This document shows, one piece after another, positions 1 through 64,000 of a stretch of DNA of 64,000 nucleotides. The first letter of the stretch is position 1, and the number at the start of each line of letters is the position of its first letter. Made by a program: the position numbers and the translations under genes. The notes below the pieces were generated by a model. The model made no database searches. It was not told the DNA's origin and saw nothing but the letters and a program-made list of their open reading frames with translations. The DNA lies in contig CAJKGK010000001.1 in the NCBI GenBank assembly GCA_905199445.1, positions 91,059 through 155,058 of the forward strand, read 5' to 3'. The stretch is from an uncultured Lachnospiraceae bacterium. GTDB lineage: Bacteria > Bacillota > Clostridia > Lachnospirales > Lachnospiraceae.

Positions 1-72
1 CTTGGCTGCATCGGCCAGTATTCCCAGCTTTTCCTGGAGGTTTAGTTTCTCTGACATCGTTTTTAAATCCAT
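1..72 (-). CDS. hypothetical protein, N-terminal 24 codons only (gene continues beyond window start)
   Basis: ATG at 72..70 is preceded by AGGTGA 6 nt upstream. Translation MDLKTMSEKLNLQEKLGILADAAK runs off the window. Not recognisable as rpsO. Confidence 0.3.
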   Translation of the reverse strand, partial: MDLKTMSEKLNLQEKLGILADAAK

Positions 73-116
73 AGCATTCATCACCTGTCCAATTAAACAT
101 ATGTTCGATCAGTATT

Positions 117-145
117 ATTGTATCATACGAACACATGTTTTGCAA
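117..145 (-). promoter_or_regulatory. sigma-A-like promoter for the partial gene at 1..72
   Basis: On the minus strand: TTGCAA (140-145), 17-nt spacer, TACAAT (117-122). Confidence 0.35.
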
Positions 146-201
146 TAATGAATTTTATACGGGTCCTAAACGATGAATTTTTCAGTCTTGTGATACGTCT
201 G

Positions 202-260
202 AAAAAACAAAGCTGTGGGCTGCCTTTATAAGATCACCTTATAAAGGAACTCACAGCTTT
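202..260 (-). terminator. intrinsic terminator downstream of ribF
   Basis: Imperfect hairpin 211-259 (agctgtg...cttataaagg / cctttataag...cacagct). On the minus strand it is followed by a T-run (plus-strand A-run 202-210). Confidence 0.4.
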
Positions 261-306
261 ATTTGTCTCTATATCATTGCCTTTACCCGCATCAATGACC
301 TGTTGG

Positions 307-1287
307 TCACAGCACTTCCCCATCTATAATTCCATGCTGTACAAGATAGTTCAGAGATGTATCCCGATCTTTAAACATCTGTGTCTTCAAAGACGTCAGG
401 CCATCAAATTTTTGTTCCGGACGAACAAAATGATAAAGTTTTACTTCAATCTGACGGCCATAGAGATTACCTTCAAAACCATAAACATACGTTTCCGCCC
501 GACGCTTCTGATGATCAGCAACCGTTGGATTATAGCCAATATTTGTCACGGCAGGATAAGCTCTGTAGTTGGCAATTACCATGGATGCATAAACACCGTT
601 TGGCGGAAGCAGTTTCGTATCATCCGGCTCAAGATTGGCCGTCGGCATACCGATGGTTCTGCCGATTTCCCTTCCGTGCACCACGGTTCCGATCAAAGAA
701 AAGGGTGCGCCTAAAAGGTCAGCAGCCACCTCCATTTCACCCTTGCGAATGGCTGCCCGTGTCAGTGTGCTGCTGATTTCAGCCTCCCACAAAGTCTCAT
801 GAGATTCAAACCCCGCCGGCAGCATTGTACTGATCTTTGGACAGATATGGGCATTATAGCCAAGAGGCAGGCTCATCCCCTGAAGTAAATCCGTATTGCC
901 CCGCCGTTCCCGGCCAAAACGGAAGTCCTCACCAACCACAATGTGTCTTGCGCCCAGCTGACCAACTAAAACATCCTTAATAAAATCCACAGCGTCCATT
1001 CCTGCGGTTTCCTTATCAAAAGGATATTCCACCAGAATATCCACGCCCATTCTTCTGGCAATCAGACGACGCTCCTGAGATGTATAAATCAGCGACTGGC
1101 TCTGACCTTTAAGCATACTTGACGGATGGTAATCAAAGGTCAGAATAACGGATGTCATCCCGCTGCTTTTGTAGCTGTTTACCTTTTTAATCAGCGCCTG
1201 GTGCCCTCTGTGCAGCCCGTCAAACTTTCCTACTGCCACCGCTGTGTCTTCCAGACGTATATTTTTAGTACCTGAAATAAAAATCAT
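307..1287 (-). CDS. ribF: bifunctional riboflavin kinase / FMN adenylyltransferase
   Basis: 326 aa. Family recognised from sequence and from its conserved position after truB. Confidence 0.9.
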   Translation of the reverse strand: MIFISGTKNIRLEDTAVAVGKFDGLHRGHQALIKKVNSYKSSGMTSVILTFDYHPSSMLKGQSQSLIYTSQERRLIARRMGVDILVEYPFDKETAGMDAVDFIKDVLVGQLGARHIVVGEDFRFGRERRGNTDLLQGMSLPLGYNAHICPKISTMLPAGFESHETLWEAEISSTLTRAAIRKGEMEVAADLLGAPFSLIGTVVHGREIGRTIGMPTANLEPDDTKLLPPNGVYASMVIANYRAYPAVTNIGYNPTVADHQKRRAETYVYGFEGNLYGRQIEVKLYHFVRPEQKFDGLTSLKTQMFKDRDTSLNYLVQHGIIDGEVL

Positions 1288-1290
1288 GTT

Positions 1291-2193
1291 TCAAACGCTC
1301 CTAAACATTTTAACTACTTTAAATTTCCGGTGATTTTCATCATATTGGTAAATTCCGCCAAATACCTTAGTGCTGTCGTAAACCCTTACCCACTGGCCAT
1401 CCCTGATTTCAGGACAGAAAACAAGATCTCCGGTATCAAATGGATTGCCATTATGAAGCAGTTTATCGGAAACTGTTTTCATTTCAACACCAGGATATTC
1501 CCGAAACATCTGATCAACAGCAATCACACACTCACCAAAACTGCCGTCCAGAACCCTGGCCTCAATCTGAGAAAGTTTCAAAGCAGATGAAAGTTCAAAC
1601 ATGCCCACCTGAACTCTGGTCAGCTGAGCCATACAGCCGCCGCAGCCTAATGTTCGGCCAATATCATCACATAGGGTCCGTATGTAGGTTCCCTTTGAAC
1701 AGGAAATACTCATTGTTACATATGGAATTTCAATACTGTGAATCTGAATATCATAAATGGCCACTGTTCTGGCCTTGCGTTCAACTTCACGGCCTTCCCT
1801 TGCCAGCTCATAGAGTTTGCGGCCGTTGACCTTCAGGGCAGAATACATGGGCGGTATCTGTTCATAACTGCCTACAAAACGCATAACAGCCTGACGAATC
1901 TGATCCTCATCCACATGAACCGGGCTGCTTTTTATCACCCGTCCGGAAGTATCCTGAGTATCCGTCTCCTGCCCCAACAGCATTACAGCCCGATAAACCT
2001 TATCCTTATCGGTAAGCATATCGCAAAGCTTTGTTCCGCTGCCCAGACAAACAGGTAAAACACCCTCTGCATCCGGATCCAGTGTACCCGTATGGCCGAT
2101 TTTCTTCTGGTGCAGAATTCCTCTCAGCCTGGCAACAACATCATGAGAGGTATAGCCCTTTTCTTTATAAACATTAATTACACCGTCAATCAT
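1291..2193 (-). CDS. truB: tRNA pseudouridine(55) synthase
   Basis: 300 aa. N-terminal GHTGTLDP motif with the catalytic Asp. Confidence 0.9.
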   Translation of the reverse strand: MIDGVINVYKEKGYTSHDVVARLRGILHQKKIGHTGTLDPDAEGVLPVCLGSGTKLCDMLTDKDKVYRAVMLLGQETDTQDTSGRVIKSSPVHVDEDQIRQAVMRFVGSYEQIPPMYSALKVNGRKLYELAREGREVERKARTVAIYDIQIHSIEIPYVTMSISCSKGTYIRTLCDDIGRTLGCGGCMAQLTRVQVGMFELSSALKLSQIEARVLDGSFGECVIAVDQMFREYPGVEMKTVSDKLLHNGNPFDTGDLVFCPEIRDGQWVRVYDSTKVFGGIYQYDENHRKFKVVKMFRSV

Positions 2194-3148
2194 GATCTTT
2201 CATCTGCTCCCAGATATGTCCCAAAAGATTGGTAATCACATCATGCTTTGTACCTGTAACCGTACAGCCAGCCGCACGGATATGGCCGCCGCCGCCAAAA
2301 ACAGCCGCAACCCGATTTACATCAGTATATTCATTGGAACGCATACTGACCTTATACCTGAGCGCACCGGTCTCGGTGAGAAGTACTGCTGTTTCCACAC
2401 CTTTTGTAATCCGCATCTGATCAATAACACCTTCCAAATCTTTGGAATCTGCACCGTAAAAGGCCAAGGTTTTCTGATCCACAACAGAAATGATACAGCG
2501 GCCGTTAAACACCAGAAAACTCTCCACAAGGCATCGGCCCAACAGCTGGTTCTGCATATAGGTACGCTGATAAAATACCTCGTCTGTAAGTTTTGAAAAT
2601 GCAATTCCCTTAGAAATAAGGCGTCCTGCAATATTCATGGTTTTCTCCGTTGTATTGGAATGTTTAAAACATCCTGTATCACAGATCATACCTACATATA
2701 AGGCTTCTGCCGTACCTTTGCCCAGCTTTTCAAAATCCATCATGCCTGCCAGCACTTCGCAGGTGGAACTGGCATCTGCAAATACCACATTCTCATCCCC
2801 ATAGCCTTGATTGCTGATGTGATGATCAATATTTAACGTACGGCGGGCAGTATCAAAATACTTTCCAGCACCGGCCAGACGCGCTCTGTCTCCACAGTCC
2901 AGACATATAAACAGATCATACTGTTTTTCACAATCATAGGTACTGCAGATCACATTGCAGTTTTCAAGTATGCCATAAACATCTGCCACCGGTTCCAGAT
3001 ACACATCGACCGCCAGTGCAGGGTAATTGTCCCTCAGATAATTATACAGCCCAAGACAGGAACCCACGCAGTCACCATCCGGACGTGTATGTCCGGCAAT
3101 GGCAACTGTCTTCGCTTCCCCCAGCAGGCTGCCGAACTGATCATTCAT
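2186..3148 (-). CDS. nrnA: DHH/DHHA1 phosphoesterase (oligoribonuclease / pAp phosphatase NrnA-like)
   Basis: DHH motifs (AGHTRPDGDCVGS ... DHH). Start chosen at the ATG at 3148 in an ATGAATGA overlap with the rbfA stop, after an AGGAGGAGG run. Alternative start at 3178. Confidence 0.75.
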   Translation of the reverse strand: MNDQFGSLLGEAKTVAIAGHTRPDGDCVGSCLGLYNYLRDNYPALAVDVYLEPVADVYGILENCNVICSTYDCEKQYDLFICLDCGDRARLAGAGKYFDTARRTLNIDHHISNQGYGDENVVFADASSTCEVLAGMMDFEKLGKGTAEALYVGMICDTGCFKHSNTTEKTMNIAGRLISKGIAFSKLTDEVFYQRTYMQNQLLGRCLVESFLVFNGRCIISVVDQKTLAFYGADSKDLEGVIDQMRITKGVETAVLLTETGALRYKVSMRSNEYTDVNRVAAVFGGGGHIRAAGCTVTGTKHDVITNLLGHIWEQMKDHD

Positions 3149-3569
3149 CGGCCTCCTCCTCTTCTTCCGGGTCATCATCGGCCTCAGGTTCTACCCCGGC
3201 ATCTTCTCTTTCATGCAGGTCCCGGTTGACCTCATTGATCAGCTTTGACATATTCACACCATACTCAATGGACTGGTCCATCACAAAGGTCAGCTCCGGT
3301 GTATTTCTCAGATTCACACTTCTTGCCAGCTCCTTGCGAATATATCCAATGGCACTTTTTAAACCGGCCATGGTATCATTCTGAGCCTGCTGATCGCCCA
3401 GAACACTGATGTAGACCTTACAGTATTTCAGATCCGGTGTAACATCAACAGAAACAACACTTGTCATAGCGCTGATTCTAGGATCTTTGATTTCCCTGGA
3501 AATGATTCTGGAAAGCTCTCTTTGAACTTCACCGTTGATTCTTGTATTTTTAATACTGTTCTTTCTCAT
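3141..3569 (-). CDS. rbfA: ribosome-binding factor A
   Basis: 142 aa RbfA fold sequence with an acidic C-terminal tail (EPEADDDPEEEEEADE). Confidence 0.9.
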   Translation of the reverse strand: MRKNSIKNTRINGEVQRELSRIISREIKDPRISAMTSVVSVDVTPDLKYCKVYISVLGDQQAQNDTMAGLKSAIGYIRKELARSVNLRNTPELTFVMDQSIEYGVNMSKLINEVNRDLHEREDAGVEPEADDDPEEEEEADE

Positions 3570-3581
3570 GGATATCCCTCC

Positions 3582-6443
3582 TTATCTAGGAACCTCTTCC
3601 ATAATAAATGTCTCGATCTGGTCGCCTTCCTTAATATCATTATATTTTTCAAAGGACATACCACATTCATAGCCTGCATTAACTTCCTTGACATCATCTT
3701 TGAAACGTTTCAGGGAAGCCAGATCACCTTCATGAATCACAATATTGTCACGGATCAGACGGGCCTTGCAGTTACGAACAACCTTTCCGTCAAGCACATA
3801 GGCACCGATAATTGTACCCACACCGGAAACCTTATACGTCTGACGGACTTCGGCATGACCCAGAACTTTTTCCGCAAATACAGGATCCAAAAGCCCTTTC
3901 ATAGCAGCCTCCACATCCTCAATGGCATTATAGATCACCCGATACAGACGCAGATCGACCTTTTCCTGTTCGGCAACAGCTTTTGCCATATTATCCGGAC
4001 GAACATTGAAGCCGATAATAATCGCATTGGAAGCAGATGCCAAAATAACATCCGATTCATTAATGGCACCGACACCGCCATGGATAACCTTTACAGCGAC
4101 TTCATCGTTGGAAAGCTTCACAAGACTCTGTTTCACAGCCTCCACAGATCCCTGAACATCAGCCTTGACAATAATATTTAATTCTTTAATCTGACCGGCC
4201 TGAATCTGGTCAAACAGGCCATCCAGAGATAATTTAGCTTTTGTATCTGCAAGCATTTTTTCACGATTATTTGCAATAAAGGTTTCAGCCATTGAACGGG
4301 CCTCTTTTTCCGTTTCCGTGGAAATAAACACCTCGCCCGCCTGAGGCACATCATTTAAGCCGAGAATTTCCACCGGTGTGGAAGGTCCGGCCTTTTTCAC
4401 GCGTCTGCCCTTATCATCGATCATGGCACGAACCCGCCCGAAGGCCGTACCTACAGCCAGACAGTCGCCGATGTTAAGGGTACCCTTCTGTACAAGGACT
4501 GTTGCCACAGGGCCGCGGCCTTTATCCAGCTGAGCTTCAATAATCAAGCCTCTGGCTTTTCTGTTCGGATTAGCCTTTAATTCACGCATTTCCGCAACCA
4601 GAAGAATCATATCCAGAAGTTCATCAATACCTTCTCCTGTATGTGCGGATACAGGAACCATAATTGTCTGTCCGCCCCAGTCCTCGGCAATCAGCTCATA
4701 CTCTGTCAGCTCCTGTTTAACGCGATCAATATTCGCACTTGGCTTATCAATTTTGTTAATGGCCACAATAATTTCGATACCTGCAGCTTTGGCATGGTTA
4801 ATCGCCTCGATTGTCTGAGGCATCACACCGTCATCAGCGGCAACAACCAAAATAGCGATATCTGTTGACTGGGCACCTCTTAAACGCATCGCAGTAAAGG
4901 CCTCATGTCCCGGTGTATCCAGGAATGTGATTTTTTGTCCATTAACATCGACCACATAAGCACCAATGTGCTGAGTGATCCCACCGGCCTCTGCAGAAGT
5001 CACGCTTGTTTTACGGATTGTATCAAGAATAGAAGTTTTACCATGGTCAACATGTCCCATAACACATACAACCGGTGGTCTTACCTCCATATCCTTTTCG
5101 TCTTCTTCCTCCTCACGAAGCAGTTCCTCAATAACATCCACTACAACTTCATGTTCGCAGAGAATATCATAGTCCAGTGCGATTTCTTCAGCTTCATCGT
5201 AGGAAATTTCTGAATTCAGGCTGACCATCTTTCCGGCCAGGAAAAGCTTTTTAACGATTTCCGCACCTGGAACCTTCATTTTATCTCCCAGTTCCTTAAG
5301 GGTAATCGTCTCAGGCAGCACAATATTTGTAACCTTTTCAACAACTGGCTTTGGCTTTGGTGTTGGCGGGGTTAAAGCTTTCTTGCTGACTGTGGCGTTT
5401 CTGCCCTTTTGTCCTCTCTTTTCATTATCTCTGTCTCTGTTGTTCTTTTCCTTATCCCGGTTATCTTTATAATTTCTACGGTTTTCTCTTGTCTCTTTGG
5501 TCGCAACAACTTCCTTGTTGATCGCAGAATCCAGATTAAATTTCTGTTCTCTGTCTCCACGTCTCTGACCACGGTTATCTCCGTTTCTGTCGCTGCCGCC
5601 GCGATTGCCGCCAAATCCGCGGCTGCCTCTGTTATCTGAACCACGATCGTTATTTCTGCCGTCACCGTTTCTGTCGAAATTGCCGCCCCTTCCGCCAAAG
5701 CTGCGATTGCCTCTGTTGTCGGAATTACGGTCATTATTTCTGCCGTCACCATTTCTGTCATTGGTTCTTCCACCGAAATTTCGGCTGCCTCTGTTATCGG
5801 AACCACGGTCATTGTTTCTGCCGTCACCGTTTCTGTCGAAATTGCCGCCTCTTCCACCGAAGCTGCGGTTGCCTCTGTTGTCGGAATTACGGTCATTGTT
5901 TCTGCCGTCACCATTTCTGTCGAAATTGCCGCCTCTTCCACCGAAACTGCGGTTGCCTCTGTTGTCGGAATTACGGTCATTGTTTCTGCCGTCACCGTTT
6001 CTGTCGAAATTGCCGCCTCTTCCGCCGAAGCTGCGGTTGCCTCTGTTGTCAGAATTACGGTCATTATTTCTGCCGTCACCATTTCTGTCATTGGCTCTGT
6101 CGTTTGTTCTGCCGCCATTATCCCGGTTTCCCTGGCGTGTATTCTGAGGGCGTCCGGCATTTCCTGTATTCATATTATTGTTCTGGTTATTTGTATTTCC
6201 TGTATTATTCATATTACTACGATTGGTCATATTCTGTACTTTTGCTTCCTCGCTCTTTTTTTCTGTTGTATTTGCACTTGCAGACGGCGCTGCAAAATAT
6301 TTTCGTATTTTCTGGGCACTTTCTGATGTGATTGTGCTCATATGACTTTCAACATCAATGCCATGACCTTTCAGGGCGTAGATGACGTCTTTGCTGCTCT
6401 TGCCAAGTTCTTTGGCCAGTTCATGAACTCTGATTTTTGACAT
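3582..6443 (-). CDS. infB: translation initiation factor IF-2
   Basis: 953 aa. GTP-binding motifs GHVDHGKTS and DTPGH. N-terminal low-complexity repeat region. Confidence 0.95.
5550..6115. repeat. tandem ~84-bp (28-codon) repeats inside infB N-terminal region, ~6 copies
   Basis: The protein repeat [28 protein letters not shown] occurs six times, two copies being variants. Near-identical DNA units are visible 5586-6110. Opposite-strand ORFs here are repeat artefacts. Confidence 0.7.
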
Positions 6444-6456
6444 ATGACTACCTCCG

Positions 6457-6774
6457 TTATTCTTGTTCTGAGTTAATAAGTTTCGTCACGGCGTCAGAAA
6501 ATCCCTTATCCAGCAACGCCAGGGATGCTCTGATTTCTCTTCCCATCCCATGCCCAAGGGTTTCCTTGGTCCCGTATATATAAAGAGGTACTTTATAATA
6601 AGCACATCTGTTGGTAAACAATTTTTTCGTATTGGCTGATGCATCGGAGGCCACAATAACCAGCCATGCCTTACCATCCTTGATAGCCTTTTCCGTGGAG
6701 AATTCACCGCTGGCCACCTTACCCGCCCTGGTTGCCAGACCGATCATGGATATTACCTTGTCATGCTTTGTCAA
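6457..6774 (-). CDS. ylxQ: L7Ae-family ribosomal-protein-like RNA-binding protein (YlxQ)
   Basis: 105 aa L7Ae/L30e-like sequence at the conserved position between ylxR and infB. Confidence 0.8.
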
Positions 6775-7045
6775 TCTCTTCCATCTCCTTTGTCAGCTGA
6801 TCATAGACATCCGTTGGAATACTCATTTTAAATGACCGTTCAAGCCCTTTGCTTTTAATTGCCTTTGCCAGACAGTCTCTGCTTGGACAAATATATGCGC
6901 CCCGTCCGTTTTTGCGCCCTGTGGCATCAATCATAATTTCATCCTCAGGGGTCTTAATCACACGGATCATTTCTTTTTTACTTTTCATTTCCCGGCAGCC
7001 TACACACTGCCGCATCGGAATTTTTCGTGTTCCCATAAGCAGCAC
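6761..7045 (-). CDS. ylxR: YlxR/DUF448 RNA-binding protein
   Basis: 94 aa with the CVGCR...GRGAY motif, immediately downstream of nusA. Confidence 0.8.
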   Translation of the reverse strand: MLLMGTRKIPMRQCVGCREMKSKKEMIRVIKTPEDEIMIDATGRKNGRGAYICPSRDCLAKAIKSKGLERSFKMSIPTDVYDQLTKEMEEIDKA

Positions 7046-7046
7046 C

Positions 7047-8204
7047 TTAATTCATATAGTCCTTGTCATCATCATAGCGATCATCTTCATAACGGTCATC
7101 CCGATCTTCGCTGTCGTCAAAGCGATCTTCTTCATAACGGTCATCATTATGATACTCATTGGAATTGCGCACCTGAGCTTCGCTCTTAATATCAATTTTA
7201 TAGCCGGTCAGGCGGGCGGCCAGGCGGGCATTTTGTCCTTCTTTTCCAATGGCCAGAGATAACTGATAATCCGGTACAATAACACTGGCTGTTTTTTCTT
7301 CCTCATCAACGCTGACTGAAATAACTTTTGCCGGACTCAGGGCATTTTCAATGAGAACAGCCGGATCGTCACTCCAGTTAATAATGTCGATTTTTTCACC
7401 GCGCAGTTCATTGACAACCGCACCGACTCTGGCGCCATTCATTCCTACGCAGGCTCCCACAGGATCTACATTTGGGTTATTGCTCCAAACCGCAATCTTT
7501 GTTCTGGAGCCGGCCTCTCTTGAAATACTGCGAATTTCTACTGTGCCGTCGCGGACCTCCGTAACCTCGGCCTCAAAAAGACGTTTTACAAGTTCCGGAT
7601 GGGTTCTTGAAACAGTAATCTTCGGACCTTTTGTTGTATCCTTAACATCAACCACATACAGCTTAATACGTTCTGTGGGATAGAAAACTTCGCCTTTCAC
7701 CTGCTCATTTTCAGTCAGTGTGGCATCAACTTTACCAAGATTGATACTTACATTTTTGCCATTATAACGCTGAACAATACCGGTCACAATATCTTTTTCT
7801 CTGCTGTAGTATTCGTTGTAGAGAGATTTACGTTCTTCCTCACGGATTTTCTGAACAACAACCTGTTTAGCCTTCTGAGCCGCAATACGTCCAAAGTTTC
7901 TCGGTGTAACTTCCACCTGAACGATGTCATCCAGATCAAACTTGCTGTCCTTTAATTTTGCATTGGCCAGACTGATCTGCGTAATCGGGTCTTCGACCTC
8001 TTCAACAACGATTTTTTCTGCATATACAAGCACTTTGCCGTTTTCACGATTAATGATGACACGGATATTATCAGCCTTTCCAAACTCATTTTTACAAGCG
8101 GCAACCAGTGAATTTTCAATAGCCTCCAGCAAAATTTCCTTGCTGATTCCTTTTTCTTTTTCAATCTGATTTAACGCTTCGATCAGTTCGTGTCCTTCAT
8201 TCAT
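7047..8204 (-). CDS. nusA: transcription termination/antitermination factor NusA
   Basis: 385 aa with S1 and KH domain sequence. C-terminal acidic D/R/Y-rich repeat tail. Confidence 0.95.
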   Translation of the reverse strand: MNEGHELIEALNQIEKEKGISKEILLEAIENSLVAACKNEFGKADNIRVIINRENGKVLVYAEKIVVEEVEDPITQISLANAKLKDSKFDLDDIVQVEVTPRNFGRIAAQKAKQVVVQKIREEERKSLYNEYYSREKDIVTGIVQRYNGKNVSINLGKVDATLTENEQVKGEVFYPTERIKLYVVDVKDTTKGPKITVSRTHPELVKRLFEAEVTEVRDGTVEIRSISREAGSRTKIAVWSNNPNVDPVGACVGMNGARVGAVVNELRGEKIDIINWSDDPAVLIENALSPAKVISVSVDEEEKTASVIVPDYQLSLAIGKEGQNARLAARLTGYKIDIKSEAQVRNSNEYHNDDRYEEDRFDDSEDRDDRYEDDRYDDDKDYMN

Positions 8205-8224
8205 TTTAATATTTCCTCCTTAAT

Positions 8225-8698
8225 TTAACAAAAGAATGCCAGCCGTATCAGGGCAATTGCAGATTTTTCAAATGTCTTTGTATTTCCGTCCTCCAGCTCA
8301 AGGGTTACGCTGTGATCATCATAGCTGTCCAGAAGGCCAACAAATTCCTTCTTTTTGTCAATGGCCTTGTAAAGACGAACCTCGACTTCCTTACCCACAC
8401 TGCGGGCAAAATCCTTTTCCTTTTTCAGCGGACGATCCAGCCCTGGTGAGCTGACTTCAAATATATAGTTTTCGGCAATATAGTCCTTCTCATCCAAAAT
8501 ATCTCCGAAAGCACGGCTTACAAGCTCACAGTCATCCACCGTAATGCCGCCTTCTTTATCAATATACACGCGCAGATACCAGTTTGGACCTTCCTTCACC
8601 CATTCCACATCCACAAGCTCAAAATGATTCGCCTCGATGATCGGTGTAATCAGTTCTTCTGTCATGCTCTCATAATCTTTCTTTGCCATTTGACTCAC
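8225..8698 (-). CDS. rimP: ribosome maturation factor RimP
   Basis: 157 aa RimP family, upstream of nusA. Confidence 0.9.
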   Translation of the reverse strand: MSQMAKKDYESMTEELITPIIEANHFELVDVEWVKEGPNWYLRVYIDKEGGITVDDCELVSRAFGDILDEKDYIAENYIFEVSSPGLDRPLKKEKDFARSVGKEVEVRLYKAIDKKKEFVGLLDSYDDHSVTLELEDGNTKTFEKSAIALIRLAFFC

Positions 8699-8864
8699 CC
8701 TTTCTTTCAGTTACTCATCCACCATCTTCCCCGTGCCGTCTCCATCCAAAACAGACTTTTGGCAAAGACCGAAAAACTCCACTTTACATAACACAGCTTC
8801 GGGACAAAGATAAAGAGTGGACTCACGCCCACTCTTCTAGTATCATCATATTGTTATCTGGTTC

Positions 8865-8893
8865 ATTATACCACTGAACCCCACAAGATGCAA
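8865..8893 (-). promoter_or_regulatory. strong sigma-A promoter of the rimP-nusA-infB operon
   Basis: Minus strand: TTGCAT (8888-8893), 17 nt, TGgTATAAT extended -10 (8865-8873). Leaves a ~160 nt leader before rimP. Confidence 0.5.
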
Positions 8894-8953
8894 GCCCAAT
8901 TTTTCAGTTCCAGTGATATACGCATCACCTTCATCCTTTTTCAATCGTCATTT

Positions 8954-9835
8954 TCATGCATCATATCTTTTAATAAAGGCAAAGCCCAGGGGATAAGGCC
9001 CTGTGTGCGTGGCTACCGTTGCACCGATCTGGCGAACCGGCACTGCCTTTGTCAGCCAGAATGTATCTTTAACCTGATTGGACAGCGCCATAGCCGCATC
9101 CATATCCAGTCCTTTGCCTACGCAAAACTCGTAATCATTGGGATTTTCTCCGGCTTTTTCAAAATAATCTCTGGCTATATCCAAAAGTTTCTTTAAGGCC
9201 TTTTTCTGATTTCTGGCAACACCGGCTGAAAAAATCTCGCCTTCCTTCATCACAATCAAAGGTTTAATTCCCAGGGCCGAACCGGCTATAAAGGCCATGC
9301 GTCCAATCCGTCCGCCCTTTTTCAGATATTCCAGATTACCCACGGTAAAGCAAATACGCCCTGTCGGCTGTATCCGATGCAATTCCTTGACTGCTTCCTT
9401 ATAACTTAAACCGTTAGCCTTCATCCGGGCTGCTTCCAGAACATACAGTCCCTCTTCTACTGTACACAGTCCGCTTTCGATGACTTTAATATGGGCATGG
9501 GGATATGTTTCAAGCAAAATATCTCTGGCCGTTTTAGCCGCCTGGTGAGATCCGCTAAGTTTTCCGGACAGACAGATACAGATAATGCTTTTACCGGCTT
9601 CCACAACCGGTGTAAAAGCTTCCATATAATCCTGAACCGAAGGGAGGGATGTCTTTGGATACGCCCCCTCATCAATCATTTTCTTATAATAGGCCTCTGT
9701 ATCAATATCTATTTTTTCTTTCATGTAGTTTTCTTCATCAAAAGACACATAAAAATGTACCTGATGGATCCCTTTCGCTTTCAGCAAATCTTCCGGAAGG
9801 TCACAGGCACTGTCTGCAAAAATTTCAAATGACAT
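8954..9835 (-). CDS. DegV family fatty-acid-binding protein
   Basis: 293 aa DegV/EDD fold sequence. AGGAGG RBS 6 nt upstream of the ATG. Confidence 0.85.
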   Translation of the reverse strand: MSFEIFADSACDLPEDLLKAKGIHQVHFYVSFDEENYMKEKIDIDTEAYYKKMIDEGAYPKTSLPSVQDYMEAFTPVVEAGKSIICICLSGKLSGSHQAAKTARDILLETYPHAHIKVIESGLCTVEEGLYVLEAARMKANGLSYKEAVKELHRIQPTGRICFTVGNLEYLKKGGRIGRMAFIAGSALGIKPLIVMKEGEIFSAGVARNQKKALKKLLDIARDYFEKAGENPNDYEFCVGKGLDMDAAMALSNQVKDTFWLTKAVPVRQIGATVATHTGPYPLGFAFIKRYDA

Positions 9836-9958
9836 CTTATTCCTCCTGAATTCAGTCGTTAGACATAGTTTTCAATACTACATTAATATTTTTTATTATA
9901 GCACACATTTCAGAAGAATCCTAGAGTATGTTTGAAAATTATCTAAAAAAATCACCAC

Positions 9959-10010
9959 AAAAAAAGGCCAGCCCATCCTTGAATCTCCGATGTGCTGGCC
10001 TTTATGCGGA
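9959..10010 (-). terminator. intrinsic terminator after the GH78 gene
   Basis: GGCCAGC...GCTGGCC stem (9966-9972 / 10003-10009), followed on the minus strand by T8. Confidence 0.6.
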
Positions 10011-10064
10011 ACTTAAACGCCCTTTTTACCCTTTTATATCCTTCATTTTTACATCGTGTATTTT

Positions 10065-12818
10065 TTACAGCTCTGCCTGGATCTGACTGATGCCATCAAT
10101 CACCAAATCCACACGCTCCGGTCTTACACCTATAAAGGCCATACCCTTTAATTCTTCCACGGTCTGCGCCATATTTTCAATGTCACCGGACATCACCATG
10201 CCATAGGCCTGAGGCACATATGTCTTTAAAATGTCCATGGCTTTTTCATTTCCGGCCAGCTCAAACAGGAAGGAATCCTTTGAAAACGGCTTTAATAAAT
10301 CTTTTGCAGGCTTATAGGTAATGTCATAGCTTCCGGCTTCCATATTTAAAGGTTCACCGTCATAATAAGGCAGACAGGCTGTGGCTGTACAGTTAAACGG
10401 TACTTCAAAATGCATGGTCACACTGCCGTCACCATTGATTTTCCAGTTAGACACATATCGGCCGCTGACAGAATCATAACTGCAGTTCATGTAACCCATT
10501 TTAATATTTAACTGAGGTTTAAAACAAACACTCTTAAAAGCCGTTGAGGAAGCACAGATGCCGGCCACATATTTATACATATATTCCAGAACAGAACCAT
10601 AGGAATAATGATTCAGGGAATTCATACCTGTACCGCTGATGCTGCCGTCATCCAAAACAGAATTCCAACGTTCCCAAATGGTTGTCGCCCCCAGGTTCAC
10701 ACAGTGAAGCCAGCTTGGGAAGTCTTCATTGAGCAGAAAATGCCATGCAGCATCATGAAGTCCGTTTTCAGCCAGCACGGTACACATCATCGTGGCACCG
10801 ACAAAGCCGCCTCTGATTCTGTAGCAGTCCCGTTTAAACCGGTTTTTAAGGCCTTCTATAATTCTGTTTTTATCTGTAAAAATACCAAACTTTAACGCTA
10901 CAAGATAGGCCGTCTGGGTATCAATGGCCAGGCGTCCGGTCTTTGTAAAATATTCGTCTAAAATAGCCTGACGAATTTTGGCTGCCAGTTGGGCATACTT
11001 TTCTTCATCTTCTTTATTTCCAATAATTCCTGCAGCCCTGCTGACAATACCTGCAGATGCATAATAATAGCAGGATGCAATATAATAATCATCGGTTCCG
11101 CCCTTCACACTCTGGTCTGTGGCACCGTCCAATGCCAGCCAGTCTCCAAAATGAAAGCCGTAATCAAACAGATAATGATTGCCGTTGGCTTCATCACCTC
11201 TGCGGATATAGTCCACCCAATCTTTCATCAACGGGTAATAAGTTTCAATGACTTCTGCGTCCCCGAAATAATCATACAGTACATTAGGAATAAACGTCGC
11301 TGCATCGCCCCATACACAGCTGCCGCCATCATTCATGCCGCAAAGCGGGGCAACATGAGGCGCTGCACCGCCCAGCTGAAGCTGTGCAATTCTTAAATCA
11401 TGAAGATATTTATCATAAAAAGCTCTTGTATCCATATTATAGCTGGCTGTCGGAGAAAAGACATTGGCATCTCCTGTCCATCCCAGACGTTCATCTCTTT
11501 GCGGACAGTCTGTCGGCACATCCAGGAAATTGGAACGCTGGCCCCACAGACAGTTGGAAATCAGCTGGTTAATCTTTGTATGTCCTGTTTCCATAAATCC
11601 GGTACGTTTCAAATCTGAATGAATGGCCAGTCCGGTAAAATCATGGACATTGAGGTCACCTTTCCATCCGGTCACACGGACATAGCGGCCGCCGTAAAAT
11701 GTAAAATGGGGACGCACCGTCTCAGGATTTCCGTCGGATACATAGGTAAACTGTGGTTTTGCAGAACGGTAATTGTCATTATAATAATTCCCCTGCTGAA
11801 GAATTTCTCCATATTCCAGCACAACCTTTGTTCCTTTAGGCAGTCTGGATTCAAACTGAACAAATCCGGTAAAGTTCTGTCCAAAATCCAATACCGTTTC
11901 TCCGGCCGGTGTATGAATCATCTCTTTGACAGAAAGTTTTTCACAGGCACGCACCGGCATACTGAATCTTGGCACCAGCTTACTTGTATCAGCCCCCAAA
12001 ACTTCAACTGACTTTTCAGGATTTTCTCTGCCTTCCCAAAGCAGCCTGTCATAAGTTTCTCCGTCATAAATGCCGCTGTCAGCCACATCAAAGCCTTTAT
12101 ACATCCAGGTCTTGTCGGTTGCAGTTACAGCGTGTGTACCGTCTGCATAATCCACATGAATTTCAGCAATTACCTTAAAACGGTCGCCATACAGTCCCTT
12201 GCCGCCGCCCAGGCCAAAACGGCCTTTGTACCAGCCATTGCCCAGAATAAACGCTGCTTTATTATCTGCCTTAAGCATAGATGTAATATCATAGGTCTGA
12301 TACTGAAGATCGTAATTATAATCATTATAAAACGGCGCCAGATATTCATCGCCTACTTTTTCTCCATTAATATAAGCCTCATAAACCCCCAGACCGCATA
12401 CATACAGCCGGGCGGACACAACTTCCCGATCCGTCTCAAAATTTTTATAAACAACCGGGTGATACTGATCTTCCTGCGCAGGTCCGACCCATACGCCAGT
12501 CCATGGCTCATTCATTTTTCCGGTTTCAAAGGTCGTTTCCCCGCTGGCTGTTTCACCGTTATCTCCGGTCACGGTCACACGGACATAGTACAGCGTTCTG
12601 GGTAATAATTCCATATTCAGGATTTCGCATATACTGTTTAAGTTTCCCTCTTTTTCATAGACTAAGTTTTTAAAATCCTCTGTCGTTGAAACCTTTACAC
12701 AGGCCTTTTCCTGATATTTCCCGGCTGTATCGCATACCTTCCAGGACAGCTTGATTTTTCTGTAACCATAGCCACGTGGATGTTCCATGCCGCAAATCAT
12801 TACCTGAGTAACTTTCAT
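10065..12818 (-). CDS. alpha-L-rhamnosidase, glycoside hydrolase family 78
   Basis: Large bacterial rhamnosidase architecture (N-terminal beta domains plus six-hairpin catalytic domain). Start set at MKVTQ (12818) after an AGGAGG RBS; the ORF caller's 23-codon extension is rejected. Confidence 0.8.
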   Translation of the reverse strand: MKVTQVMICGMEHPRGYGYRKIKLSWKVCDTAGKYQEKACVKVSTTEDFKNLVYEKEGNLNSICEILNMELLPRTLYYVRVTVTGDNGETASGETTFETGKMNEPWTGVWVGPAQEDQYHPVVYKNFETDREVVSARLYVCGLGVYEAYINGEKVGDEYLAPFYNDYNYDLQYQTYDITSMLKADNKAAFILGNGWYKGRFGLGGGKGLYGDRFKVIAEIHVDYADGTHAVTATDKTWMYKGFDVADSGIYDGETYDRLLWEGRENPEKSVEVLGADTSKLVPRFSMPVRACEKLSVKEMIHTPAGETVLDFGQNFTGFVQFESRLPKGTKVVLEYGEILQQGNYYNDNYRSAKPQFTYVSDGNPETVRPHFTFYGGRYVRVTGWKGDLNVHDFTGLAIHSDLKRTGFMETGHTKINQLISNCLWGQRSNFLDVPTDCPQRDERLGWTGDANVFSPTASYNMDTRAFYDKYLHDLRIAQLQLGGAAPHVAPLCGMNDGGSCVWGDAATFIPNVLYDYFGDAEVIETYYPLMKDWVDYIRRGDEANGNHYLFDYGFHFGDWLALDGATDQSVKGGTDDYYIASCYYYASAGIVSRAAGIIGNKEDEEKYAQLAAKIRQAILDEYFTKTGRLAIDTQTAYLVALKFGIFTDKNRIIEGLKNRFKRDCYRIRGGFVGATMMCTVLAENGLHDAAWHFLLNEDFPSWLHCVNLGATTIWERWNSVLDDGSISGTGMNSLNHYSYGSVLEYMYKYVAGICASSTAFKSVCFKPQLNIKMGYMNCSYDSVSGRYVSNWKINGDGSVTMHFEVPFNCTATACLPYYDGEPLNMEAGSYDITYKPAKDLLKPFSKDSFLFELAGNEKAMDILKTYVPQAYGMVMSGDIENMAQTVEELKGMAFIGVRPERVDLVIDGISQIQAEL

Positions 12819-12934
12819 AATATAAACCTCCTGCCACTTTTTATTTACAGAATAAATTTTCCTGTTATAATTACAAAAAAGACACATTATTTTTTACCGG
12901 CAGTATTTCCCTTCCGGCCCAAGGAGCAAAATCT

Positions 12935-14047
12935 ATGACACATGAAGATATCCTGACCTGGCTGTACACCCTCTCCCCCATTGAGGCAGCCCTGAAAGAT
13001 TACTATTTACACTATCACCGTCCGCCGCAGCCTTCCATGTTTCACCAAATCAGCTGCACCCAAATGCCAAAGTTTGACAAAGCCTTTGACAATATTGACA
13101 CCATCCCGGCCATTACAGCCGCACTGGACGGCCCCCCAGGAACATTAAAGCTGGAAATGGATGACACATGGATCCAAAAAGATGAGAATATCTCGATCTG
13201 CCGCCATCCCCGGTATTCACCGGTAAATATCCACACCCATACATTTATCGAGATTTCCGTGGTATACCATGGTCAGTGTACCCATCATTTTTATGAAAAT
13301 CTCCATGATTTGACCGATGGGGAACAACTTGATTTAAAAACCGGCGATATATGTATTATTCCGCCAAACACCTGCCACAGCATCAGTGTTTTCGATGACA
13401 GTATTATCATCAATCTTTTAATTCGGACAAAGCTGATGAAAGAGACCCTGTCCAGAATTTTATCCAGCAATCACCTGCTTTTTGATTTTTTTGTCCTCAC
13501 CCTTTACAACAAAGACACCTCGGATTTTATGCTGTTTTCCACGGATGCGGATCAACGGATTTTAAATCTTCTTGTGGATATGATGCTGGAAGCCTGTGAG
13601 CGGCGTCCTTACTATCAACAGGCTTCTGATTTAATGCTTGGCTTAATGTTTACCTACCTGCAGCGGGATTTTTCGGACCATATCCGCTTTTCCCGAAATG
13701 CAGCCACCGGAATCGGCCATATCCCGCCGATTCTTCAGTACATGCATCAGCATTACAACCAAAATGTGGACGAAATTGCCGGACATTTCCATTTGAATAC
13801 AGCTTACCTAAGCCGCCTGTTCAAAAAGCATACCCACCATACAGCCATTGAAACCCTGAAAAAAATCCGCATGGAGGCAGCAAAAGACTTCCTTCTCAAT
13901 TCCCATATGCCGGTTCAGGATATCAGCCAGACTGTAGGCTACAGCGACATCCCATTTTTTATCAGTACCTTTAAAAAATACTATGGCGCCACACCTCTCC
14001 AGTACCGCAAAAATGCCCGGTGTCGTGTACCGTCAGACACCCAATAA
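12935..14047 (+). CDS. AraC family transcriptional regulator (cupin sensor + HTH_AraC)
   Basis: C-terminal AraC HTH signature (...YLSRLFKK...GYSDIPFFISTFKKYYGATPLQYR). Divergent from the GH78 gene. Confidence 0.85.
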   Translation: MTHEDILTWLYTLSPIEAALKDYYLHYHRPPQPSMFHQISCTQMPKFDKAFDNIDTIPAITAALDGPPGTLKLEMDDTWIQKDENISICRHPRYSPVNIHTHTFIEISVVYHGQCTHHFYENLHDLTDGEQLDLKTGDICIIPPNTCHSISVFDDSIIINLLIRTKLMKETLSRILSSNHLLFDFFVLTLYNKDTSDFMLFSTDADQRILNLLVDMMLEACERRPYYQQASDLMLGLMFTYLQRDFSDHIRFSRNAATGIGHIPPILQYMHQHYNQNVDEIAGHFHLNTAYLSRLFKKHTHHTAIETLKKIRMEAAKDFLLNSHMPVQDISQTVGYSDIPFFISTFKKYYGATPLQYRKNARCRVPSDTQ

Positions 14048-14059
14048 TCAACAAAATTT

Positions 14060-14098
14060 GCCCTGAGTTTATTATAGCTTCAGGGCATTGATTTCTCC
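14060..14098 (+). terminator. weak intrinsic terminator after araC-family gene
   Basis: GCCCTGA(14060-14066)...TCAGGGC(14080-14086), then a T-rich tract. Confidence 0.4.
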
Positions 14099-14458
14099 AC
14101 AGAGAGAATTGACTAAAAAATATGGTTTTTTTGATTTTTATAAATTCAACTTTCAAATCCTGTCATTCAATGTTCTCTTTACAATAAATTTTCCAAATTC
14201 ATGGACAAGTTTCAAATATTTTTTAATAATCAACACAATCCTGTCATCATTTTGCACAATTCAGAGATATTCAAAGCGCAGGATTGTATTAATTTGCAGC
14301 ATTATAATTCTTTTATATCCTTCCAAATAAATATATAATATATGCATCACATGGGCACAGCGGCCGCGGCCCAGCAAATATTATAAATCGTAATTTAGCC
14401 TTATTTTTTACAACCAACACCTTGTACACAGAAATAAATATATGGGAGGATTATAACT

Positions 14459-16009
14459 ATGAAAAAGAAACTCATCGCAGTCGGCCTGGCAACAACTATG
14501 GCACTTTCTTTAGCCGCATGCGGCGGCTCTGGAGATAACGCTGCACCATCTGACAGCGGCTCATCATCAACCGGTACCCAAAACAATGATTCCAGTGCAG
14601 CAGCTTCCGGCGAAGTTACAAAACTGGTCATGACCTTTCCTACCTGGACAGGCGCTCCAATCGATACTCTGAAAATTCAGGATGCCATGAATGCGATTAC
14701 CAGAGATAAGTTAGGTATTGAAATCGAACTTCAGATTACCGACTACGCCTCCTATAATCAGAGCATGACTCTGGCTTTATCCGGCGGTGAACAGATTGAT
14801 ATCGCCACATGTACCGGTTTCCCTTATGGCAATGCTATAGCCCAGGATTATCTTCTGGATCTGGAAGCCGATGATCTGCTTACGACTTACGGTTCAGGCA
14901 TTATTGAAGCTGTTGGTCAGGAAAATATCGATGCCTGCCGCGTGGGCGGAGTTTTATACGGATTGCCCAACAATCGTGATATCGCCCAGGGCCGTGGCTG
15001 TGCAGCGGTTGCTACAGAATATCTGGACGGCATCGGCTATGAATTTGACCACGAGGCCGAGATCGTAAAAATAACACTGGATGAGTTAAATGATATTTAT
15101 GCTCAGCTTCATGAAAAATATCCGGATCTGGAAGTCTACAGACCAACCACAGGTTCTATGAATCAGTTCTCCAATGTGGACTCCCTCGGCGGTAATGTTT
15201 TCGGTGTTCTCCTTGATTATGGAAAAGAACTAAAAGTTGAGAATCTTTTTACCAGCGATTATTATAAAGAATATTGCGAAAGAATGTACGACTATAATCA
15301 AAAAGGATATATCAGTCAGGATGCAGCTACAGATACAACAGCTGTAGGCGAACTGGTAAAGGCCGGCACACTGATGAGCTATACAACCGGCGGAAAACCT
15401 GGTATTAAGGCTCAGGAAACCAGCCTTTGCGGCAGAGATATGACCATTTTCCAGACAATGGATGACTTTATCACCTCCTCTGCAATTGCTTCTTTCCCAT
15501 GGGTAATTCCTGTAACATCTGAAAATCCTCAGGCTGCTATGACTTATCTGAATGAACTTTATACCAATGCAGATCTGGCCAACATTTTAGCCTGGGGCAT
15601 CGAAGGTACCCATTATGTGATTGGTGATGACGGGCTGGCCACATACCCTGACGGTGTAGATGCCTCCAATTCCGGCTGGAATCATTCCATGGGCTGGATG
15701 CTTCCCAATCAGTTCCTCTCTCATGTATGGGAAGGCAACGATCCTCAGCTTTGGGATAAAATGAAAGCGTTCAACAGTAATGCCATGGTTTCAGCAGCCA
15801 GCGGATTTACTTTCGAAACCGCAAATGTTGCCAATGAAATTACAGCCGTTCAAAACGCTTATAATGAATTCCAGACAAGTGTGGAATATGGCTTTGTAGA
15901 TCCTGCCACAGGTATTCAGGAAATGAATGACAAACTCATGACAGCTGGGCTTGATAAGATTATCGCAGAAAAACAGCGTCAGCTGGACGAATGGGCTGCA
16001 AATAAATAA
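14459..16009 (+). CDS. ABC transporter extracellular solute-binding lipoprotein (LplA-like, family 1)
   Basis: Signal peptide with LAACGG lipobox. 516 aa SBP. GGGAGG RBS. Confidence 0.85.
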   Translation: MKKKLIAVGLATTMALSLAACGGSGDNAAPSDSGSSSTGTQNNDSSAAASGEVTKLVMTFPTWTGAPIDTLKIQDAMNAITRDKLGIEIELQITDYASYNQSMTLALSGGEQIDIATCTGFPYGNAIAQDYLLDLEADDLLTTYGSGIIEAVGQENIDACRVGGVLYGLPNNRDIAQGRGCAAVATEYLDGIGYEFDHEAEIVKITLDELNDIYAQLHEKYPDLEVYRPTTGSMNQFSNVDSLGGNVFGVLLDYGKELKVENLFTSDYYKEYCERMYDYNQKGYISQDAATDTTAVGELVKAGTLMSYTTGGKPGIKAQETSLCGRDMTIFQTMDDFITSSAIASFPWVIPVTSENPQAAMTYLNELYTNADLANILAWGIEGTHYVIGDDGLATYPDGVDASNSGWNHSMGWMLPNQFLSHVWEGNDPQLWDKMKAFNSNAMVSAASGFTFETANVANEITAVQNAYNEFQTSVEYGFVDPATGIQEMNDKLMTAGLDKIIAEKQRQLDEWAANK

Positions 16010-16042
16010 AATCATTCATTCACCTAAAATGACACATTCACC

Positions 16043-16091
16043 GGGGCTGCCAGTTCAGCAGTTATTGTAAAAATATCCGCTGTGACAGCCC
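16043..16091 (+). promoter_or_regulatory. intra-operon stem-loop between SBP and permease genes
   Basis: GGGGCTG...CAGCCCC 7-bp stem with a ~35-nt loop, followed by a weak U tract. Typical partial terminator giving SBP excess. Confidence 0.35.
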
Positions 16092-16125
16092 CTTAAAATA
16101 TGATTCCGAAAGGAGGCCATGGCTT

Positions 16126-17091
16126 ATGGAAAAAGCCGTATCCAAAAGCAACAAGGTGTATCCGCTGCCCCCAAAAAACAAAATGACCTGGCGTAAATTC
16201 AAACGTTTTATTCCCATTTATCTTCTCATGCTTCCAGGTCTTGCTTATCTGTTTATTAATAATTATATGCCCCTGCCCGGACTTATGGTGGCATTTAAAA
16301 AATACAGCGCAGTCAAAGGCATTTACGGCAGCCCCTGGGTTGGACTGAAAAACTTTGAATATCTTTTTACCACCAGCGATGCCTGGGTCATTACAAGAAA
16401 TACCATTTGTTATAATATCGCTTTTATTATTATTAATACAACCCTGGCCATTGTGGTTGCTATCATTTTAAGCGAACTCACCGGACGGGTAAAAAAATTC
16501 TATCAAAGTGCGATTCTTCTCCCAAACCTAATTTCTACCGTTATTATCGGATATCTGGTCTTCGCCTTTTTCAGTGTGGAAAATGGATTTATCAACAATA
16601 CCCTTTTTAAAACTCTGGGTCTTGAACCTGTTGCCTGGTATTCAGAACCTGAATATTGGCCCTTTATCATCATTTTTGTCAATGCATGGAAAACCGTAGG
16701 TTATAACTGCATTATCTATCTTGCCACTTTAATGGGAATCGACAAAACCTACTATGAATCCGCAAAAATTGACGGTGCAACAAAGTGGGAGCAAATCCGT
16801 CATATCACGCTGCCCCTGTTAAAGCCAACGGTAATTATGCTGACATTGATGGCCATCGGACGTATTTTCTACTCTGATTTCGGTCTTTTCTATCAGGTTC
16901 CCATGAATCAGGGTGCACTCTACGCCACAACCAATACGATTGATACGTATGTTTACAGAGGACTTCTGCAGATGGGTAATATCTCCATGTCCGCCGCTGC
17001 CGGTGTTTACCAGTCCATTGTAGGATTTGTTCTTGTTCTGGGTGCAAACCTGCTTGTACGTAAGTTTGACCGTGAAAACGCATTGATTTAG
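16126..17091 (+). CDS. sugar ABC transporter permease (LplB-like)
   Basis: 321 aa, 6 TM, binding-protein-dependent permease EAA-like region. AAAGGAGG RBS. Confidence 0.85.
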   Translation: MEKAVSKSNKVYPLPPKNKMTWRKFKRFIPIYLLMLPGLAYLFINNYMPLPGLMVAFKKYSAVKGIYGSPWVGLKNFEYLFTTSDAWVITRNTICYNIAFIIINTTLAIVVAIILSELTGRVKKFYQSAILLPNLISTVIIGYLVFAFFSVENGFINNTLFKTLGLEPVAWYSEPEYWPFIIIFVNAWKTVGYNCIIYLATLMGIDKTYYESAKIDGATKWEQIRHITLPLLKPTVIMLTLMAIGRIFYSDFGLFYQVPMNQGALYATTNTIDTYVYRGLLQMGNISMSAAAGVYQSIVGFVLVLGANLLVRKFDRENALI

Positions 17092-17101
17092 GAGGTGCAC
17101 A

Positions 17102-18001
17102 ATGAAAACGAACGGTGACAAAATATTTAACTTTTTCGGCCATATTTTTATGATTATTTTGACGATTATGGCAGTGGTTCCCATTATATTAATGTTTATT
17201 TCCTCTTTCACAGACAACAATACATTGCTTCAGAATGGCTATTCCTTTATCCCCGAAAAGTGGAGCCTATATGCTTACAGCTGGATTTTTACATCCAACG
17301 GTTCCATGATCTTAAAGGCCTATGGAGTATCCATTGTGCTCACAGTCATCGGTGTTACCATCAGCCTGGCCATCACCACATGTCTCGCCTATGGTCTGGC
17401 AAAGAAAAACCTACCCGGACGGGGTGTGCTTACATTCCTTGTATTTTTCACCATGCTGTTTAACGGAGGTCTTGTTCCTACATATATTAATTACACGACA
17501 GTATTTCATATCAAAGATACCTTTTTCGGTCTTTTGCTGCCTTCATTACTGATGAACGCTTTTAATGTCCTTCTCATGAAAAGCTACTTCGTCACAGGTG
17601 TCCCCGACGAAATTCTGGAAGCCGCCTATATCGACGGCGCCAGCGAAGTTCAAACCATGTGGAAGATTGCAATTCCCCTGTCCAAACCAATCGTTACCAC
17701 TGTGGCCATGTTTGCGGGTATCGCCTACTGGAATGACTGGAATAATGGTTATATATATCTTGTAAAGCGAACCGATCTTTACAGTATCCAAAACCTTTTA
17801 AATCGCCTGATGCAAAATATACAGGCCCTCACTCAAAATGCCAGTAACCTGTCCAACGCCGGCGAGGGCCTTGCTCAAATCCCATCGGCGACAGTACGAA
17901 TGGCCATGGCCGCCCTTGGTATACTGCCTATTATTCTGATTTATCCTTTTATTCAGAAAAACTTTGTCAAAGGGATTACATTAGGTGGTGTGAAAGGCTG
18001 A
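17102..18001 (+). CDS. sugar ABC transporter permease (LplC-like)
   Basis: 299 aa permease with the conserved EAAYIDGAS...IAIPLSKP segment. Confidence 0.85.
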   Translation: MKTNGDKIFNFFGHIFMIILTIMAVVPIILMFISSFTDNNTLLQNGYSFIPEKWSLYAYSWIFTSNGSMILKAYGVSIVLTVIGVTISLAITTCLAYGLAKKNLPGRGVLTFLVFFTMLFNGGLVPTYINYTTVFHIKDTFFGLLLPSLLMNAFNVLLMKSYFVTGVPDEILEAAYIDGASEVQTMWKIAIPLSKPIVTTVAMFAGIAYWNDWNNGYIYLVKRTDLYSIQNLLNRLMQNIQALTQNASNLSNAGEGLAQIPSATVRMAMAALGILPIILIYPFIQKNFVKGITLGGVKG

Positions 18002-18043
18002 TATGCGCAAGAAAATCTCGCAGAACAGATAACGGAAGACATA

Positions 18044-18096
18044 GTAAAAGGAGCGAAAGCAAAAAAATCAAAATTTTTGCTTTCGCTCCTTTTTTA
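18044..18096. terminator. bidirectional intrinsic terminator between convergent permease and response-regulator genes
   Basis: Perfect 12-13 bp stem GGAGCGAAAGCA/TGCTTTCGCTCC (18049-18061 / 18078-18090), A-run upstream and T6 downstream. Confidence 0.65.
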
Positions 18097-19692
18097 TTTT
18101 CTAAATTCCCTTGGGGTCATCCCTGTTGCCTTTTTAAACTGTCTGGAAAAATATGATATATTTTGAAATCCACATGTAATGGCAATATCACGGATACTCA
18201 TTTCATTTTTGGCCAGAAGCTGTTTGGCCCGGCGAATTCGTTCCTCAATAATATAATTGGTCAGCGAATATCCTGTTTCTTTTTTAAAAATATGAGACAA
18301 ATAATCTGTATTCAGATACACAACCGCTGCCAGTGTATCTCTGTTTAATTCTTCATACAAATGATTTTTAATGTAGTCGCGCACAACAGCCACCACATCG
18401 GTGTGATTTTTTCCTGCAGCTACGGTTTCCTCATAAATTTCCAGGGTCTGCGCAATCCAGCGCTGCATTTCCTTAAATGAAGTAAACGGCGCATCCTCAG
18501 AGAGCATAGACAACTGCTCCCTGAAAATTCTGGCGGTTTCTTCCTGATCCTTTTCTATTGTTTCAAATAGCAGATGGATAAAACTATGGTAAAAACCGAT
18601 TAATGATTCTCTGCGGGCTGTCCCTGAGGCTTTCAGCTGTTTCAGATAATCCCTGGTCTGATCTAAAAGTTCATCCGTTTTATTTTGCAGGATTAAATCT
18701 GCCCATGCTGCAGAGGGAATCTGAATATTTTCCGCTGCCGTTTCATTGGAGACAGGACTTGAAAGATCAAAAACATGATTTTCCAGAGCTACATTCTCAC
18801 GGACCTCCTTCATCAGCATGTTATAGGGCTCGGCAATCTGAGCCATCGTATATGCACCGTCCGCAACAAAAAAATTAAATGAATACGGGAAATGGGGAAC
18901 AAAATCTGTCAGAGCAGACACACAGCGGTTCACCACCCCAGGCTGGTCACGCAAAACCGCCTTATGGGCATTTGAGTCCGGAAGGGGCAGCACATACAAA
19001 CACTCCGAGATACGGGCCACAACCGGAAGCTCATCCGGGCTGTAAAAATATTCCCGCGCAATATTTTTCAGTGCAAACTCAAACAAACTTTTATCCGGCA
19101 TTTCCTGAGCATCCAGATTACACTGAATCAGCAGTAAAATAAATGTCCGGCCGGCCTGATCTGCCTTTAATTTTCTATATTTTAGCTCTTCCTCAATTTT
19201 ATTCTGGGTGTGTGAAATGGTATTGGCCAGCAAATCCTGCCAGAACTGTTCCATCAAATACAGCTCACTTTCACGCCAATAATCCGCATAAACCGTATTT
19301 TGAAGTGCCCGCTTCTGCTTTTCATACTGCTGGGCAGCACGGTCAATGGCTGTAAGCAAAGGCTCCGCCTCCACAGGTTTTAAAAGATAGTCACTGCTGG
19401 AAAGCTTCATTGCCCTGGATATATAATCAAACTTGGCATAAGCCGTCAGAAAAATACAGGATGTATGCAGCCCCATTTTTCGAATTTCCTCCAGCAAATT
19501 CAGTCCGCTCCCCCCTGGCATCTCAATATCACAGACCATCACACCGATTTCATACTGAGCAAAATATTCCAGTGCATGCTTTAAATTGTATGCACAAAAA
19601 ACCCGCTCAAATCCAGGACGTTTTTCCTCAATTTTCATCCGCAGACTTTCCACCGTATAATATTCATCATCCACAATTAGCAGATTCATCAT
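18094..19692 (-). CDS. two-component response regulator, REC + AraC-type HTH (YesN-like)
   Basis: N-terminal REC (LIVDDE...D...K) and C-terminal HTH_AraC. 532 aa. Confidence 0.9.
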   Translation of the reverse strand: MMNLLIVDDEYYTVESLRMKIEEKRPGFERVFCAYNLKHALEYFAQYEIGVMVCDIEMPGGSGLNLLEEIRKMGLHTSCIFLTAYAKFDYISRAMKLSSSDYLLKPVEAEPLLTAIDRAAQQYEKQKRALQNTVYADYWRESELYLMEQFWQDLLANTISHTQNKIEEELKYRKLKADQAGRTFILLLIQCNLDAQEMPDKSLFEFALKNIAREYFYSPDELPVVARISECLYVLPLPDSNAHKAVLRDQPGVVNRCVSALTDFVPHFPYSFNFFVADGAYTMAQIAEPYNMLMKEVRENVALENHVFDLSSPVSNETAAENIQIPSAAWADLILQNKTDELLDQTRDYLKQLKASGTARRESLIGFYHSFIHLLFETIEKDQEETARIFREQLSMLSEDAPFTSFKEMQRWIAQTLEIYEETVAAGKNHTDVVAVVRDYIKNHLYEELNRDTLAAVVYLNTDYLSHIFKKETGYSLTNYIIEERIRRAKQLLAKNEMSIRDIAITCGFQNISYFSRQFKKATGMTPREFRK

Positions 19693-19732
19693 GTCCCCCC
19701 CCCTATTTTCTTAAATTAACGATCATTCCAAA

Positions 19733-21457
19733 TTAAGCTTTCCCGTCTTTCTTTTCCCCCTGAAACACAATATACGGAAATACCATATCCACCTGTGCCC
19801 CCGCCGACCTACGGTTGCAAAATGAAAAATATGGCTGCTTGTACACATGCCTGGCCCGCATAATCACATTGGCAATACCGATATGTTCCCCTTCTTTTTC
19901 CAGATAACCATCCAAATCCTGCAAAATATTGAGAATATCTTTGGAAAAGCCGCTGCCACTATCCCATATGCAAACCTTTACCATTTCCTGCCCATCCCTG
20001 ATCGTCTTTTCCACCTCTATATGAATTTCCAAAATTTGTCCCATGCGCACTTCATACTTTATGGTATTTTCCACAAAATTTAAAAACATCAGCGGAATAA
20101 CTGTGGCCCTGGTCAAATCATCGGGACAGCTGCACACATAACGAATACTATAAGGATAGCGAATTCCCGATAATTCAATATAATTTTCCACCAGCTGCAG
20201 TTCCTCCTGCAAAGAAACCGTCTGTCCGGACGAAAGAATAAACCGAAGGTGACGGCTTAAATCTTTCAGCATTTTTCTTGCCAGATCAAAATGCCCGGTT
20301 TCTGTAAGCTGATAAGTTGTATTCAGACAATTAATCATAAAATGAGGTGTAATCTGCTGCTTCAGGTACTGGGCCTCCAAGCGCTGTTTCTGAAGTTTAC
20401 GTTCATAGACATGAATTTTAAGATCCTCAATCTCAGACACCATGTCATTAAATGCGCTGGTCATGTTCTGAAACTCATCCAGCTGATTTGAAACCGGCAC
20501 ATAGGTTTTAAGGTCACCGCTGCGCAGCCGCTCAATGGCATCGGTCAAAGCACGCACAGGCGTTAAAATCCAACGCTTCATCACGACCACAAAGATCAGC
20601 CAGATCAGCCCCAGACCGAAAAAAACAATAATAATGACCTGAACCATATCACTTCCATTATTGGAAAACTCACTTTCCGGCACAAGGCTTGTCAGATATA
20701 AGGGCGCACTCTCCAGCATTTTAGAAACAGACAGCATCTTCTGTTCTTCGATCAGTTCCCGTTCATAAGGATTCTTTTTTTCCTCCGGCGGCGTCATCCT
20801 CAGTGGTTCCACACCATTTCTTAAAAGTTGTCCATCAGGTGTCACAAAATACAGACTGCCGTTAGTTTTTCCGTTCTGTGCCAGAAGCTCCAGCAATGTT
20901 TCCATACCGGTCCAGGCCCCTACATAGGTTTCTCCAATATGAAGAACCCTCATAAAATAATAAGCCCCTGCTTCTTTGATTACGGTCCAGTCCGCAAGAT
21001 TAATCGTTTCATCCTCAATGGCACCTTTAATCCGTTTCTTAAAATCAATTCCTGTGATTGATGCATTGCCGGAACCAGTAACATAAGTGTCTTTTTCAGG
21101 GATATAACAAAAAATCTCATCCATTGTATAGGTTGCCACAGCATTTTGCAGACTGTTTCGCAGCTGATAAAGTGCATTAAACCATTCCGTTGTGTTCATA
21201 TCCATATATTTTAGAGAAATCAGGCTCCCATTATTCGTTGATGTGGTATACAAATAAGTTTCGCTGCGCTCCAATACCTCATCCAGATGCTTCTGATAAA
21301 GCGCCAGCGTATCTTCTGTGTTACTGTACACTTTTTTCAAAAGCAACGTATAGGCCGAATAATTATTGTAGGCAACCAGGCCAATCATTAGCACAACCAT
21401 GGTCAGAAGAAGCAGTACTGATCTGAAACGCAATGAATTTAATTTCAGCTTTTTCAT
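19733..21457 (-). CDS. sensor histidine kinase (YesM-like: 2 TM, HAMP, His_kinase, HATPase)
   Basis: 574 aa with N-terminal TM, second TM near residue 280, and the kinase core after it. Confidence 0.85.
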   Translation of the reverse strand: MKKLKLNSLRFRSVLLLLTMVVLMIGLVAYNNYSAYTLLLKKVYSNTEDTLALYQKHLDEVLERSETYLYTTSTNNGSLISLKYMDMNTTEWFNALYQLRNSLQNAVATYTMDEIFCYIPEKDTYVTGSGNASITGIDFKKRIKGAIEDETINLADWTVIKEAGAYYFMRVLHIGETYVGAWTGMETLLELLAQNGKTNGSLYFVTPDGQLLRNGVEPLRMTPPEEKKNPYERELIEEQKMLSVSKMLESAPLYLTSLVPESEFSNNGSDMVQVIIIVFFGLGLIWLIFVVVMKRWILTPVRALTDAIERLRSGDLKTYVPVSNQLDEFQNMTSAFNDMVSEIEDLKIHVYERKLQKQRLEAQYLKQQITPHFMINCLNTTYQLTETGHFDLARKMLKDLSRHLRFILSSGQTVSLQEELQLVENYIELSGIRYPYSIRYVCSCPDDLTRATVIPLMFLNFVENTIKYEVRMGQILEIHIEVEKTIRDGQEMVKVCIWDSGSGFSKDILNILQDLDGYLEKEGEHIGIANVIMRARHVYKQPYFSFCNRRSAGAQVDMVFPYIVFQGEKKDGKA

Positions 21458-21477
21458 ATGATTTCCCCTACCAAATC

Positions 21478-22485
21478 TTATTTGACCGTACTGGATCGGA
21501 CAATCAGCTCTGTTCCGATTCTCACATGGCGAAACCTCGCCCCCGGGTGCTCCATATTATAAATCAGTTCCTCTACACATACAGCCGCCAGCTCCGGCTC
21601 AAAGGTATGCACACTGGTCAGCGGCGGCTCTAACAGTGTGGAAAACGGCTGGTCATCAAAACCGGTAACAGCAATATCTTTTCCCGGGATCTGATGATAA
21701 CTGCGCATCACACGCATCAGGGAAGCCGCAGCAAAATCATTGTCACACACAAACGCGGTCGCTTGTGGCTGACTTTCGCCAAACCACTGTGTGATACCAC
21801 TGATCATATTTTCTGCATCCATAAATTTTTCCTGATCACTGACATCCAAAAAATCTGAAAATTCCAGCCCCAGACGCGCGGATCCGTTTTTACATGCCAT
21901 GAAACGTTCAAGGCCGACATTTCCGCAAAGAGAACGGATATAGCCGATTTTCCTGTGGCCGAGACCATCCAGATGTTTCAGCACAGAAAAAATCCCATAA
22001 TAATTATCATGGGAAACCGTAGTCACCGGCAGCTCTTCCAGCCCATTGCCGGCCACAACAAAGGGAATCCTGCCGTGGCAATACTGCTTCAGCTGTTCGG
22101 CCCGCATCCCGCCGCCAAGTAAAATGTAACCGTCTGCAGCGCTTCTTGGGGGCTGTCCAGGTTCCACAGGCCCAAAGGGTCCTGACGGCGTATAGCCTTT
22201 TTTTGTAATTCGTGCAGCTGCTGCATCCACAAACTGAGAATAATAGGAAAAAGTATCCTTTGGTGAAGGACTATAACCATAATAAGTATAATCGATGATC
22301 TCAATCACACCTTTTGTCTGTGCTCCACTCAGTCTGCTCATATCATAACCCCGTTTTCTGGCTTCTGCCAGAATCCGTCCTCTTGTCTCCTCGGAAATTC
22401 CAGACTTTCCCCGCAGAGCCACAGAAACCGATGCCGTACTCACACCCAGAGCATCTGCCAGTTCCTTCATAGATATTCCTGCCAT
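21478..22485 (-). CDS. LacI family transcriptional regulator
   Basis: HTH_LacI (MKELADALGVSTASVSVAL) plus a periplasmic-binding-fold domain. Start set at MAGISMKELA (22485) with GGAGG 10 nt upstream; the longer ORF-caller extension is rejected. Confidence 0.8.
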   Translation of the reverse strand: MAGISMKELADALGVSTASVSVALRGKSGISEETRGRILAEARKRGYDMSRLSGAQTKGVIEIIDYTYYGYSPSPKDTFSYYSQFVDAAAARITKKGYTPSGPFGPVEPGQPPRSAADGYILLGGGMRAEQLKQYCHGRIPFVVAGNGLEELPVTTVSHDNYYGIFSVLKHLDGLGHRKIGYIRSLCGNVGLERFMACKNGSARLGLEFSDFLDVSDQEKFMDAENMISGITQWFGESQPQATAFVCDNDFAAASLMRVMRSYHQIPGKDIAVTGFDDQPFSTLLEPPLTSVHTFEPELAAVCVEELIYNMEHPGARFRHVRIGTELIVRSSTVK

Positions 22486-22640
22486 AAAGCGCCTGCCTCC
22501 TTCATACTGGGATATATGAAAGCTGCCGCATAAAGCGGTCAACAGAATAAGTACCACTGTAGACGCCTGACGCGGCAGCACCGTTTTATCTTTTTAAAGT
22601 TTATCATACTTGTATGGTAATGGCAAAATAAATCTTAAAT

Positions 22641-24266
22641 TTAGCAGGCCTCCACTAAAAGCAGCCAGTCTTTGCCATCCGGGCGGGCAGGGGCATCCCA
22701 GCTGCCGTTTTCAGGTATCAATGAATCACAGGCCATCTTATACGATCCGGTTCTCGGATCAAACCACCGTGCCTTATACGTAGCCGGGTTCATATGTTCA
22801 ATCCTGCATCCGCCTCTTGTATGCGCATTATAATAAATAATATAGCGCTTCTTATCCGTGCTTACCGTTGCCAGTGGATCAAACATGGTGGGATAATTGC
22901 TGGCATCCGCAGAAATTCCAAAAGGAGAGATTGAAGCAACCGCAACAGGCTGCATGGACTCAAAATGATTATCTTCATAAAACTGACGCATATACCCCAT
23001 CTGAACGGCTCCGATTCCGTCAACCGCCTGATACCATGGAATCCCAAAACGATTAAAAACATTCAATGGTTCCGCCTGTTTGGGCACTTCCCACACATTA
23101 TCCCATATGCCCTGTGCACCGTAGGTATAGCCACAGGCACCGCACTGTATGGCCGTATAGGCTACCCTGCGCACCATATCCGCTGTACACAGCCGCGTTC
23201 CGTTTTCTTCCAGAGTGGAACAAAATTCATAAAGACTTTCCCCTTCAATATACGGCTTGTCCGGATGTTCCCTGCGGTAATTGTAAAAGTCCAGGGCACT
23301 GATGGGAAAATCACCGTGACCCGCCTGATTTAACGTAAAATCATACCAGTCTTCATCATAATAATAATCTGAAAACGGACGATGATTATCATAATGAGCG
23401 GTCTGAAGGGTATGATAACTGTCATTTTGAGAAATATATAAGGCCACCTCACGCCAGTCATGAATCAGCCGGGAACGCATAGGATCCGGCGCATATCCGG
23501 CCACCTCTCCCGCCAGTGTCCACACAATGGGAAGAGCTCCGTAGCGGGCCATCATATATCTTGCCATATTTTTCCACAAATCAATATGATCAATCACAGA
23601 CATAAACCAGGCAAAGCCCAGGGCATTGACAAGTCCCAGATCGGCAAGATAGTACATTCGCCGATCCAGTTCATTTTGGTAAAACGCCACATTTGGCAGT
23701 ATTCCCAGTTTTCCCTTCACCCAGTACTTACATTCCTGATTTCCCCAGTTGGGATCACTGCGCAGGTTGGTCTGATAAACCGTAAACCCCTGCGCCACAC
23801 GGCGGTCCGCCATCCCCTTAAACATACTGTCCATCTCCGGATGATTGGATTCATCCCAACGCTCGCCGTATGCAAAGGCCCAGTGAGTATCTCCCAGCCA
23901 GAAAAACGGTGTCTGATCCTGATAAGTCAAAAAGCGCCCTGACGCATCCACACGCAGAAAACCGTGTTTATAAATAGGCAGCGCGCCGGTATACGGTTCA
24001 ACAAAGACTTCCCCGGTCTCTTTATTAATTCCGGTTTCTTCCGGTGCAGTTACATTCCAACGCCACACCCCCTCAGCCGTAGGCGCAAAGGCAAATTTAT
24101 ACATATGTCCCCCATCCCAATAAGCTTCTCTTACAATACACTGTCCGTCTGGCCCGGTAAATGCAGCCTTAATGCTAACATCCAAAAATGGATTTTCATA
24201 ATCACAGCCGATTTCATAAGTAATGATGACCTGACGCCACGTCTGTGTATGCATTGTCTGTTTCAT
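22641..24266 (-). CDS. DUF4038/DUF5060-type glycoside hydrolase (GH140 apiosidase-like)
   Basis: The PFFWLGDTHW motif is characteristic of the DUF4038 TIM-barrel hydrolase. 541 aa. Confidence 0.65.
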   Translation of the reverse strand: MKQTMHTQTWRQVIITYEIGCDYENPFLDVSIKAAFTGPDGQCIVREAYWDGGHMYKFAFAPTAEGVWRWNVTAPEETGINKETGEVFVEPYTGALPIYKHGFLRVDASGRFLTYQDQTPFFWLGDTHWAFAYGERWDESNHPEMDSMFKGMADRRVAQGFTVYQTNLRSDPNWGNQECKYWVKGKLGILPNVAFYQNELDRRMYYLADLGLVNALGFAWFMSVIDHIDLWKNMARYMMARYGALPIVWTLAGEVAGYAPDPMRSRLIHDWREVALYISQNDSYHTLQTAHYDNHRPFSDYYYDEDWYDFTLNQAGHGDFPISALDFYNYRREHPDKPYIEGESLYEFCSTLEENGTRLCTADMVRRVAYTAIQCGACGYTYGAQGIWDNVWEVPKQAEPLNVFNRFGIPWYQAVDGIGAVQMGYMRQFYEDNHFESMQPVAVASISPFGISADASNYPTMFDPLATVSTDKKRYIIYYNAHTRGGCRIEHMNPATYKARWFDPRTGSYKMACDSLIPENGSWDAPARPDGKDWLLLVEAC

Positions 24267-24373
24267 GAAAAAACCTCCTCCTGACAGGGTCTTTTAACCC
24301 TAACCTTATATCTGAAGTATATCAAATATTAGGTTTAAATGTCAATATTTTTAGTTTATTTTAAGTTATTTAT

Positions 24374-24402
24374 ATTGACGTTAGGCTAATAAAAATGTAT
24401 AC
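24374..24402 (+). promoter_or_regulatory. sigma-A-like promoter of the alpha/beta-hydrolase gene
   Basis: TTGACG (24374-24379), 17 nt, TATACT (24397-24402). The -35 overlaps an inverted repeat TGTCAATAT/ATATTGACG. Confidence 0.4.
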
Positions 24403-24474
24403 TATCATTGAAATGATCCATTCACAGTAACTGTAAATTTTCAATTATATATCATTTAATCAGGGGGTATTACA

Positions 24475-25941
24475 ATGATTACACAATTAAAACTTATTCC
24501 GGTTGTCAACGGAGAACATCCTTTTGCCGCTGCCGCCGAAAAATGCGGGTTTACTTCCATTGGATATGTGGAGGATGAATATTTCATGACCGGAACCGCC
24601 AATATATACGGCGAAAACCCAGATCAGACACCTTTCATTCAAATACCTGATGCACCTTACACGACACGGCTTTTAGTCCGCCGTCCCAAAGACCCTGCCC
24701 ATTTCAGCGGAAATATTGTGATCGAAATTCTCAATGCCACAGCAATGATCGATATTGACCGCATGTGGGTGAATTCATGGAAATTCTTTACCCGCAACGG
24801 AGATATTTATATCGGCATTACAAGTAAAGGTCAGGTGGTGGATGCTCTTAAAAAATTTAATCCGGACAGATATGCACCGATCAACTGGAGCAACCCGGAT
24901 CCTGACCGGATACCGCCTAAAGAGGTCAAAAATGTGCCGATGATGTTTATGGAACAATACGAAAGCGGTCTTTTCTGGGATATGCTCATCGATCTCGCCC
25001 GGCTGCTTCGCCGGGATGATTCCCAAAACCCGCTTTCCTTTTACTCAAAAGCCCATCTGTTCCTCACCGGCTGGTCCCAGTCCGGCGGTTATATTGCACG
25101 GATTCTCCATTCCTTTGCCTATTTGCCGGAAATCGAAAAGGACGGCCCCCTATTTGACGGATATCTTCTGGCCGGCTGCGGCGCCTCTGATGCCCCGATG
25201 AACGCTTACAGTTCCGCCTTCCGTTTCGGTCAAAGCGGCATTCCTATGGGCAGTATTCTGGGCGGAAAGGAACCGGTCATTGCCATTAACACAGAAAGCG
25301 AAAACAAATATGCCTACTGGTACGGTGATTTCGATGAACCGGATTTTAAGTTCCGTACATGGCAAATACCGGCCTCCAGTCACGATACAGCCTATAACCT
25401 TCTCGAATATTATGAAGGCTATCAAAGAGAAGATTTAAATCGAATCGGCATTGGCAACGTATGGGAAGGCTGTATGGGAGAACCGATGGATTGCCCGTAC
25501 GAACCGATTTTTAATGCAGCCTTTTACCACCTTTATAACTGGGCCATTCATGGTATTCCTGCCCCCCACGCCCCCAAAATCCAGACCTGCATAACCTATC
25601 AAAGCAGTTTGGTTGGAGGCTTTTTCGGAAATCGTGTAAAAAATCTTACCGACGCCTTCGGGAATGCTATAGGCGGCATCCGCCATCCGGCCGTAGACTG
25701 TCCGACCGGTACCTACACCAGTTACAGTCAGACTGCCAGCGGCGGCATTCAGGAAATGTTTGGTCATGTGATGCCTTTTGACAGCAGTAAGCTTAAAGCC
25801 ATCTATGGCGATCTGGAAAACTATGAAAAACAGGCCGCCCAGAGTGCAGACCGGGACGTCGCTGGCGGCTTTATCCTCAAAGAAGACCGGGACGAACTAA
25901 TTCGCCGCGTTGTGGAAACAGCCAAAAGGCGGGGGCTGTAA
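24475..25941 (+). CDS. alpha/beta-hydrolase fold protein, function unknown (possible esterase)
   Basis: 488 aa. Nucleophile-elbow-like G-W-S-Q-S-G-G. GGGGG RBS. No confident family. Confidence 0.6.
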   Translation: MITQLKLIPVVNGEHPFAAAAEKCGFTSIGYVEDEYFMTGTANIYGENPDQTPFIQIPDAPYTTRLLVRRPKDPAHFSGNIVIEILNATAMIDIDRMWVNSWKFFTRNGDIYIGITSKGQVVDALKKFNPDRYAPINWSNPDPDRIPPKEVKNVPMMFMEQYESGLFWDMLIDLARLLRRDDSQNPLSFYSKAHLFLTGWSQSGGYIARILHSFAYLPEIEKDGPLFDGYLLAGCGASDAPMNAYSSAFRFGQSGIPMGSILGGKEPVIAINTESENKYAYWYGDFDEPDFKFRTWQIPASSHDTAYNLLEYYEGYQREDLNRIGIGNVWEGCMGEPMDCPYEPIFNAAFYHLYNWAIHGIPAPHAPKIQTCITYQSSLVGGFFGNRVKNLTDAFGNAIGGIRHPAVDCPTGTYTSYSQTASGGIQEMFGHVMPFDSSKLKAIYGDLENYEKQAAQSADRDVAGGFILKEDRDELIRRVVETAKRRGL

Positions 25942-25964
25942 CATCAAAGCAGACAACAGATCAT

Positions 25965-26040
25965 AAAAAGAACGCCCTCCTAAGTCACAAGCCTTTATCA
26001 TTTGGCTTGTCTGCTTAGAAGGGCGTTCTTCACTTTTTTG
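25965..26040. terminator. bidirectional terminator between convergent hydrolase and ATPase genes
   Basis: Perfect 11-bp stem AAGAACGCCCT (25969-25979) / AGGGCGTTCTT (26020-26030), A-run before and T6 after. Confidence 0.6.
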
Positions 26041-26046
26041 TACTTC

Positions 26047-29000
26047 CTATTCTAAACCACTTAAATATGCCTTTAATGCATCAACATCCGGTGATGTATA
26101 TGGCTTAATTCTCAGTTTTTCCCGCACACCATCTGTAAAATATACAGTGTTGTCTCTTAACCCTGAAATGGAAGGTTCGTCAAGCAAAAATTGTGCATCC
26201 CCCTGAGAAAGGGAGAAGACGATCCGTTCCGGGAAGTTTTTGATCACATTATTTCCATAGGAACACATGGAGTCTTTGACCGTCTGATATTCCAGAGCAG
26301 ACACAACAAAGCAAATGCCATACATGGATCCACTTTCCATCAGTTTAATCAGCTTATCCCCCACGGGCATGGTATCTTTATGCGTTTTCGGGCCAGAAAG
26401 AATATGATCAAAGTTAAACGCAGCCATAGGGTCAGAAAAATCCCCGTTTTCCTGTTCCGGCTCATCATCCAGATAATCGCTGCGCTCCACCGGATCACCA
26501 TTAAACATCATTTCCACAATATCCAAAAACTGAAGGTTTTTGAAAATCACAAAAATCTGCTCTTTTTTATTCTTTTTCTTTCTAAGTTGGAACTCATCAT
26601 ACACATCATCGATCATGCGGATGATACTTCCCCGATCTTCTGCCAGCGTCAATCGTCCGCTCCAGTCTGACAGAAGATGATAAAACGGTCTTGAGGTTTC
26701 GTCATCAACCATTAGATCGCCATCGGCACAGTATACCAAAGCATTACGGTTTAAAAGCGCACTGATCATATAATTATCAATGATCCGGCCTGCCATCTTC
26801 ACATCAGTGCCGCATACAAGTAAGTTATGCTTCCGCTTTTTATCAATAACGATTTTATAAGGCGGTGCAACCTTAATCGGTACACCCAGATGAATACATG
26901 CCGGGAATTCATCGGTCATTCCAATCCCCTGTACACGGAAATAATCCAGCAATTTTTCGGTTCGTTTACCTTCAAAAACCTGAAGTCGGGCCGGATAGTC
27001 TTTAAACTGATCACTGATCATCTTGAGATATTCATGCTGCGTCTCATCATCTAAATATGCGACTCTGAATCCCATCGCAGGCTTTTCCGTATAATCCGGA
27101 TTCATCACCGCGGTTCCCACAGGTCCCTTCATCATTGTCTGAATCTTTCCGCAGTCTTCATTTCCAAACAAATACCGGATATCTGATTCCCCACATTTTA
27201 AGCCTACACGAATAAGCATCTGCTCCGCAATGCCGGAAATCAAAGTCATATTGGATATACTTCTCATGGACTGGGTAGCCATCAGCAGATGAATTCCAAA
27301 AGCACGGCCTTCCGTCACAATACGCTTAGCCAGCTCGGAACAATGCTCCGCAACCTTTCTGTTGGCAGCATCATTAAACAGAACCTGGAATTCATCAATA
27401 ATAACCAGGATTCTAGGCATAGGCTTGCCGGTTACACTTACGTAATCTTTAACGGCCGTTACCCCGCCGCCTTCTTCTTTAAACAATTCCGCTCTGTGTT
27501 CCATTTCCTGAACAAGACTTTCCAGAATACTTTCACCAAATTCCTGCATGGCATCCAGAGCCAGCAGACGGATATGGGGAAGTTTTTCAGACTCATAAAT
27601 TTTAAATTCTGTTCCGCTTTTAAAATCCATAAGATAAAGCTGAAGCTGATCCGGGCTGTAATTAAGCATACTGCTCATGATCACTGTATGTAACAGCGTG
27701 GATTTACCGGAACCGGTAGCACCCGCAATCAGACCATGATGAGAAGACCCTTCCCCCATCACCATGTTTACAGCCGCATCCCGGTCGCCGATACCTACCG
27801 GAATGGAAAGCTTGCCAAAGGACTGCGCCTTAAACAGTTCTTTTGGAAGAATATCTGAAAATGAAATGCCCTGACGTTTGATTTTGCCTAACTTTTTCAC
27901 ATATGCTGACATAAACTGTTCCATTTCCAGGTCAGATGGAAGCCCTGTAATACTTACCGGGTAATCATACGGCATTAAACAATACCGGCCATTTTTATAT
28001 GCGATTTGTTCACAGCCTTTTTTAATTTCTGAAAGATGCTGTTCTGTATGATCATAGATCGAATAAGAAATTTCCGGGTTATGGCAAATCAGCACATAAA
28101 CGCCGCACCGTTTTCCGTTCTGTACGATATTTTGCAAAAGTTCCAGATTCCTTTTATCCATACCACTTGGAAAATCATATAAAACCAAAAGTGTGGCTGC
28201 TTCACTGCGATTTGGCGTATTTTTATTATATTCCCAGAAATCCCCATACCGGTTTCCCAGCTTATCCTGAATAAATTCATCGATCTGCTGGTTCAGTTTT
28301 TTCAGCCGCTCATACATATCTTCCTGGGCCGTATATATTTTTTCGTCAAACGCATCCGGACAGCGCTTTTTAAAATCCAGAAATGGTATAATGCTGTTTC
28401 CCCGCTGCCTGCCGTCAAAAACACAAATATTCACCTTGCCCACAGGCAGTGATGATAAAAATGTCCATATCACATGATGCGTAAAATCCAGGATTTCCCG
28501 GCTGTATTCAGAGGGACATTCCAGGAAAAAATCAAGCCCCTGTCTAAGATCCATCATCATGGGAAGCTGTATCTGCCAAAGGCCGTTCTGCTGACTGGGC
28601 TCTGTGCCAAAAAATTCCAGCATCTGATGATAAGCGCTGCTTGAGGAAAATAGTGAAGCCGGATAATCAACCATGCCAATGGCCACTTCCTGAGGAAAAG
28701 CATTGCCTGCGCCTAAAGCCTGAGTTTTTTGACTCCACATATGTTTCAACTGATAAAGCTGGGCCACTGCAGCATCGACCTCAGCGGCCTGTTTTGAAAA
28801 AATAATTTTATACAGCAATGGGGAAAATACGCCCCCCTGATCTGACGAATCTTGTGAATATAAACTATATTTTTCTAGAAAATGCTTTGCTTTTTCATCG
28901 TCCATACTGCAATGAAGATCATACCAACAGCCGTCCATCAAAAACTCCGATGACCGCTGGATAATTATTTTTGACAAACGCCAGATTTCATCCATATCTT

Positions 29001-30444
29001 TTCCCGACATTGTCTGATTGTTTTCCTGTGGATTTTCTCCTAAAGTCATGCACATGCGGACGCCGCATTTTGCCCCGTTTTTCATTATATTGAGCACATC
29101 AGCCATGACATCCCCAACCATCGCTGCAGAAAAATCAAATAATAACAAAAGTTCTGTTTGAACCTTATAATCTAAGTGATCGCTGGCATAATCATAAATT
29201 GTATGGTAGCTTCCGCCCAGCTTTTCCTGAGTCATCCGGGTCACCCGATCACTGATTTCTCTGATTTTTTCCCGTATTTCTCCCCCTTCGGTATAGATTT
29301 TATTACCAAACAGTTGAGGGACCTGTTGTCTCAGACTATAAAATCCAGAAATACTTCCGCCTTTTCTTACGGGGTCAACCACTGTATAAACCAGCTGCCC
29401 TACAGGTACTGATGAAAGCATACTCAACATCAAACGATTCACAAAACGCCGTGGGATATCCGGATTTGTACCATCCCCTTGAATCAGCCATGAAGATGTG
29501 CCATACTGGCTCATGCCGCAAGGCAAAAACAGCAGATTGCCGTCCGTAACCAGATCTTTAAACTTGTTTTTAATCAAATGTTTGATATCCGCATTATTGA
29601 TCCAATTTAAATCATAAGCGACATAGCCTTGATTGAACAAACCGTTCACACATTGGGATGTCTGATTCAGCTTATATTCTTCCTTAAAAAAGTCAAACAG
29701 CTGATTTTCCATTAAAAATATCAGGTCATCACTAAAAAGCTGATCCAAATCCTTAGCCATTTTTCTATTCGTATTATTTTGCCTCTCAGAAGCTTCCATA
29801 TACCCCTGTGAAATCTGGTCGCTCAGCTGTTTTTTTATTTTTTTGTTTTTAGCTTCAATGGCCGACTGATACTGTTTTATGCTGTTTGTAAGAATTTGAT
29901 TTCTTTCCTTTCTTAAGGTCTCATTAAAAAAGCGGAGCGTTTCTCTAAGATCAATCAGCTGGTTTGTATCACCTACATTTCCGGCACTAAACAAACCGGA
30001 TAAACCACCTTTCGGTTGATAGGCCTCCCCGTATGAGGAAAAATATCGTATACTGCAAAACTGCGCTTTAAGCTTATCTAAAGCCCGGGAACAGTCATCC
30101 ACTGTTTTCAGCTCAAAAAATTCTGGCTGAATCTGACGGGGCGCTCTCCCTGTTTTGACCATATACGCAACTTTGTCTGTAAGCTTTCTTCTATAAAATA
30201 CAGAGGCCAGCTCCCGATCTATGGAATTAGCTTCTTTATATATAGACTCCAGCCTTTGTGTCATTTTTTCAGCAATTTCTGATGGATTGATCTCCGAATT
30301 CTGAGCAGAGAATTTACGCTGGGCATCCTGCTCAATACGTCTCCTGCGCTGTTCATTTTGTTCCATCAATGCTACCGCATTATGAAGAATCGTATCTAAA
30401 TTCTTAACCAACTCCGGTACATTTTCCCAATTAAATACTGCCAT
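26047..30444 (-). CDS. soluble multi-domain FtsK/SpoIIIE-family ATPase (EssC/EccC-like, four P-loop-like domains, only domain 3 intact)
   Basis: Walker A LIAGATGSGKST at 27698-27733 and Walker B ILVIIDEFQ around 27386-27420. Three further domains align to the same fold but lack GKS/T. No hydrophobic TM segment or FHA-like N-terminus; the first 300 aa are helical. Start at the second ATG (30444), 7 nt after AAGGAAGG. Confidence 0.8.
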   Translation of the reverse strand: MAVFNWENVPELVKNLDTILHNAVALMEQNEQRRRRIEQDAQRKFSAQNSEINPSEIAEKMTQRLESIYKEANSIDRELASVFYRRKLTDKVAYMVKTGRAPRQIQPEFFELKTVDDCSRALDKLKAQFCSIRYFSSYGEAYQPKGGLSGLFSAGNVGDTNQLIDLRETLRFFNETLRKERNQILTNSIKQYQSAIEAKNKKIKKQLSDQISQGYMEASERQNNTNRKMAKDLDQLFSDDLIFLMENQLFDFFKEEYKLNQTSQCVNGLFNQGYVAYDLNWINNADIKHLIKNKFKDLVTDGNLLFLPCGMSQYGTSSWLIQGDGTNPDIPRRFVNRLMLSMLSSVPVGQLVYTVVDPVRKGGSISGFYSLRQQVPQLFGNKIYTEGGEIREKIREISDRVTRMTQEKLGGSYHTIYDYASDHLDYKVQTELLLLFDFSAAMVGDVMADVLNIMKNGAKCGVRMCMTLGENPQENNQTMSGKDMDEIWRLSKIIIQRSSEFLMDGCWYDLHCSMDDEKAKHFLEKYSLYSQDSSDQGGVFSPLLYKIIFSKQAAEVDAAVAQLYQLKHMWSQKTQALGAGNAFPQEVAIGMVDYPASLFSSSSAYHQMLEFFGTEPSQQNGLWQIQLPMMMDLRQGLDFFLECPSEYSREILDFTHHVIWTFLSSLPVGKVNICVFDGRQRGNSIIPFLDFKKRCPDAFDEKIYTAQEDMYERLKKLNQQIDEFIQDKLGNRYGDFWEYNKNTPNRSEAATLLVLYDFPSGMDKRNLELLQNIVQNGKRCGVYVLICHNPEISYSIYDHTEQHLSEIKKGCEQIAYKNGRYCLMPYDYPVSITGLPSDLEMEQFMSAYVKKLGKIKRQGISFSDILPKELFKAQSFGKLSIPVGIGDRDAAVNMVMGEGSSHHGLIAGATGSGKSTLLHTVIMSSMLNYSPDQLQLYLMDFKSGTEFKIYESEKLPHIRLLALDAMQEFGESILESLVQEMEHRAELFKEEGGGVTAVKDYVSVTGKPMPRILVIIDEFQVLFNDAANRKVAEHCSELAKRIVTEGRAFGIHLLMATQSMRSISNMTLISGIAEQMLIRVGLKCGESDIRYLFGNEDCGKIQTMMKGPVGTAVMNPDYTEKPAMGFRVAYLDDETQHEYLKMISDQFKDYPARLQVFEGKRTEKLLDYFRVQGIGMTDEFPACIHLGVPIKVAPPYKIVIDKKRKHNLLVCGTDVKMAGRIIDNYMISALLNRNALVYCADGDLMVDDETSRPFYHLLSDWSGRLTLAEDRGSIIRMIDDVYDEFQLRKKKNKKEQIFVIFKNLQFLDIVEMMFNGDPVERSDYLDDEPEQENGDFSDPMAAFNFDHILSGPKTHKDTMPVGDKLIKLMESGSMYGICFVVSALEYQTVKDSMCSYGNNVIKNFPERIVFSLSQGDAQFLLDEPSISGLRDNTVYFTDGVREKLRIKPYTSPDVDALKAYLSGLE

Positions 30445-30457
30445 AATCATGCCTTCC

Positions 30458-30727
30458 TTAAAATCTTATACTTCCGTACTCATCTAACGCCTGAGCCAGT
30501 CTTTCCAGCTTTGGCGCAGCTGTGCGAAGGGCCGCCGTCGGCTGAGCAGTCAGCTGGGCAATCCGACGCATAAGCATCATAAACTGCTGGGACTGCTCGT
30601 CATCCCATTCCGGGGATTTTTTCAGGACAGACTGAATACCGCTGCTGATCCATTCCAGATCGCTGGCGGTTTTTAACAGATCCTGTTCCATTTCACGTAT
30701 AACTTCCGGTGAAGCCTTTACTGACAT
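30458..30727 (-). CDS. small helical WXG100-like protein, paralog 3 (W-D-D-E motif)
   Basis: 89 aa with central ...SPEWDDEQSQQF.... AGGAGG RBS. Its stop is 7 nt from the ATPase RBS. Confidence 0.6.
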   Translation of the reverse strand: MSVKASPEVIREMEQDLLKTASDLEWISSGIQSVLKKSPEWDDEQSQQFMMLMRRIAQLTAQPTAALRTAAPKLERLAQALDEYGSIRF

Positions 30728-30737
30728 TTTCTTCCTC

Positions 30738-31019
30738 CTACAAACCTGTTGACTCGTATCTTCTGATAATCCTCAATAATTCTTCAAGTTTAAGCAAACA
30801 ATCTTTAAGTTCTTTTTCCGGAACTTCCATAGCCTGACAGCAATCCCCGACAATTCGTCCCAATTCCATATATTTTTGGTCCTGCCAGCCCCCCAAGCCT
30901 GCCATCTGATAACCATGGTTTAATTTTTTTATAGCCATTTCAAGTTCCTGAATCGAAGTCTGACAACATCTGATTCCACCTTCAACAGCTCCGCTTTCCA
31001 CAGATACACTTTTTGCCAT
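30738..31019 (-). CDS. small helical WXG100-like protein, paralog 2 (W-Q-D-Q motif)
   Basis: 93 aa with central ...GGWQDQKYMEL.... AGGAGG RBS. Confidence 0.6.
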   Translation of the reverse strand: MAKSVSVESGAVEGGIRCCQTSIQELEMAIKKLNHGYQMAGLGGWQDQKYMELGRIVGDCCQAMEVPEKELKDCLLKLEELLRIIRRYESTGL

Positions 31020-31036
31020 ATGAATCCTCCTGTCAT

Positions 31037-31795
31037 TTAAATCGGTGTATTCAGATATTTCTCAATACTCTGAATACATTTCTGTACTGCACTGATATTT
31101 CTCTCTGCCACATGATTGGATGAATATTCCAATGCTTTGGCAGCACTGACATAGGCCTGCAGTTCCCTTTCCATATTCCAGTATGCCTGCTTTAATCTGT
31201 CTCTTTTACTTTCTCTGCACATTAACCGGCTGCGTTCCGAATCCAGTTTTTCTCTGCAGGCCCGTTGTCTGTTGGACAGGTTCTGCCGCTGTGTATAAAG
31301 CATTTGCCGCCGGTTATTTTCTGCACTTTTCTGAGCAGTCAATGCCTGGCACTCACTCTCCATCCGGCTGATCTGCATTTCCAGAGTTCTGATCTGGTCA
31401 CTATACCGATTGACACTGGCCTGATCATTACTGGCCTGAGCCGATTGCATTCCGGATCGGGCAGAAGCCACATCCCCATTGAGATAGCCGATTTCTTTTC
31501 TTATTCCGTCAATTCTTCCCGTAAGGAAGTCAATCTTACTCAAACACTGCTGATACTCGTCCTCCACTCTGGAAAGCTCAGCCGTAATTGTCTCCAGTTG
31601 CCGAGAAAGTTCCCTTTCCATCATTAAGCTTTCATTCACAGCCGCCTCTGCCTGATTCACACTTTTCTGTCCCGAATAAAGGGTTTCATTAACTCTTTTC
31701 TCTATTCTGAACGCAATTCCTGAAATATCAGCGGAAAATCCATTTAACGCTTTTTTTACATCCTGTAGCGCTTCTATTGATACTGAAGCCTGCAT
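31037..31795 (-). CDS. coiled-coil protein with N-terminal LxG-like motif (possible LXG-domain-like substrate/adaptor)
   Basis: 252 aa, heptad-rich, Q/S/R-rich. Residues 12-21 VKKALNGFSAD. No recognisable toxin domain. GGAGG RBS. Confidence 0.6.
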   Translation of the reverse strand: MQASVSIEALQDVKKALNGFSADISGIAFRIEKRVNETLYSGQKSVNQAEAAVNESLMMERELSRQLETITAELSRVEDEYQQCLSKIDFLTGRIDGIRKEIGYLNGDVASARSGMQSAQASNDQASVNRYSDQIRTLEMQISRMESECQALTAQKSAENNRRQMLYTQRQNLSNRQRACREKLDSERSRLMCRESKRDRLKQAYWNMERELQAYVSAAKALEYSSNHVAERNISAVQKCIQSIEKYLNTPI

Positions 31796-31828
31796 TATCT
31801 AACGCCTCCACTTACTTAAGATTTTCTC

Positions 31829-32047
31829 CTAATAGTTTTCGTTTGCGATTCTTTCAAATTCCTCTACAGCCCTCTGACTTCTTCTGCCTGTTTCCATCAC
31901 AAATCTGGATTTATTTCCCAGCTGGGCCACAGAATCAGACAGTTGTCTGTAATTTTCATCCTGCCATAAAACAGATGCCTTTTTTATGGCATTTCCCAGT
32001 TTTGTCACAGACAGTTCAAATGCCATAAGCTCTCCATAGTTTCCCAT
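31829..32047 (-). CDS. small helical WXG100-like protein, paralog 1 (W-Q-D-E motif)
   Basis: 72 aa from the ATG at 32047 (GGGGA 5 nt upstream), or 78 aa from a GTG at 32065 that lies 3 nt after the polC stop. Central ...VLWQDENYRQL.... Confidence 0.55.
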   Translation of the reverse strand: MGNYGELMAFELSVTKLGNAIKKASVLWQDENYRQLSDSVAQLGNKSRFVMETGRRSQRAVEEFERIANENY

Positions 32048-32068
32048 AAATTTCCCCGCTTTCACTTT

Positions 32069-35000
32069 TTACATAATATCAAAAATAGACAGCTGATTGC
32101 TTTCCGGCAAATCGCCCAAAAGCCCCAGATGATAAAGTGTGTCCACAACCGACTGACCAACCTTTGCCCGCTGCCGGATATCGTCCCTCGAAATATAGGG
32201 ACCATGCTGTCCGGCCTCTGCCAAGGCCTCACCTGCAGTGTCTGCAATACCCTCGATGGAAGAAAACGGCGGTCTCAGTTTGCCGTCCTCAATCAAAAAC
32301 TTAGTGGCATGAGATTTGTACAAATCTACAGGCAGAAATTCAAAGCCTCTGGCATACATTTCCTGAACAATACGCATATCCTTAAGGGTCGACTCTTCCT
32401 TCTGGCTCAGGTTTGGATTAGCCTTATAGTTTTTAATGTGTCGGTCCAAAGCCGCCTTGCCCTGACACATCAGCTCATAATTAAAGGCCGTTGCTCTGAT
32501 GCTGAAAAATGAGGCATAAAAAGCCAATGGTTCGTGAATTTTAAACCAGGCAATACGAAATCCCATCATTACATAGGCCACCGCATGGGCTTTCGGAAAC
32601 ATATATTTGATCTTTTTACATGACCATATATACCAGTCTGGCACATCATGTTCTTTCATTGCCGCTTCCCATTCCGGGGTCAGCCCCTTACCTTTTCGCA
32701 CACTTTCCATAATTTTAAATGACAGCTCAGACTCCATTCCTTTATGAATGAGATAAATCATAATATCATCTCGTGTGCAGATGGCTGTGGAAATCGTTGC
32801 CTTGCCCTCCTGAATCAGTGTCTGGGCATTGCCCAGCCATACATCTGTCCCATGGGACAGCCCTGCAATCCGGGCCAGATCGGAAAATGCGGTAGGATGG
32901 GTATCCTTTAACATCTGCATGGCAAAATCCGTACCAAACTCCGGAACCCCCAAAGATCCCAGCTCCGTGCCCCCAATATCCTCGGGCTTAATTCCCAGGG
33001 CATCCAGTCCATGAAACAATGACAGTACGTCCGGATCATCCAGTCGGATTTTTGTGGCATCCACACCGGTAATATCCTCCAGCATACGAATCATTGTGGG
33101 ATCATCGTGTCCCAGTATATCCAGCTTTAAAAGGTTATGGTCAATAGAATGGTAGTCAAAATGCGTGGTAATGGTTCTTGTATTCACGTCATTGGCAGGA
33201 TGCTGCACTGGCGTAAAGGTATAAATTTCCATACCCATAGGAACAACCACAATACCGCCAGGATGCTGACCGCTGGTTCGGCGCACACCAACACAGCCCT
33301 CTGCAATCCGCTCCAGCTCGCAGCTGCGTTTATGGATCTCATGATCCTCATAATAGCCTCTGGCATAGCCGTAAGCTGTTTTTTCCGCCAATGTACCGAT
33401 CGTTCCCGCTCTGAAGGTCTGTCCGTGTCCGAAAATAACCTCCGTATAGTCATGGGCCTTACTCTGATATTCACCTGAAAAATTCAGGTCAATATCCGGT
33501 TCCTTATTTCCTTTAAACCCCAGGAAAGTTTCAAAAGGGATATCATGGCCTTCTTTGGACAAAGGCTGACCGCAGACCGGGCAAAGCTTATCTTCCATAT
33601 CACATCCGCTGCGTCCTGAAAAACTTTTCACATAATCAGAGTCAAAGTCCACATACTTGCAGTTTGGACATAAATAATGAGCCTGGAGCGAGTTTACCTC
33701 TGTAATACCGGCCATAAACGCCGCAAAGGAAGATCCGACAGAACCACGGGAGCCTACCAGATAGCCGTCATCAACGGACTTCCACACCAGTTTCTGGGCA
33801 ATGATATACATCACGGCGAAACCATTGCTGATAATAGAATTCAGCTCTCTCTCCAGACGCTCGGTCACGATATCAGGCAAATTTTCTCCGTAAATCGAAT
33901 GGGCCTTTTCATAACATATATTTCTCAGCGTCTGATCGGAATTTTCAATGACCGGAGGGCACTTGTCCGGGCTCACCGGCGAAATTTTTTCGATGCGGTC
34001 TGCAATCTTATTGGTGTTGGTAATTACAACCTCCTCTGCCTTTTCCGATCCCAGATACATAAATTCCTCTAGCATTTCTTCTGTTGTCCGAAAATACAGA
34101 GGCGGCTGGTTGTCTGCATCTGCAAAGCCTTTTCCGGCCATAATTACCCGGCGGTAAAGCTCATCCTCCGGATTGAGAAAGTGCACATCACAGGTGGCAC
34201 ATACAGGTTTGTCAAACTGCGCCCCGAGGCGGACAATTTTCCGATTCAGCTCTCGTAAATCCTCCTCATTGTTCACCTGAGGAATCTTTTCACTGTCAAT
34301 CATGAAGTGATTATTGCCGATGGGCTGAATCTCCAGATAATCATAAAAGCCAACGATTCTGGCGATTTCATCCTCCGGCCGATTGTTAAGTACAGCCTGA
34401 AACAACTCCCCGGCCTCGCAGGCGGAGCCTATAATCAGCCCTTCCCTGTACTTATTCAGCAGACTTTTAGGAATTCTGGGCCGACGCTGATAATACTGAA
34501 GGTGAGACAAGGAAACAAGACGGTAAAGATTCACCCGGCCAATCTCATTTTGAACAAGGATAATGCAGTGAAAGGTTTTCAGTTTTTTAATGGCACTGTC
34601 TGACATATGGCTGATGGCATTTAACGCGTCCAGATCATAAATTTCCTGCTTTTTCAGCCGCTGTATAAACCGCACAAAAACATGTGCCGTAGCCTGAGCA
34701 TCATCTACTGCCCGGTGATGATTTTCCAGCACACAATCCATAGCCGCCACCACGGTATCCAGCTTATAATTTTTAAGATCCGGCAGCATGGCCCTGGCAA
34801 TTCCCAGCGTATCCACAACCACAAATTCCCGCTCAATCCCCTGAACCTGACAATTATGCTTTATAAAGCTCATGTCAAACGCCGCATTATGAGCCACCAT
34901 GATACAGCCTTCGCAAAATGCCATAAATTCCGGCAGCACCTGGTTAATAGCTCTGGCATCCAGCACCATATCATCATTAATCCCTGTCAATTTCTCGATT

Positions 35001-36553
35001 TCCGCAGGTATGGGCACACCGGGATTCACAAAGGTGGAGTACCTGTCCACAATTTCACCGCCACTGACTTTGACTGCACCGATCTCGATGATATGATCAT
35101 TCACCGAACTAAAGCCGGTTGTCTCGATATCAAACACTACAAAGTCACTGTCCAGACTTTCACCGTGACCGCCGTCCACAATCTGTTTCAGGTCATCCAC
35201 AATATAAGCCTCACAGCCATAAATCACCTTAAAGGGCGCAGAAACTTTTTTCAGCTCATCCTTTCCCGCATCGGGATGTTCGGCCTGGTACTTTGAACGA
35301 AAAGCCTTATCAAAATCCTCCACAGCATGGTTGGCATCCGGAAAGGCCTGCACCACCCCGTGATCAGTCACGGCAAAAGCCGTATGTCCCCAGGAATATG
35401 CGGTTTTTAACATCTTTTTACAGTCAGCCACGCTGTCCATGTCACTCATCGTTGTATGAGCGTGAAGTTCCACCCGCTTTAATGGGCTGTTATCCATACG
35501 CTTTTGGGTAAAATCCGGAATTGTCTTAATCCCCACCACCGAGGATATGGCCACATCATGGTCATACTTGTCAATCAAAGCCATGCCTTTAAGCTTGACA
35601 AAGCTTCCTTTTTTCAGACTTCCCAGCACATCGGGGAGAAAATCATTTTTTACAAACAGCTTGACCATAATACTGTCGGAAAAATCCGTGATGGCAAACA
35701 TGATAATTGTCTTTTCATTTCGAATTTCCCTTGTTTCAACCTTGAAAATCTGTCCGTGAACAATCACCTCGCCGACTTCATCGGTAATTTCAGAAATCGG
35801 TGTAATCTCTCCATCAAAGCCCTTACCAAAGAAAATATCCTTGTCATCCACCCTGCGCTGCTGATAATTGTCGCGGCGCTGCTGCCATGTCTTTTTCTTT
35901 TCCTCGGCTTCTCTGGCCGAAGCAGCTTGATCCGCCGCCTCCTGCTTTGCCTCTTTTTTGGCTTCCTCATAGTTTTGAACAATACTTTGAATTTCCTTTT
36001 CCAAAGCTTCCTCGGCAAACTTTTTATGCCTGCTTTCAGTTTCCGGAATCCTGCAGATTTCCACGGCCAGATCCATACCAAAACGATTTTTATACAGATC
36101 AATTAACTTCTGCCTGGCACTTTCTATTTTTGTATTAGTTATAAAATTATCTTCAACAGTAAGACGAAGGGTTCCATTGTCTGTGAATTCCTTTTTTGCT
36201 CTGTGGAAAACATTAGCCTCCACAGCACTCTCCTCCATCAGCTCGGCTTCAAAAGATGGGCCATAAAGATCCAGCAAATTTCCGGGCGTATACTGAGCCG
36301 ACAAATGATAGTGTTCAACCATCTCAATATGGATATCCGGATCTTCAAACAGCTGGGATTTGATCTCACCTTCCACATTTTTAATGTCCTCACGGAAAAT
36401 CAAATGCCGGCTCTCCATATGTACCCGCACACATTTTCTTGTCCTGCTGGCCGTAACCCGGTCAACAAAAACCTCACCGAAAAGATCCTGAAGCGCCTGA
36501 CTTAGCTTTAAAACAGGAAATACATGAAAAAATGGTGTTCCCATGTCCATCAC
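32069..36553 (-). CDS. polC: DNA polymerase III alpha subunit, PolC-type (with 3'-5' exonuclease and PHP domains)
   Basis: 1494 aa with classic PolC organisation. ATGA overlap with the ispG stop. Confidence 0.95.
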
Positions 36554-37617
36554 CCTGCATTTCTTTCATTCCAGTGATCCAGTTCATCTTTAAGGGCAGC
36601 CAAAAGCTGATCTTCCGGCATTTTCCGTATAATCTGTCCTTTTTTAATCAGCAGTCCTTCGCCGATCCCGCCGGCGATCCCGATATCTGCCTCTCTGGCC
36701 TCCCCCGGACCGTTGACCGCACAGCCCATAACGGCCACCTTTATATCTAAATCATAGCTTTGCACCATATTTTCAACCTGATTGGCCAGGCCAATTAAAT
36801 CAATCTGTGTCCTTCCACAAGTCGGGCAGGACACAACTTCAATACCGCCCTGCCGCAGTCCAAGTGTTTTTAAAATCAGTTTTGCAGACTTTATTTCTTC
36901 CACAGGATCTCCGGTTAAGGATACACGGATGGTATTGCCAATGCCTTCGTTAAGCATAATCCCCAGGCCGACGGCTGATTTTATATTTCCGGAAATCAAT
37001 GTTCCGGATTCGGTAATCCCCACATGAAGCGGATAATCCGTCATTTTTGCAATCAGCTCATGGGCCTGCACACACATCATCACATCTGAGGATTTTATGC
37101 TGATGACCATATGATCATATCCCAGCTGTTCAATCATATGAACCTTATCCAGGGCACTCTCCACAATACCTTCAGCAGTGACGCGGCCATATTTTTCAAT
37201 AATCGGCTTTTCCAGGGAACCGCTGTTGACACCGACCCGAATGGGAATGTGTCTAAGCTTTGCTGCATCCACCACAGCCTTTACACGCTCTGTGCTGCCA
37301 ATATTTCCCGGATTTATACGAATCTTATCCACACCGTTTTCGATGGCAGCCAGAGCCAGGCGATAATCAAAATGAATATCAGCGACCAGAGGAATATGAA
37401 TCAGCTTCTTAATATCCCTAATAGCCTGTGCTGCCGCCATTGTAGGTACGGCTACGCGTACAATCTGGCAGCCCGCCGCCTCAAGGGCCAGAATCTGTGC
37501 CACCGTAGCCTTTACATCTTCGGTTTTTGTATTACACATGGACTGAATCGCCACCGGATACTTACCGCCGATTTTCACGCCGCCAATATCTACGACTTTT
37601 GTATTTTCCCGTAACAT
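36550..37617 (-). CDS. ispG: 4-hydroxy-3-methylbut-2-en-1-yl diphosphate synthase
   Basis: 355 aa GcpE family with a C-terminal Cys cluster (CPTCGR). Confidence 0.95.
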
Positions 37618-37661
37618 CTATTCATACTCCCTTCGTATTTATCCAGTCTTCCTCATCATTT

Positions 37662-38690
37662 CTAGAAAAGATTGGATATATCATTAAACAGTACAACAAC
37701 CATTAACACCATAAGTGCCGCAAAGCCGATCATATTAATCAGCCCTTCCCGCTCCCGATTCAGCGGTTTACCTTTAATGGCCTCTACAATCAAAAACAGA
37801 AAACGTCCGCCATCTAAAGCCGGGATAGGCAAAAGATTCATCACGCCCAGATTGGCACTTAAAACAACAACAAGCTGCGCCATGGTCAAAATCACACTCA
37901 TGGCCCCGTAGTCTTTGGCCACCTGATAATTTTCATCAATCAGATTTACAATCCCCACCGGGCCGGCAATATCATCCTTGGAAACACCGCCGGTGACAAG
38001 CATGCCCAGACTTTTGACAACTGAGGTAATATTATATTTAACTTCGTAAAAACCATATTTAAAAAGATCCAAAAATCCCGGCTGCTTTGGCAGCGCACTT
38101 GCAATACCGATTCTATAAGAACCGGTGGTTTCATCATAAAAAGATTCCAGCATGGTCACTGCCTTAACGCCATCCCGCTCATAGGTAATTTCATAGGTTT
38201 CTCCGGGATTAAAATACATATACATCTGCAGTTCTTCAAACATATGAATATCTGTATGATTCACTTTTGTAATCACATCTCCGGCACGAAGCCCAGCCTG
38301 AGCTGCCGGTGTGCCAGCTTCCACCGCTCCGATTTCCCCGTCTCTGTAGCCTGCATTAAAAATTATAAACATGGCAAATAAAAGGGCCAACAGGAAATTA
38401 AAGATTGGCCCCGCAAGCACCACGGACATTCTGGCCCACACAGATTTGGAGTTAAAGCTTCCTTCGTCCACATCGTCGGCATCCTCTCCCTGCATCATGC
38501 AGGCTCCGCCAAAAGGAAAAGCTCTGAGGGCATACACTGTGTCACCTTTTTGAAAGGAAAACACCTTTGGTCCCATACCCACAGCAAATTCATTTACCCG
38601 AATTCCATGCTGTTTTGCCAGCAGAAAATGTCCGAACTCATGTATAATAATGATTATACTAAATATGATAATTGCGAGAATTATCCCCAA
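37662..38690 (-). CDS. rseP: RIP metalloprotease RseP (site-2 protease, PDZ domain)
   Basis: HEFGHF zinc motif, PDZ domain, C-terminal LDGG. Start uncertain: a TTG at 38690 just after the dxr stop is preferred over the TTG at 38738, which overlaps dxr by 47 nt. Confidence 0.8.
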   Translation of the reverse strand: MGIILAIIIFSIIIIIHEFGHFLLAKQHGIRVNEFAVGMGPKVFSFQKGDTVYALRAFPFGGACMMQGEDADDVDEGSFNSKSVWARMSVVLAGPIFNFLLALLFAMFIIFNAGYRDGEIGAVEAGTPAAQAGLRAGDVITKVNHTDIHMFEELQMYMYFNPGETYEITYERDGVKAVTMLESFYDETTGSYRIGIASALPKQPGFLDLFKYGFYEVKYNITSVVKSLGMLVTGGVSKDDIAGPVGIVNLIDENYQVAKDYGAMSVILTMAQLVVVLSANLGVMNLLPIPALDGGRFLFLIVEAIKGKPLNREREGLINMIGFAALMVLMVVVLFNDISNLF

Positions 38691-38691
38691 A

Positions 38692-39837
38692 CTACCACCT
38701 GCTTTCAATAAACTCGTAGGACGCCCGTTCTGTATCAAGAATCTCGTCTACAGTAGGCGCCTGAATGACTTTATGATTTTCCATAGCTTTCTCAATAATA
38801 TCAGGAATGTCCAAAAAGGCGATTTCCCGATCTAAAAATTTGGCAACTGCCCGCTCATTGGCTGCATTAAATACAGTGGGCATGGAACCACCGATTCGAG
38901 CTGCTTTATAAGCCAGCCAAAGTCCTCGAAATACATCCGGTCTGGGTTTTTCAAAGGTCATGGATGCCACTTGGAATAAATCCAGAGGCTGGCCGTTTAA
39001 GCCTCTTCTTTCCGGATAAAACAGCGCATATTGAATCGGAAGACGCATATCTGGCGTTCCCAGCTGGGCAATCACCGCACCGTCGGTATATTCTACCGCG
39101 GAATGAATAATACTCTGAGGGTGAACAACGACCTGAATCTGATCCAGGGGCACATCAAACAGCCACTGAGCCTCGATAACTTCCAGCCCTTTATTCACCA
39201 TGGTCGCTGAATCAATGGTAATCTTGCGTCCCATCACCCAATTGGGGTGCTTAAGGGCATCCTCCACCTGAATTTCTGAAAGTTCATCCAGCGTACGGCC
39301 TCTGAAAGGGCCGCCGGAAGCGGTAAGAAGGATTCTGCGAATCCGGTTATCCCCCCGTCCCTGCAGAGACTGAAATATAGCGGAATGTTCACTGTCCACA
39401 GGCAGAATCGACACGCCGTATTCCTTTGCCAGAGGCATAATCAAGTGGCCTGCAGTCACCAGAGTTTCTTTATTGGCCAGTGCAATATTTTTTCCGGCCT
39501 TAATCGCCGCAATCGTAGGACGAATTCCAATCATCCCCACAATGGCTGTCACTACAATTTCAACCTGAGGGAGTGTCACCGTCTCAATCAGACCATCCAT
39601 CCCGGAAACGATTTTTACCGGAAGATCAGCCACACTTTCCCGAAGTCTGGCCGCATTTTCCTCAGACCACACAGCCGCAATCTGAGGCCTAAACATACGG
39701 ATTTGTTCCTCCAAAAGCTTTATATTCGATCCGGCAGCCAGTGCCAGAACCTTTAAATCACTGTTATGCTTTGCAATATCCAGTGTCTGTGTTCCAATGG
39801 AACCTGTAGATCCCAGAACAGATATATACTTCATCAC
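38692..39837 (-). CDS. dxr: 1-deoxy-D-xylulose 5-phosphate reductoisomerase
   Basis: 381 aa. N-terminal GSTGSIG NADPH-binding motif. Confidence 0.95.
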   Translation of the reverse strand: MMKYISVLGSTGSIGTQTLDIAKHNSDLKVLALAAGSNIKLLEEQIRMFRPQIAAVWSEENAARLRESVADLPVKIVSGMDGLIETVTLPQVEIVVTAIVGMIGIRPTIAAIKAGKNIALANKETLVTAGHLIMPLAKEYGVSILPVDSEHSAIFQSLQGRGDNRIRRILLTASGGPFRGRTLDELSEIQVEDALKHPNWVMGRKITIDSATMVNKGLEVIEAQWLFDVPLDQIQVVVHPQSIIHSAVEYTDGAVIAQLGTPDMRLPIQYALFYPERRGLNGQPLDLFQVASMTFEKPRPDVFRGLWLAYKAARIGGSMPTVFNAANERAVAKFLDREIAFLDIPDIIEKAMENHKVIQAPTVDEILDTERASYEFIESRW

Positions 39838-39849
39838 TTATCCCTCCAG

Positions 39850-40650
39850 TTATCCAAAAAATACCGCCAGAAAATAAACAACCGGTGCGGTAAATAAAAT
39901 ACTGTCAAATCGGTCCATCACACCGCCATGGCCCGGAATCAGTCTGCCGTAATCCTTAATGCCTTTATTGCGCTTAATCGCCGATGCCCCAAGATCGCCC
40001 ACAATGGCAATCAGAGCGCCTGCACCGCCAATGAGGCCGCAGGCCACCATGGGATTTCCGAGACTTGGAAGTCTGTGCCCCAGAAAAAATCCATAGAGGA
40101 TACCTAAAATCACCGCACCAGCCACGCCGCCGATGCCGCCTTCTATACTTTTTTTAGGGCTTAGAACCGGTGCCATTTTATGACGGCCAATGAGTCGTCC
40201 CACGCAGTAGGCACAGGTATCATTTCCCCAGGCACTGACAAAAACGAGGGGAATCAGATAAAGGCCGTCGGGAAGCTCCCTAATCTGATACATAAACATC
40301 ATCAGCACCGGAACATAAATCAATCCAAAAACGCCTGCAGCTGCCTGATCTGCGTTAAATTTAGGAAATGAAAAGACATACACAAACATAACCAGGAGAA
40401 AGCTAAGCACAATGGCGCCCATAACAAGCTGCATGCTGCCGCTGCGTACAGCCAGAATATAGCAGAGTGCCCCCAAACCTCCTGCATATCCTATCATATT
40501 GTTGTGTATATTATATGTCTTATAAAGCTCATATAATCCTATGAAAGACAGAATCGCTGTCAGAACAAATAAAACATCATGGCCGAGAATCATCGCAGCA
40601 ATCATAATTACCAGCAGTACAATACCACTGATCAGACGGGTCACAAACAT
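39850..40650 (-). CDS. cdsA: phosphatidate cytidylyltransferase
   Basis: 266 aa polytopic membrane protein with the CTP_transf_1 C-terminal signature. Confidence 0.9.
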   Translation of the reverse strand: MFVTRLISGIVLLVIMIAAMILGHDVLFVLTAILSFIGLYELYKTYNIHNNMIGYAGGLGALCYILAVRSGSMQLVMGAIVLSFLLVMFVYVFSFPKFNADQAAAGVFGLIYVPVLMMFMYQIRELPDGLYLIPLVFVSAWGNDTCAYCVGRLIGRHKMAPVLSPKKSIEGGIGGVAGAVILGILYGFFLGHRLPSLGNPMVACGLIGGAGALIAIVGDLGASAIKRNKGIKDYGRLIPGHGGVMDRFDSILFTAPVVYFLAVFFG

Positions 40651-40662
40651 GTCGCTTCCTCC

Positions 40663-41391
40663 TTATTTTACACCGCCGAAACGCCGGTCTCTTGTATTAT
40701 ACTGTTCAATGGCACGAATCAATTCGGTTCTGTCAAAATCCGGCCACAGCACATCTGTAAAATAAAATTCTGTGTAAGCCAGCTGCCAAAGCAAAAAATT
40801 AGAAAGCCGCTGTTCACCGCTTGTACGGATCAAAAGATCTGGATCCGGCAGGTCGGCCGTATCCAAATAGCGCTCAAATACCTTTTCGTCCACAGCCTCA
40901 GGCCTTAAGCTGCCGGACACCGCATCTGCAGCCAGATGTCGGATTGCCCGAACCATTTCATCCCGGCTTCCGTAATTCAGGGCAATCGAAAAATTCAGCC
41001 CTGTATTTTTTGCTGAAACAGCCTCCAGCTCCTCAATGGACTGACGAATATCATCCGACAGACCTGTCTTATCGCCAAGGACACGCACCCGCATATTATT
41101 TTTGCTGGTTCGCTCCAGACAATCCTCCAGATAATCTTTTAAAAGCTTCATCAGCGTGTCCACTTCCTTTTGCGGACGTTTCCAGTTTTCTGTGGAAAAA
41201 GCGTACACGGTCAGATACTTAATTCCCAGATTCCATGCCACCTCACATATTTTTTCCACATTTTTACTTCCCTGAGCATGGCCATAATTACGGGGCATGA
41301 AACGCTTTTTTGCCCACCGTCCGTTGCCGTCCAGAATAATGGCAACATGCTGGGGAATATTATATATTTTTCCATCAATTTCTTTTTCCAT
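40663..41391 (-). CDS. uppS: isoprenyl transferase (undecaprenyl diphosphate synthase)
   Basis: HVAIILDGNGRWA motif. Start set at MEKEIDG (41391) with GGAGG upstream. Confidence 0.9.
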   Translation of the reverse strand: MEKEIDGKIYNIPQHVAIILDGNGRWAKKRFMPRNYGHAQGSKNVEKICEVAWNLGIKYLTVYAFSTENWKRPQKEVDTLMKLLKDYLEDCLERTSKNNMRVRVLGDKTGLSDDIRQSIEELEAVSAKNTGLNFSIALNYGSRDEMVRAIRHLAADAVSGSLRPEAVDEKVFERYLDTADLPDPDLLIRTSGEQRLSNFLLWQLAYTEFYFTDVLWPDFDRTELIRAIEQYNTRDRRFGGVK

Positions 41392-41402
41392 ATTTCCTCC
41401 AT

Positions 41403-41443
41403 GAAAAAGCTGCCGCAAAACATTATATGATATTTTGCGGCAG
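41403..41443 (-). terminator. intrinsic terminator/attenuator between frr and uppS
   Basis: Perfect 11-bp stem CTGCCGCAAAA/TTTTGCGGCAG with a minus-strand T-run that runs into the uppS RBS. A second 18-bp palindrome TGACGGCAGCTGCCGTCA lies at 41466-41483. Confidence 0.5.
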
Positions 41444-41494
41444 TCCTGAAATCTTTTCTCTGTCTGACGGCAGCTGCCGTCATATCCAAACCTA

Positions 41495-42049
41495 TTATAC
41501 AGTCATAACTTCCTTTGTCTTAACTTCGACTGCTTTTTCAACTTTTTCAATATACTTATCTGTAAGCTTCTGAATCGCATCTTCCAGATCAGCATAATCA
41601 TCTTCAGAAATTTCTTTTGATTTATTCAGCTTTTTAAACGCATCATTGGCGTCACGACGGATATTGCGGACTGCAACTTTAGCGTTCTCACCTTTTTTCT
41701 TCACATCTTTGGCAAGCTCCTTACGACGCTCCTCTGTCAGTTCAGGAAATACAAGGCGGATTGTTCTTCCGTCATTGGTTGGTGTGATTCCCAGATCCGA
41801 TGCCAGAATCGCTTTTTCAATATCTTTGATCAGCTTGGATTCCCATGGCTGAATCATGATCATACGGGCTTCCGGTACTGAAATGTTGCCGACCTGCTGA
41901 ATCGGTGTGGGTGTGCCATAATAATCTACAACCAGTCTGTCAAGTACATGGGGATTGGCGCGCCCTGCACGGATGGAAGCATATTCTCTTTCCAGACTTT
42001 CCAGACTTTTACTCATTTTTGTTTCATAAGACTTAATTCTTTCATCCAT
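41495..42049 (-). CDS. frr: ribosome recycling factor
   Basis: 184 aa RRF. Confidence 0.95.
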   Translation of the reverse strand: MDERIKSYETKMSKSLESLEREYASIRAGRANPHVLDRLVVDYYGTPTPIQQVGNISVPEARMIMIQPWESKLIKDIEKAILASDLGITPTNDGRTIRLVFPELTEERRKELAKDVKKKGENAKVAVRNIRRDANDAFKKLNKSKEISEDDYADLEDAIQKLTDKYIEKVEKAVEVKTKEVMTV

Positions 42050-42075
42050 AATAAAAATCCTCCTGATTATATATG

Positions 42076-42795
42076 TCAGTCTACAGTGACGACTGTTCCA
42101 TTAAATTCTCCGCCAAGTGTTTTTACAATGCTGTTTTCCTCATTCAGTCCAAAAACAATCATCGGCATTTTATTTTCCATACACATAATGGTTGATGTAA
42201 GATCCACAACCTGAAGTCTTCGGTCCACGACCTCCTGAATACTGATCGTATCAAACTTTTTAGCTTTTGGATTGGTTTTTGGGTCACTGTCATAAACACC
42301 GTCCACCGCTTTGGCCAGCAGAATAGCGTCAGCCTCAATCTCGATGGCACGCAGGGTTGTTCCTGTATCTGTGGAAAAGTAAGGATGACCTGTACCACCG
42401 GCAAAGAATACAACCTTCCCCTGATTTAAAGCAGCCACGGCTCCATCCTTGGAAAATAATGTGGTAAAGGAACCACATGTAAACGGCGTAAATACCTCAG
42501 TGTCCATTCCCAGCGTTCTGAAAATTTCAGAAACATAAATACAATTCATCACCGTACCAAGCATGCCGATCTGGTCAGACTTTGTACGTTCAATGATTTT
42601 GCTGCTGTTACGGCCTCTCCAGAAATTGCCGCCGCCAATGACAATGGCTACCTGCAGCCCCTGCTCATTCAGAGTCTTGACCTGTCTTGCCACACCCAAA
42701 CAGGTTTCCTCGTCAAAGCCAAAGCCTTTATCTCCTGAAAGCGCCTCTCCGCTTAATTTCAATAGAATTCTTTTTAAATTTTCCATGTTATACAC
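42076..42795 (-). CDS. pyrH: UMP kinase
   Basis: 239 aa amino-acid-kinase fold (LLKLSGEAL...GGGN). Confidence 0.95.
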   Translation of the reverse strand: MYNMENLKRILLKLSGEALSGDKGFGFDEETCLGVARQVKTLNEQGLQVAIVIGGGNFWRGRNSSKIIERTKSDQIGMLGTVMNCIYVSEIFRTLGMDTEVFTPFTCGSFTTLFSKDGAVAALNQGKVVFFAGGTGHPYFSTDTGTTLRAIEIEADAILLAKAVDGVYDSDPKTNPKAKKFDTISIQEVVDRRLQVVDLTSTIMCMENKMPMIVFGLNEENSIVKTLGGEFNGTVVTVD

Positions 42796-42895
42796 CTCAT
42801 TAATAATCTAACACAAAACACGCCAATTTTCCACCTTATTTTGAAATTAATGGGTCACAATTAGAGAGATCGGCTTTCTAAAACTGTCAGGCCTT

Positions 42896-44458
42896 TCACA
42901 CAATAAATTCAAACGGCAATGCCGGAATATCCATTTCGTTAAACAGATTAATGCTGTACCAGTCAGTTCGGGCAAAGGCTACCGTTACAGGGCCATCCGT
43001 GGGTTCCAAAAGCTGAATCATAAGCCTTGTCCCCTCAACCCGGGCACAAAAAGGAAGCTCACAGGACAGATGACTGAAGCTGTCTGTTCTGTCATCAAGA
43101 GGAACCACGCCTTTGTAAATTCTAAGTGCTTCCACCTGACTGCCTGTAATTTTTAAAGTTTTTCCCGTATGTACAAAATCTACCGTAATCCGGTCATCCT
43201 CACGGCTAATCGCCGAGACGGCCGGTGCCTCGCACAGAAGATCTTCACCGTAAACATAATGTCTGGCCAAAAGCGCCAGGCGATGTCCCACTGTTTTTTT
43301 ATCCTTTGGATGAATATCCAGCGCCTCACCCACATCTCCAATGGAACACATATAGGCATGATCCACGTTTTGAGCCACCTGGGCCTGACACTGTCTGATC
43401 ACAGGATAATGGTTTTGAATGCCATTGTTAAGCCATTCCTTAAATCCTGGCAGCTGGACAAACAAAAACGGCAGCCCGGCATCCTGCCACAGACTGCGCC
43501 AGTCTTCGATAAGTGCGGTCAGCATCCTGGCATATAAAACACCATGGCCCGAATCATCATCACTTTCTCCCTGATACCATAAAAATCCCCGAATCGTATA
43601 TGGTGCGGCTTTTTTAAGCATATGCTCATACAGACTGCCGGGAAATGCCTGGGGTGTAAGCAGATTTATAAAATCATCTCCGTTTGCAGCCATTTTTTCC
43701 ATATAAAACTGAATTTCTTCGTTTGTTAATGTTCTGGGAAGCACAGCCTCTGCAAAAGGATCAAAGGGATTACTCCGGTCGTTCATCGGATTTCCATGCT
43801 GACGCTCCCAGTAGGCATCCCCGCCGCTGGCATCAAGCCTTTTTTCCCAGTCTTCCATAAAGGGGCGTCCTACCCTGGCCACAGTTTTGGCCGACATCCA
43901 TGCGCTGGCCATGGTTCCGCCCCAATTACATCCAATAATTCCCACAGGTACGCCCTGCTGCTCTTTGATTTCCTTTTCAAAGTAATAACCGACTGCTGAA
44001 AAATACTGAAGCTGCGCCTTAGAATCAGCCTTTCGCCATATATTCTGGCGGCAGTAATCAAATTCTTCCGCCTGACCGTCATAGGCCACTTCAGGGATAT
44101 CAAAAAAACGTATATTTCTGTCTTTGGCCTGGCTAAACGCCTGATCCCTGTGTTTCTCATACCGCATACAAAATTCCATATTCGACTGCCCGCCGGCCAG
44201 CCACACCTCACCGATGGCCACATCCTCCAGCACCAAAGTCTCATTATCCGTTTTTACAGTCAGCACCTGATGTTCATCCGCCAAAAGCGGAGGCAGCGTT
44301 ACCATCCATGTTCCATTGGCATCAACCGTTCCCGATACCTGCTTTGCCTGAATCTCTACTTCCACTGTAGTGTCCGGGTCACCACATCCCCAAATACGTA
44401 CCGGTTTTTCCCGTTGAAGCACCATCCCGTTTTGAAAAATCACCGCCGTTTTCAGCAT
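42896..44458 (-). CDS. sialate O-acetylesterase-like SGNH/SASA-family carbohydrate esterase
   Basis: GGQSNM catalytic motif. Start set at MLKTAV (44458) after GGGAGGAG. Confidence 0.75.
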   Translation of the reverse strand: MLKTAVIFQNGMVLQREKPVRIWGCGDPDTTVEVEIQAKQVSGTVDANGTWMVTLPPLLADEHQVLTVKTDNETLVLEDVAIGEVWLAGGQSNMEFCMRYEKHRDQAFSQAKDRNIRFFDIPEVAYDGQAEEFDYCRQNIWRKADSKAQLQYFSAVGYYFEKEIKEQQGVPVGIIGCNWGGTMASAWMSAKTVARVGRPFMEDWEKRLDASGGDAYWERQHGNPMNDRSNPFDPFAEAVLPRTLTNEEIQFYMEKMAANGDDFINLLTPQAFPGSLYEHMLKKAAPYTIRGFLWYQGESDDDSGHGVLYARMLTALIEDWRSLWQDAGLPFLFVQLPGFKEWLNNGIQNHYPVIRQCQAQVAQNVDHAYMCSIGDVGEALDIHPKDKKTVGHRLALLARHYVYGEDLLCEAPAVSAISREDDRITVDFVHTGKTLKITGSQVEALRIYKGVVPLDDRTDSFSHLSCELPFCARVEGTRLMIQLLEPTDGPVTVAFARTDWYSINLFNEMDIPALPFEFIV

Positions 44459-44578
44459 TATATCTCTCCTCCCCTCTGCCTGCCCCACTGTCTTTTTATC
44501 CATTGCCTAAAAAAACACAGTGATCACCTGCAGTTCATTGCGTTTCCCTATTTGTCAATCATTGAAGCAGTTGAATAA

Positions 44579-45226
44579 TCAGCTCCAAATCCTGTTTCGA
44601 TCTGGTCTGCGGTAAAAAAGCATGGCCAGCACAAGACCAATAAGCAGCCCCGAAATATGTGCCACATTATCCACGCCGCTGCTGTTCATTCCATTATATA
44701 ATGTAAATGCGATAAACATAAAAATCTGAAATGCGGTCAAATCCTCCAGGCGTCCCCGATTTGCAATAAGCACATACAGAATGCCTCCGGACACACCAAA
44801 AATTGCACCGCTGGCGCCTGCTGACACCGTATTTTCCTCCATGCGCATCGCTACAAGATAAGACACATATCCTGAACCCACGGCACACAGAAGGTAAAAA
44901 AACAAATACCGGACTTTCCCCATGGCCCGCTCCAGATTATCGCCAATAACGGCCAAAACGATCATATTCATCACCAGATGCTGTACCCCAAAGTGAAGGA
45001 AAGCGCTTGTAAAAAGGCGGTAGTATTCATGATCAAATTTAATCAGCGGCCAGTAGGATGCGCCGTGAGCAATCATAAATCTGGCACTTTGTGTGGAACC
45101 TAAAAATTCCATCGCAATAAACACAATGACATTGGCCACAATAATGGCCGTATTCACTGGAGACATTTTGGGGATCTGACGCCGGTATCGGTAAAAATTT
45201 TGATCTGGATTATAATTCATTGTCAC
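44579..45226 (-). CDS. rhomboid family intramembrane serine protease
   Basis: GASGAIFG Ser motif and a downstream His in a TM segment. 215 aa. Confidence 0.8.
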   Translation of the reverse strand: MTMNYNPDQNFYRYRRQIPKMSPVNTAIIVANVIVFIAMEFLGSTQSARFMIAHGASYWPLIKFDHEYYRLFTSAFLHFGVQHLVMNMIVLAVIGDNLERAMGKVRYLFFYLLCAVGSGYVSYLVAMRMEENTVSAGASGAIFGVSGGILYVLIANRGRLEDLTAFQIFMFIAFTLYNGMNSSGVDNVAHISGLLIGLVLAMLFYRRPDRNRIWS

Positions 45227-45848
45227 ACTCCGTATTTTTTTTCAAAAAGTCAAAGGCATGTCCAGGTTCACTGTTAAGGAAATGCATCAGCATATAAGCA
45301 CACATAATGGCTACATTTTCTTCCCGTAAAATCCGGCGTACTTCATTCTTATCTGCAATGACGATCTCAATATCCTCATTTTCCTCCTGGCCCTCTTTGG
45401 AAGGCGTACCGCTGGCATACCCGAAAATGGTTCCGCAGGACTCATCCGTCATCCCTACAGTCGTAAAAAACGGCCTGCTAAACATAGGATCAACGGTCAC
45501 CGGCGTAAAATCCAGCCCGGTTTCCTCCTTCAGTTCCCGAACACCGGCTTCCTGAAAGGTTTCTCCCTCATCCACCAGTCCTGCAGGAAATTCATACACA
45601 TAGCCGTCCAGCGGGCAACGATACTGCCGAATCAACACGACCCGATCTTCGGCTTCCCCGTAAAGACTGTAAATAATCACGCCGTCTGCCTTGTTTTTGT
45701 GGGTTTTCAGTTTTAAATCTTCAACTTTTTTTGCCCGGGATGACACATAATAGGTACTGCGTCTCCCTGTATCATTTTCCATATCCAGCTCATACAAATT
45801 TAAAAACTTTGTCTGCGTCATCTGTTTGACGCCTAAAATCCTGCGCAT
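45210..45848 (-). CDS. NUDIX hydrolase (ADP-ribose pyrophosphatase-like)
   Basis: Nudix box GLVDEGETFQEAGVRELKEETGL. Confidence 0.8.
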   Translation of the reverse strand: MRRILGVKQMTQTKFLNLYELDMENDTGRRSTYYVSSRAKKVEDLKLKTHKNKADGVIIYSLYGEAEDRVVLIRQYRCPLDGYVYEFPAGLVDEGETFQEAGVRELKEETGLDFTPVTVDPMFSRPFFTTVGMTDESCGTIFGYASGTPSKEGQEENEDIEIVIADKNEVRRILREENVAIMCAYMLMHFLNSEPGHAFDFLKKNTECDNEL

Positions 45849-45891
45849 ATTTTCTCCTCCCTGTGTATGCCCCGATTGAAAGTATTGACAA

Positions 45892-46695
45892 TTATCCGAT
45901 TTTTATAAACGCCGGCTTTCGGTCCTTAAATACTGTAATATACTTAAATCCCAACTGCTGCAGCATTTCCTGTCCCAGCCTGGATACAGTGCCTGCCTGC
46001 GCAGCAAAATGTGCATCAGAGCCTACGGTTACAATCTCTCCGCCGCACTGTCTGTAAAGCTTCATCAGTTCCGGCACAGGCATGGGATCCCCGCCGCCTC
46101 TGGCAATACCGGACAAGTTCAGCTCCAGCCCCTTCCCCCGCGCAATCAGAATCCGGAATACTTCCGCAAATAAATCCTGCCACACCATCACATCCGGATG
46201 AATCCCTGTCTTTTGGGTCACATATCTGGACGGATAGGTGATATGACCTAAAACATCAAAATCCCAGTCCGTAGCCAACACCTTCATGGCCTGAATATAC
46301 CGGGGATAAACTTCTCTGTAATCATTTTTCTGAAAATCATAGTAATAAACATCCACATCATTATCCAGATTATGGATGGAGCCAATAATAAAATCCAAAG
46401 GATACTGGTCCAGAAAAGCCTGTGCTTCAGACGGATGGCACTGGGGCTGTCCCAGTTCCACACCCATTTTAATCTTTATCTTTGAACTGTAGCGATCCAC
46501 AAGCATTTTCATGTTTTCATACCAGGCCGGGCAGTCCAGAATATAGCTATAGGGTTTATCTGAAAGTAAATCCATATGATCGGTCAGTGCGATCTCCGAA
46601 AGTCCCTGGGCAATAGCCGCTTCACAGACCTGCTCCGGTACGGCATCACAGTCCACCGAAAACTTCGTATGTAAATGATAATCTGTCAGGTACAT
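45892..46695 (-). CDS. PHP-family phosphoesterase (histidinol-phosphatase HisJ/HisK-like)
   Basis: N-terminal DYHLHT PHP motif. Start at MYLTDYHLHT (46695) with GGGAG 8 nt upstream and TAA-A-ATG coupling to the upstream gene. Confidence 0.65.
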   Translation of the reverse strand: MYLTDYHLHTKFSVDCDAVPEQVCEAAIAQGLSEIALTDHMDLLSDKPYSYILDCPAWYENMKMLVDRYSSKIKIKMGVELGQPQCHPSEAQAFLDQYPLDFIIGSIHNLDNDVDVYYYDFQKNDYREVYPRYIQAMKVLATDWDFDVLGHITYPSRYVTQKTGIHPDVMVWQDLFAEVFRILIARGKGLELNLSGIARGGGDPMPVPELMKLYRQCGGEIVTVGSDAHFAAQAGTVSRLGQEMLQQLGFKYITVFKDRKPAFIKIG

Positions 46696-46696
46696 T

Positions 46697-47248
46697 TTAC
46701 GCATCTCCCTTAGCTTCCTGATCACCTTCATTCGGTTCATCCGCAGCTTTTGGCCCAATGGATGCTGTGTCATAATGGGCAATACTTTTCATTGTTTTTC
46801 CACTCTCTGCAACAGCCTGAGAAACTTCTTCTTCCGTAATCGGATTAAAAAACAAAGGTCTTCTTTTAATGTAGTAAACAGCCATTAAAACAATAGCAAC
46901 CGGGCGCCAGCCAATCTGCATCAGTGCCGCACTGATCAGGGATGTATCCATCATTCCTACCGCAATCACAAAATAAGCGTCATAGACAATTTCCAGCACA
47001 AAGGCTCCGATAATCGCCCACCATGCATAGGATCTGAATTTAAAGCATCCCACAAATGTCAGAACACAAGCCACAAGCAGCAATACATTATAACCCATTC
47101 CAAGCCAATTCAGCTCGGTTTGCCCGACAAAGGCCTGATAAATCAGGAAAACAGCCATCACGAAATTCAGCGGCGTCATCACAAGATGATAAAACTTATG
47201 GAACATCAGTGGTGTAGTTCCAACAGAATAATACATCTTCATTTTCAT
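46697..47248 (-). CDS. hypothetical membrane protein (4 TM)
   Basis: 183 aa, hydrophobic, acidic C-terminal tail. GAGGAG RBS. Confidence 0.5.
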   Translation of the reverse strand: MKMKMYYSVGTTPLMFHKFYHLVMTPLNFVMAVFLIYQAFVGQTELNWLGMGYNVLLLVACVLTFVGCFKFRSYAWWAIIGAFVLEIVYDAYFVIAVGMMDTSLISAALMQIGWRPVAIVLMAVYYIKRRPLFFNPITEEEVSQAVAESGKTMKSIAHYDTASIGPKAADEPNEGDQEAKGDA

Positions 47249-47415
47249 CTTTCAAAACTCCTCTTCTTCAAATTTTTTGCGCAGAGTATAACAGCCTTTT
47301 CTGCAACTATTCTTTCAGCTATTATACTCTGTCCTTGAAAAAACTTCTACCGAAAAATAGGAGAAGTGAAAAATTTTATATAATTTTAACGGGATCTGAA
47401 CAAAAAATTATGAAA

Positions 47416-47985
47416 TCACTGATTTAGTCCAAAATAGTTGAGCAGCCCATCATAAATCCCTTCTGCAAAAGTATACTGCTCATCAACCAGCCGCTCCAGA
47501 TCTTCAAAATTACTCATATAAGCCAACTCTACCAGAATCGCCGGCATTTTTGTGCGCCGCAGAACATAAAGAGCGGGATTTGTGCGTACGCCGTTATTTT
47601 TTGTCCCAACCAGATCTACGATGCCGTTTAAGACATACTCTGCCAGATAATAGGCCTCTGTATAAGCTCTGTACACATAAACTTCGGTTCCGTTAATATT
47701 GGGATTGACATTGGAATTTGCATGAATACTAATAAAATAATCGGCCGGCCACGTATTCGCCATATCCACCCGTGCCCGAAGACTGGTGGCATTGCTTGTA
47801 CCAAGCACTGTATTTTCCTCCGGCCTGGAAAGGCGGGCTTCAAAGTTAGAATTTGAATTCAGCATATCATATAAATAAAGTCCTACATTGTAAGTAATAT
47901 CCTGCTCATTCACCCCTTGACTGGTAGCACCGGTATTATGTCCATAAGGATTATGTCCCTGATCAATAAATATTTTTATAGCCAA
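47416..47985 (-). CDS. N-acetylmuramoyl-L-alanine amidase (Amidase_3 family)
   Basis: IFIDQGHNP...SIHANS zinc-amidase motifs. 189 aa. Confidence 0.8.
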   Translation of the reverse strand: MAIKIFIDQGHNPYGHNTGATSQGVNEQDITYNVGLYLYDMLNSNSNFEARLSRPEENTVLGTSNATSLRARVDMANTWPADYFISIHANSNVNPNINGTEVYVYRAYTEAYYLAEYVLNGIVDLVGTKNNGVRTNPALYVLRRTKMPAILVELAYMSNFEDLERLVDEQYTFAEGIYDGLLNYFGLNQ

Positions 47986-48043
47986 AAAATCACCCCTTAA
48001 CGTTCTATGACAGCATATGCGTCTGGGGATGAAATGTTTACAG

Positions 48044-48088
48044 TTAAAAAAATCCTCTCATGCTGCACCAGGCAGTCTGAGAGGATTT
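48044..48088 (-). terminator. intrinsic terminator after GH36::PGM gene
   Basis: 9-bp stem ATCCTCTCA/TGAGAGGAT (48052-48060 / 48078-48086), followed on the minus strand by T7-8. Confidence 0.6.
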
Positions 48089-48116
48089 CCTGTCATATTC
48101 TAACTACAGCGCTATA

Positions 48117-50549
48117 TTATTCGCAGATTCCCATTAAATCTCCAAATGTTTTCATGCTGTATGTTGCTTTTTCATAGGATGAAGCATCACCGATGGCCGC
48201 GCTGTCAAAACCTCCGGCGCAGGCGCCGTCGACGCCGGCGTAGGCATCTTCTACAACCAGACAGTCTTCAGGATTTTCACCGATAAACTGAGCGGCTTTA
48301 ATAAACACTTCCGGGTCTGGTTTGGAGTTTGTAATATTATTGCCGTCAGAAACAGCATCAAAATAGCCTTTAAGTCCGATTCTCTCAAGAATAAACTGTG
48401 TATTCTTGCTGGAAGAACCGATGGCCAGCTTTAAGCCTTTGGCTCTTAAGCCATCCAGTGTTTCTTTAACTTCAGAACTTAAATCTGCAGGACTCATATT
48501 TTTCAGAAGTTCCTTGTAAACGCCGTTCTTTTCCTCAGCCAGAGCAACTTTTTCATCCTGAGTTAAAGGTTTGTCATATTTTTCAAGAATAATTTCAAGG
48601 CTTTCCATACGGCTCACACCGCGCAGACGATTATTGATCACTTCATCAAAATAGATGCCCAGTTTATCAGCAACCGTTTTCCATGCCAGATAATGATAAT
48701 GATCTGTAAAACAAATCACACCGTCCAGATCGAAAATAACACCTTTGTATTTTTTGCTCATTGTTTCATCCTCCTCAATTAATTCAAATATCCATGCCCT
48801 TTGGGGGCCGCTGCTCACCAAAAATCCTGTTTCCATCAACGCTTTACCGCTGCTTTGTCCGTTAAATATGCCGTCTCTGTCCACAATCCGGTAAGTCCGT
48901 GCAGGATCAAGTGCCTTTGGCTTTACAATGACCTGCTTTTCGCAAAAATCACGCATACAGAAAACAAACAGCAGTTGTCTGCCCTCAGCATGTCCGTCCA
49001 TACCTGCATATTGGAGCACCATACAGCCCCGGGCATTTTGCAGATGAAAAAGTCTGGCCCGGCGGATCACAGGACGAACGACTGTTTTATAATAGTGGAT
49101 CTCCTGTCTGAAAATATCCCGGTTTCTTTCCGACATAGACGCAAAATCTCTGGAAAAGCCCAGCGCATGAGGCATGGCTGCCCTGATGGTATACCGGATC
49201 AGATCCTGAGGCGTGTCCTCACGGATTTCAAACCCCGGAAACGCCTGGCTGCCATCGTCATAGGTTCTTGTCTGTGACCAGGCCCAGTGAAGAATATGCT
49301 CTGGCGGAATAAATCTGGACAGCTCATAAAAGCTGTTCAGACTGTGTCCGGTTTCATCCACATCACTTAAAAAAGTCTGGTTCACACAGGATAATAGACC
49401 GATATCACAGCGCAGTCCGCCGGATGCACAGTTTTCCAAAGTCAGCTGTGGATATTTATTTTTTATCTTATTCAGTATATCATAATAACCCTGATAATGC
49501 CAGAACAGACCGTCCTTCTCGTGATGATTATGATCCATCCGGCTGCAGCCTGCACCAGGATCCATATTAAAATCCAGTTTCATCCAGTCACAGCCTGACG
49601 TCTCTATCATTTTGCAAAGCATTTGAAAAAGCCATTGAGCCGCCGAATCATTGCCCAGACAAATATATGGATTTTCATAATGTTTACCCTCACTGACAGC
49701 TTCAAATTCCGGATGGCTGCCAATCAGCCGGGAATCCTGTCCGATGGCCTCCGGTTCCATCCAAAGTCCAAATTTCATATTCATCTCATGGAGTTTTTTG
49801 GAAATGTAAGCAAGGCCGTGAGGAAAGCGCTGTTCATTGACCATGGCCCAGTCACCCTGCTGCCGGCTCCAGTGAATATTTCCGGGTCTGCCATACCACC
49901 CTGCATCCAATGTGCATAATTCCACCCCCATCGCCTTTGCAGCAGCTGCATTTTCAAGAAATACATTTTCATTAATCAGGGCATCCTCAAATGTCCACCA
50001 GTGATTCCATTCCACAGGCAATTCGCCGGCTTCCGGATATAAATAGCTGCGCCCATAGTCATGAAGCTTTTGTGTCAGACAATCCCAGTCACCGTCCCAG
50101 GCCTGAAAAATATACACAGCCGGAAATTTAAAACAACCGGCTTGTCCATCTTTTGTCTGAATCTCATCCTGCGTATGCGTATCATCATATTTTTTAGGCA
50201 GAACCCTGATATCAGGCAGCCCGACTTCTATGGTACCATGGCCGTCAATTTCCACATACCAGGTACCGGACCAGGCCACCAGCACAGACAGAATATGTCC
50301 CGAATCAGAACTGATTCTGAAAAAGGGATGAACGCCGTGACTGGAACGGCCAGTCGTACACGTCATATTAAACGTCTCCCCGGCCTTCCATTTAAACTGC
50401 TGAGGCTCAAATTCCCGGCCCCAGCTGCTTTTGTAATAATCGATGGTATATTCCTGCCCACACACCAAAAGGCCGCAGGCCTGGCAGCAGTCATTACCGC
50501 TGCCTTTTGTTTCAAAGTTTAACCTTATCAAATCTTCTTTGTAACACAT
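48117..50549 (-). CDS. in-frame fusion: GH36-family glycosidase domain (48762..50549) + beta-phosphoglucomutase HAD domain (48117..48761)
   Basis: GH36 signatures CDWMKLDFNMD (nucleophile region) and ENCASGGLRCD (acid/base). C-terminal 214 aa MSKKYKGVIFDLDGV...SKPDP...VEDAYAGV matches beta-PGM (pgmB). No stop between the domains. GAGGAGG lies 8 nt before the internal ATG at 48761. Confidence 0.8.
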   Translation of the reverse strand: MCYKEDLIRLNFETKGSGNDCCQACGLLVCGQEYTIDYYKSSWGREFEPQQFKWKAGETFNMTCTTGRSSHGVHPFFRISSDSGHILSVLVAWSGTWYVEIDGHGTIEVGLPDIRVLPKKYDDTHTQDEIQTKDGQAGCFKFPAVYIFQAWDGDWDCLTQKLHDYGRSYLYPEAGELPVEWNHWWTFEDALINENVFLENAAAAKAMGVELCTLDAGWYGRPGNIHWSRQQGDWAMVNEQRFPHGLAYISKKLHEMNMKFGLWMEPEAIGQDSRLIGSHPEFEAVSEGKHYENPYICLGNDSAAQWLFQMLCKMIETSGCDWMKLDFNMDPGAGCSRMDHNHHEKDGLFWHYQGYYDILNKIKNKYPQLTLENCASGGLRCDIGLLSCVNQTFLSDVDETGHSLNSFYELSRFIPPEHILHWAWSQTRTYDDGSQAFPGFEIREDTPQDLIRYTIRAAMPHALGFSRDFASMSERNRDIFRQEIHYYKTVVRPVIRRARLFHLQNARGCMVLQYAGMDGHAEGRQLLFVFCMRDFCEKQVIVKPKALDPARTYRIVDRDGIFNGQSSGKALMETGFLVSSGPQRAWIFELIEEDETMSKKYKGVIFDLDGVICFTDHYHYLAWKTVADKLGIYFDEVINNRLRGVSRMESLEIILEKYDKPLTQDEKVALAEEKNGVYKELLKNMSPADLSSEVKETLDGLRAKGLKLAIGSSSKNTQFILERIGLKGYFDAVSDGNNITNSKPDPEVFIKAAQFIGENPEDCLVVEDAYAGVDGACAGGFDSAAIGDASSYEKATYSMKTFGDLMGICE

Positions 50550-52891
50550 TCTCCGTCTTTCAGAACAACTGCCTCGTGTCCCAGAATAAAGGAAACTTCC
50601 GGTCCGTTGCTTGTTACTGTTACCTGCTCATGATCTACAGTTACATGAAGCGGTGTGCCTCTCCATACAATGTTAAAGTCCAGCTGGGACCATTCCTCAG
50701 GCAGAGACGGTGCAATTCTTAAATCGCCGCCAACAATGCGGACACCGCCAAAGCCCAGAACTGCGGACTGCCATACACCACCCATAGACGCACTGTGAAT
50801 ACCTGCGTTGGAAGAACGCATTTCTTCTCCCAGGTCTACGGCACTGGCACCAGTAAAGAACTTATACGCCACTTCGTGAAGCCCCAGGTCATTGGCCAAA
50901 ACACTGTGGGTAGATTTACTCAGAGAGGAATCATGAAGGGTACGTTCTTCATAATAGAAGTAATTTTTCTTCTTTGTCTCTGCATCAAACAAATCATCCA
51001 GCAAATACATAAGAACAACCAGGTCGCTCTGCTTCAATACCTGCATACTGCTGATCTGTTCCATATTATAATCATTGTAGATCGTTCCAACAACAGAGCT
51101 TTCCTTATACTTTGTCAAATCAATATGCTTCAGATTGAAGTAACCGTCAAACTGAGGAATAATGCCCGTTGTCTTATCCGGCAAAGGCAGATAAAACTTA
51201 GGCAGACGACTGTTGATAATTGTCTTTAACTCATCCAGATGAAGGGTTTTGTTCAGCCGCTCAAATACGCTGCGTTTTTCCTGAGAATCGCTTTCTCTCA
51301 GCTGATCCATTAATTTTACAGCCAGGTTCATATTATAGTGCGCCAGGTAATTTGTGTAGGCATTATTGTTGACATGCTCGGAATATTCATCCGGTCCGAT
51401 CACATCATTGATTTCGTAACGATTAAGGCTTTCATTCCATTCCAGACGGCTTGCCCAGAATCTGGCTGTTTCCATAATAATTTCATAACCGTACTGATCC
51501 ATAAAGTTTTCATCATGCGTTGCATTGTAGTACTGCCATACAGCAAAGGCAATATCGGCAGAAATATGCTGCTCAATCAGTCCGGTGAGAATCGGAAGGG
51601 TTTCACCGGTAACCACATCGGCTTCACCCCAAAGTGGTGTCACCTCACCATCATCAATCCATGCAGATTCCCATGGATACATGGCACCGTCATAACCATT
51701 TTCGGCAGCCTTTTTACGGGCGCCGCCCAGTGTCTGATAACGGTATTCAAGAAGTGTACGTGCTGTATGTGGCTGTGTCATCATATAATATGGAAGAATA
51801 AATACCTCTGTATCCCAGAAGGAATGACCTTTATAGCCCTCACCGCTCATACCTTTGGCGCCGATACCTACTCTGTTATCGTCCTTTTTAACCATAATAT
51901 TCAAATGATAAATGGCAAAACGGATAGCCAGCTGGTCAAACGGATGAACCGACTGAATTGTAATATCTTCTTTTTCCCAGATTTTAGCCCATGCATTGGC
52001 ACTTTCTTCCATCAATGCATCATAACTGGACTGATACACATCCATAATGGCCGCCTTACTGTCTGTCTTTAACTGAGCAAGAGCATCCGCTTCGGACAGA
52101 TCACGGTAAGCCAGGTCTCTTGTGGTATGTACCGTAGCATATTTTTCCACGCAGAAAGTCTCTCCTGCTTTCACAGTCAGGTCTGCACTCAGTTTGATTT
52201 CGCGGCGGCTGATCACTGGCAGCAGTGCCGGTGTTACTTCCTCACCGTTTAATGCGAATTTATGGGCGCAGTGCATGGCTGCCGTCACATTAGACTGAAT
52301 TGTAGTGGAGATCATTTCCAGGTACTTGTAGTCATACAGACGGCGCTTACCTTCGGCAAAATGCTGGGAACCGCTGTTGGAAACCCGGCCATCAATACCG
52401 CTGGCAATCTTTAAGCTGATATCTTCGTTGACAGGACAAATGGTTACCTTGTAAGCCATGACATGATCATTGGCCATGGATGCCATATGTTTAAACTCAA
52501 AACGAATCCGCTTTCCGTCTTCGCTTTCCCAGTCAACCAGACGGACAACTTCACCGGTTTTTACATTTAATGTACGTTTATAATCGTGAAGCACACCTTT
52601 TTCCATGGAAAAACGTCTGCCGTCAATCATAAGAACAATTTTTGTCATATCCGGAATATTGGGCAGCTCTGTCACTTCATTTTCATCAAATTTATTAAAG
52701 GTTCCTGTCACAAACAAATTTCTTGTTTCACCGACATACTCTTCCTCAAGCGCACTGCGTACCCCAAGGTAGCCGTTTCCCTGACAGAAAATCGCTTCAC
52801 ATTTTCCAAGATATCTTGCGTCAAAGGATGATTCCTCAACAAGCCAGTTGGTTAAATCGCCGCTGCCGGCATCATATTTCATAATTGGCAT
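50528..52891 (-). CDS. GH65 glycoside phosphorylase (kojibiose/nigerose/maltose phosphorylase type)
   Basis: GH65 catalytic-region motif AKGMSGEGYKGHSFWDTE. Start at MPIMKYD (52891) after GAGAGGAG. Confidence 0.9.
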   Translation of the reverse strand: MPIMKYDAGSGDLTNWLVEESSFDARYLGKCEAIFCQGNGYLGVRSALEEEYVGETRNLFVTGTFNKFDENEVTELPNIPDMTKIVLMIDGRRFSMEKGVLHDYKRTLNVKTGEVVRLVDWESEDGKRIRFEFKHMASMANDHVMAYKVTICPVNEDISLKIASGIDGRVSNSGSQHFAEGKRRLYDYKYLEMISTTIQSNVTAAMHCAHKFALNGEEVTPALLPVISRREIKLSADLTVKAGETFCVEKYATVHTTRDLAYRDLSEADALAQLKTDSKAAIMDVYQSSYDALMEESANAWAKIWEKEDITIQSVHPFDQLAIRFAIYHLNIMVKKDDNRVGIGAKGMSGEGYKGHSFWDTEVFILPYYMMTQPHTARTLLEYRYQTLGGARKKAAENGYDGAMYPWESAWIDDGEVTPLWGEADVVTGETLPILTGLIEQHISADIAFAVWQYYNATHDENFMDQYGYEIIMETARFWASRLEWNESLNRYEINDVIGPDEYSEHVNNNAYTNYLAHYNMNLAVKLMDQLRESDSQEKRSVFERLNKTLHLDELKTIINSRLPKFYLPLPDKTTGIIPQFDGYFNLKHIDLTKYKESSVVGTIYNDYNMEQISSMQVLKQSDLVVLMYLLDDLFDAETKKKNYFYYEERTLHDSSLSKSTHSVLANDLGLHEVAYKFFTGASAVDLGEEMRSSNAGIHSASMGGVWQSAVLGFGGVRIVGGDLRIAPSLPEEWSQLDFNIVWRGTPLHVTVDHEQVTVTSNGPEVSFILGHEAVVLKDGECVTKKI

Positions 52892-52905
52892 ATTATAAAC
52901 TCCTC

Positions 52906-55188
52906 TCATCTTTTATAGATCAATTCAAATTCACGCGCATCGCATACAGTGCCGGACACACAAGACACCCCGTTGATGGTAAACGGACAGTCAAGTTCCA
53001 CACAAACCGGTTTTCCGGATGTATTTGTGACTTTAATTTTCATGCCCTGATCACACAGCTGTGCTTCCATCGACATTTCACCGCCAAAAACTTTCACATG
53101 TTCCATGGATGCCTGATTCCATTTCGATGGCAAACAAGGTTTTAATATAACCTGATCCAGGCTGGCACTTGGCTGAATTCCAAAGAAATGGCGAACAACC
53201 GGAAGCATCACACCATAGGTTGTCCATGCCTGCACAAAGCAGCCGTAATCTGGAGACATTTCCGAAATCGAGCCCGGTGTCGCCATACCAAAGGTTCCAA
53301 AAATCCGCTCAATAAGCTCTAAAGCCCGGTCAGCATAACCGTACTGCGCCTGCGCTACCGCCATAACACCGGTAGAAATGGTCATAGCGGCACTCTGACA
53401 CATGGCATCCAGATACATACCATGAGGTCCTATAAAGTCTGAAGTATGCATATTGGCAAGCGCACGTTCCGCCTGAGCCTTTGTGGCAATGCCTGTTTCC
53501 AGAGGAACATTGATGACCCAGTTACGGTTTAACAGCCAGCCCTTTTCCTTATTACCGTCATTTTTACGTTCTTCAAAAAGCCGTTCCACATAAGCCTTAA
53601 TATGGGCACACTGGGCGGTCTCAAGCATTTCCATAATCATGGCCTTTTTATTTTCAAGAGCTCCATAGGAGGTATAGGCATCACAGTACAGGCCCTCTTC
53701 CTCATTCCAAAGCAGGGTGTTAATGGCATCCTTTGTTTTATCGGCTAAAGCCCCACACTCTGATGCCATGGCCTGTAAACGGGCAGCCTGATTTTCTCCG
53801 GTATAAGCACCTTTTCCAGCCATGAGTGCACACATTTTACCATAGCATTCATAGGCTTCGCATGTATATACAGCCGTATCGATCAATTCCATGTTCAGGC
53901 CGGCAATTTCAATGATTCCATAACCTGTAGGGAATAAATCGTGATCATCATCCTGAGCCTTGAGCCACTCAATGCTCTTGCCCATGTATTCAAAGGCTTC
54001 TTCCACAAGAGAGAAATCTCCGGTCCATTCATAATATTTCCAGATCATTGTAATAAAATGAGCGGTTTCCTGAGTGTTGCCGTAGTTGGGGCACACTTCA
54101 TTGGTGAGAATTTCATGAACAATACGGCCATTGCCGTTATATTTAATGGAATAATCCAGAATCAGCTTCAGTGTATCCCTGCAAAGCTGATAATCACCCA
54201 TGCAAAGCACACCCTGAAGGGTATAAAAGCTGTCGCAGCCAAACCACCATGGGTATTCAGGAATACCGGCAGCAATTCCCCGGTTTCCGTTGGAAGTAGC
54301 CGTTGTCAGCCAGTCTGTATGAACCTTAACCCAATTGAAAATCTCATTAAAACGGGCATCCGGTGTACTCAGGCTGCTGGTCTTAAAAAGAGACTCATAG
54401 CGGGCCTTTTTTTCAGCCTCAAAATCTCTTTCCATTTCCAGCTGCTCATAAGCCTGGCGAACCTGTTCAAAGGATGTGTCTGAACCGGAAATATAAAATT
54501 TCATTTGACGGCTTTTTCCGGGTTCCAATGTAAAATGATGGGTCATGCCCACGCTGATGCCGTTGCCCACTGTATTTTCCGGTCCAAAAAACTGACCATG
54601 ACGGATTTTGTCAGCCGGTGTGTCACAGCCGATCGCCACATACCATGAATGATCACAGTCTTTGGCCACAAATACAGGCTGATCGCCATCCATGCAGTTT
54701 TCATCCAGACTGCCACAACAGATCAGATCATCCGAAGCGCCGTCAAAAATTCCCGCATCCTCAGACATCCATACCGGACGCAGATCCGTGCGGGCTACAA
54801 ATTCTGTTGTACATTCACAGGCATTTGAACCTGCATTGTAAAATTCATAGGTGACAATGACACCCAGCACGTCATCAGGAACGATTTGGGTACGGCGGAT
54901 TTTTACGGTTGTATGTCCCAGCCCGTTATTGTACAAAAATTCATTTTTATGTGGATAATTCATAAACTGATCCGCATGGGTCCAGCAGTCCACCGTTTTT
55001 GCTGTATGATCTGTAAAGCGAAGCCAGAAGCCATCCAGCAGTTTCACCGGGTAGAGCCAGAGTCCACCCATCTCATTTTCCAGATGATGTCCGAAATCAG
55101 GGAAATAGCCATCGGTTGTACCGATCAGTTTCATGCGCTCATTGGCACATACATATTGAGGACGCGTACAGCGTACAGAAGCTTTCAT
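52906..55188 (-). CDS. (alpha/alpha)6-barrel glycoside hydrolase, GDE_C/GH63-like (putative alpha-glucosidase)
   Basis: 760 aa. No family-specific motif was matched; the six-hairpin GDE/GH63-like assignment rests on length and on its position between GH65 and the ABC importer. AAAGGAG RBS 7 nt before the ATG. Confidence 0.55.
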   Translation of the reverse strand: MKASVRCTRPQYVCANERMKLIGTTDGYFPDFGHHLENEMGGLWLYPVKLLDGFWLRFTDHTAKTVDCWTHADQFMNYPHKNEFLYNNGLGHTTVKIRRTQIVPDDVLGVIVTYEFYNAGSNACECTTEFVARTDLRPVWMSEDAGIFDGASDDLICCGSLDENCMDGDQPVFVAKDCDHSWYVAIGCDTPADKIRHGQFFGPENTVGNGISVGMTHHFTLEPGKSRQMKFYISGSDTSFEQVRQAYEQLEMERDFEAEKKARYESLFKTSSLSTPDARFNEIFNWVKVHTDWLTTATSNGNRGIAAGIPEYPWWFGCDSFYTLQGVLCMGDYQLCRDTLKLILDYSIKYNGNGRIVHEILTNEVCPNYGNTQETAHFITMIWKYYEWTGDFSLVEEAFEYMGKSIEWLKAQDDDHDLFPTGYGIIEIAGLNMELIDTAVYTCEAYECYGKMCALMAGKGAYTGENQAARLQAMASECGALADKTKDAINTLLWNEEEGLYCDAYTSYGALENKKAMIMEMLETAQCAHIKAYVERLFEERKNDGNKEKGWLLNRNWVINVPLETGIATKAQAERALANMHTSDFIGPHGMYLDAMCQSAAMTISTGVMAVAQAQYGYADRALELIERIFGTFGMATPGSISEMSPDYGCFVQAWTTYGVMLPVVRHFFGIQPSASLDQVILKPCLPSKWNQASMEHVKVFGGEMSMEAQLCDQGMKIKVTNTSGKPVCVELDCPFTINGVSCVSGTVCDAREFELIYKR

Positions 55189-55247
55189 AGGATATACTCC
55201 TTTCAGGTCGAAAATGGATTGTCATTGGAAACCAAAGGGCTGCTGAA

Positions 55248-56090
55248 TCAGCCCTTTGTTCCTGAAGAAATAGAAATACCATCAATGATATATTGCTGTG
55301 CAATAAAGAACAGAATCAGAATCGGCAGCATCACAAGCAGCGTGGCAGCCATCAGCTGATTCCACTGGCTGGTGTACATTCCCTTGAAGAAGGAAAGTCC
55401 CAGGGACAACGTAAACTTCTTGCTGTCATACAGATAAATCAACGGTCCGTTAAAGTCATTCCATACACCCATGAATGTGAAAATAGAAACCGCTGTCAGA
55501 ACAGGTTTGCACATCGGAAGAATGATTTTCATAAATACTTTAAAAGGACCGGCGCCGTCCATACGTGCGGCTTCGTCAAAATCTTTAGGAATACCGGACA
55601 TATATTGACGCAGAAGGAAAATATTAAAGGCACCGCCGCCGAAAAAGGCCGGTACAATTAATGGAAGGAAGGTATCGACCCATCCCATCTCACGGAATAC
55701 AAGGTACTGAGGAATCATGGTGATCTGTCCTGGAAGCATCATGGTTGCCAGAAGAATTAAAAACCATACTCTCTTACCTTTAAAGTTAAATCTTGAAAAA
55801 CCATAAGCCACAATCGATGAACTCAAAACCGTACCGATCAGTACAGGAATAAGAATAATCAGCGTATTTCTTAAATATAAGAAAAACGGAATCGACGTGA
55901 TGGCTTTTGCAAAGTTTTCAAAATGAAGCTCTGTCGGGAAAAATTTCATACTGAAAACTTCCGAATCCGGCTTTAAGGCCATACTGATCGTCCACAACAG
56001 GGGAATCATAATAATGACCGCACCTACGAGAAGAATCAGCATCGCTACCCAGCGCATAATTATATTGGCGTAACTTTTCTTTGCTTTCAT
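55248..56090 (-). CDS. carbohydrate ABC transporter permease (MalG-like)
   Basis: 280 aa, 6 TM, EAA loop (DEAARMDGAGPFKVF). Confidence 0.85.
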   Translation of the reverse strand: MKAKKSYANIIMRWVAMLILLVGAVIIMIPLLWTISMALKPDSEVFSMKFFPTELHFENFAKAITSIPFFLYLRNTLIILIPVLIGTVLSSSIVAYGFSRFNFKGKRVWFLILLATMMLPGQITMIPQYLVFREMGWVDTFLPLIVPAFFGGGAFNIFLLRQYMSGIPKDFDEAARMDGAGPFKVFMKIILPMCKPVLTAVSIFTFMGVWNDFNGPLIYLYDSKKFTLSLGLSFFKGMYTSQWNQLMAATLLVMLPILILFFIAQQYIIDGISISSGTKG

Positions 56091-56110
56091 TATCTTCGTA
56101 CCTCCATTGA

Positions 56111-57031
56111 TCAGATTTTGTCGTCGTTCTGGTAATATACCCAGAAGCTGGAGCTTTTAATAACAAGCAGTGAGAATACCATGATGATGGCAAACATAAT
56201 CCAGGCCATGGCAGCCGCATAACCCATTTCGTAATCTTTATAAGCTGTTGTATATAATAACAGATTATAGAATAAGGTTGATTTTAACGGACCACCTTCG
56301 GTCATAACAAAAGCCTGAGTAAAATACTGGAAGGAACCGATCACGGCCATAATCACATTAAAGAAAATTGTAGGCGAAATCAGCGGAATCGTAATCTTGA
56401 AAAAAGTCTGAATGGAATTGGCGCCATCGATGGCAGCGGCTTCCTTAACTTCTTCACTCACACCCTGAAGACCAGATAAGTAAATAATCATCGTATTACC
56501 GATTCCCCATACGCCCATAATAATCAGCGCATATAATGCTGTATTGGGATTATTCAGCCATGCGGGGCCCTGGATACCAAACAGTTTCAATGCCTGATTT
56601 AACAGACCGGATTCTCCGAAAATCTGGATCCAGATCATGGAGGATGCGATCACAGGGATAATGGAAGGAAGGAAATATACAAGGCGGAAAGCCTTCATAA
56701 AACGAATACGCATATTTAATAAAAGCGCAATGATCAATGACATAATCTGATAAAACGGGATGGATATCAGACAAAATGTAAATGTGACTTTTAAAGACTG
56801 ATAAAAATCAGGATCCTTAAACAGCTTTGTATAATTTTTAACTCCGATAAAATCTACCGTGCTCAGACCGGTCACAATATCCCAGTCACAGAAAGACAAT
56901 ACAGCGGAAAAAATCATGGGAATCAGTGTAAACAGGAAAAATCCCAGAATCCACGGAAGGACGAACATATAACCGTATTTATTGTCTTTTTTCTGCTCGG
57001 CACTTACAATACCTTTATTTTTCTTTTTCAC
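56111..57031 (-). CDS. carbohydrate ABC transporter permease (MalF/UgpA-like)
   Basis: 306 aa permease with EAAAIDGAN. Confidence 0.85.
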   Translation of the reverse strand: MKKKNKGIVSAEQKKDNKYGYMFVLPWILGFFLFTLIPMIFSAVLSFCDWDIVTGLSTVDFIGVKNYTKLFKDPDFYQSLKVTFTFCLISIPFYQIMSLIIALLLNMRIRFMKAFRLVYFLPSIIPVIASSMIWIQIFGESGLLNQALKLFGIQGPAWLNNPNTALYALIIMGVWGIGNTMIIYLSGLQGVSEEVKEAAAIDGANSIQTFFKITIPLISPTIFFNVIMAVIGSFQYFTQAFVMTEGGPLKSTLFYNLLLYTTAYKDYEMGYAAAMAWIMFAIIMVFSLLVIKSSSFWVYYQNDDKI

Positions 57032-57164
57032 AGAAAAACCCTCTTTCTATTTTTTCACCTGGTCTCAAAAGGGGATTCCTCATTTATCGTAATCATGTTT
57101 TTAACGTTTAAATGAAGAATCCCCTCTAAATTCAATATTCAGGCCAGTACTTTAATTTCCTGAA

Positions 57165-58541
57165 TTATTCCATTTCAGCCATTTCAGCTTTAACTTCTGC
57201 AACTGTGTTGTCAAGAATTGTCTGTGTATCGGCTGTGTGGAAAATAATATTTTCGAACATTTCCTTAATCTTTGTATTGATGACGCTGCCCATTGTGGAA
57301 CGCATACCAATTGGCTGTACACTTGTATCTAACGCCTGTACATAAGCTTTTTTGGAGTCTTCCAGAGATGTTTCAAGCTCATCCAGTTTGGCTTCACTTG
57401 TAGGCAATACCTTGTTCACTTCAGAACGAACATCGGACGCATGCTCAGATGTCATGAATTTAACAACTTCCCATGCAGCTTCAGGGTTCTTACAGTTAGC
57501 GCCGATGGCAAAACCGGATGCACACAGGTAGGATGTGTGATTTCCGGGAACAAGAGCCATACCAAAGTTTGTGCCCGCGTCTTCCAGTGTCTTCTTATCC
57601 CAGCCGCCGCTGACAAACATTGCCAGCTTGCCTTCTGTCATCATTGCTGTGGCATTACCAAATGTATCAAGGTCAGCTGCTGCAGGAGATACTTTGCCCG
57701 GTTCTTCTGCCATTGCAAAATATTTGTCCAGAGCCTCTGCAACTTCAGGGCTGTTTAAGTAACCGTCACATTCTGTACCGTCTTCATTCATGAAGTTTAA
57801 ACCTAAAGATTCAATATAAGTCAGCACCGCATATTCCCAGTTCTGAGCATTAAAGCCGTACTGTTCATATGTACCGTCATCATTTTTAACGGTCAGTTTT
57901 TCGGCTGCTGCAAATAAGTCATCCCATGTCCAGTCATTTGTAGGGTATTCAACGCCTGCTGCATCGAACATATCTTTATTGTAATACAGGGTGATCGGGT
58001 TTTCATCGCTGACCATGTAATGCTGCTGTCCGTTCACTTTACCCATGTTTAACAGGGAATCCGGAAGAGACTGTGTATATTCTGTATCAGCTGCCATCAG
58101 ATCATCCATAGGTGTTGTCAGACCTCTGTCAACCCATTTAAAGAAATCACCTTCACCGGAAGCAAAGATATCGTAGCCATCTCCGGATGAGAAGGATGTT
58201 GTCAGACGGTCGCCATAACCATCTCCTGGTACAAGGTCAAAAACAACTTCAATATTTTTATCATTTGTTTCATTAAACTCATCAATCAACTGCTGATCGG
58301 CTGCACCATCGGCTGTTGTTCCCCAGCGTGTCAGACGAATTGTGATCTTTTCGCCATTATTTTCAGCTTTGGCTTCAGTTTCACCGGCTGTATCCTTCGC
58401 AGCCTCGCTGCCTGTTTCTGTAGCTGCATTGCCAGTGGTTTCTCCTTTTGTCTCTGTTGTGCCATTGGAACTGCCGCATCCGGCCAGTACGCTCGCTACC
58501 ATTGTTGCGGATAATACACCTGCAAGAATTCTGCCTTTCAT
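57165..58541 (-). CDS. carbohydrate ABC transporter substrate-binding lipoprotein
   Basis: Signal peptide with LAGCGSS lipobox, family-1 SBP. AGGAGG RBS. Confidence 0.85.
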   Translation of the reverse strand: MKGRILAGVLSATMVASVLAGCGSSNGTTETKGETTGNAATETGSEAAKDTAGETEAKAENNGEKITIRLTRWGTTADGAADQQLIDEFNETNDKNIEVVFDLVPGDGYGDRLTTSFSSGDGYDIFASGEGDFFKWVDRGLTTPMDDLMAADTEYTQSLPDSLLNMGKVNGQQHYMVSDENPITLYYNKDMFDAAGVEYPTNDWTWDDLFAAAEKLTVKNDDGTYEQYGFNAQNWEYAVLTYIESLGLNFMNEDGTECDGYLNSPEVAEALDKYFAMAEEPGKVSPAAADLDTFGNATAMMTEGKLAMFVSGGWDKKTLEDAGTNFGMALVPGNHTSYLCASGFAIGANCKNPEAAWEVVKFMTSEHASDVRSEVNKVLPTSEAKLDELETSLEDSKKAYVQALDTSVQPIGMRSTMGSVINTKIKEMFENIIFHTADTQTILDNTVAEVKAEMAEME

Positions 58542-58601
58542 TTAGAAACTCCTCCTTAAAATAAACATAAATGTTTTTTCGGATCAGGATTCACTGCCCT
58601 T

Positions 58602-58724
58602 CCGAAAGCGTTTTTGTTCGTTTTCTTAAAAAAATGGCCTTTAATAACGGCCGTGCATAAAAAATCATCTGAAAACAATCAAATTCATCTTTGTTTTTTA
58701 TGCTTATTCGAAAACGTTTTTGTG
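58602..58724. promoter_or_regulatory. two copies of a LacI-type operator-like palindrome (cGAAArCGTTTTTGt) in the SBP leader
   Basis: Copy 1 at 58602-58618 (ccGAAAGCGTTTTTGtt). Copy 2 at 58707-58724 (ttcGAAAACGTTTTTGtg, core AAAACGTTTT perfect palindrome) sits just downstream of the predicted -10. Confidence 0.35.
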
Positions 58725-58730
58725 ATTATA

Positions 58731-58759
58731 AAATAACACATGCCGTATGGATTGTCAAT
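58731..58759 (-). promoter_or_regulatory. sigma-A promoter of the ABC importer operon
   Basis: Minus strand: TTGACA (58754-58759), 17 nt, TGtTATTTT extended -10 (58731-58739). Confidence 0.45.
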
Positions 58760-58883
58760 ACCTGTTTTTCATTTTTTTATATAATTTGCCCTTAAATCTT
58801 AAAATATATATCAAAAGCCATTCAATTCTAACAAGGGCTTAAAAAAAGTATATCCAATCCATATAAAAAAATTCTCTTCTGAA

Positions 58884-58922
58884 ATAAAAAATGGTATTGA
58901 AGTTTTTGCGACAATACCATTT
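58884..58922 (-). terminator. intrinsic terminator after lacI-family gene
   Basis: Perfect 10-bp stem AATGGTATTG/CAATACCATT, followed on the minus strand by TTTTTTATTT. Confidence 0.55.
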
Positions 58923-58953
58923 CTGCACGTCATATCATCTGAAGCCCCCAAAA

Positions 58954-59970
58954 TCACGGACATGCTTTGACGGTGGCTCTTTTAATAAAATTGTAATCCA
59001 CATACACATGACCATATGTTTTTTTATCCTTGATCATACGAAACAGCAGTTCACCGCCGATTCGCCCTGTCATATACGGAGACTGGGCCACGGTTGTCAG
59101 ACCACCATTGATATATTTAGCCGCCGGAATATCGTCAAAGCCCACAACAGACACATCATCCGGCACCTGAAGTCCTTTTTCATTGAGTGCCCGAATCACA
59201 CCAACAGCCATCAGGTCACTGGAACAAAAGATGGCCGTCATCCCCGGGCAGTTATCCAACAGCCGGAATGTAGCCTTATAGGCGCCTTCTTCGTCAAATT
59301 CACCGTTCTCAATCCACATATCATCGGTTTCAAGGCCTGCTTCCTCCATGGCCTGCAGATAGCCTCTGCGCCGGCGCTGTGAAACAGTGGCCGTCTCCTT
59401 ACCATTCATCATGGCAATCTTTTTATGTCCCAGGCCAATAAGATAATGAACCACATCATAGGCCGCCTTTGCATTATCGATGGAAAGGCCACAGACATTT
59501 TTGCTTTTATACTCCCCTTCCACAACAACACAGGGAATTTCGCTGTTCATCAGTTCCTTGTAATAAGGTTCATTGGTATTTAAACCTGAAATCAGTACAC
59601 CGTCAATATTTTTCTGACGGCACAGCTGTATGTAGCTAAGCTCACTCTGTCTGGCCGCATTTGTTGTCAAAATGATAAAATCAAAATCATGCTCCAGGGA
59701 AGCCTGATACATTCCACTGATCATACCGAAAACAAAACCACTTTCATCGGTTTCCACCAGACCAGATACAAGAAAGGCCAGGGTTTTCCTTGATCTCCCG
59801 CTTAAGGAGCGGGCATTGGCGTCCGGCATATAATTCAGCCGCCGGGCAATCTCCTGAATTTTCTTCTTTGTTTCAGGGTTTACATCACTGTACCCATTTA
59901 AAGCCTTGGAAACCGTTGTAATGGAAACTCCGGCTTCCCTGGCCACATCTCTTATACCTGCTCTTTTCAT
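58954..59970 (-). CDS. LacI family transcriptional regulator
   Basis: N-terminal HTH_LacI (GIRDVAREAGVSITTVSKALNG) plus a sugar-binding domain. Confidence 0.85.
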   Translation of the reverse strand: MKRAGIRDVAREAGVSITTVSKALNGYSDVNPETKKKIQEIARRLNYMPDANARSLSGRSRKTLAFLVSGLVETDESGFVFGMISGMYQASLEHDFDFIILTTNAARQSELSYIQLCRQKNIDGVLISGLNTNEPYYKELMNSEIPCVVVEGEYKSKNVCGLSIDNAKAAYDVVHYLIGLGHKKIAMMNGKETATVSQRRRRGYLQAMEEAGLETDDMWIENGEFDEEGAYKATFRLLDNCPGMTAIFCSSDLMAVGVIRALNEKGLQVPDDVSVVGFDDIPAAKYINGGLTTVAQSPYMTGRIGGELLFRMIKDKKTYGHVYVDYNFIKRATVKACP

Positions 59971-60140
59971 TTCAATTCACCTTTAATTCTTACTTACTTT
60001 AAAATAAATGCGCCAAAATTCTACATCCATTGAAAATCCTGTGCACTTTTTACACAATAAATATAATACTTTTTATATCTGTATACCTACAAATTATATC
60101 ATAACTTCATCTGATTTGATAATTGTCTATATTTGACGAA

Positions 60141-62003
60141 TTATTTGCCTGTTTCAGAGTCTTTAACCTGAAAATATACGGTATAAACTTCATTTCCGAT
60201 CTCATAGAGTGGTTTAAATTTCAAGCCTACCGGCTGATTCACAGTACGAAAAGCATTGTTCCATCCGCACCATTCCCGCTCTTCATCCACGGTCAGCATG
60301 GTCTGAGGCTGGCTGATATCTCCGTACAGCATATGTTCATGACTGCACAGACCGGCCAAAGCTACCGGACCATCCAGAAACGCCACTGTATCCGGCCGAT
60401 CCGGCAGCGCCTGAGTCCGCAGCTGTTTGGGCAGATGGATGCGTACCTGATCCTGATCCTTCCATGTCCTGCATATCTTCAAAAAACCCCGGTCGTCGGT
60501 CTGTCCGTCAAACGGCTGCCCATTGATCGTCATCACCGGTTTACCGCAAATCCATTCCGGTATACGGATACGAACCGTAAAGTCCACATCTGCCTCCGGG
60601 TCCTCAAGTCCGATTTTAAGCACAGTTTCAAAGGCTGAGGGCCGGGAAAAGTTCCCGCATGCCTCCGGCGTAATCCGGATTGTCTCTCCAGTTTCATTTC
60701 CTGCCACCTGTGTCACCGAAACTTTTTTCCCGTGAACAATCAGTTCTGTTTCCGAAGGCAGATACTGGGCCACAGTAAGCCCCTCCTGATCCTGATAATA
60801 AATGGCCCGATTATGAACGGCATTGGCCTGCAGCAGCGTACAATGGCAGCACCAGAAATCCTCGGTTTCAGATCCCCAGCGTTTTTGTGAGCCTGCCCCC
60901 AGCCCCAAATAATACGCCACCAGGCCCTGCTCCGGCTTTGGACTTTGTCTCAGTTGAAATATGTGATGAGATTCCCAATAGCCCTGGGCAAATATTCCGT
61001 TATAGAGATTTCTCTCCCAGTAATCTGCATACTTGCTTTCTCCGGTCCATCTAAACAAAAACTCTGCCAGCTGCATCATATGAAAAACAACGCAATGTTC
61101 CTGGGTCATCTTCCCCAGACGGGCCGACTGCATCATCGGCGGTGTCCATACCTCTCCGCTGCTCTGACCGCCGGTGACAAAAAACCCCCGCTCGTCCACA
61201 GCCAGACGCCAATAATTTTCCACAATCTTTCTATAACGTTCCTCTTTTGTCACCTCATAAGCCCTGGCTGCCCCCAAAATCTCAGGTACAGTTGTGTTGA
61301 CATGCATATTGGTCAGTACATCCTCTCCCCGAAGTAAAGGCTCAAACAGCCGCGGACGCTCGTATCTGCGCATCAGTTCAAGATGGCGTTCATCTTTAGT
61401 AACCGCATACAGGTTCGCCCAGTGCATCATCATTCCGCCGGTTTCCTGCAGATCCATCATGTCATCCATGAGTTCTCTGGAAATATCACTGGTATACGCA
61501 TAAAACCAGTCTCCGCACTTGAGTACAATGTCCAAAGCCTCTTGATTTCCTGCAAACAAATACATGTCCAAAAGGCCCATCATATTTTTATGGCACACAT
61601 ACTGAGGTGCCCATATATTTTTCTTACGCTTCAGCCAGTACAAATATTTCTCCGGAATTGGAAAAGCCCACTGACCGCCGTTTTCCTTCTGGCATCGTCC
61701 AATCTCTGACACCATAAAATCCGCCTGCTGTTTAATCTGCATATCTCCGGTCTGGGCATAAAGCAATGCCGCTCCGCTAAGCCAGTGCCCTGCAAAAGTT
61801 CCCCGGATCTCACTGGTAGGTGAATCCCACCCCCAGTGAATCCCTTCCGGCTTATATGAATAGGACATCAAGCCAGCCTCAAAATAATGGGAAAACAAAA
61901 TATTTTCCGGTTTCAGGCTAAGCATATAATTTTTATTTCTCTGCGTCCGACGCCACGCCTCCCCATCCAGCAAATGGGTGCTGCCTGCCAGTGAATGAAG
62001 CAT
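60141..62003 (-). CDS. GH127/DUF1680-family glycoside hydrolase (beta-L-arabinofuranosidase-like)
   Basis: 620 aa, length and overall sequence character of DUF1680 six-hairpin hydrolases. Family call is tentative. Confidence 0.6.
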   Translation of the reverse strand: MLHSLAGSTHLLDGEAWRRTQRNKNYMLSLKPENILFSHYFEAGLMSYSYKPEGIHWGWDSPTSEIRGTFAGHWLSGAALLYAQTGDMQIKQQADFMVSEIGRCQKENGGQWAFPIPEKYLYWLKRKKNIWAPQYVCHKNMMGLLDMYLFAGNQEALDIVLKCGDWFYAYTSDISRELMDDMMDLQETGGMMMHWANLYAVTKDERHLELMRRYERPRLFEPLLRGEDVLTNMHVNTTVPEILGAARAYEVTKEERYRKIVENYWRLAVDERGFFVTGGQSSGEVWTPPMMQSARLGKMTQEHCVVFHMMQLAEFLFRWTGESKYADYWERNLYNGIFAQGYWESHHIFQLRQSPKPEQGLVAYYLGLGAGSQKRWGSETEDFWCCHCTLLQANAVHNRAIYYQDQEGLTVAQYLPSETELIVHGKKVSVTQVAGNETGETIRITPEACGNFSRPSAFETVLKIGLEDPEADVDFTVRIRIPEWICGKPVMTINGQPFDGQTDDRGFLKICRTWKDQDQVRIHLPKQLRTQALPDRPDTVAFLDGPVALAGLCSHEHMLYGDISQPQTMLTVDEEREWCGWNNAFRTVNQPVGLKFKPLYEIGNEVYTVYFQVKDSETGK

Positions 62004-62103
62004 ATTTCCCCCGTTCTGGCAGCCTGAAAGCTGCCGATAATTTTAGATTATTTCTATTTTCTTTGATTACAGCTTATTTGTGTTTTTTCACAAGTCTCTG
62101 CGG

Positions 62104-64000
62104 TTAATATCTGTCAGCAGCCGGAAATTCCAGTGTATCTGCCAGCGTATATTCCTGATCATAAATCATCAAGTTCACGGCAGATCCCATTTCCAGGCTG
62201 AATACTGTTTTTTCCTTATCCACACTGACCTTGATATTACTTCCTCTGTAGTGAATTTTAAATGTATAGGCATTCCACTGTACCGGCAGGTACGGAGCAA
62301 AGCACAGACCTTTTTCCTTCAGTCTTAAACCGCCAAAGCCGTAAACAATGGCCATGTAATTGCCGCCCATGTTTGCCGTATGAATACCATCCTTTGTGTT
62401 ATGGTGCAGATTAAATAAATCCAGCTTAGCCGAATCTCCAAAATAGTCATACGCCTTTTCTTTCTCTCCCAGTTTGGAAGCCACAATACTGTAAATACAT
62501 GTGGACAAAGAGGAATCATGGGTTGTGACGGTTTCATAATAAGCAAAAGATTTCCGAATCGTTTCCAGATCCTGTGCATCCTCAAAAATGAAATGCGCCA
62601 AAACCGTATCCGCCTGTTTGCAAACCTGATATCTGTAAATATACAGTGGATGATAATGTAAAAGGAGAGGAAAATGGTCCTTTGGTGTCGCCTTGATGTC
62701 CCACTTTTCCTTCTGAAGGAAGGAATCATCCTGTGGATTAATTCCCAGTTCTTCATCATAGGGCAGATACATCTGTTCCTCGGCCTTTTTAAACCCGTTA
62801 ATTTCATCCTGAGTCAGTCCGATTTTTTCGGCCACCGGCTCAAGTAATCCGGCTTCGTTTAAAATTTCCCAGAAGCGAACCGCCCAATGAAGGTTATACT
62901 GAGCATTGGCATTGGTATAGTAATTATTATTAACAATACATGTATACTCATCCGGGCCGGTCACATCGTTAATCAAAAATCTGCCTTTGTGGAAATTACC
63001 TGTATCCATCCAAAGACGGGCAGTTTCAAATACAATTTCTGCACCCTTTGATGCAATATATTCCAAATCCAGAGTTGCCAGATAATAGGCCACGACCGCA
63101 TAAGCCACATCACCGTTAATATGATACTGTGCAGAACCGGATGGGAAATAGCCGGAACATTCCTTTCCCGAAATCGTACGCCACGGATAAAGGGCCCCCT
63201 TTTTGTGCCCTAAAATTTTTGCATTTTCTCTGGCTGCATCCAGAATTTCGTATCTGAAATCGATCAAATTTCTGGAAATATCCGGATTGGTCAGCGTAAA
63301 AAATGGCTGCATATACATCTCTGTATCCCAGAAATAATGACCTTCATAGCCCTCACCGGAAAGTCCCTTTGCCGCAATATTGCCAAATTTATCTCTGCCT
63401 GCGGACTGAATCAGCTGATACAGATTATAGCGCACCGCTGCTGCCAGCGCATCATCTCCGTCAATATCCAGGTCGGACTGCTGCCAGAATGTCTTTAAAT
63501 AGTCCTGCTGATATTCATACCATCGGGAGAGGGGCACGCAAAGAGCCTGCTCCATGGACGCTTTGGCCGCCTGAATACAGTCATCATGGCGCAGTGAATC
63601 GGTAAACACAGTATATTTTGTCAGCGTCACACTCTGGCCCTGAGATACAGAGCAGTCAATATTCCATGTGACACAATGACCTTCCTGTATCCTATTCATG
63701 GATGCAGGTACAGAACAGACATTTTTCACATAGGTACAAACCTGAAGTCCTGAACTGACAGTATCGGTTGTCAGCACCGAAGCACCCTCTCCGGGAATTT
63801 CAAGGTCATGGGGTTTTAAATGTACAAAGCTTTCACCGGCCACTCTGGGATCATTAGGGTTACAGTAATTTTTCACATCCCCGTTATGGACAGACTTAAA
63901 CGCAAGCGCTCCGGAAAAATTCAGAGCCTTTACCGTATACTCAATAGTAAACAATTCAAGCAGCTCAAAGGATGTCATACGGCGGATACAGATCTCAACC
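62104..64000 (-). CDS. second GH65 glycoside phosphorylase, 5'-truncated by window edge
   Basis: AKGLSGEGYEGHYFWDTE motif. The reading frame stays open upstream of the ATG at 63978 to the window end. The GH65 N-terminal domain looks incomplete inside the window. Confidence 0.8.
   Translation of the reverse strand, partial: VEICIRRMTSFELLELFTIEYTVKALNFSGALAFKSVHNGDVKNYCNPNDPRVAGESFVHLKPHDLEIPGEGASVLTTDTVSSGLQVCTYVKNVCSVPASMNRIQEGHCVTWNIDCSVSQGQSVTLTKYTVFTDSLRHDDCIQAAKASMEQALCVPLSRWYEYQQDYLKTFWQQSDLDIDGDDALAAAVRYNLYQLIQSAGRDKFGNIAAKGLSGEGYEGHYFWDTEMYMQPFFTLTNPDISRNLIDFRYEILDAARENAKILGHKKGALYPWRTISGKECSGYFPSGSAQYHINGDVAYAVVAYYLATLDLEYIASKGAEIVFETARLWMDTGNFHKGRFLINDVTGPDEYTCIVNNNYYTNANAQYNLHWAVRFWEILNEAGLLEPVAEKIGLTQDEINGFKKAEEQMYLPYDEELGINPQDDSFLQKEKWDIKATPKDHFPLLLHYHPLYIYRYQVCKQADTVLAHFIFEDAQDLETIRKSFAYYETVTTHDSSLSTCIYSIVASKLGEKEKAYDYFGDSAKLDLFNLHHNTKDGIHTANMGGNYMAIVYGFGGLRLKEKGLCFAPYLPVQWNAYTFKIHYRGSNIKVSVDKEKTVFSLEMGSAVNLMIYDQEYTLADTLEFPAADRY

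What the first reader, a model, noticed from the sequence alone, without database searches (positions are those of the whole stretch)
8954..32065. ~23 kb accessory insertion splitting the conserved polC-rimP junction
In Bacillus and Clostridia the order frr-uppS-cdsA-dxr-rseP-(ispG/proS)-polC-rimP-nusA-ylxR-ylxQ-infB-rbfA-truB-ribF is conserved, with rimP immediately after polC. Here polC ends at 32069 and rimP starts at 8698. Between them lie DegV, a complete glycan-utilisation locus and the T7-like operon. No integrase, transposase or tRNA marks the borders, so the insertion mechanism is unclear. By eye the 26-32 kb segment looks AT-richer than polC and ispG.
Basis: partly seen in the sequence, partly recalled or inferred. 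Interest (0 to 1): 0.55.

Follow-up and report, generated by a model that had tools for sequence, protein, structure and literature searches.

The report
Variable gene slot between polC and rimP
The 23 kb between the DNA polymerase gene polC and the rimP-nusA-infB operon is real accessory DNA, but it is a patchwork of four gene modules built up in a spot that differs in every related Lachnospiraceae genome, not one insertion into a fixed junction; its most unusual part is a stripped-down, membrane-less type VII secretion-like operon.

Summary
Observation confirmed. polC ends at 32069 and rimP starts at 8698. The 23,370 bases between them hold 16 genes and no integrase, transposase, tRNA or border repeats.

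Interpretation only partly supported.
- The adjacency premise fails here: across 160 related loci, rimP never directly follows polC.
- The nearest relatives keep the two linked, 1.1-4 kb apart, with different fillers: an LtaS-like gene, a DagK-like kinase, or DegV.
- In 40 of 45 species loci, rimP is not within 10 kb of polC.
- GC, tetranucleotide and codon usage match the flanks.
- Four independent conspecific contigs are collinear from 16045 to polC at 99.8% identity.

The interval is a mosaic of four modules:
- DegV, whose 70% ortholog sits alone, inverted, in a relative's slot.
- GH78 rhamnosidase plus an AraC regulator.
- An 11.5-kb sugar-uptake cassette, found collinear beside glycogen genes in another genome.
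- A five-gene T7SS-like operon that starts 21 nt after the polC stop.

The operon encodes a soluble four-domain EccC-like ATPase with one intact P-loop, three WXG100-like hairpin proteins and a coiled-coil protein. Fuller relatives sit elsewhere, often on mobilisable elements, with a membrane protein, E1/E2/JAB genes and toxin-like genes.

Best reading: an integrase-less variable slot filled stepwise.

The parts
32069..36553 (-). polC (PolC-type DNA polymerase III alpha). It is the upstream anchor of the slot. Stop codon TAA at 32069-32071.
   Evidence: Pfam domains. Homology to relatives ends at 32078-32079.
31829..32047 (-). 72-aa helical protein, first gene of the T7SS-like operon. It has a central W-Q-D motif. 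Its ATG lies 21 nt after the polC stop. The mechanical ORF extends to a GTG at 32065.
   Evidence: Sequence. Conspecific gene calls give 72 aa. Homologs lead related operons. No promoter-like or convincing terminator-like site lies between it and polC.
31037..31795 (-). 252-aa coiled-coil protein of the operon.
   Evidence: Only weak coiled-coil matches (SMC, JetC arms). Homologs of 240-255 aa hold the same position in related operons.
30738..31019 (-). 93-aa WXG100-like hairpin protein with motif GGWQDQKY.
   Evidence: 44-70% identical homologs in every related operon. The same domain forms the N-terminus of toxin-like proteins downstream of the ATPase in relatives.
30458..30727 (-). 89-aa WXG100-like hairpin protein with the turn sequence SPEWDD.
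   Evidence: Pfam WXG100 E=0.0037, below threshold. AlphaFold model pLDDT 83.7, helix 7-37, turn, helix 44-87. The 13 best PDB fold matches are all Firmicute WXG100 proteins; S. aureus EsxA gives TM 0.80-0.84, rmsd 1.7.
26047..30450 (-). 1467-aa soluble EccC/EssC-like ATPase. It has an N-terminal helical region and four alpha/beta domains. Only the third domain has an intact Walker A (GATGSGKS, residue 910) and Walker B (ILVIIDEF, residue 1014). There is no TM helix and no FHA domain.
   Evidence: Model pLDDT 83.8. Best fold match is the T. curvata EccC cytoplasmic domain 4NH0, E=1e-27, then EssC and EccC ATPases 2-3. The PDB sequence profile agrees. About 25 full-length cluster representatives at 32-47% identity among 1.84 billion representatives.
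25965..26030 (.). Strong hairpin followed by a U-run. It lies between the convergent ATPase and Abhydrolase_10 genes and ends the polC-to-cassette transcription unit.
   Evidence: dG -39.9 kcal/mol, z -7.4 against shuffles. Sequence.
14459..25941 (.). 11.5-kb sugar-uptake and sensing cassette. Genes: DUF3502 SBP 14459-16009 (+); permeases 16126-17091 and 17102-18001 (+); AraC-type response regulator 18094-19692 (-); histidine kinase 19733-21457 (-); LacI 21478-22581 (-); DUF5060/apiosidase-like hydrolase 22641-24266 (-); Abhydrolase_10 24475-25941 (+).
   Evidence: Pfam. The same genes occur in the same order and orientation at 70-75% nucleotide identity in L085, beside glycogen genes. A partial version is in L088.
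18046..18093 (.). Perfect 20-nt inverted repeat between the convergent permease and response-regulator genes. It is probably a bidirectional terminator.
   Evidence: Inverted repeat I4.
10065..14047 (.). GH78 alpha-L-rhamnosidase (10065-12887, -) and a divergently transcribed AraC-family regulator (12935-14047, +).
   Evidence: Pfam. This pair is absent from the L085 and L088 versions of the neighbouring cassette.
8954..9835 (-). DegV-family (FakB-like) fatty-acid-binding protein. It is probably the oldest resident of the slot.
   Evidence: Pfam DegV 3.7e-69; NCBIfam. A 70% identical homolog is the only gene between polC and rimP in L103, L106 and L107, on the opposite strand.
8812..8893 (-). 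rimP operon promoter (TTGCAT, 17 nt, TGgTATAAT) and an 11-bp leader hairpin (8837-8812). This marks the downstream edge of the slot.
   Evidence: Sequence. Hairpin.
8225..8698 (-). rimP, the downstream anchor, followed by nusA (7047-8204) and infB.
   Evidence: Pfam. Homology to relatives resumes at 8688-8690.

Best explanation
The interval between the polC stop codon and the rimP promoter is a recurrent variable slot in this branch of the Lachnospiraceae. Two conserved essential operons flank it, and its content turns over between lineages. In this species the slot has grown to 16 genes by stepwise accumulation of at least four modules. It was not filled by one integrating element.

The modules:
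1. DegV, probably an older resident of the slot.
2. GH78 rhamnosidase plus an AraC regulator.
3. An 11.5-kb cassette with an ABC importer, a two-component system, LacI, an apiosidase-like hydrolase and an esterase-like hydrolase. It is probably for pectin-type (rhamnose- or apiose-bearing) oligosaccharides.
4. A five-gene T7SS-like operon joined to the 3' end of the polC transcription unit.

Shown:
- The anatomy of the interval.
- The variability of the slot among relatives.
- The presence of modules 3 and 4 in other genomic contexts.
- Native composition.
- Collinearity of modules 3 (from the permeases) and 4 with polC in four independent conspecific samples.

Inferred:
- Gene gain came by recombination with DNA from related Lachnospiraceae, using the conserved flanks or illegitimate joints, because no site-specific machinery is present.
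- The T7SS-like operon is read through from polC.
- The sugar substrate.

The T7SS-like operon most likely acts as an ATPase-driven handling machine for WXG100-like helical hairpin proteins. By analogy with EccC/EssC, the terminal ATPase domain would recognise the hairpin proteins. This copy lacks the Zn-ribbon membrane protein, the E1/E2/JAB genes and the toxin genes found in fuller relatives. It is therefore either a reduced cytoplasmic derivative or it depends on partners encoded elsewhere in the genome.
For: Anchors and break points:
- blastn homology of L001, L026, L044, L050 and L065 to the window ends at 32079-32460 (polC 3' end) and resumes at 8684-8690 (rimP).

Slot variability:
- Nearest relatives keep polC and rimP 1.1-4 kb apart with different fillers.
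  - LtaS-like gene: L001, L104, L105, L108, L109, L110, L115.
  - DagK/YegS-like kinase: L098, L102.
  - DegV, inverted: L103, L106, L107.
- 40 of 45 species loci have no rimP within 10 kb after polC.
- 17 of 23 rimP loci with a full 10 kb upstream have no polC within it.
- The first gene after polC falls into 53 clusters across 69 loci.

Mosaic structure:
- The cassette is collinear in L085 beside glgC/glgD, malQ and glgP.
- The T7SS-like operon lies after fucI in a Blautia sp..
- It lies next to toxin-antitoxin genes in L094, an integrase and a Rep gene in L092, an integrase in L177, a resolvase in L096 and L188, and a relaxase with NikA/MobC in L186.

No integration machinery.

Native composition:
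- GC 0.436 inside against 0.449-0.451 outside.
- Tetranucleotide correlation to the core 0.912 against 0.922.
- Codon bias is not different, p=0.15.

Species-level stability:
- L081-L084, from four samples, are 99.8% identical and collinear over 16045-39919.
- The ATPase shows 6-7 synonymous differences to 1 non-synonymous.

Operon fusion:
- A 21-nt gap follows the polC stop, with no promoter-like site and a strong terminator only after the ATPase.
- Filler genes in relatives also start 25-42 nt after polC.
Against: - No complete genome of this species, or of its closest relative (L097: NusA 90%, contig too short), was available. The order and direction of gains and losses is therefore not resolved on a tree.
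- The DegV-GH78-AraC-SBP part and its junction with rimP were not seen in any independent contig within the DNA I could read.
- Uniform composition is equally expected if the whole block were old and had been lost from relatives.
- DegV is inverted relative to L103, so its orthologous residency needs an extra inversion or an independent arrival.
- In loci without rimP within 10 kb, I cannot tell whether the two operons are unlinked or simply further apart.
- The recombination mechanism is inferred from the absence of other signs, not observed.
Confidence: 0.65

Rival explanations
1. One genomic island or integrative element of about 23 kb inserted between polC and rimP in a single event.
For: - The whole block is absent from the nearest relatives.
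- Relatives of one component, the T7SS-like operon, ride on mobilisable elements.
Against: - No integrase, transposase, relaxase, tRNA or flanking repeats.
- Composition is indistinguishable from the flanks.
- The modules occur separately in other genomes.
- DegV alone occupies the slot in a relative.
- The slot holds different single genes in different relatives, so it changes repeatedly.
Confidence: 0.1
2. The large block is ancestral to this clade, and relatives with 1-4 kb fillers are the result of deletions.
For: - Composition and codon usage are native.
- DegV is shared with L103.
- Divergence of the cassette in L085 (70-75% nucleotide identity) is similar to core-gene divergence from the nearest relatives (polC 72% to L001).
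Against: - The relatives' fillers (LtaS-like, DagK-like, EamA-like) are not subsets of the window's content, so they need gains anyway.
- No remnants of the window's modules were found in any of 160 related loci, apart from DegV and one distant 28% GH78 hit 8.5 kb downstream in L023.
- The T7SS-like operon and the cassette lie in unrelated contexts elsewhere.
Confidence: 0.18
3. Assembly chimera: unrelated contigs were joined at polC or rimP in a metagenome assembly.
For: The source is evidently metagenomic. The rimP-side junction was not independently seen.
Against: - Four contigs from four different samples and assemblers run collinear at 99.8% identity from polC or upstream, through the T7SS-like operon, as far as each contig reaches. 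Two of them reach the permeases.
- GC skew and strand bias are continuous across both borders.
Confidence: 0.03
4. The five-gene operon behind polC is an anti-phage or conflict system acting in the cytoplasm, not a secretion apparatus.
For: - None of the five proteins has a TM segment.
- Relatives sit beside toxin-antitoxin genes and mobile-element genes, and often carry E2(CBASS-like)/JAB/E1 genes.
- The P-loop domain matches the SspH and HerA models in PADLOC.
Against: - The PADLOC matches cover only the generic P-loop core.
- Most relatives do include a membrane protein and WXG-fused toxin-like proteins with small downstream genes. That is the pattern of T7SS-exported polymorphic toxins.
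- No experimental data exist.
Confidence: 0.25

Closest known systems
Integrase-less chromosomal hotspots of gene gain and loss, i.e. variable intervals between conserved core genes. This is general knowledge from pangenome studies such as Oliveira et al. 2017, recalled and not read here.
   Same: - The same pair of core flanks recurs across relatives.
- Content differs between lineages.
- The content is a mosaic of functional modules.
- There is no recombinase, tRNA or repeats.
- Composition is native.
   Different: - The slot sits inside a gene order that is textbook-conserved in Bacillus (polC-rimP-nusA-infB).
- Its first genes are fused to the transcription unit of the essential replicative polymerase.
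Type VIIb secretion system of Firmicutes (EssC/YukB ATPase, EsxA/YukE WXG100, EssA, EssB, EsaA, EsaB/YukD).
   Same: - Tandem FtsK-like P-loop domains with the EccC/EssC fold.
- Adjacent hairpin proteins of about 90 aa with the EsxA fold.
- In relatives, toxin-like proteins with an N-terminal WXG-like domain.
   Different: - The ATPase has no FHA domains and no TM helices.
- Only one domain has an intact Walker A and B.
- It scores far below the EssC and EccC family cut-offs: 97 against 778 bits and 127 against 509 bits.
- The turn motif is W-x-D, not W-x-G.
- No EssA, EssB, EsaA or YukD homolog is present.
- The relatives' membrane partner is an unrelated Zn-ribbon protein with 2-3 TM helices, and it is missing here.
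'Mobile versions of T7SS': solo WXG domains with a distinct YueA-like ATPase that has three HerA/FtsK domains, only the middle one active (Zhang et al. 2012, Biol Direct 7:18, PMC3482391, Table 1 footnote).
   Same: - A multi-domain FtsK-like ATPase with a single active domain next to solo WXG-like proteins.
- Relatives are on mobile elements.
   Different: [quoted passage not shown]
- Four domains are modelled here, not three.
- I could not test whether the two groups are the same family.
Bacillus subtilis-type pectin and rhamnogalacturonan clusters (yes/lpl genes) and Bacteroides RG-II loci with GH78 and GH140 enzymes. Recalled knowledge, not tested.
   Same: - An LplA-like DUF3502 binding protein with two permeases.
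- A YesM/YesN-like kinase and AraC-type response regulator.
- A GH78 rhamnosidase and a PF13204 apiosidase-like hydrolase.
- JGI names orthologs 'aldouronate transport system substrate-binding protein'.
   Different: - The substrate is untested.
- No lyases or GH28 or GH105 enzymes are in the locus.
- The ABC ATPase subunit is not encoded here.

Membership tests
Integrative mobile element or genomic island (ICE, IME, prophage, transposon) | Recombinase (integrase, transposase or resolvase) within or at the border | tested here: not met
   All 16 ORFs were scanned with Pfam and the T7SS-like ones also with NCBIfam. No recombinase domain was found. The largest gap is 411 nt.
Integrative mobile element or genomic island (ICE, IME, prophage, transposon) | Insertion at a tRNA/tmRNA gene or flanking att-type direct repeats | tested here: not met
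   No tRNA or tmRNA in 64 kb. Border repeats are no longer than in shuffles.
Integrative mobile element or genomic island (ICE, IME, prophage, transposon) | Composition deviating from the host | tested here: not met
   GC 0.436 against 0.45. Tetranucleotide r 0.912 against 0.922. Codon bias p=0.15.
Integrative mobile element or genomic island (ICE, IME, prophage, transposon) | Present or absent as one block among close relatives | tested here: inconclusive
   Absent from the nearest non-conspecific relatives. Four conspecific contigs carry the part they cover, 16045 to polC. No strain with an empty or partial slot was available.
Integrase-less variable slot (hotspot) between core genes | The same conserved flanking genes in relatives, with homology breaking at the gene ends | tested here: met
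   Homology breaks at the polC stop and the rimP start. polC and rimP are linked 1.1-4 kb apart in L001, L098, L102, L103, L104, L107, L110 and L115.
Integrase-less variable slot (hotspot) between core genes | Different gene content in the interval among related genomes | tested here: met
   LtaS-like, DagK-like (with or without EamA-like), DegV, or 16 genes. 53 clusters for the first gene in 69 loci.
Integrase-less variable slot (hotspot) between core genes | Modules with independent distributions | tested here: met
   The cassette is in L085 beside glycogen genes. The T7SS-like operon lies after fucI in Blautia and in mobile-element or toxin-antitoxin contexts.
Type VIIb secretion system | EssC/EccC-type ATPase with tandem FtsK-like domains | tested here: met
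   Foldseek best matches are 4NH0 EccC (E=1e-27), 4LYA and 5FV0 EssC. PDB profile search: EccC 9e-42 against FtsK 1e-16.
Type VIIb secretion system | ATPase anchored by two TM helices, with N-terminal FHA domains | tested here: not met
   No FHA hit. No hydrophobic segment qualifies: the one 19-residue window above the 1.6 threshold (1.63, at residue 434) is the degenerate Walker-B strand LLLLFDF. All ~25 full-length relatives also lack TM helices.
Type VIIb secretion system | Score above the curated EssC or EccC family cut-off | tested here: not met
   TIGR03928 97.5 bits against 778. TIGR03924 126.9 bits against 509.
Type VIIb secretion system | Membrane components EssA, EssB, EsaA and the ubiquitin-like EsaB/YukD in the locus | tested here: not met
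   None of the five proteins matches these families or has a TM segment. The rest of the genome could not be searched.
WXG100 family | About 100 aa forming a helix-turn-helix hairpin | tested here: met
   The 89-aa protein model has H7-37 and H44-87, pLDDT 83.7. TM 0.80-0.84 to S. aureus EsxA, and the 13 top fold hits are all WXG100 proteins, although the Foldseek E-values are not significant.
WXG100 family | W-x-G motif in the turn, and a score above the Pfam threshold | tested here: not met
   The turn motifs are W-D-D, W-Q-D and W-Q-D. PF06013 scores 17.9 bits against 27.3 for the 89-aa protein and gives no hit for the other two.
'Mobile T7SS version' of Zhang et al. 2012 | YueA-like ATPase with several FtsK/HerA domains, only one of them active, next to solo WXG proteins | tested here: met
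   One Walker A/B pair (residues 910 and 1014) among four modelled alpha/beta domains. Three solo hairpin proteins are adjacent.
'Mobile T7SS version' of Zhang et al. 2012 | Homology to the proteobacterial and bacteroidete examples meant by those authors | not tested
   The paper gives no accession in the passage read.
Gram-positive glycan utilisation locus | Dedicated importer, sensor or regulator, and glycoside hydrolases clustered together | tested here: met
   SBP with two permeases; kinase with response regulator, LacI and AraC; GH78, an apiosidase-like hydrolase and Abhydrolase_10. Orthologous clusters in L085 and L088.
Gram-positive glycan utilisation locus | Defined substrate | not testable with these tools
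   The pectic or rhamnose/apiose-oligosaccharide assignment is an inference from family names only.

The most novel reading that the evidence does not exclude
The five genes directly behind polC are a reduced member of an undescribed family of T7SS-like machines in gut Clostridia.

The family's core is:
- a soluble, four-domain EccC-like ATPase with one live P-loop
- three W-x-D hairpin proteins
- a coiled-coil protein

Fuller relatives add:
- a Zn-ribbon membrane protein
- a 56-65-aa protein ending in GKLA
- an E2/JAB/E1 ubiquitin-like conjugation set
- WXG-fused toxin-like proteins

These fuller versions travel on mobilisable elements. On this reading the family is a distinct secretion or conflict system that links ubiquitin-like conjugation to T7SS-type substrate handling. 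The window's copy has no membrane protein and no toxin, is intact, shows a synonymous excess hinting at purifying selection, and is probably read through from polC. It would then have been domesticated for a cytoplasmic role.
Probability: 0.3. Interest if true: 0.7.

Novelty: new member of a known kind. Interest (0 to 1): 0.38.

Why it matters
- **Synteny inference.** Gene order carried over from Bacillus (polC directly followed by rimP) does not hold in Lachnospiraceae. A break in it is therefore not evidence of an insertion event.
- **Niche-relevant genes without mobility genes.** The interval is a concrete case of sugar-uptake genes collecting next to essential operons with no recognisable mobility genes. 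This bears on how gut commensals diversify.
- **A lead on a new protein-handling family.** The T7SS-like operon points to a small, uncharacterised family. About 25 full-length cluster representatives (50% identity clusters) were found among 1.84 billion. Its fuller members combine T7SS-type parts with E1/E2/JAB genes. I found no paper in the searchable library with this combination.

Tried and rejected
- **Exact look-up of RimP:** nothing on record.
- **First exhaustive ATPase search:** Rerun with residues 1-1150.
- **Word-indexed homolog search of the ATPase:** 8 hits, only one of them full-length (the self cluster). It made the protein look almost unique. The exhaustive search corrected this to about 25 full-length representatives.
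- **PADLOC:** only generic P-loop matches to SspH, HerA and mad8, and coiled-coil noise to JetC and LmuB. Not taken as membership of a defence system.
- **Rfam at gathering thresholds over 6-38 kb:** no match.
- **Border direct and inverted repeats:** chance level.
- **A 14-nt direct repeat bracketing GH78-AraC (10031 and 14310):** one base longer than the best of 100 shuffles, with no extended similarity. Treated as probable chance.
- **Promoter and terminator scans:** chance level overall. Only individually strong sites were used, after folding.
- **Structure prediction with locus-derived homologs:** Redone with database homologs.
- **Literature searches for FtsK or WXG100 together with E1/E2/JAB:** only classical T7SS/YukD papers and Zhang et al. 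2012.
- **AT-richness of 26-32 kb as a sign of foreign origin:** rejected. GC3 of the ATPase is 0.42, inside the core-gene range of 0.37-0.53.


Full report
**What is there**

The window is a Lachnospiraceae chromosome segment. The best species-level match to the polC C-terminus is 79%, to a rumen MAG, L001. Nearly all genes are on the - strand, with continuous negative GC skew.

- polC occupies 32069-36553. Upstream of it lie ispG, rseP, dxr, cdsA, uppS and frr.
- rimP occupies 8225-8698. After it come nusA, an L7Ae-like gene, infB, rbfA, a DHH-family gene, truB and ribF.

The 23,370 bases between them hold 16 ORFs, all with clear or partial annotation.

**Borders and composition**

- No tRNA or tmRNA gene is present.
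- No ORF has a recombinase or transposase domain.
- No intergenic gap is long enough to hide one.
- Repeats at the two outer borders and at the inner module junctions are no longer than in shuffled sequence.
- One 14-nt repeat brackets GH78-AraC and barely exceeds the shuffles. It has no extended similarity.

Composition matches the flanks:

| Measure | Inside the interval | Flanks |
|---|---|---|
| GC | 0.436 | 0.449-0.451 |
| Tetranucleotide correlation to the core | 0.912 | 0.922 |
| Codon bias relative to core genes | not different, p=0.15 | |

The T7SS-like part has GC 0.425, within the spread of core genes. The most deviant genes for codon bias are mostly those on the opposite strand. 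So there is no compositional sign of recent foreign origin.

**Comparison anchored on polC**

I fetched 80 species-representative loci with up to 10 kb downstream of polC.
- None contains a homolog of any T7SS-like gene or of the sugar cassette. The only cross-hit to an interval gene downstream of polC is a distant 28% GH78 match in L023.
- Of 45 loci with a full 10 kb downstream, only 5 have rimP within it, at gaps of 1.4-8.3 kb.
- L001, the closest by polC, has a 2.1-kb gap holding an LtaS-like gene.
- rimP is never directly adjacent to polC.
- The first gene of at least 100 aa after polC falls into 53 clusters across 69 loci.
- blastn homology to the window stops at the polC stop codon and resumes at the rimP start codon.

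**Comparison anchored on rimP**

I fetched 80 metagenome loci with up to 10 kb upstream of rimP. The relatives most like the window (RimP 72-75%, NusA 84-85%) have polC 1.1-4 kb upstream, with different fillers:

| Filler between polC and rimP | Loci |
|---|---|
| DagK/YegS-like kinase | L098 |
| The same kinase plus an EamA-like permease and two small genes | L102 |
| LtaS-like gene | L104, L105, L108, L109, L110, L115 |
| DegV alone, 70% identical to the window's, on the opposite strand | L103, L106, L107 |

All 17 more distant loci with a full flank have no polC within 10 kb.

The interval is therefore a recurrent variable slot. The window's 23 kb is a lineage-specific expansion of it. The premise of a fixed polC-rimP adjacency holds for Bacillus (my own knowledge). 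It does not hold in this family.

**Stability within the species**

Four contigs from four samples (L081-L084) are collinear with the window from 16045 to 39919 at 99.8% identity. This rules out a chimera at the polC side and shows that this part of the arrangement recurs in independent samples. The DegV to SBP part and its junction with rimP were not independently covered.

**Module 1: the T7SS-like operon (26047-32047)**

*Transcription.* The 72-aa gene starts 21 nt after the polC stop. No promoter-like site lies in the last 900 nt of polC, and no convincing terminator follows it. A strong hairpin with a U-run follows the ATPase gene (dG -39.9, z -7.4). Co-transcription with polC is inferred from this.

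*The ATPase.*
- It is 1467 aa with no TM helix.
- It has one Walker A and one Walker B.
- It has a single Pfam FtsK_SpoIIIE hit.
- Its NCBIfam scores are far below the EccC and EssC cut-offs.
- An AlphaFold model of residues 301-1467 (pLDDT 83.8) shows four alpha/beta domains.
- The best fold matches are the EccC cytoplasmic domain 4NH0 (E=1e-27), then EssC and EccC ATPases 2-3, then FtsK.
- A PDB sequence-profile search agrees.

*The small proteins.*
- The 89-aa protein models as a helical hairpin.
- Its 13 best fold matches are all Firmicute WXG100 proteins, with TM up to 0.84. The E-values are not significant, as expected for a simple hairpin.
- All three small proteins carry W-x-D at the turn.

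*How rare the family is.* The word-indexed search found only the self cluster as a full-length match. The exhaustive search found about 25 full-length cluster representatives at 32-47% identity. It also found a related soluble class of about 1130 aa. TM-bearing EccC-like proteins ranked lower.

*Where relatives sit.*
- In an uncultured Blautia the 89-aa protein is 80% identical. The operon there lies between fucI and a radical-SAM gene.
- In L094 it lies next to HEPN/NTase, ParE and PIN genes.
- In L092, L096, L177, L178 and L186 it is longer. It adds a Zn-ribbon membrane protein with 2-3 TM helices, a 56-65-aa protein ending in GKLA, E2(CBASS-like), JAB and ThiF/E1 genes. All of these except L177 also have the coiled-coil protein, and all have a protein with a WXG-like N-domain after the ATPase.
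- That protein carries an ADP-ribosyltransferase toxin domain in L178 and a weak YwqH-like match in L186.
- These longer operons lie next to an integrase and a Rep gene (L092), an integrase (L177), a resolvase (L096, and the divergent L188), or a relaxase with NikA/MobC (L186).
- The two closest operons, L090 and the Blautia one, have the membrane-protein gene between the 89-aa gene and the ATPase gene. In the window these two genes are 7 nt apart, and the 64-kb window has no homolog of that protein.

The window therefore carries a reduced five-gene version. It is intact. Against conspecifics it shows 6-7 synonymous differences to 1 non-synonymous.

*Prior description.* The nearest I found is a footnote in Zhang et al. 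2012 (PMC3482391). It mentions solo WXG domains with a distinct YueA-like ATPase of three FtsK domains, only the middle one active, called 'mobile versions of T7SS'. It lists non-Firmicute phyla.

**Modules 2-4**

- **Module 2, 14459-25941.** A DUF3502 binding protein, two permeases, an AraC-type response regulator, a histidine kinase, LacI, a DUF5060/apiosidase-like hydrolase and Abhydrolase_10.
  - The same eight genes, in the same order and orientation, occur in L085. The binding protein there is 76% identical and the DNA 70-75%.
  - In L085 they are flanked by glgC/glgD, malQ, glgP and debranching genes.
  - A partial version is in a Candidatus Limivivens MAG.
- **Module 3, 10065-14047.** GH78 rhamnosidase plus a divergent AraC regulator. 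It is absent from those versions.
- **Module 4.** DegV, discussed above.

A pectin-type substrate (rhamnose or apiose oligosaccharides) is an inference from family names.

**How it most likely arose**

Three lines of evidence point the same way:
- No site-specific machinery is present.
- The slot turns over among relatives.
- Modules 2 and 4 have separate distributions.

The most likely history is stepwise gain in a permissive interval between two essential operons. Gain would be by recombination with DNA from related Lachnospiraceae, followed by spread of the arrangement within the species (confidence about 0.65). The recombination step is inferred.

Rivals:
- A single island: about 0.1.
- An ancestral block lost elsewhere: about 0.18.
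- An assembly chimera: about 0.03.

**Verdict**

The finding is real, and its core claim of accessory content without mobility marks holds. The 'insertion into a conserved junction' framing is wrong for this family. As a phenomenon it is an ordinary member of a known kind, an integrase-less variable region. The embedded T7SS-like operon is the part that deserves follow-up.

**Limits**

- No complete genomes were available.
- The rest of this genome could not be searched.
- All functional statements are computational.

Noticed in passing
L092 6893-10008, L096 6944-9951, L177 6895-9747, L178 6952-10008, L186 6150-9065: In longer relatives of the operon, a 56-65-aa protein ending in P-x-G-K-L-A sits just upstream of the ATPase gene. 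It is followed by E2 (CBASS-like), JAB and ThiF/E1 genes. This links a ubiquitin-like conjugation set to T7SS-type parts. The small protein could be the conjugated moiety. I found no paper in the held library that has FtsK together with E1-E2 and JAB.
   Followed up: partly
L090 1843-2574; L180 10285-11019; L178 4489-5343; L096 5896-6825; L092 5877-6722; L177 6169-6876; L186 5154-6074: A conserved protein with an N-terminal Zn-ribbon/B-box-like domain and 2-3 TM helices belongs to most related operons. The window has no copy, neither in the operon nor anywhere else in its 64 kb.
   Followed up: yes
L178 14372-15226; L092 14970-15977; L096 14368-15000; L177 15037-15969; L186 13734-14783: In relatives, the protein just downstream of the ATPase or its adjacent hairpin genes has an N-terminal domain like the window's 93-aa protein. 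Its C-terminal domain varies (ADP-ribosyltransferase toxin in L178). In most of these loci a small ORF follows. This is the architecture of polymorphic toxins with immunity genes. The window has none.
   Followed up: partly
window 8812-8893: The rimP-nusA-infB operon has a near-consensus extended -10 promoter (TTGCAT, 17 nt, TGgTATAAT). An 11-bp hairpin followed by a pyrimidine-rich stretch lies in its leader. It may be an attenuator of the kind reported for nusA autoregulation in Bacillus (my own recollection).
   Followed up: partly
window 10031-10044 and 14310-14323: A 14-nt direct repeat, CTTTTATATCCTTC, brackets the GH78-AraC pair. It is one base longer than the best of 100 shuffles and has no flanking similarity. 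It is probably chance.
   Followed up: yes
window 48117-55188: A second carbohydrate cluster lies outside the finding. It holds a GH36 (melibiase)-HAD fusion protein of 810 aa, a GH65 phosphorylase of 793 aa, and a 760-aa protein with a weak GDE_C match.
   Followed up: no
window 42896-44503: A 535-aa SASA-family carbohydrate esterase sits directly upstream of an amino-acid-kinase-family gene (probably pyrH) and frr. This is another non-core gene wedged into the conserved translation and replication gene string.
   Followed up: no
L081 1-1753 against window 39497-40021: One conspecific contig has a local duplication of about 420 bp in dxr (window 39497-39919). It gives an extra 135-aa DXP_reductoisom fragment that is absent from the window.
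   Followed up: no
L124 1701-2657 and 10001-10441: In one more distant relative, rseP lies 7 kb upstream of rimP. No ispG or polC hit lies between them. polC itself may have been relocated in some lineages.
   Followed up: no

Follow-up and report, generated by a model that had tools for sequence, protein, structure and literature searches.

The locus described here raises the question of how a T7SS-type ATPase without a membrane anchor could export proteins, if it does so at all, and its five-gene version of the cassette is the smallest on which to address it. On the minus strand of the window, by which we mean the whole 64-kb stretch of DNA that was analyzed, four ORFs encoding proteins of 72, 252, 93, and 89 residues (p72, p252, p93, and p89) lie between polC and the gene for a 1467-residue FtsK/EssC-like ATPase (Table 1). 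The cassette consists of these five genes only and is flanked by polC and an Abhydrolase_10 gene, and the remainder of the window is made up of housekeeping and sugar metabolism genes. Gaps of 33, 17, and 10 nt separate p72, p252, p93, and p89 in turn, while p89 and the ATPase gene are either spaced by about 13 nt or overlap shortly, depending on which ATPase start is chosen. The p72 start is an ATG with a GGGG ribosome-binding site; an alternative upstream GTG would give a protein of 78 residues. Promoter and terminator sites were no commoner in the cassette than in shuffled sequence. A previous sequence-only reading of this DNA took the three small products to be paralogous helical proteins, perhaps a sub-family of ESAT-6-like or LXG-associated partners, and pointed to an LxG-like motif in the 252-residue product; in LXG effector systems, small partners of this kind bind the LXG helical domain and direct it to EssC.

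Table 1. Features of the cassette and predicted domains of its ATPase, with positions in the window
Feature	Protein residues	Window position	Strand	Remarks
p72	1-72	31829..32047	-	72-aa W-x-D hairpin protein; W28-Q-D30 = 31958-31966; cassette gene 1, starts 21 nt past the polC stop
p252	1-252	31037..31795	-	252 aa; predicted antiparallel two-helix hairpin; putative carrier/stalk protein
p93	1-93	30738..31019	-	93-aa W-x-D hairpin protein; W45-Q-D47 = 30879-30887; hub paralog
p89	1-89	30458..30727	-	89-aa W-x-D hairpin protein; W41-D-D43 = 30599-30607; C-terminus LDEYGSIRF
ATPase	1-1467	26047..30450	-	1467 aa, soluble, EssC/YueA-like
ATPase N-terminal coiled coil	1-300	29551-30450	-	
ATPase domain A	301-590	28681-29550	-	FtsK-like, degenerate
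ATPase domain B	591-870	27841-28680	-	FtsK-like, degenerate
ATPase domain C	871-1140	27031-27840	-	Predicted active; Walker A G910-S917 = 27700-27723
ATPase domain D	1141-1467	26050-27030	-	FtsK-like, degenerate

A Family of W-x-D Hairpin Proteins

The three small proteins contain the core peptides LWQDENYRQL, GGWQDQKYMEL, and EWDDEQSQQF, which had been summarized as a conserved W-[QD]-D-[EQ] core. In an alignment of 46 relatives from at least five phyla, the Trp and the Asp are the sole invariant columns, and to this extent the motif holds across homologs. Position 2 (Q/D/H/S/K/N/R/E) and position 4 (E/Q/K/S/A/D/R/N) vary, however, and the core is reduced to W-x-D, frequently extended by x-[KQ]-[YF]-x-x-[LF]. 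A C-terminal export signal of the YxxxD/E type, for which a check had been suggested, is absent from all three tails; what is conserved at this end of the small proteins is instead [DE]-Y-x-x-x-x-[LF].

Pairwise BLASTP among p72, p93, and p89 gives weak matches or none, as might be expected if they were unrelated small coiled-coil ORFs that share a W-x-D tripeptide by chance. Against this, profile–profile comparison with hhalign joins p93 to p89 (95% probability, E 2e-8) and to p72 (93% probability, E 2.5e-7); p89 and p72 compared directly in this way are not significantly similar. The Trp and Asp that persist across phyla, the conserved gene order, and the purifying selection described below also speak against chance, a reading that is refuted and retains next to no probability. 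Orthologs of p72 are present in every complete related locus, and those of p89 are 70-88% identical. These comparisons indicate that p72, p93, and p89 are paralogous W-x-D helix-turn-helix proteins under selection.

Proteins of 72, 93, and 89 residues that have no hydrophobic segments match WXG100 proteins in size and in the lack of a signal peptide or TM segment. In p89 as modeled by AlphaFold2 (pLDDT 84), a helix from residue 7 to 37 is followed by a loop from 38 to 43 that holds W41-D42-D43 and by a second helix from 44 to 87. The best Foldseek match of this model is S. aureus EsxA (TM 0.80, rmsd 1.7), and the other top matches are G. thermodenitrificans EsxA, B. anthracis EsxB, and HP0062, all of them WXG100 proteins. 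The helix-turn-helix is thus modeled for p89 and extends to p93 and p72 through hhalign, in agreement with the earlier prediction of an all-helical trio. Compared with solved structures, the family profile finds HP0062 (E 7.7e-9), B. anthracis EsxB (E 1e-8), and S. aureus EsxA (E 1.7e-6), while PF06013 is matched by 20 of the 46 relatives (E<=0.01; best E 6.7e-10) and TIGR03930 by 12. The W-x-G turn itself is not found, as all 46 relatives have W-x-D, and the Asp aligns in the family profile with the Gly of the B. anthracis EsxB W-x-G; the proposed replacement of the central Gly by Asp is borne out. An FtsK/SpoIIIE-family ATPase gene adjoins the trio, which is the neighborhood expected of WXG100 genes. 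At the level of the family, these profile matches identify the trio as divergent WXG100 proteins, and the idea of a paralogous ESAT-6/WXG100-like sub-family is upheld.

Individually, the window proteins are harder to recognize. Against the Pfam WXG100 model p89 reaches E 0.0037 and 17.9 bits, where the cutoff is 27.3, and p93 and p72 have no match. Because the window copies lack the W-x-G turn and fall below the Pfam threshold, annotation pipelines leave the W-x-D proteins and their relatives unnamed. The W-x-D motif provides a simple sequence handle for such systems and for their cargo, as it heads polymorphic toxins in gut Clostridia.

A Soluble EssC-Like ATPase

The tie to EssC that had been drawn from the sequence stands in part: an EssC-type ATPase does adjoin the trio, but it is not a canonical EssC, as it has neither FHA domains nor a TM segment and is made up of four FtsK-like domains with the third active. 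These four domains are mutually homologous (A to B, E 1.6e-52), and Walker A and B are kept by domain C alone. Pfam FtsK_SpoIIIE is matched at residues 880-1062 (E 2e-28), and the best PDB match is EccC (4NH0, chain residues 276-499), with EccC, EccC5, and YukB as the closest structures. The maximum Kyte-Doolittle mean over 19 residues is 1.63 and falls within the P-loop domain. None of the catalytic residues varies among 76 relatives, and among the best ~110 clusters of an exhaustive search nearly all are TM-less and have a single Walker A. We interpret the protein as a cytoplasmic ATPase with four FtsK-like domains, the third alone predicted to be active. On our analysis, W-x-D is the mark of a coherent WXG100 clade that is invariably accompanied by a membrane-less EssC-like ATPase.

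A word-indexed search had made the ATPase appear as a near-orphan, with an identical protein and matches of at most 33% identity only. This view was abandoned when exhaustive HMMER and direct comparison found many orthologs at 36-57% identity.

The 252-Residue Coiled-Coil Protein

The LXG-like role once assigned to p252 leaned on an N-terminal LNG as an LxG-like motif. This motif does not hold up, being replaced by LEK or LKQ in orthologs, and Pfam LXG (PF04740) has no significant match to p252. In the AlphaFold2 model (pLDDT 93.6), helices 2-121 and 125-248 form one long antiparallel hairpin, for which the only Foldseek matches were antiparallel coiled coils of a generic kind, for example SMC arms and chemoreceptors. 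The protein is conserved in its first helix and, at the C-terminus, in an E-K-Y-L-N-T-x-I tail. A homolog in one related locus (L017) carries a C-terminal ADP-ribosyltransferase domain (ADPrib_exo_Tox, E 1.7e-28), and five further homologs have a C-terminal extension, of about 215 residues in L124; window p252 ends at the coiled coil, without a C-terminal toxin domain. With such homologs, p252 appears to behave like a toxin-carrying stalk, functionally LXG-like but not an LXG domain, and this much of the earlier assignment survives.

The possibility that p252 is an expanded WXG100 hairpin was considered and rejected, as its N- and C-terminal parts gave hhalign probabilities of at most 10% against the three small families. 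It resembles the small proteins only in the first helix and in its tail, which is of the EY type.

A long helical protein amid small helical partners could also be the substrate and adaptor set of a classical T7SSb encoded elsewhere, in which p252 would be an LXG-like effector stalk and the trio would be Lap-like partners that target it to membrane-bound EssC. The toxin on the p252 homolog would fit, and the arrangement resembles LXG–Lap targeting complexes (PMC10801868). However, the three proteins and their 46 relatives have no match to DUF3130/TIGR04197, DUF3958, or YwqH (Lap1/Lap2, YwqH-like), which removes the suggestion of Lap/DUF3130-like partners, just as p252 has neither an LXG match nor a conserved LNG. 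The 64-kb window contains no T7SSb core gene, a dedicated ATPase is part of the cassette, and W-x-D proteins with the same ATPase clade occur in phyla without T7SSb. We consider a T7SSb substrate set very improbable.

Related Loci and Their Neighborhoods

The order p72–coiled-coil protein–p93–p89 is kept in about 70 loci, in which the ATPase is strictly co-inherited; in L066, L087, and L091 a W-x-D protein is followed by a coiled-coil protein. In most related loci the cassette is enlarged by genes for a membrane protein, for E2/JAB/E1, and for toxins whose N-domain is p93-like. The membrane protein ZnTM follows p89 in 61 of 66 informative loci, L022, L152, and L153 encode a Sel1 protein that has two TM helices, and a small 4-TM protein is encoded in L025 and L026. 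The toxins to which p93-like N-domains are fused in relatives are ART, Colicin-DNase/WHH, Gln_amidase, Endonuclease_NS_2, and Ntox15, and small immunity-like ORFs lie beside these fusions.

Copies of the cassette occur in three unrelated contexts, after polC (window and L095), after a fucose isomerase gene (L008), and near OmpA and ECF sigma factor genes (L012), and a serine recombinase gene adjoins the copy in MT836827.1. A single scan with a narrow p93 alignment found 58 metagenome loci, the clade is common in human-gut Clostridia, and the identical cassette is present in several independent metagenome samples. These placements mark the cassette as a mobile module.

Full-size relatives contain a CBASS Cap2/Cap3-like E2/E1/JAB set, and in L021 a TerY-C domain protein adjoins the ATPase. 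Distant relatives have vWA/PP2C/kinase genes around them, and those of Gram-negative bacteria lie in TerY-P-like (PMC4978471) or Type III-A CoCoNuT (PMC11090510) defense neighborhoods. It is possible that these contexts, together with the mobile-island behavior of the cassette, the absence of a TM segment from the ATPase, and the absence of a membrane partner from the window, reflect a cytoplasmic conflict or defense module, in which the soluble ATPase would remodel, assemble, or unfold the hairpins and the coiled-coil protein, for example as an anti-phage or anti-plasmid sensor or effector scaffold, and nothing would be exported. However, PADLOC matched no known defense system in the cassette and returned only a generic FtsK/HerA domain and coiled-coil noise. 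The W-x-D domain is fused to toxins typical of exported polymorphic toxins, with immunity-like genes adjacent, and nearly every relative has an operon-internal membrane protein. To our knowledge, moreover, the WXG100 proteins of known role are all secretion substrates or adaptors. We hold a purely cytoplasmic role to be unlikely, though it deserves to be taken seriously.

A Reduced Copy Under Selection

A membrane protein, the E1/E2/JAB genes, and a toxin are all missing from the window cassette. A tblastn search of the window found no ZnTM homolog, and neither the 64-kb window nor the 10 kb around Blautia-type cassettes contained a toxin with a W-x-D domain. The lineage of the window and L095, its closest relative, is the only one seen without a cassette membrane protein, and L095 has the same reduced layout after polC. 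Such losses could mean that the cassette is a decaying remnant whose lineage shed the membrane protein, the E1/E2/JAB genes, and the toxins, leaving five useless genes. Against decay, all five window ORFs are intact, the catalytic residues of the ATPase are preserved, and the identical cassette recurs in independent metagenome samples. Between the window and L095, dN/dS of the five genes is 0.09-0.31 at dS 0.33-0.56, with 0.09 for p72, values that point to purifying selection on all five window genes. We therefore judge a remnant to be quite improbable.

Proposed Function

The most likely reading on our analysis is that the module serves T7SS-like targeting and export. In its specific form, that the four genes and the ATPase gene make up a mobile unit of five genes that belongs with the "stand-alone WXG100 / FtsK-like ATPase" operons and presumably acts in T7SS-like export, we give it an even chance. 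By analogy with T7SS, the hairpins would pair into four-helix bundles; gene adjacency makes p89 the probable partner of p93, and p252 that of p72. In an antiparallel dimer, the W-x-D turn of one protein would lie beside the [DE]-Y-x-x-x-x-[LF] tail of its partner, and the two together may form a two-part signal. An ATPase hexamer could recognize this signal, perhaps through its last degenerate domain, in the manner of EccC D3, and ATP hydrolysis by domain C would then deliver the bundle, with whatever cargo is fused to it, to a membrane partner for export. As cargo, the window copy may handle its own p252, p93, and p89, or else W-x-D toxins from other parts of the genome. Since the window cassette is without a membrane protein, a membrane partner, if needed, would have to act in trans.

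Several observations were counted against this reading, among them the TM-less ATPase, the absence of a membrane protein and a toxin from the window cassette, and the failure of the window proteins to reach the Pfam WXG100 cutoff. The defense neighborhoods of Gram-negative relatives were counted likewise, being equally compatible with an intracellular role. We know of no report of experimental secretion of any W-x-D protein.

A broader proposal concerns the whole Clostridial W-x-D/soluble-ATPase clade, which might constitute an export pathway outside T7SSa-j. Targeting would be encoded by the W-x-D turn and the [DE]-Y-x-x-x-x-[LF] tail together, a separate B-box/TM protein would take the place of the EssC membrane domain, and the Cap2/Cap3-like E2/E1/JAB set and a tiny GKLA-ending protein would use covalent conjugation to control assembly or cargo; the minimal core would then be represented by the window copy. 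We put this forward tentatively, as a possibility that is more doubtful than not.

Comparison with Known Systems

The cassette shares with the T7SSa-j systems (EsxA/EsxB with EccC/EssC) WXG100-fold hairpins beside a multi-domain FtsK/SpoIIIE-family ATPase, and its relatives add toxins with WXG-like N-domains nearby. The T7SSa-j subtypes described by Garrett, Higginson & Palmer (2024, PMC11217815) all use a membrane-bound ATPase, which in most of them is joined by a YukD-like protein and by specific membrane components. By contrast, the window ATPase, like its whole clade, is TM-less, Asp replaces the motif Gly, and by gene content the five-gene cassette has no YukD/EsaB-like protein or subtype-specific membrane component. 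With the LXG toxin–Lap1/Lap2 complexes of T7SSb (PMC10801868), the cassette has in common an elongated helical stalk, able to bear a toxin at its C-terminus, among small helical partners. It differs from LXG–Lap systems in that LXG and Lap matches are absent, LxG is unconserved, the partners are of the WXG100-type W-x-D kind, and the cassette has a dedicated, soluble ATPase.

Among solved structures, the family profile matches best H. pylori HP0062 (PDB 3FX7 / 2GTS), a helix-hairpin-helix protein of about 86 residues. Its W-R-D turn has been explicitly noted as a stand-in for W-x-G (PMC3397514), so the W-x-D variant is already known from this protein, and its gene clusters with an FtsK/SpoIIIE gene, HP0066 (PMC3397514; PMC4978471). 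HP0062 is a single hairpin protein from a Gram-negative host and forms a homodimer in the crystal, whereas the window has three paralogs, and the window ATPase has an extra duplicated inactive domain.

The cassette matches a mobile operon known as stand-alone "WXG100 / FtsK-like ATPase" from Zhang et al. (2012; PMC3482391, Table 1 footnote 6) and from Anantharaman et al. [quoted passage not shown] 2024, PMC11090510). In the literature searched we found nothing specific on a system that combines E1/JAB with WXG100/FtsK, nor a description of the B-box/TM protein and E2/JAB/E1 set of most relatives. The published operons encode an ATPase of three domains together with one or two WXG100 proteins and come mostly from Gram-negative phyla, whereas the window cassette has four domains (the first duplicated), a fixed W-x-D trio, and a host among the Clostridia. 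Both have an EssC-like ATPase without TM or FHA regions, in which a long coiled coil at the N-terminus precedes several FtsK domains with a central one alone active, and both add WXG100-like proteins and a separate, effector-fusable coiled-coil protein to form a mobile, self-standing unit. The W-x-D module has already been noted in comparative-genomics papers.

The trio and its fold

The three peptides quoted in the sequence-only reading match ORFs of the window exactly; they are p72, p93 and p89, small proteins of a cassette whose products are named by length in amino acids. They appear to be G-to-D variants within the WXG100 superfamily, since the family profile, an AF2 hairpin and Foldseek matches agree. 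Individually, p89 matches Pfam WXG100 over its full length below threshold (E 0.0037), and profile searches gave no family match for p93 and p72; among 46 relatives, 20 match WXG100 (best E 6.7e-10) and 12 match TIGR03930. Compared with all solved structures, the family profile ranks H. pylori HP0062 first (E 7.7e-9, turn SWRDARRDKF), followed by B. anthracis EsxB and S. aureus EsxA, whose W-x-G glycine pairs with the Asp in the alignment. For p89, AF2 (pLDDT 84) predicts a hairpin whose loop carries W41-D42-D43 directly ahead of helix 2; in Foldseek the model's top matches are without exception WXG100 proteins. Profile and Foldseek results thus bear out the earlier description of all-helical, WXG100-like proteins with Asp for Gly. 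The Lap/DUF3130-like membership also suggested there is not upheld, as no Lap, DUF3130 or YwqH family was matched.

Direct BLASTP among the trio is weak. Profile-profile comparison links p93 to both p89 (95% probability, E 2e-8) and p72 (93%, E 2.5e-7), while the direct p89 to p72 comparison was not significant; p93 thus ties the three together as paralogs, in line with the proposed paralogy. A 46-sequence alignment of small proteins and toxin N-domains, drawn from Clostridia, Planctomycetota, Chloroflexota, Treponema, Pseudomonas, Hazenella and one actinobacterium, has W and D as its only invariant columns, so that the proposed W-[QD]-D-[EQ] core keeps these two residues and loses positions 2 and 4, which are free to vary. 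In the same alignment, G or S is preferred before the W, K/Q at W+4, Y/F at W+5 and L/F at W+8. A [DE]-Y pair lies about 5 residues before the C-terminus (Y in 37 of 46), and the last residue is usually L or F; a YxxxD/E export tail was checked for and none is present.

Cassette layout and selection

The cassette has intergenic gaps of 10-33 nt and good ribosome-binding sites ahead of p252, p93 and p89, and a convergent Abhydrolase_10 gene lies beyond the ATPase. The 21 nt between the polC stop codon and the cassette start (window 32048-32068) hold no promoter-like site, and this junction is also found in L095, the closest related locus, which has an identical layout likewise behind polC. Because no promoter or terminator signal stood out in a scan of the cassette, read-through is possible, and the cassette may share a transcript with polC, an essential replication gene. 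Every related locus has orthologs of each trio member. Residue 26 of p89 (window 30650-30652) is Trp (DLEWISS), and Arg, Gln or Lys in all orthologs and in otherwise identical metagenome copies; residue 34 of p72 is R here and K in the related locus L001. Both are strain-level substitutions.

Coordinates of cassette and related features; dN/dS is window versus L095, taken at dS 0.33-0.56
Feature	Position	Strand	dN/dS	Remark
polC	32069-36553	-		directly precedes cassette
p72	31829-32047	-	0.09	first cassette gene
p252	31037-31795	-	0.31	second cassette gene
p93	30738-31019	-	0.11	third cassette gene
p89	30458-30727	-	0.15	fourth cassette gene
FtsK/SpoIIIE-family ATPase, 1467 aa	26047-30450	-	0.18	after p89
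Polymorphic toxins, W-x-D N-domain	L016:14141-16297, L021:14551-16685, L027:10766-11596, L108:1373-2191, L141:192-1175			related loci

The coiled-coil protein

The AF2 model of p252 (pLDDT 93.6) is one long hairpin of helices 2-121 and 125-248, with generic coiled coils as its only structural neighbours. Its LNG, previously taken as an LxG-like motif, is LEK or LKQ in orthologs and LXG is not matched; comparison with the W-x-D families gave no statistical link. The observation in the sequence-only reading is confirmed, and its interpretation was right in part only. Judged from its homologs' sequences, p252 is probably a carrier in function. The L017 homolog (L017:3462-5246) has a C-terminal ADP-ribosyltransferase domain (E 1.7e-28), and five further homologs carry C-terminal extensions, of about 215 aa in the L124 protein (encoded at L124:4538-5929). 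That extension, conserved in L124, L143, L154, L144 and L150, contains GGGRHRVMLAQ; Pfam offers no match for it, and it may represent a toxin domain not yet described. Chloroflexi, Treponema and Pseudomonas loci likewise place a W-x-D protein and then a coiled-coil protein upstream of the ATPase.

A soluble ATPase and its neighbours

The ATPase has no TM segment. Residues 1-300 form a coiled coil, behind which lie four FtsK-like domains, all homologous to one another; A and B arose by duplication (E 1.6e-52), and Walker A/B are kept in domain C only, with residues invariant in 76 relatives. The closest structures are EccC (4NH0), EccC5 and YukB. An exhaustive search recovered a large clade, whose members nearly all lack TM segments and have one Walker A, in a long (~1450 aa) and a short (~1130 aa) class; TM-bearing EccC-like proteins are common only lower in the list. 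A word-indexed protein search overlooked orthologs that share 55% identity along the full length, making the apparent orphan status it gave unreliable.

About 70 loci keep the order p72, coiled-coil protein, p93, p89. Directly after p89, 61 of 66 informative loci encode a B-box-like zinc-ribbon protein with 3-4 TM helices, followed in most by a tiny GKLA-ending protein, a Cap2-like E2, JAB, a ThiF-type E1 and then the ATPase. This five-gene insert occurs in L015, L016, L017, L020, L021, L023 and ~40 metagenome loci (e.g. L016:5719-9612); its tiny protein (54-78 aa) ends in P[DEAS]GKLA and its E2 is CBASS Cap2-like (PADLOC E 1.9e-9). Blautia-type loci (L008, L012, L097) have only the zinc-ribbon protein of this set, the L022 lineage has instead a Sel1 protein with two TM helices behind the ATPase, and the cassette of the window/L095 lineage lacks any membrane protein.

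Downstream of relatives' cassettes lie toxins with a p93-like N-domain, adjoined by small immunity-like genes and often an M48 peptidase; their toxin domains are ART, Colicin-DNase/WHH, glutamine deamidase, Endonuclease_NS_2 and Ntox15.

Beyond the hairpin fold, paralogy, ATPase architecture, co-inheritance, selection and toxin fusions, which are established, analogy with T7SS suggests a mechanism. Hairpins would pair into bundles, the W-x-D turn and EY tail would form a composite signal, and the ATPase would recognise it and then hand over to a membrane partner. The ATPase coiled coil, domain A, p252 and p72 evolve fast and domains B-D, p93 and p89 more slowly, which offers only a hint of interaction pairs. 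The main rival to handover at the membrane is a purely cytoplasmic conflict role, lent some weight by an ATPase without a membrane anchor and by distant relatives in defence-type neighbourhoods.

The cassette is present in three unrelated genomic contexts, and in one record it adjoins recombinases. This record, L099 (MT836827.1, UNVERIFIED 'Bacteriophage sp.', human faeces, 10.4 kb), encodes an E1, a small coiled-coil protein, a W-x-D toxin and a 1422-aa ATPase of the window's clade (37% identical across 90% of the query). Because a large serine recombinase and an integrase-like gene adjoin these cassette genes, the record suggests an integrative element, not a phage genome. In L006/L007 (P0003 locus), an FtsK-like ATPase of 1022 aa, more distantly related, adjoins a VirD4/TraG-type coupling protein, with Prok-JAB, ThiF and small ORFs downstream; here the ATPase type is paired with JAB and E1 for a second time, in a different way. 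The Gram-negative relatives L087 (Pseudomonas taeanensis, 6633-16550) and L091 (Treponema, 4963-12750) keep W-x-D, coiled-coil and ATPase genes together, with vWA, PP2C-like and kinase-like genes (identified by eye) on either side, in a TerY-P-like neighbourhood. L021 has a TerY-C domain protein directly after the ATPase.

Comparison with known systems

Our literature searches found no experimental work on this WXG100/TM-less-ATPase kind of operon and no paper on a ubiquitin-like conjugation set within a WXG100/FtsK operon. Nor did the searched literature yield the four-domain ATPase, the fixed W-x-D trio, family-wide Asp invariance or the B-box/TM and E2/JAB/E1 association in Clostridia. The T7SSa-j survey (PMC11217815) required a membrane-bound ATPase and did not include the window's type. 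The cassette's kind is already known from comparative genomics. Zhang et al. 2012 (PMC3482391) described WXG proteins occurring solo alongside a distinct YueA-like ATPase, of whose three FtsK domains the middle one alone is active, and termed them 'mobile versions of T7SS'. Earlier papers had also noted that HP0062 has a W-R-D turn and is linked to an FtsK gene (PMC3397514; PMC4978471), and the trio likewise combines a W-x-D turn with an adjoining FtsK/SpoIIIE-family ATPase. Bell et al. 2024 (PMC11090510) reported an EssC-like ATPase with an N-terminal coiled coil where the FHA and TM regions would be, partnered by WXG100 proteins and a coiled-coil-nuclease fusion, and took the absent TM helices to imply a different mechanism; the window ATPase is of this same kind.

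What the first reader, a model, noticed from the sequence alone, without database searches (positions are those of the whole stretch)
48117..50549. GH36 glycosidase fused in-frame to beta-phosphoglucomutase, with a fossil or functional internal RBS
A single 810-codon ORF joins a GH36-type catalytic domain to a complete beta-PGM (HAD) domain. Nine nt upstream of the internal Met (48761) is a perfect GAGGAGG Shine-Dalgarno embedded in codons ELIEEDET. This suggests a recent stop-codon loss that fused two genes, or dual expression as a fusion plus a free PgmB. The beta-PGM would convert the beta-glucose-1-phosphate made by the adjacent GH65 phosphorylase, physically linking a hydrolase to the phosphorolytic pathway.
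Basis: seen in the sequence. Interest (0 to 1): 0.55.

Follow-up and report, generated by a model that had tools for sequence, protein, structure and literature searches.

The report
GH36 glycosidase fused to beta-phosphoglucomutase
In one gut Lachnospiraceae lineage (Catenibacillus-like), the stop codon between the last two genes of a sugar-utilisation operon was lost, so a GH36 glycosidase and a beta-phosphoglucomutase are now one protein; this is a real but fairly ordinary gene fusion.

Summary
Window 48117-50549 (-) is one uninterrupted 810-codon ORF: a GH36 (Melibiase) domain followed by a complete beta-phosphoglucomutase (TIGR01990 equivalog, above cutoff, all catalytic residues present). 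GAGGAGG sits 8 nt before the internal Met597.

It is not an assembly error. The same fused protein appears in more than 50 data blocks from independent runs (NCBI, ENA, Logan). Polymorphism among five copies is 9 synonymous to 1 non-synonymous.

The fusion is derived and lineage-specific. A sister lineage (L041/L042) has ...ELVEEKT-TAA-A-ATG..., that is, separate genes using the same GAGGAG as the pgmB ribosome-binding site, and its GH36 is a pseudogene. Two other relatives have GH65 followed directly by pgmB, with no GH36. More distant relatives have a 590-aa GH36 and no adjacent pgmB.

No other GH36+bPGM protein turned up in 1.84 billion cluster representatives. However, bPGM is fused elsewhere to GH65, GH78-like, GH3, GH95 and esterase domains, and GH36 is fused to a sucrose kinase in AgaSK.

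The neighbouring GH65 carries the phosphorylase signature, so the pathway logic is sound. Whether free PgmB is also made from the internal start cannot be decided from sequence. Modest interest: a new domain combination of a known kind of event.

The parts
48117..50549 (-). Fused ORF of 810 codons (804 from the alternative TTG start at 50531): GH36 glycosidase joined to beta-phosphoglucomutase
   Evidence: identical ORF in L007 and L038-L040
48780..50549 (-). GH36 module (residues 1-590): short N-domain, (beta/alpha)8 barrel and C-terminal beta-sandwich. Nucleophile Asp326 (49572-49574), acid/base Asp382 (49404-49406). Non-canonical Ala216 in LDAGW and Glu292 in YENPY.
   Evidence: Pfam Melibiase 1e-40; alignment to 2XN0; ortholog alignment; coordinates
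48762..48779 (-). Junction or linker, residues 591-596 (IEEDET). This is the natural C-terminal tail of the GH36 gene; no extra residues were added by the fusion.
   Evidence: Unfused orthologs end 3-10 residues after the last strand, and the L009 tail is VEEKT*. AF2 pLDDT is below 50 at 593-597.
48770..48776 (-). GAGGAGG Shine-Dalgarno-like motif embedded in codons E592-E593-D594, 8 nt before the internal ATG. It is homologous to the pgmB ribosome-binding site of the split relative.
48759..48761 (-). Internal ATG (Met597), the ancestral pgmB start codon
   Evidence: All close stand-alone PgmBs (214 aa) start here; L009/L041
48117..48761 (-). Beta-phosphoglucomutase module (residues 597-810 plus stop). 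Catalytic set: Asp607/Asp609 (48723-48731), His619, Arg647, Ser712/Ser714-Lys715-Asn716, Lys743, Glu767-Asp768.
   Evidence: TIGR01990 at 227 bits, above the 189 cutoff; alignment to L. lactis 1LVH; AF2 pLDDT 85-98
48046..48088 (-). Intrinsic terminator closing the operon (hairpin AAAUCCUCUCA...UGAGAGGAUUU followed by a U-run)
   Evidence: Fold of -28 kcal/mol, z = -3.7; coordinates
50528..52909 (-). GH65 glycoside phosphorylase, kojibiose-phosphorylase-like; the expected source of beta-glucose-1-phosphate
   Evidence: Pfam GH65 N/m/C; 3WIQ at 463 bits with GPDEY and HDSSLS conserved (PMC8626586)
52906..55188 (-). GDE_C-like (alpha/alpha)6 protein of unknown specificity; conserved partner of the GH65
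55248..58541 (-). ABC sugar importer: solute-binding protein (57165-58541) and two permeases (56111-57031, 55248-56090)
58954..59970 (-). LacI-family regulator upstream of the transporter genes

Best explanation
This is a genuine, lineage-specific fusion of the last two genes of an oligosaccharide-utilisation operon. The operon order is LacI, solute-binding protein, two permeases, a GDE_C-like enzyme, a GH65 phosphorylase, then GH36::PgmB and a terminator.

In the ancestor, the GH36 gene ended a few codons after its last beta-strand. Its final Glu-Glu codons (GAGGAG) doubled as the ribosome-binding site of pgmB, which began 1 nt after the TAA stop. A small change at that boundary (net -1 nt and loss of TAA) put pgmB in frame. 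The GH36 tail IEEDET now serves as a 6-residue linker.

Inferred function:
- The imported alpha-glycoside is trimmed by the GH36 domain and/or the GDE_C-like enzyme.
- The GH65 phosphorolyses an alpha-glucosyl (kojibiose-type) disaccharide to beta-glucose-1-phosphate plus an acceptor sugar.
- The PgmB domain converts beta-G1P to glucose-6-phosphate.
- The two fused activities are not consecutive steps, so the fusion most likely gives only fixed 1:1 co-expression and co-localisation, not substrate channelling.
- The inherited start signal (strong SD, 8-nt spacer, ATG, weak local mRNA structure) probably still allows some free 24-kDa PgmB to be made alongside the roughly 92-kDa fusion.

Shown: the ORF, the domains, the catalytic residues, reproducibility across assemblies, the split state in a relative, and purifying selection on the fused ORF. 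Inferred: enzymatic activity of each domain, the substrate, internal initiation, and any selective benefit.
For: Domains and catalytic residues are intact.

The fused ORF is reproducible: the exact 804-aa protein is indexed in 51 data blocks, 23 contigs were read from different SRR runs, and there are 7 further 804-aa variants. The NCBI MAG contig L007 carries the same open frame, 99.7% identical with no gaps.

Among 5 independent copies, 9 of 10 variable sites are synonymous, 8 to 1 within the GH36 part.

Split state in relatives: L009/L041 and L042 (two runs) read GAG GAG AAA ACT TAA A ATG. Unfused orthologs end at the same place. All nearest PgmBs are stand-alone 214-aa proteins.

Operon series in relatives:
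- GDEC-GH65-GH36 in Scybalocola, Anaerocolumna and L011.
- GDEC-GH65-pgmB in L043-L046.
- GDEC-GH65-GH36 pseudogene-pgmB in L041.

The GH65 phosphorylase signature is present (PMC8626586).

Start-site evidence: 21 of 23 comparable SD-ATG motifs in the window mark real ORF starts. The 121 nt around the internal start fold less stably than 197 of 200 shuffles, and the SD and ATG are unpaired.

AF2 models the PgmB module confidently (pLDDT 85-98) with a low-confidence linker at 593-597.
Against: No expression or activity data exist.

GH36 appears dispensable in this clade: it is absent in L043-L046 and a pseudogene in L041/L042. It is also the fastest-evolving gene of the module. The fusion could therefore be a nearly neutral accident on the way to GH36 loss.

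The population carrying the fusion is almost clonal (about 99.7% nt identity). The 9:1 synonymous bias rests on only 10 sites, and retention of the SD says nothing about selection on it.

The GH36 -1 subsite differs from characterised alpha-galactosidases (Ala216, Glu292), so its substrate is unknown.

AF2 confidence is low for GH36 residues 376-539. This is probably an effect of the mixed alignment, but that was not checked.
Confidence: 0.8

Rival explanations
1. The fusion is an assembly or sequencing artefact: a missing base or a miscalled stop at the junction, with two separate genes in reality.
For: NCBI's annotation of the same sequence lists only a 214-aa beta-phosphoglucomutase (MFR8317507.1). 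One ENA contig (L008) begins 1 nt before the pgmB ATG.
Against: The L007 DNA itself has the same uninterrupted frame, so the 214-aa entry is an annotation choice. The exact fused protein recurs in 51 data blocks and many independent runs and assemblers. The junction has no homopolymer run that would make a recurrent error likely.
Confidence: 0.02
2. The fusion is a neutral or slightly deleterious accident. The GH36 part is functionally dispensable or decaying, and the only product that matters is PgmB, made from the retained internal start or as a passenger on an inert N-terminal extension.
For: GH36 has been deleted in L043-L046 and pseudogenised in L041/L042, while GH65 and pgmB are kept. 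GH36 evolves fastest in the module. The internal SD-ATG is intact and unstructured.
Against: There is no frameshift or stop in any of more than 50 occurrences. Polymorphism within GH36 is 8 synonymous to 1 non-synonymous. The nucleophile, the acid/base and all clade-invariant residues are retained.
Confidence: 0.15
3. The fusion was selected as a bifunctional enzyme with a real kinetic or regulatory benefit. One possibility is that it joins the GH65 oligomer in a complex, so that beta-G1P is handed directly to PgmB.
For: The fusion is fixed in the lineage. Beta-PGM fusions to glycoside-active enzymes recur in many lineages, including GH65-bPGM. AgaSK is a characterised GH36 fusion to a downstream-pathway enzyme (PDB 2YFN; PMC7688924).
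Against: GH36 and PgmB do not catalyse consecutive steps. The fusion is confined to one shallow lineage, with no independent GH36-bPGM fusion among 1.84 billion representatives. For AgaSK the cited paper proposes, from its 3D model and kinetics, that the kinase domains lie away from the galactosidase active sites without cross-talk.
Confidence: 0.2

Closest known systems
AgaSK of Ruminococcus gnavus E1 (GH36 alpha-galactosidase fused to a sucrose kinase; PDB 2YFN; PMC7688924)
   Same: A GH36 module from a gut Lachnospiraceae bacterium carries, at its C-terminus, an enzyme that processes a product of the same utilisation locus. Syntenic relatives have the two activities as separate proteins. 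The GH36 domain here matches 2YFN at E 1.7e-26.
   Different: The appended domain here is a HAD-family beta-phosphoglucomutase, not an ATP-dependent kinase. The linker is only about 6 residues. The GH36 belongs to a short-N-domain clade with LDAGW/YENPY instead of LDDGW/SRNQY. The pathway partner is a GH65 phosphorylase rather than a sucrose-phosphate phosphorylase.
Beta-phosphoglucomutase fusions present in public protein sets (GH65-bPGM about 990 aa; bPGM with GH78-like, GH3, GH95, esterase or lactonase domains)
   Same: The same bPGM module (47-60% identical) is joined in one polypeptide to a neighbouring carbohydrate-active enzyme, at either terminus.
   Different: None of these has a GH36 partner. 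The GH65-bPGM fusions join consecutive steps, whereas this one joins non-consecutive steps. These are database predictions; I found no published characterisation of them in the library searched.
Stand-alone PgmB of Lactococcus lactis (PDB 1LVH) in maltose/trehalose phosphorylase operons
   Same: All catalytic and cap residues are conserved (149 bits). The gene is associated with a GH65 phosphorylase.
   Different: L. lactis PgmB is a free 221-aa monomer. Here its N-terminus is tethered to a 596-residue glycosidase.
Kojibiose phosphorylase operon enzymes (CsKP, PDB 3WIQ)
   Same: The adjacent GH65 is most similar to CsKP (463 bits) and keeps the general acid and the phosphate-binding Ser-Ser.
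   Different: This concerns the neighbour, not the fused ORF. Substrate specificity of this GH65 is untested, and the locus adds a GH36 and a GDE_C-like enzyme that were not part of the kojibiose phosphorylase comparison made here.

Membership tests
Beta-phosphoglucomutase (TIGR01990, HAD subfamily IA; EC 5.4.2.6) | Whole-domain match to the equivalog model above its curated cutoff | tested here: met
   227.1 bits against a cutoff of 189.4, residues 601-787 covering model positions 1-187 of 187
Beta-phosphoglucomutase (TIGR01990, HAD subfamily IA; EC 5.4.2.6) | DxDG motif: Asp nucleophile (L. lactis D8) and general acid/base (D10) | tested here: met
   FDLDG, with Asp607 and Asp609 aligned to D8 and D10 of 1LVH
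Beta-phosphoglucomutase (TIGR01990, HAD subfamily IA; EC 5.4.2.6) | Remaining core and cap residues (H20, R49, S114, K117/N118, K145, E169/D170; numbering from my knowledge of L. lactis PgmB) | tested here: met
   His619, Arg647, Ser712, Lys715/Asn716, Lys743 and Glu767/Asp768 align. L. lactis K45 is Arg here.
Beta-phosphoglucomutase (TIGR01990, HAD subfamily IA; EC 5.4.2.6) | Interconversion of beta-G1P and G6P | not testable with these tools
   Requires an enzyme assay
Glycoside hydrolase family 36 | Melibiase (beta/alpha)8 catalytic domain match above the gathering score | tested here: met
   PF02065 at 140 bits against 27. GH36N (26.8) and GH36C (20.8) fall just below their cutoff of 27.
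Glycoside hydrolase family 36 | Catalytic nucleophile Asp in the K-x-D motif and acid/base Asp in the GG-x-R-x-D motif | tested here: met
   K324-L-D326 and G377-G-L-R-C-D382 align to KWD(482) and GGGRFD(552) of 2XN0. Both are invariant in 13 orthologs.
GH36 alpha-galactosidase specificity (EC 3.2.1.22) | Canonical -1 subsite residues (Trp336, Asp366, Trp411, Arg443, Lys476 per PMC7688924; DDGW motif) | tested here: not met
   Trp184, Asp215, Trp263 and Lys324 are present. However, the second Asp of DDGW is Ala216, and the position aligned to Arg443 is Glu292. Both changes are conserved across the clade. The protein is filed as GH36; alpha-galactosidase activity is not assumed.
GH65 glycoside phosphorylase (neighbour gene 50528-52909) | General-acid Glu, plus a phosphate site with two consecutive Ser in place of the hydrolase general-base Glu | tested here: met
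   GPDEY and HDSSLS align with CsKP 3WIQ. The criteria come from PMC8626586.
Gene fusion by stop-codon loss between adjacent operon genes | A related locus with the same two genes adjacent, collinear and separated by a stop at the homologous position | tested here: met
   L009/L041 and L042 read ...GAGGAGAAAACT TAA A ATGAGT.... GH36 is a pseudogene in that lineage, however.
Dual expression by internal translation initiation | In-frame start codon with a Shine-Dalgarno at functional spacing, in an accessible mRNA region | tested here: met
   GAGGAGG-8 nt-ATG. In the window, 21 of 23 such motifs mark real starts. Local folding z = +1.96, with SD and ATG unpaired.
Dual expression by internal translation initiation | Two protein species (about 92 kDa and about 24 kDa) from one ORF | not testable with these tools
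   Needs proteomics with N-terminal peptide mapping, a western blot, or ribosome profiling
AgaSK-type bifunctional GH36 | C-terminal ATP-dependent sucrose kinase domain | tested here: not met
   The C-terminal domain is HAD/bPGM. AgaSK is an analogue, not a family that includes this protein.

The most novel reading that the evidence does not exclude
The fusion acts as a 'Rosetta stone'. It ties a large, uncharacterised GH36 clade to a GH65 phosphorolytic pathway for alpha-1,2-glucosides (kojibiose type). The clade has LDAGW/YENPY in place of LDDGW/SRNQY, a short N-domain, and a conserved position next to a kojibiose-phosphorylase-like GH65 and a GDE_C-like enzyme. This would imply that the clade has a glycone specificity other than alpha-galactose. 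In addition, the single ORF would be expressed as two products: the full-length fusion and an internally initiated free PgmB.
Probability: 0.25. Interest if true: 0.5.

Novelty: new variant of a known kind. Interest (0 to 1): 0.3.

Why it matters
The fusion is a clean natural example in which the states of an operon gene pair can be compared across related lineages. The pair is seen separate (with GH36 already a pseudogene in that lineage), fused, and reduced to pgmB alone. It could serve as a small model for how bifunctional carbohydrate-active enzymes arise and whether the inherited ribosome-binding site keeps working.

In practice, it flags an annotation problem: NCBI lists only the 214-aa PgmB for this ORF and gives no GH36 product.

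It also gives a functional hint for an uncharacterised GH36 clade and for a GDE_C-like enzyme that travels with a kojibiose-phosphorylase-like GH65.

It does not change any general principle. Fusions of neighbouring pathway genes are common, and both partners are already known in other fusions.

Tried and rejected
- Sequencing or assembly error: rejected.
- The 214-aa 'beta-phosphoglucomutase' entries in the same 90% cluster as evidence of an unfused allele within the species: rejected. One is an annotation choice on the same open frame (L007). One is a contig that starts at the ATG (L008). One belongs to a different species (L009, 74% nt identity).
- The SD motif as statistically remarkable on its own: rejected (18 of 100 shuffles). 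Its weight comes from homology and position.
- Other GH36-bPGM fusions: none among the top 120 word-index hits, none among 1.84 billion representatives, and none among GTDB species representatives. Apparent upstream extensions of the pgmB matches in L018-L020 are merely open intergenic frames, not fusions.
- Exact mutational path: it can be modelled as a TTAA deletion plus a codon indel, or as a 1-nt deletion plus substitutions. It cannot be resolved because synonymous sites are saturated between the lineages.
- Two scans of the JGI metagenome contigs for the pgmB 5' end, one exact and one degenerate: nothing found.
- Literature searches for GH36/bPGM fusions or a GH36-kojibiose phosphorylase cluster: nothing relevant.
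- Internal sigma-70-like promoter ahead of the PgmB part: nothing above background (29 found against 25.9 expected).
- AF2 model: used only for domain independence. GH36 residues 376-539 were low-confidence, so no fold search was run.
Full report
**Observation**

The minus strand of window 48117-50549 holds one uninterrupted ORF of 810 codons.
- Pfam finds a GH36 catalytic domain (Melibiase, residues 156-491, E 1e-40), flanked by weak GH36N and GH36C matches, and a HAD domain at 601-785.
- NCBIfam's equivalog model for beta-phosphoglucomutase (TIGR01990) matches residues 601-787 end to end, at 227 bits against a cutoff of 189.
- The junction reads ...WIFELIEEDET|MSKKYKGVIFDLDG. GAGGAGG lies at 48770-48776, an 8-nt spacer follows, and the ATG of Met597 is at 48759-48761.

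Gene callers in public data prefer a TTG start six codons in (804 aa), which overlaps the GH65 stop as TTGA.

**Is it more than chance?**

The SD-spacer-ATG pattern alone is not significant: 18 of 100 shuffles give at least one match. Two facts make it meaningful.
- In this window, 21 of the 23 GGAGG-N5-10-ATG sites followed by at least 80 codons sit at the 5' end of their ORF. Only this site and one inside the IF-2 gene are deep inside an ORF.
- Met597 aligns with residue 1 of every close stand-alone PgmB. These are 214 aa, 85-87% identical, and cover 100% of the query.

**Is it real?**

The 90%-identity cluster of this protein holds eight distinct 804-aa variants from NCBI, ENA and Logan assemblies. 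The commonest exact sequence is indexed in 51 data blocks, and 23 contigs from different runs were read.

A 214-aa 'beta-phosphoglucomutase [Catenibacillus sp.]' from an NCBI MAG turned out to lie on DNA with the same open 810-codon frame (99.7% identical, no gaps). The split there is an annotation decision, not a sequence difference.

Five independent copies differ at 10 sites, of which 9 are synonymous (8 to 1 within the GH36 part). This argues for purifying selection on the fused frame, although the sample is small. An artefact is excluded.

**Origin**

A second lineage is seen in two runs (L009/L041 and L042). It is 74% identical at the nucleotide level, and its PgmB is 92.5% identical at the protein level. 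It carries the same gene order but reads ...TTT GAA TTA GTA GAG GAG AAA ACT TAA A ATG AGT... In other words, GH36 ends with a TAA, one spacer base follows, and pgmB starts. The GAGGAG that encodes Glu-Glu at the GH36 C-terminus is therefore the pgmB ribosome-binding site in the split state. The window sequence differs by a net -1 nt and has no stop.

Unfused GH36 orthologs (589-625 aa) all end 3-10 residues after the last conserved strand. The fusion therefore added no linker beyond the native tail IEEDET.

The exact mutational path cannot be resolved because synonymous sites are saturated between the two lineages. It could be a TTAA deletion plus a codon indel, or a 1-nt deletion plus substitutions.

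**Comparative series**
- More distant relatives (Candidatus Scybalocola, Anaerocolumna xylanovorans, a Bacillota MAG) have SBP-permease-permease-GDE_C-like-GH65-GH36 with no adjacent pgmB.
- Relatives whose PgmB is 86-87% identical have ...GDE_C-like-GH65-pgmB with no GH36 at all (L043-L046).
- In L041/L042 the GH36 is split into 182- and 329-aa pieces and lacks about 57 residues, including the LDAGW strand. It is a pseudogene.

GH36 is thus an accessory, repeatedly lost member of this module. The window lineage is the only one in which it is both next to pgmB and intact, and there it is fused.

The block GH65b-GH127-LacI lies downstream of pgmB in L041 but upstream of the transporter genes in the window, so the locus has also been rearranged.

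**Are the domains competent?**

The PgmB part keeps every residue I checked against L. lactis PgmB (1LVH): Asp607/Asp609 in DLDG, His619, Arg647, Ser712, Lys715/Asn716, Lys743, and Glu767/Asp768.

The GH36 part keeps the nucleophile (Asp326 in KLD) and the acid/base (Asp382 in GGLRCD) when aligned to 2XN0. Two -1 subsite positions of characterised alpha-galactosidases differ. The second Asp of DDGW is Ala216, and the residue aligned with Arg443 is Glu292. Both changes are conserved throughout this clade (subsite list in PMC7688924). I therefore file the domain as GH36 but do not assume alpha-galactosidase specificity.

AlphaFold2 was run on a mixed alignment. It models the PgmB module with pLDDT 85-98 and a disordered linker at 593-597. 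pTM is 0.50, so the relative domain arrangement is undefined. GH36 residues 376-539 were poorly modelled, which I attribute to the alignment.

**Pathway logic**

The upstream GH65 is most similar to kojibiose phosphorylase 3WIQ (463 bits). It has the GPDEY general acid and the HDSSLS Ser-Ser phosphate site, which distinguish phosphorylases from GH65 hydrolases. It should release beta-glucose-1-phosphate, the PgmB substrate.

The fused activities are not consecutive steps: the order is GH36, then GH65, then PgmB. The fusion therefore most plausibly fixes stoichiometry and co-localisation rather than channelling substrate. A strong terminator follows the ORF.

**Internal start**

The inherited site looks functional.
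- The SD is strong and the spacing is 8 nt.
- The 121 nt around it fold less stably than 197 of 200 shuffles, with the SD and ATG unpaired.
- No promoter-like signal above background lies ahead of it.

The fusion-bearing population is nearly clonal, so conservation cannot show whether the site is maintained by selection. Dual expression is plausible (I put it near 0.5) but untested.

**Comparison with what is known**

An exhaustive HMMER scan of 1.84 billion cluster representatives found no other protein that matches both domains. It did find the bPGM module fused to GH65 (about 990 aa), GH78-like rhamnosidase-type domains (both orders), GH3, GH95, alpha/beta-hydrolase esterases and a lactonase.

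GH36 itself is known in a fusion with a pathway enzyme. AgaSK of R. gnavus carries a sucrose kinase, and its relatives encode the two parts separately (PDB 2YFN; PMC7688924).

I found no paper describing a GH36-bPGM fusion.

**Verdict**

The finding is a real, derived, lineage-restricted gene fusion. It is a new domain combination of a familiar kind of event, with modest general interest (0.3). Its main value is as a tidy natural series of operon states (gene pair separate, fused, and GH36 lost) and as a pointer to an uncharacterised GH36 clade and its GH65/GDE_C-like partners.

Noticed in passing
window 49902-49907 and 49674-49676 (GH36 residues 215-216 and 292): The whole GH36 clade has LDAGW and YENPY where characterised GH36 alpha-galactosidases have LDDGW and SRNQY (Asp367 to Ala, Arg443 to Glu). 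This suggests a glycone specificity other than alpha-galactose. The clade is auto-annotated 'alpha-galactosidase' in public records.
   Followed up: partly
window 52906-55188 (-): A 760-aa GDE_C-like (alpha/alpha)6 protein has no solved relative (best PDB hit E 0.003). It is nevertheless conserved immediately upstream of the kojibiose-phosphorylase-like GH65 in every related locus. It is probably an uncharacterised glycoside hydrolase type.
   Followed up: partly
L043:3572-6645; L044-L046:3633-6645; L041:5421-7636; L042:1300-3389: In related lineages the GH36 gene between GH65 and pgmB is either absent (L043-L046) or a pseudogene split into 182 + 329 aa with a deletion of about 57 aa (L041 and L042, two runs). 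GH36 has therefore been lost repeatedly from this module.
   Followed up: yes
window 58954-64000 (-) versus L041:7704-12990: The block GH65b-GH127-LacI (82-86% identical) lies downstream of pgmB in L041 but upstream of the ABC transporter genes in the window. This is a rearrangement with a breakpoint right after pgmB. GH65b is cut by the window end.
   Followed up: partly
proteins P0317, P0321, P0323, P0324, P0327, P0332, P0335, P0339, P0349, P0384: Beta-PGM modules 52-60% identical to this one are fused in other organisms to GH65, GH78-like, GH3, GH95, esterase and lactonase domains, at either terminus. No published description of these was found.
   Followed up: partly
L007:4213-6645 (NCBI GCA_047018905.1, JBKXVG010000023.1): NCBI annotation of the identical 810-codon ORF records only the C-terminal 214 aa as beta-phosphoglucomutase (MFR8317507.1) and gives no GH36 product. 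The fusion is therefore hidden in the public annotation.
   Followed up: yes
L008:1-646 (ENA ERZ27279742 k141_145237): This metagenome contig begins exactly 1 nt before the pgmB ATG. That could be a coincidental break, or a graph branch caused by a co-occurring strain with a different upstream sequence.
   Followed up: no
window 3900-3912 (-), inside the IF-2 gene 3582-6443: This is the only other GGAGG-N5-10-ATG motif deep inside a long ORF in the window. It is in frame, 106 codons before the IF-2 stop, and is probably chance.
   Followed up: partly
window 50528-50549: The fused ORF overlaps the GH65 gene. The ATG start overlaps it by 22 nt, and the alternative TTG start overlaps the GH65 stop as TTGA. 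Neither start has a well-spaced SD, so translational coupling to GH65 is likely.
   Followed up: no
window 50135-50203 (GH36 residues 116-138): A lineage-specific insertion (VLPKKYDDTHTQDEIQTKDGQAG) in the GH36 N-domain is absent from most orthologs and has low AF2 confidence.
   Followed up: no
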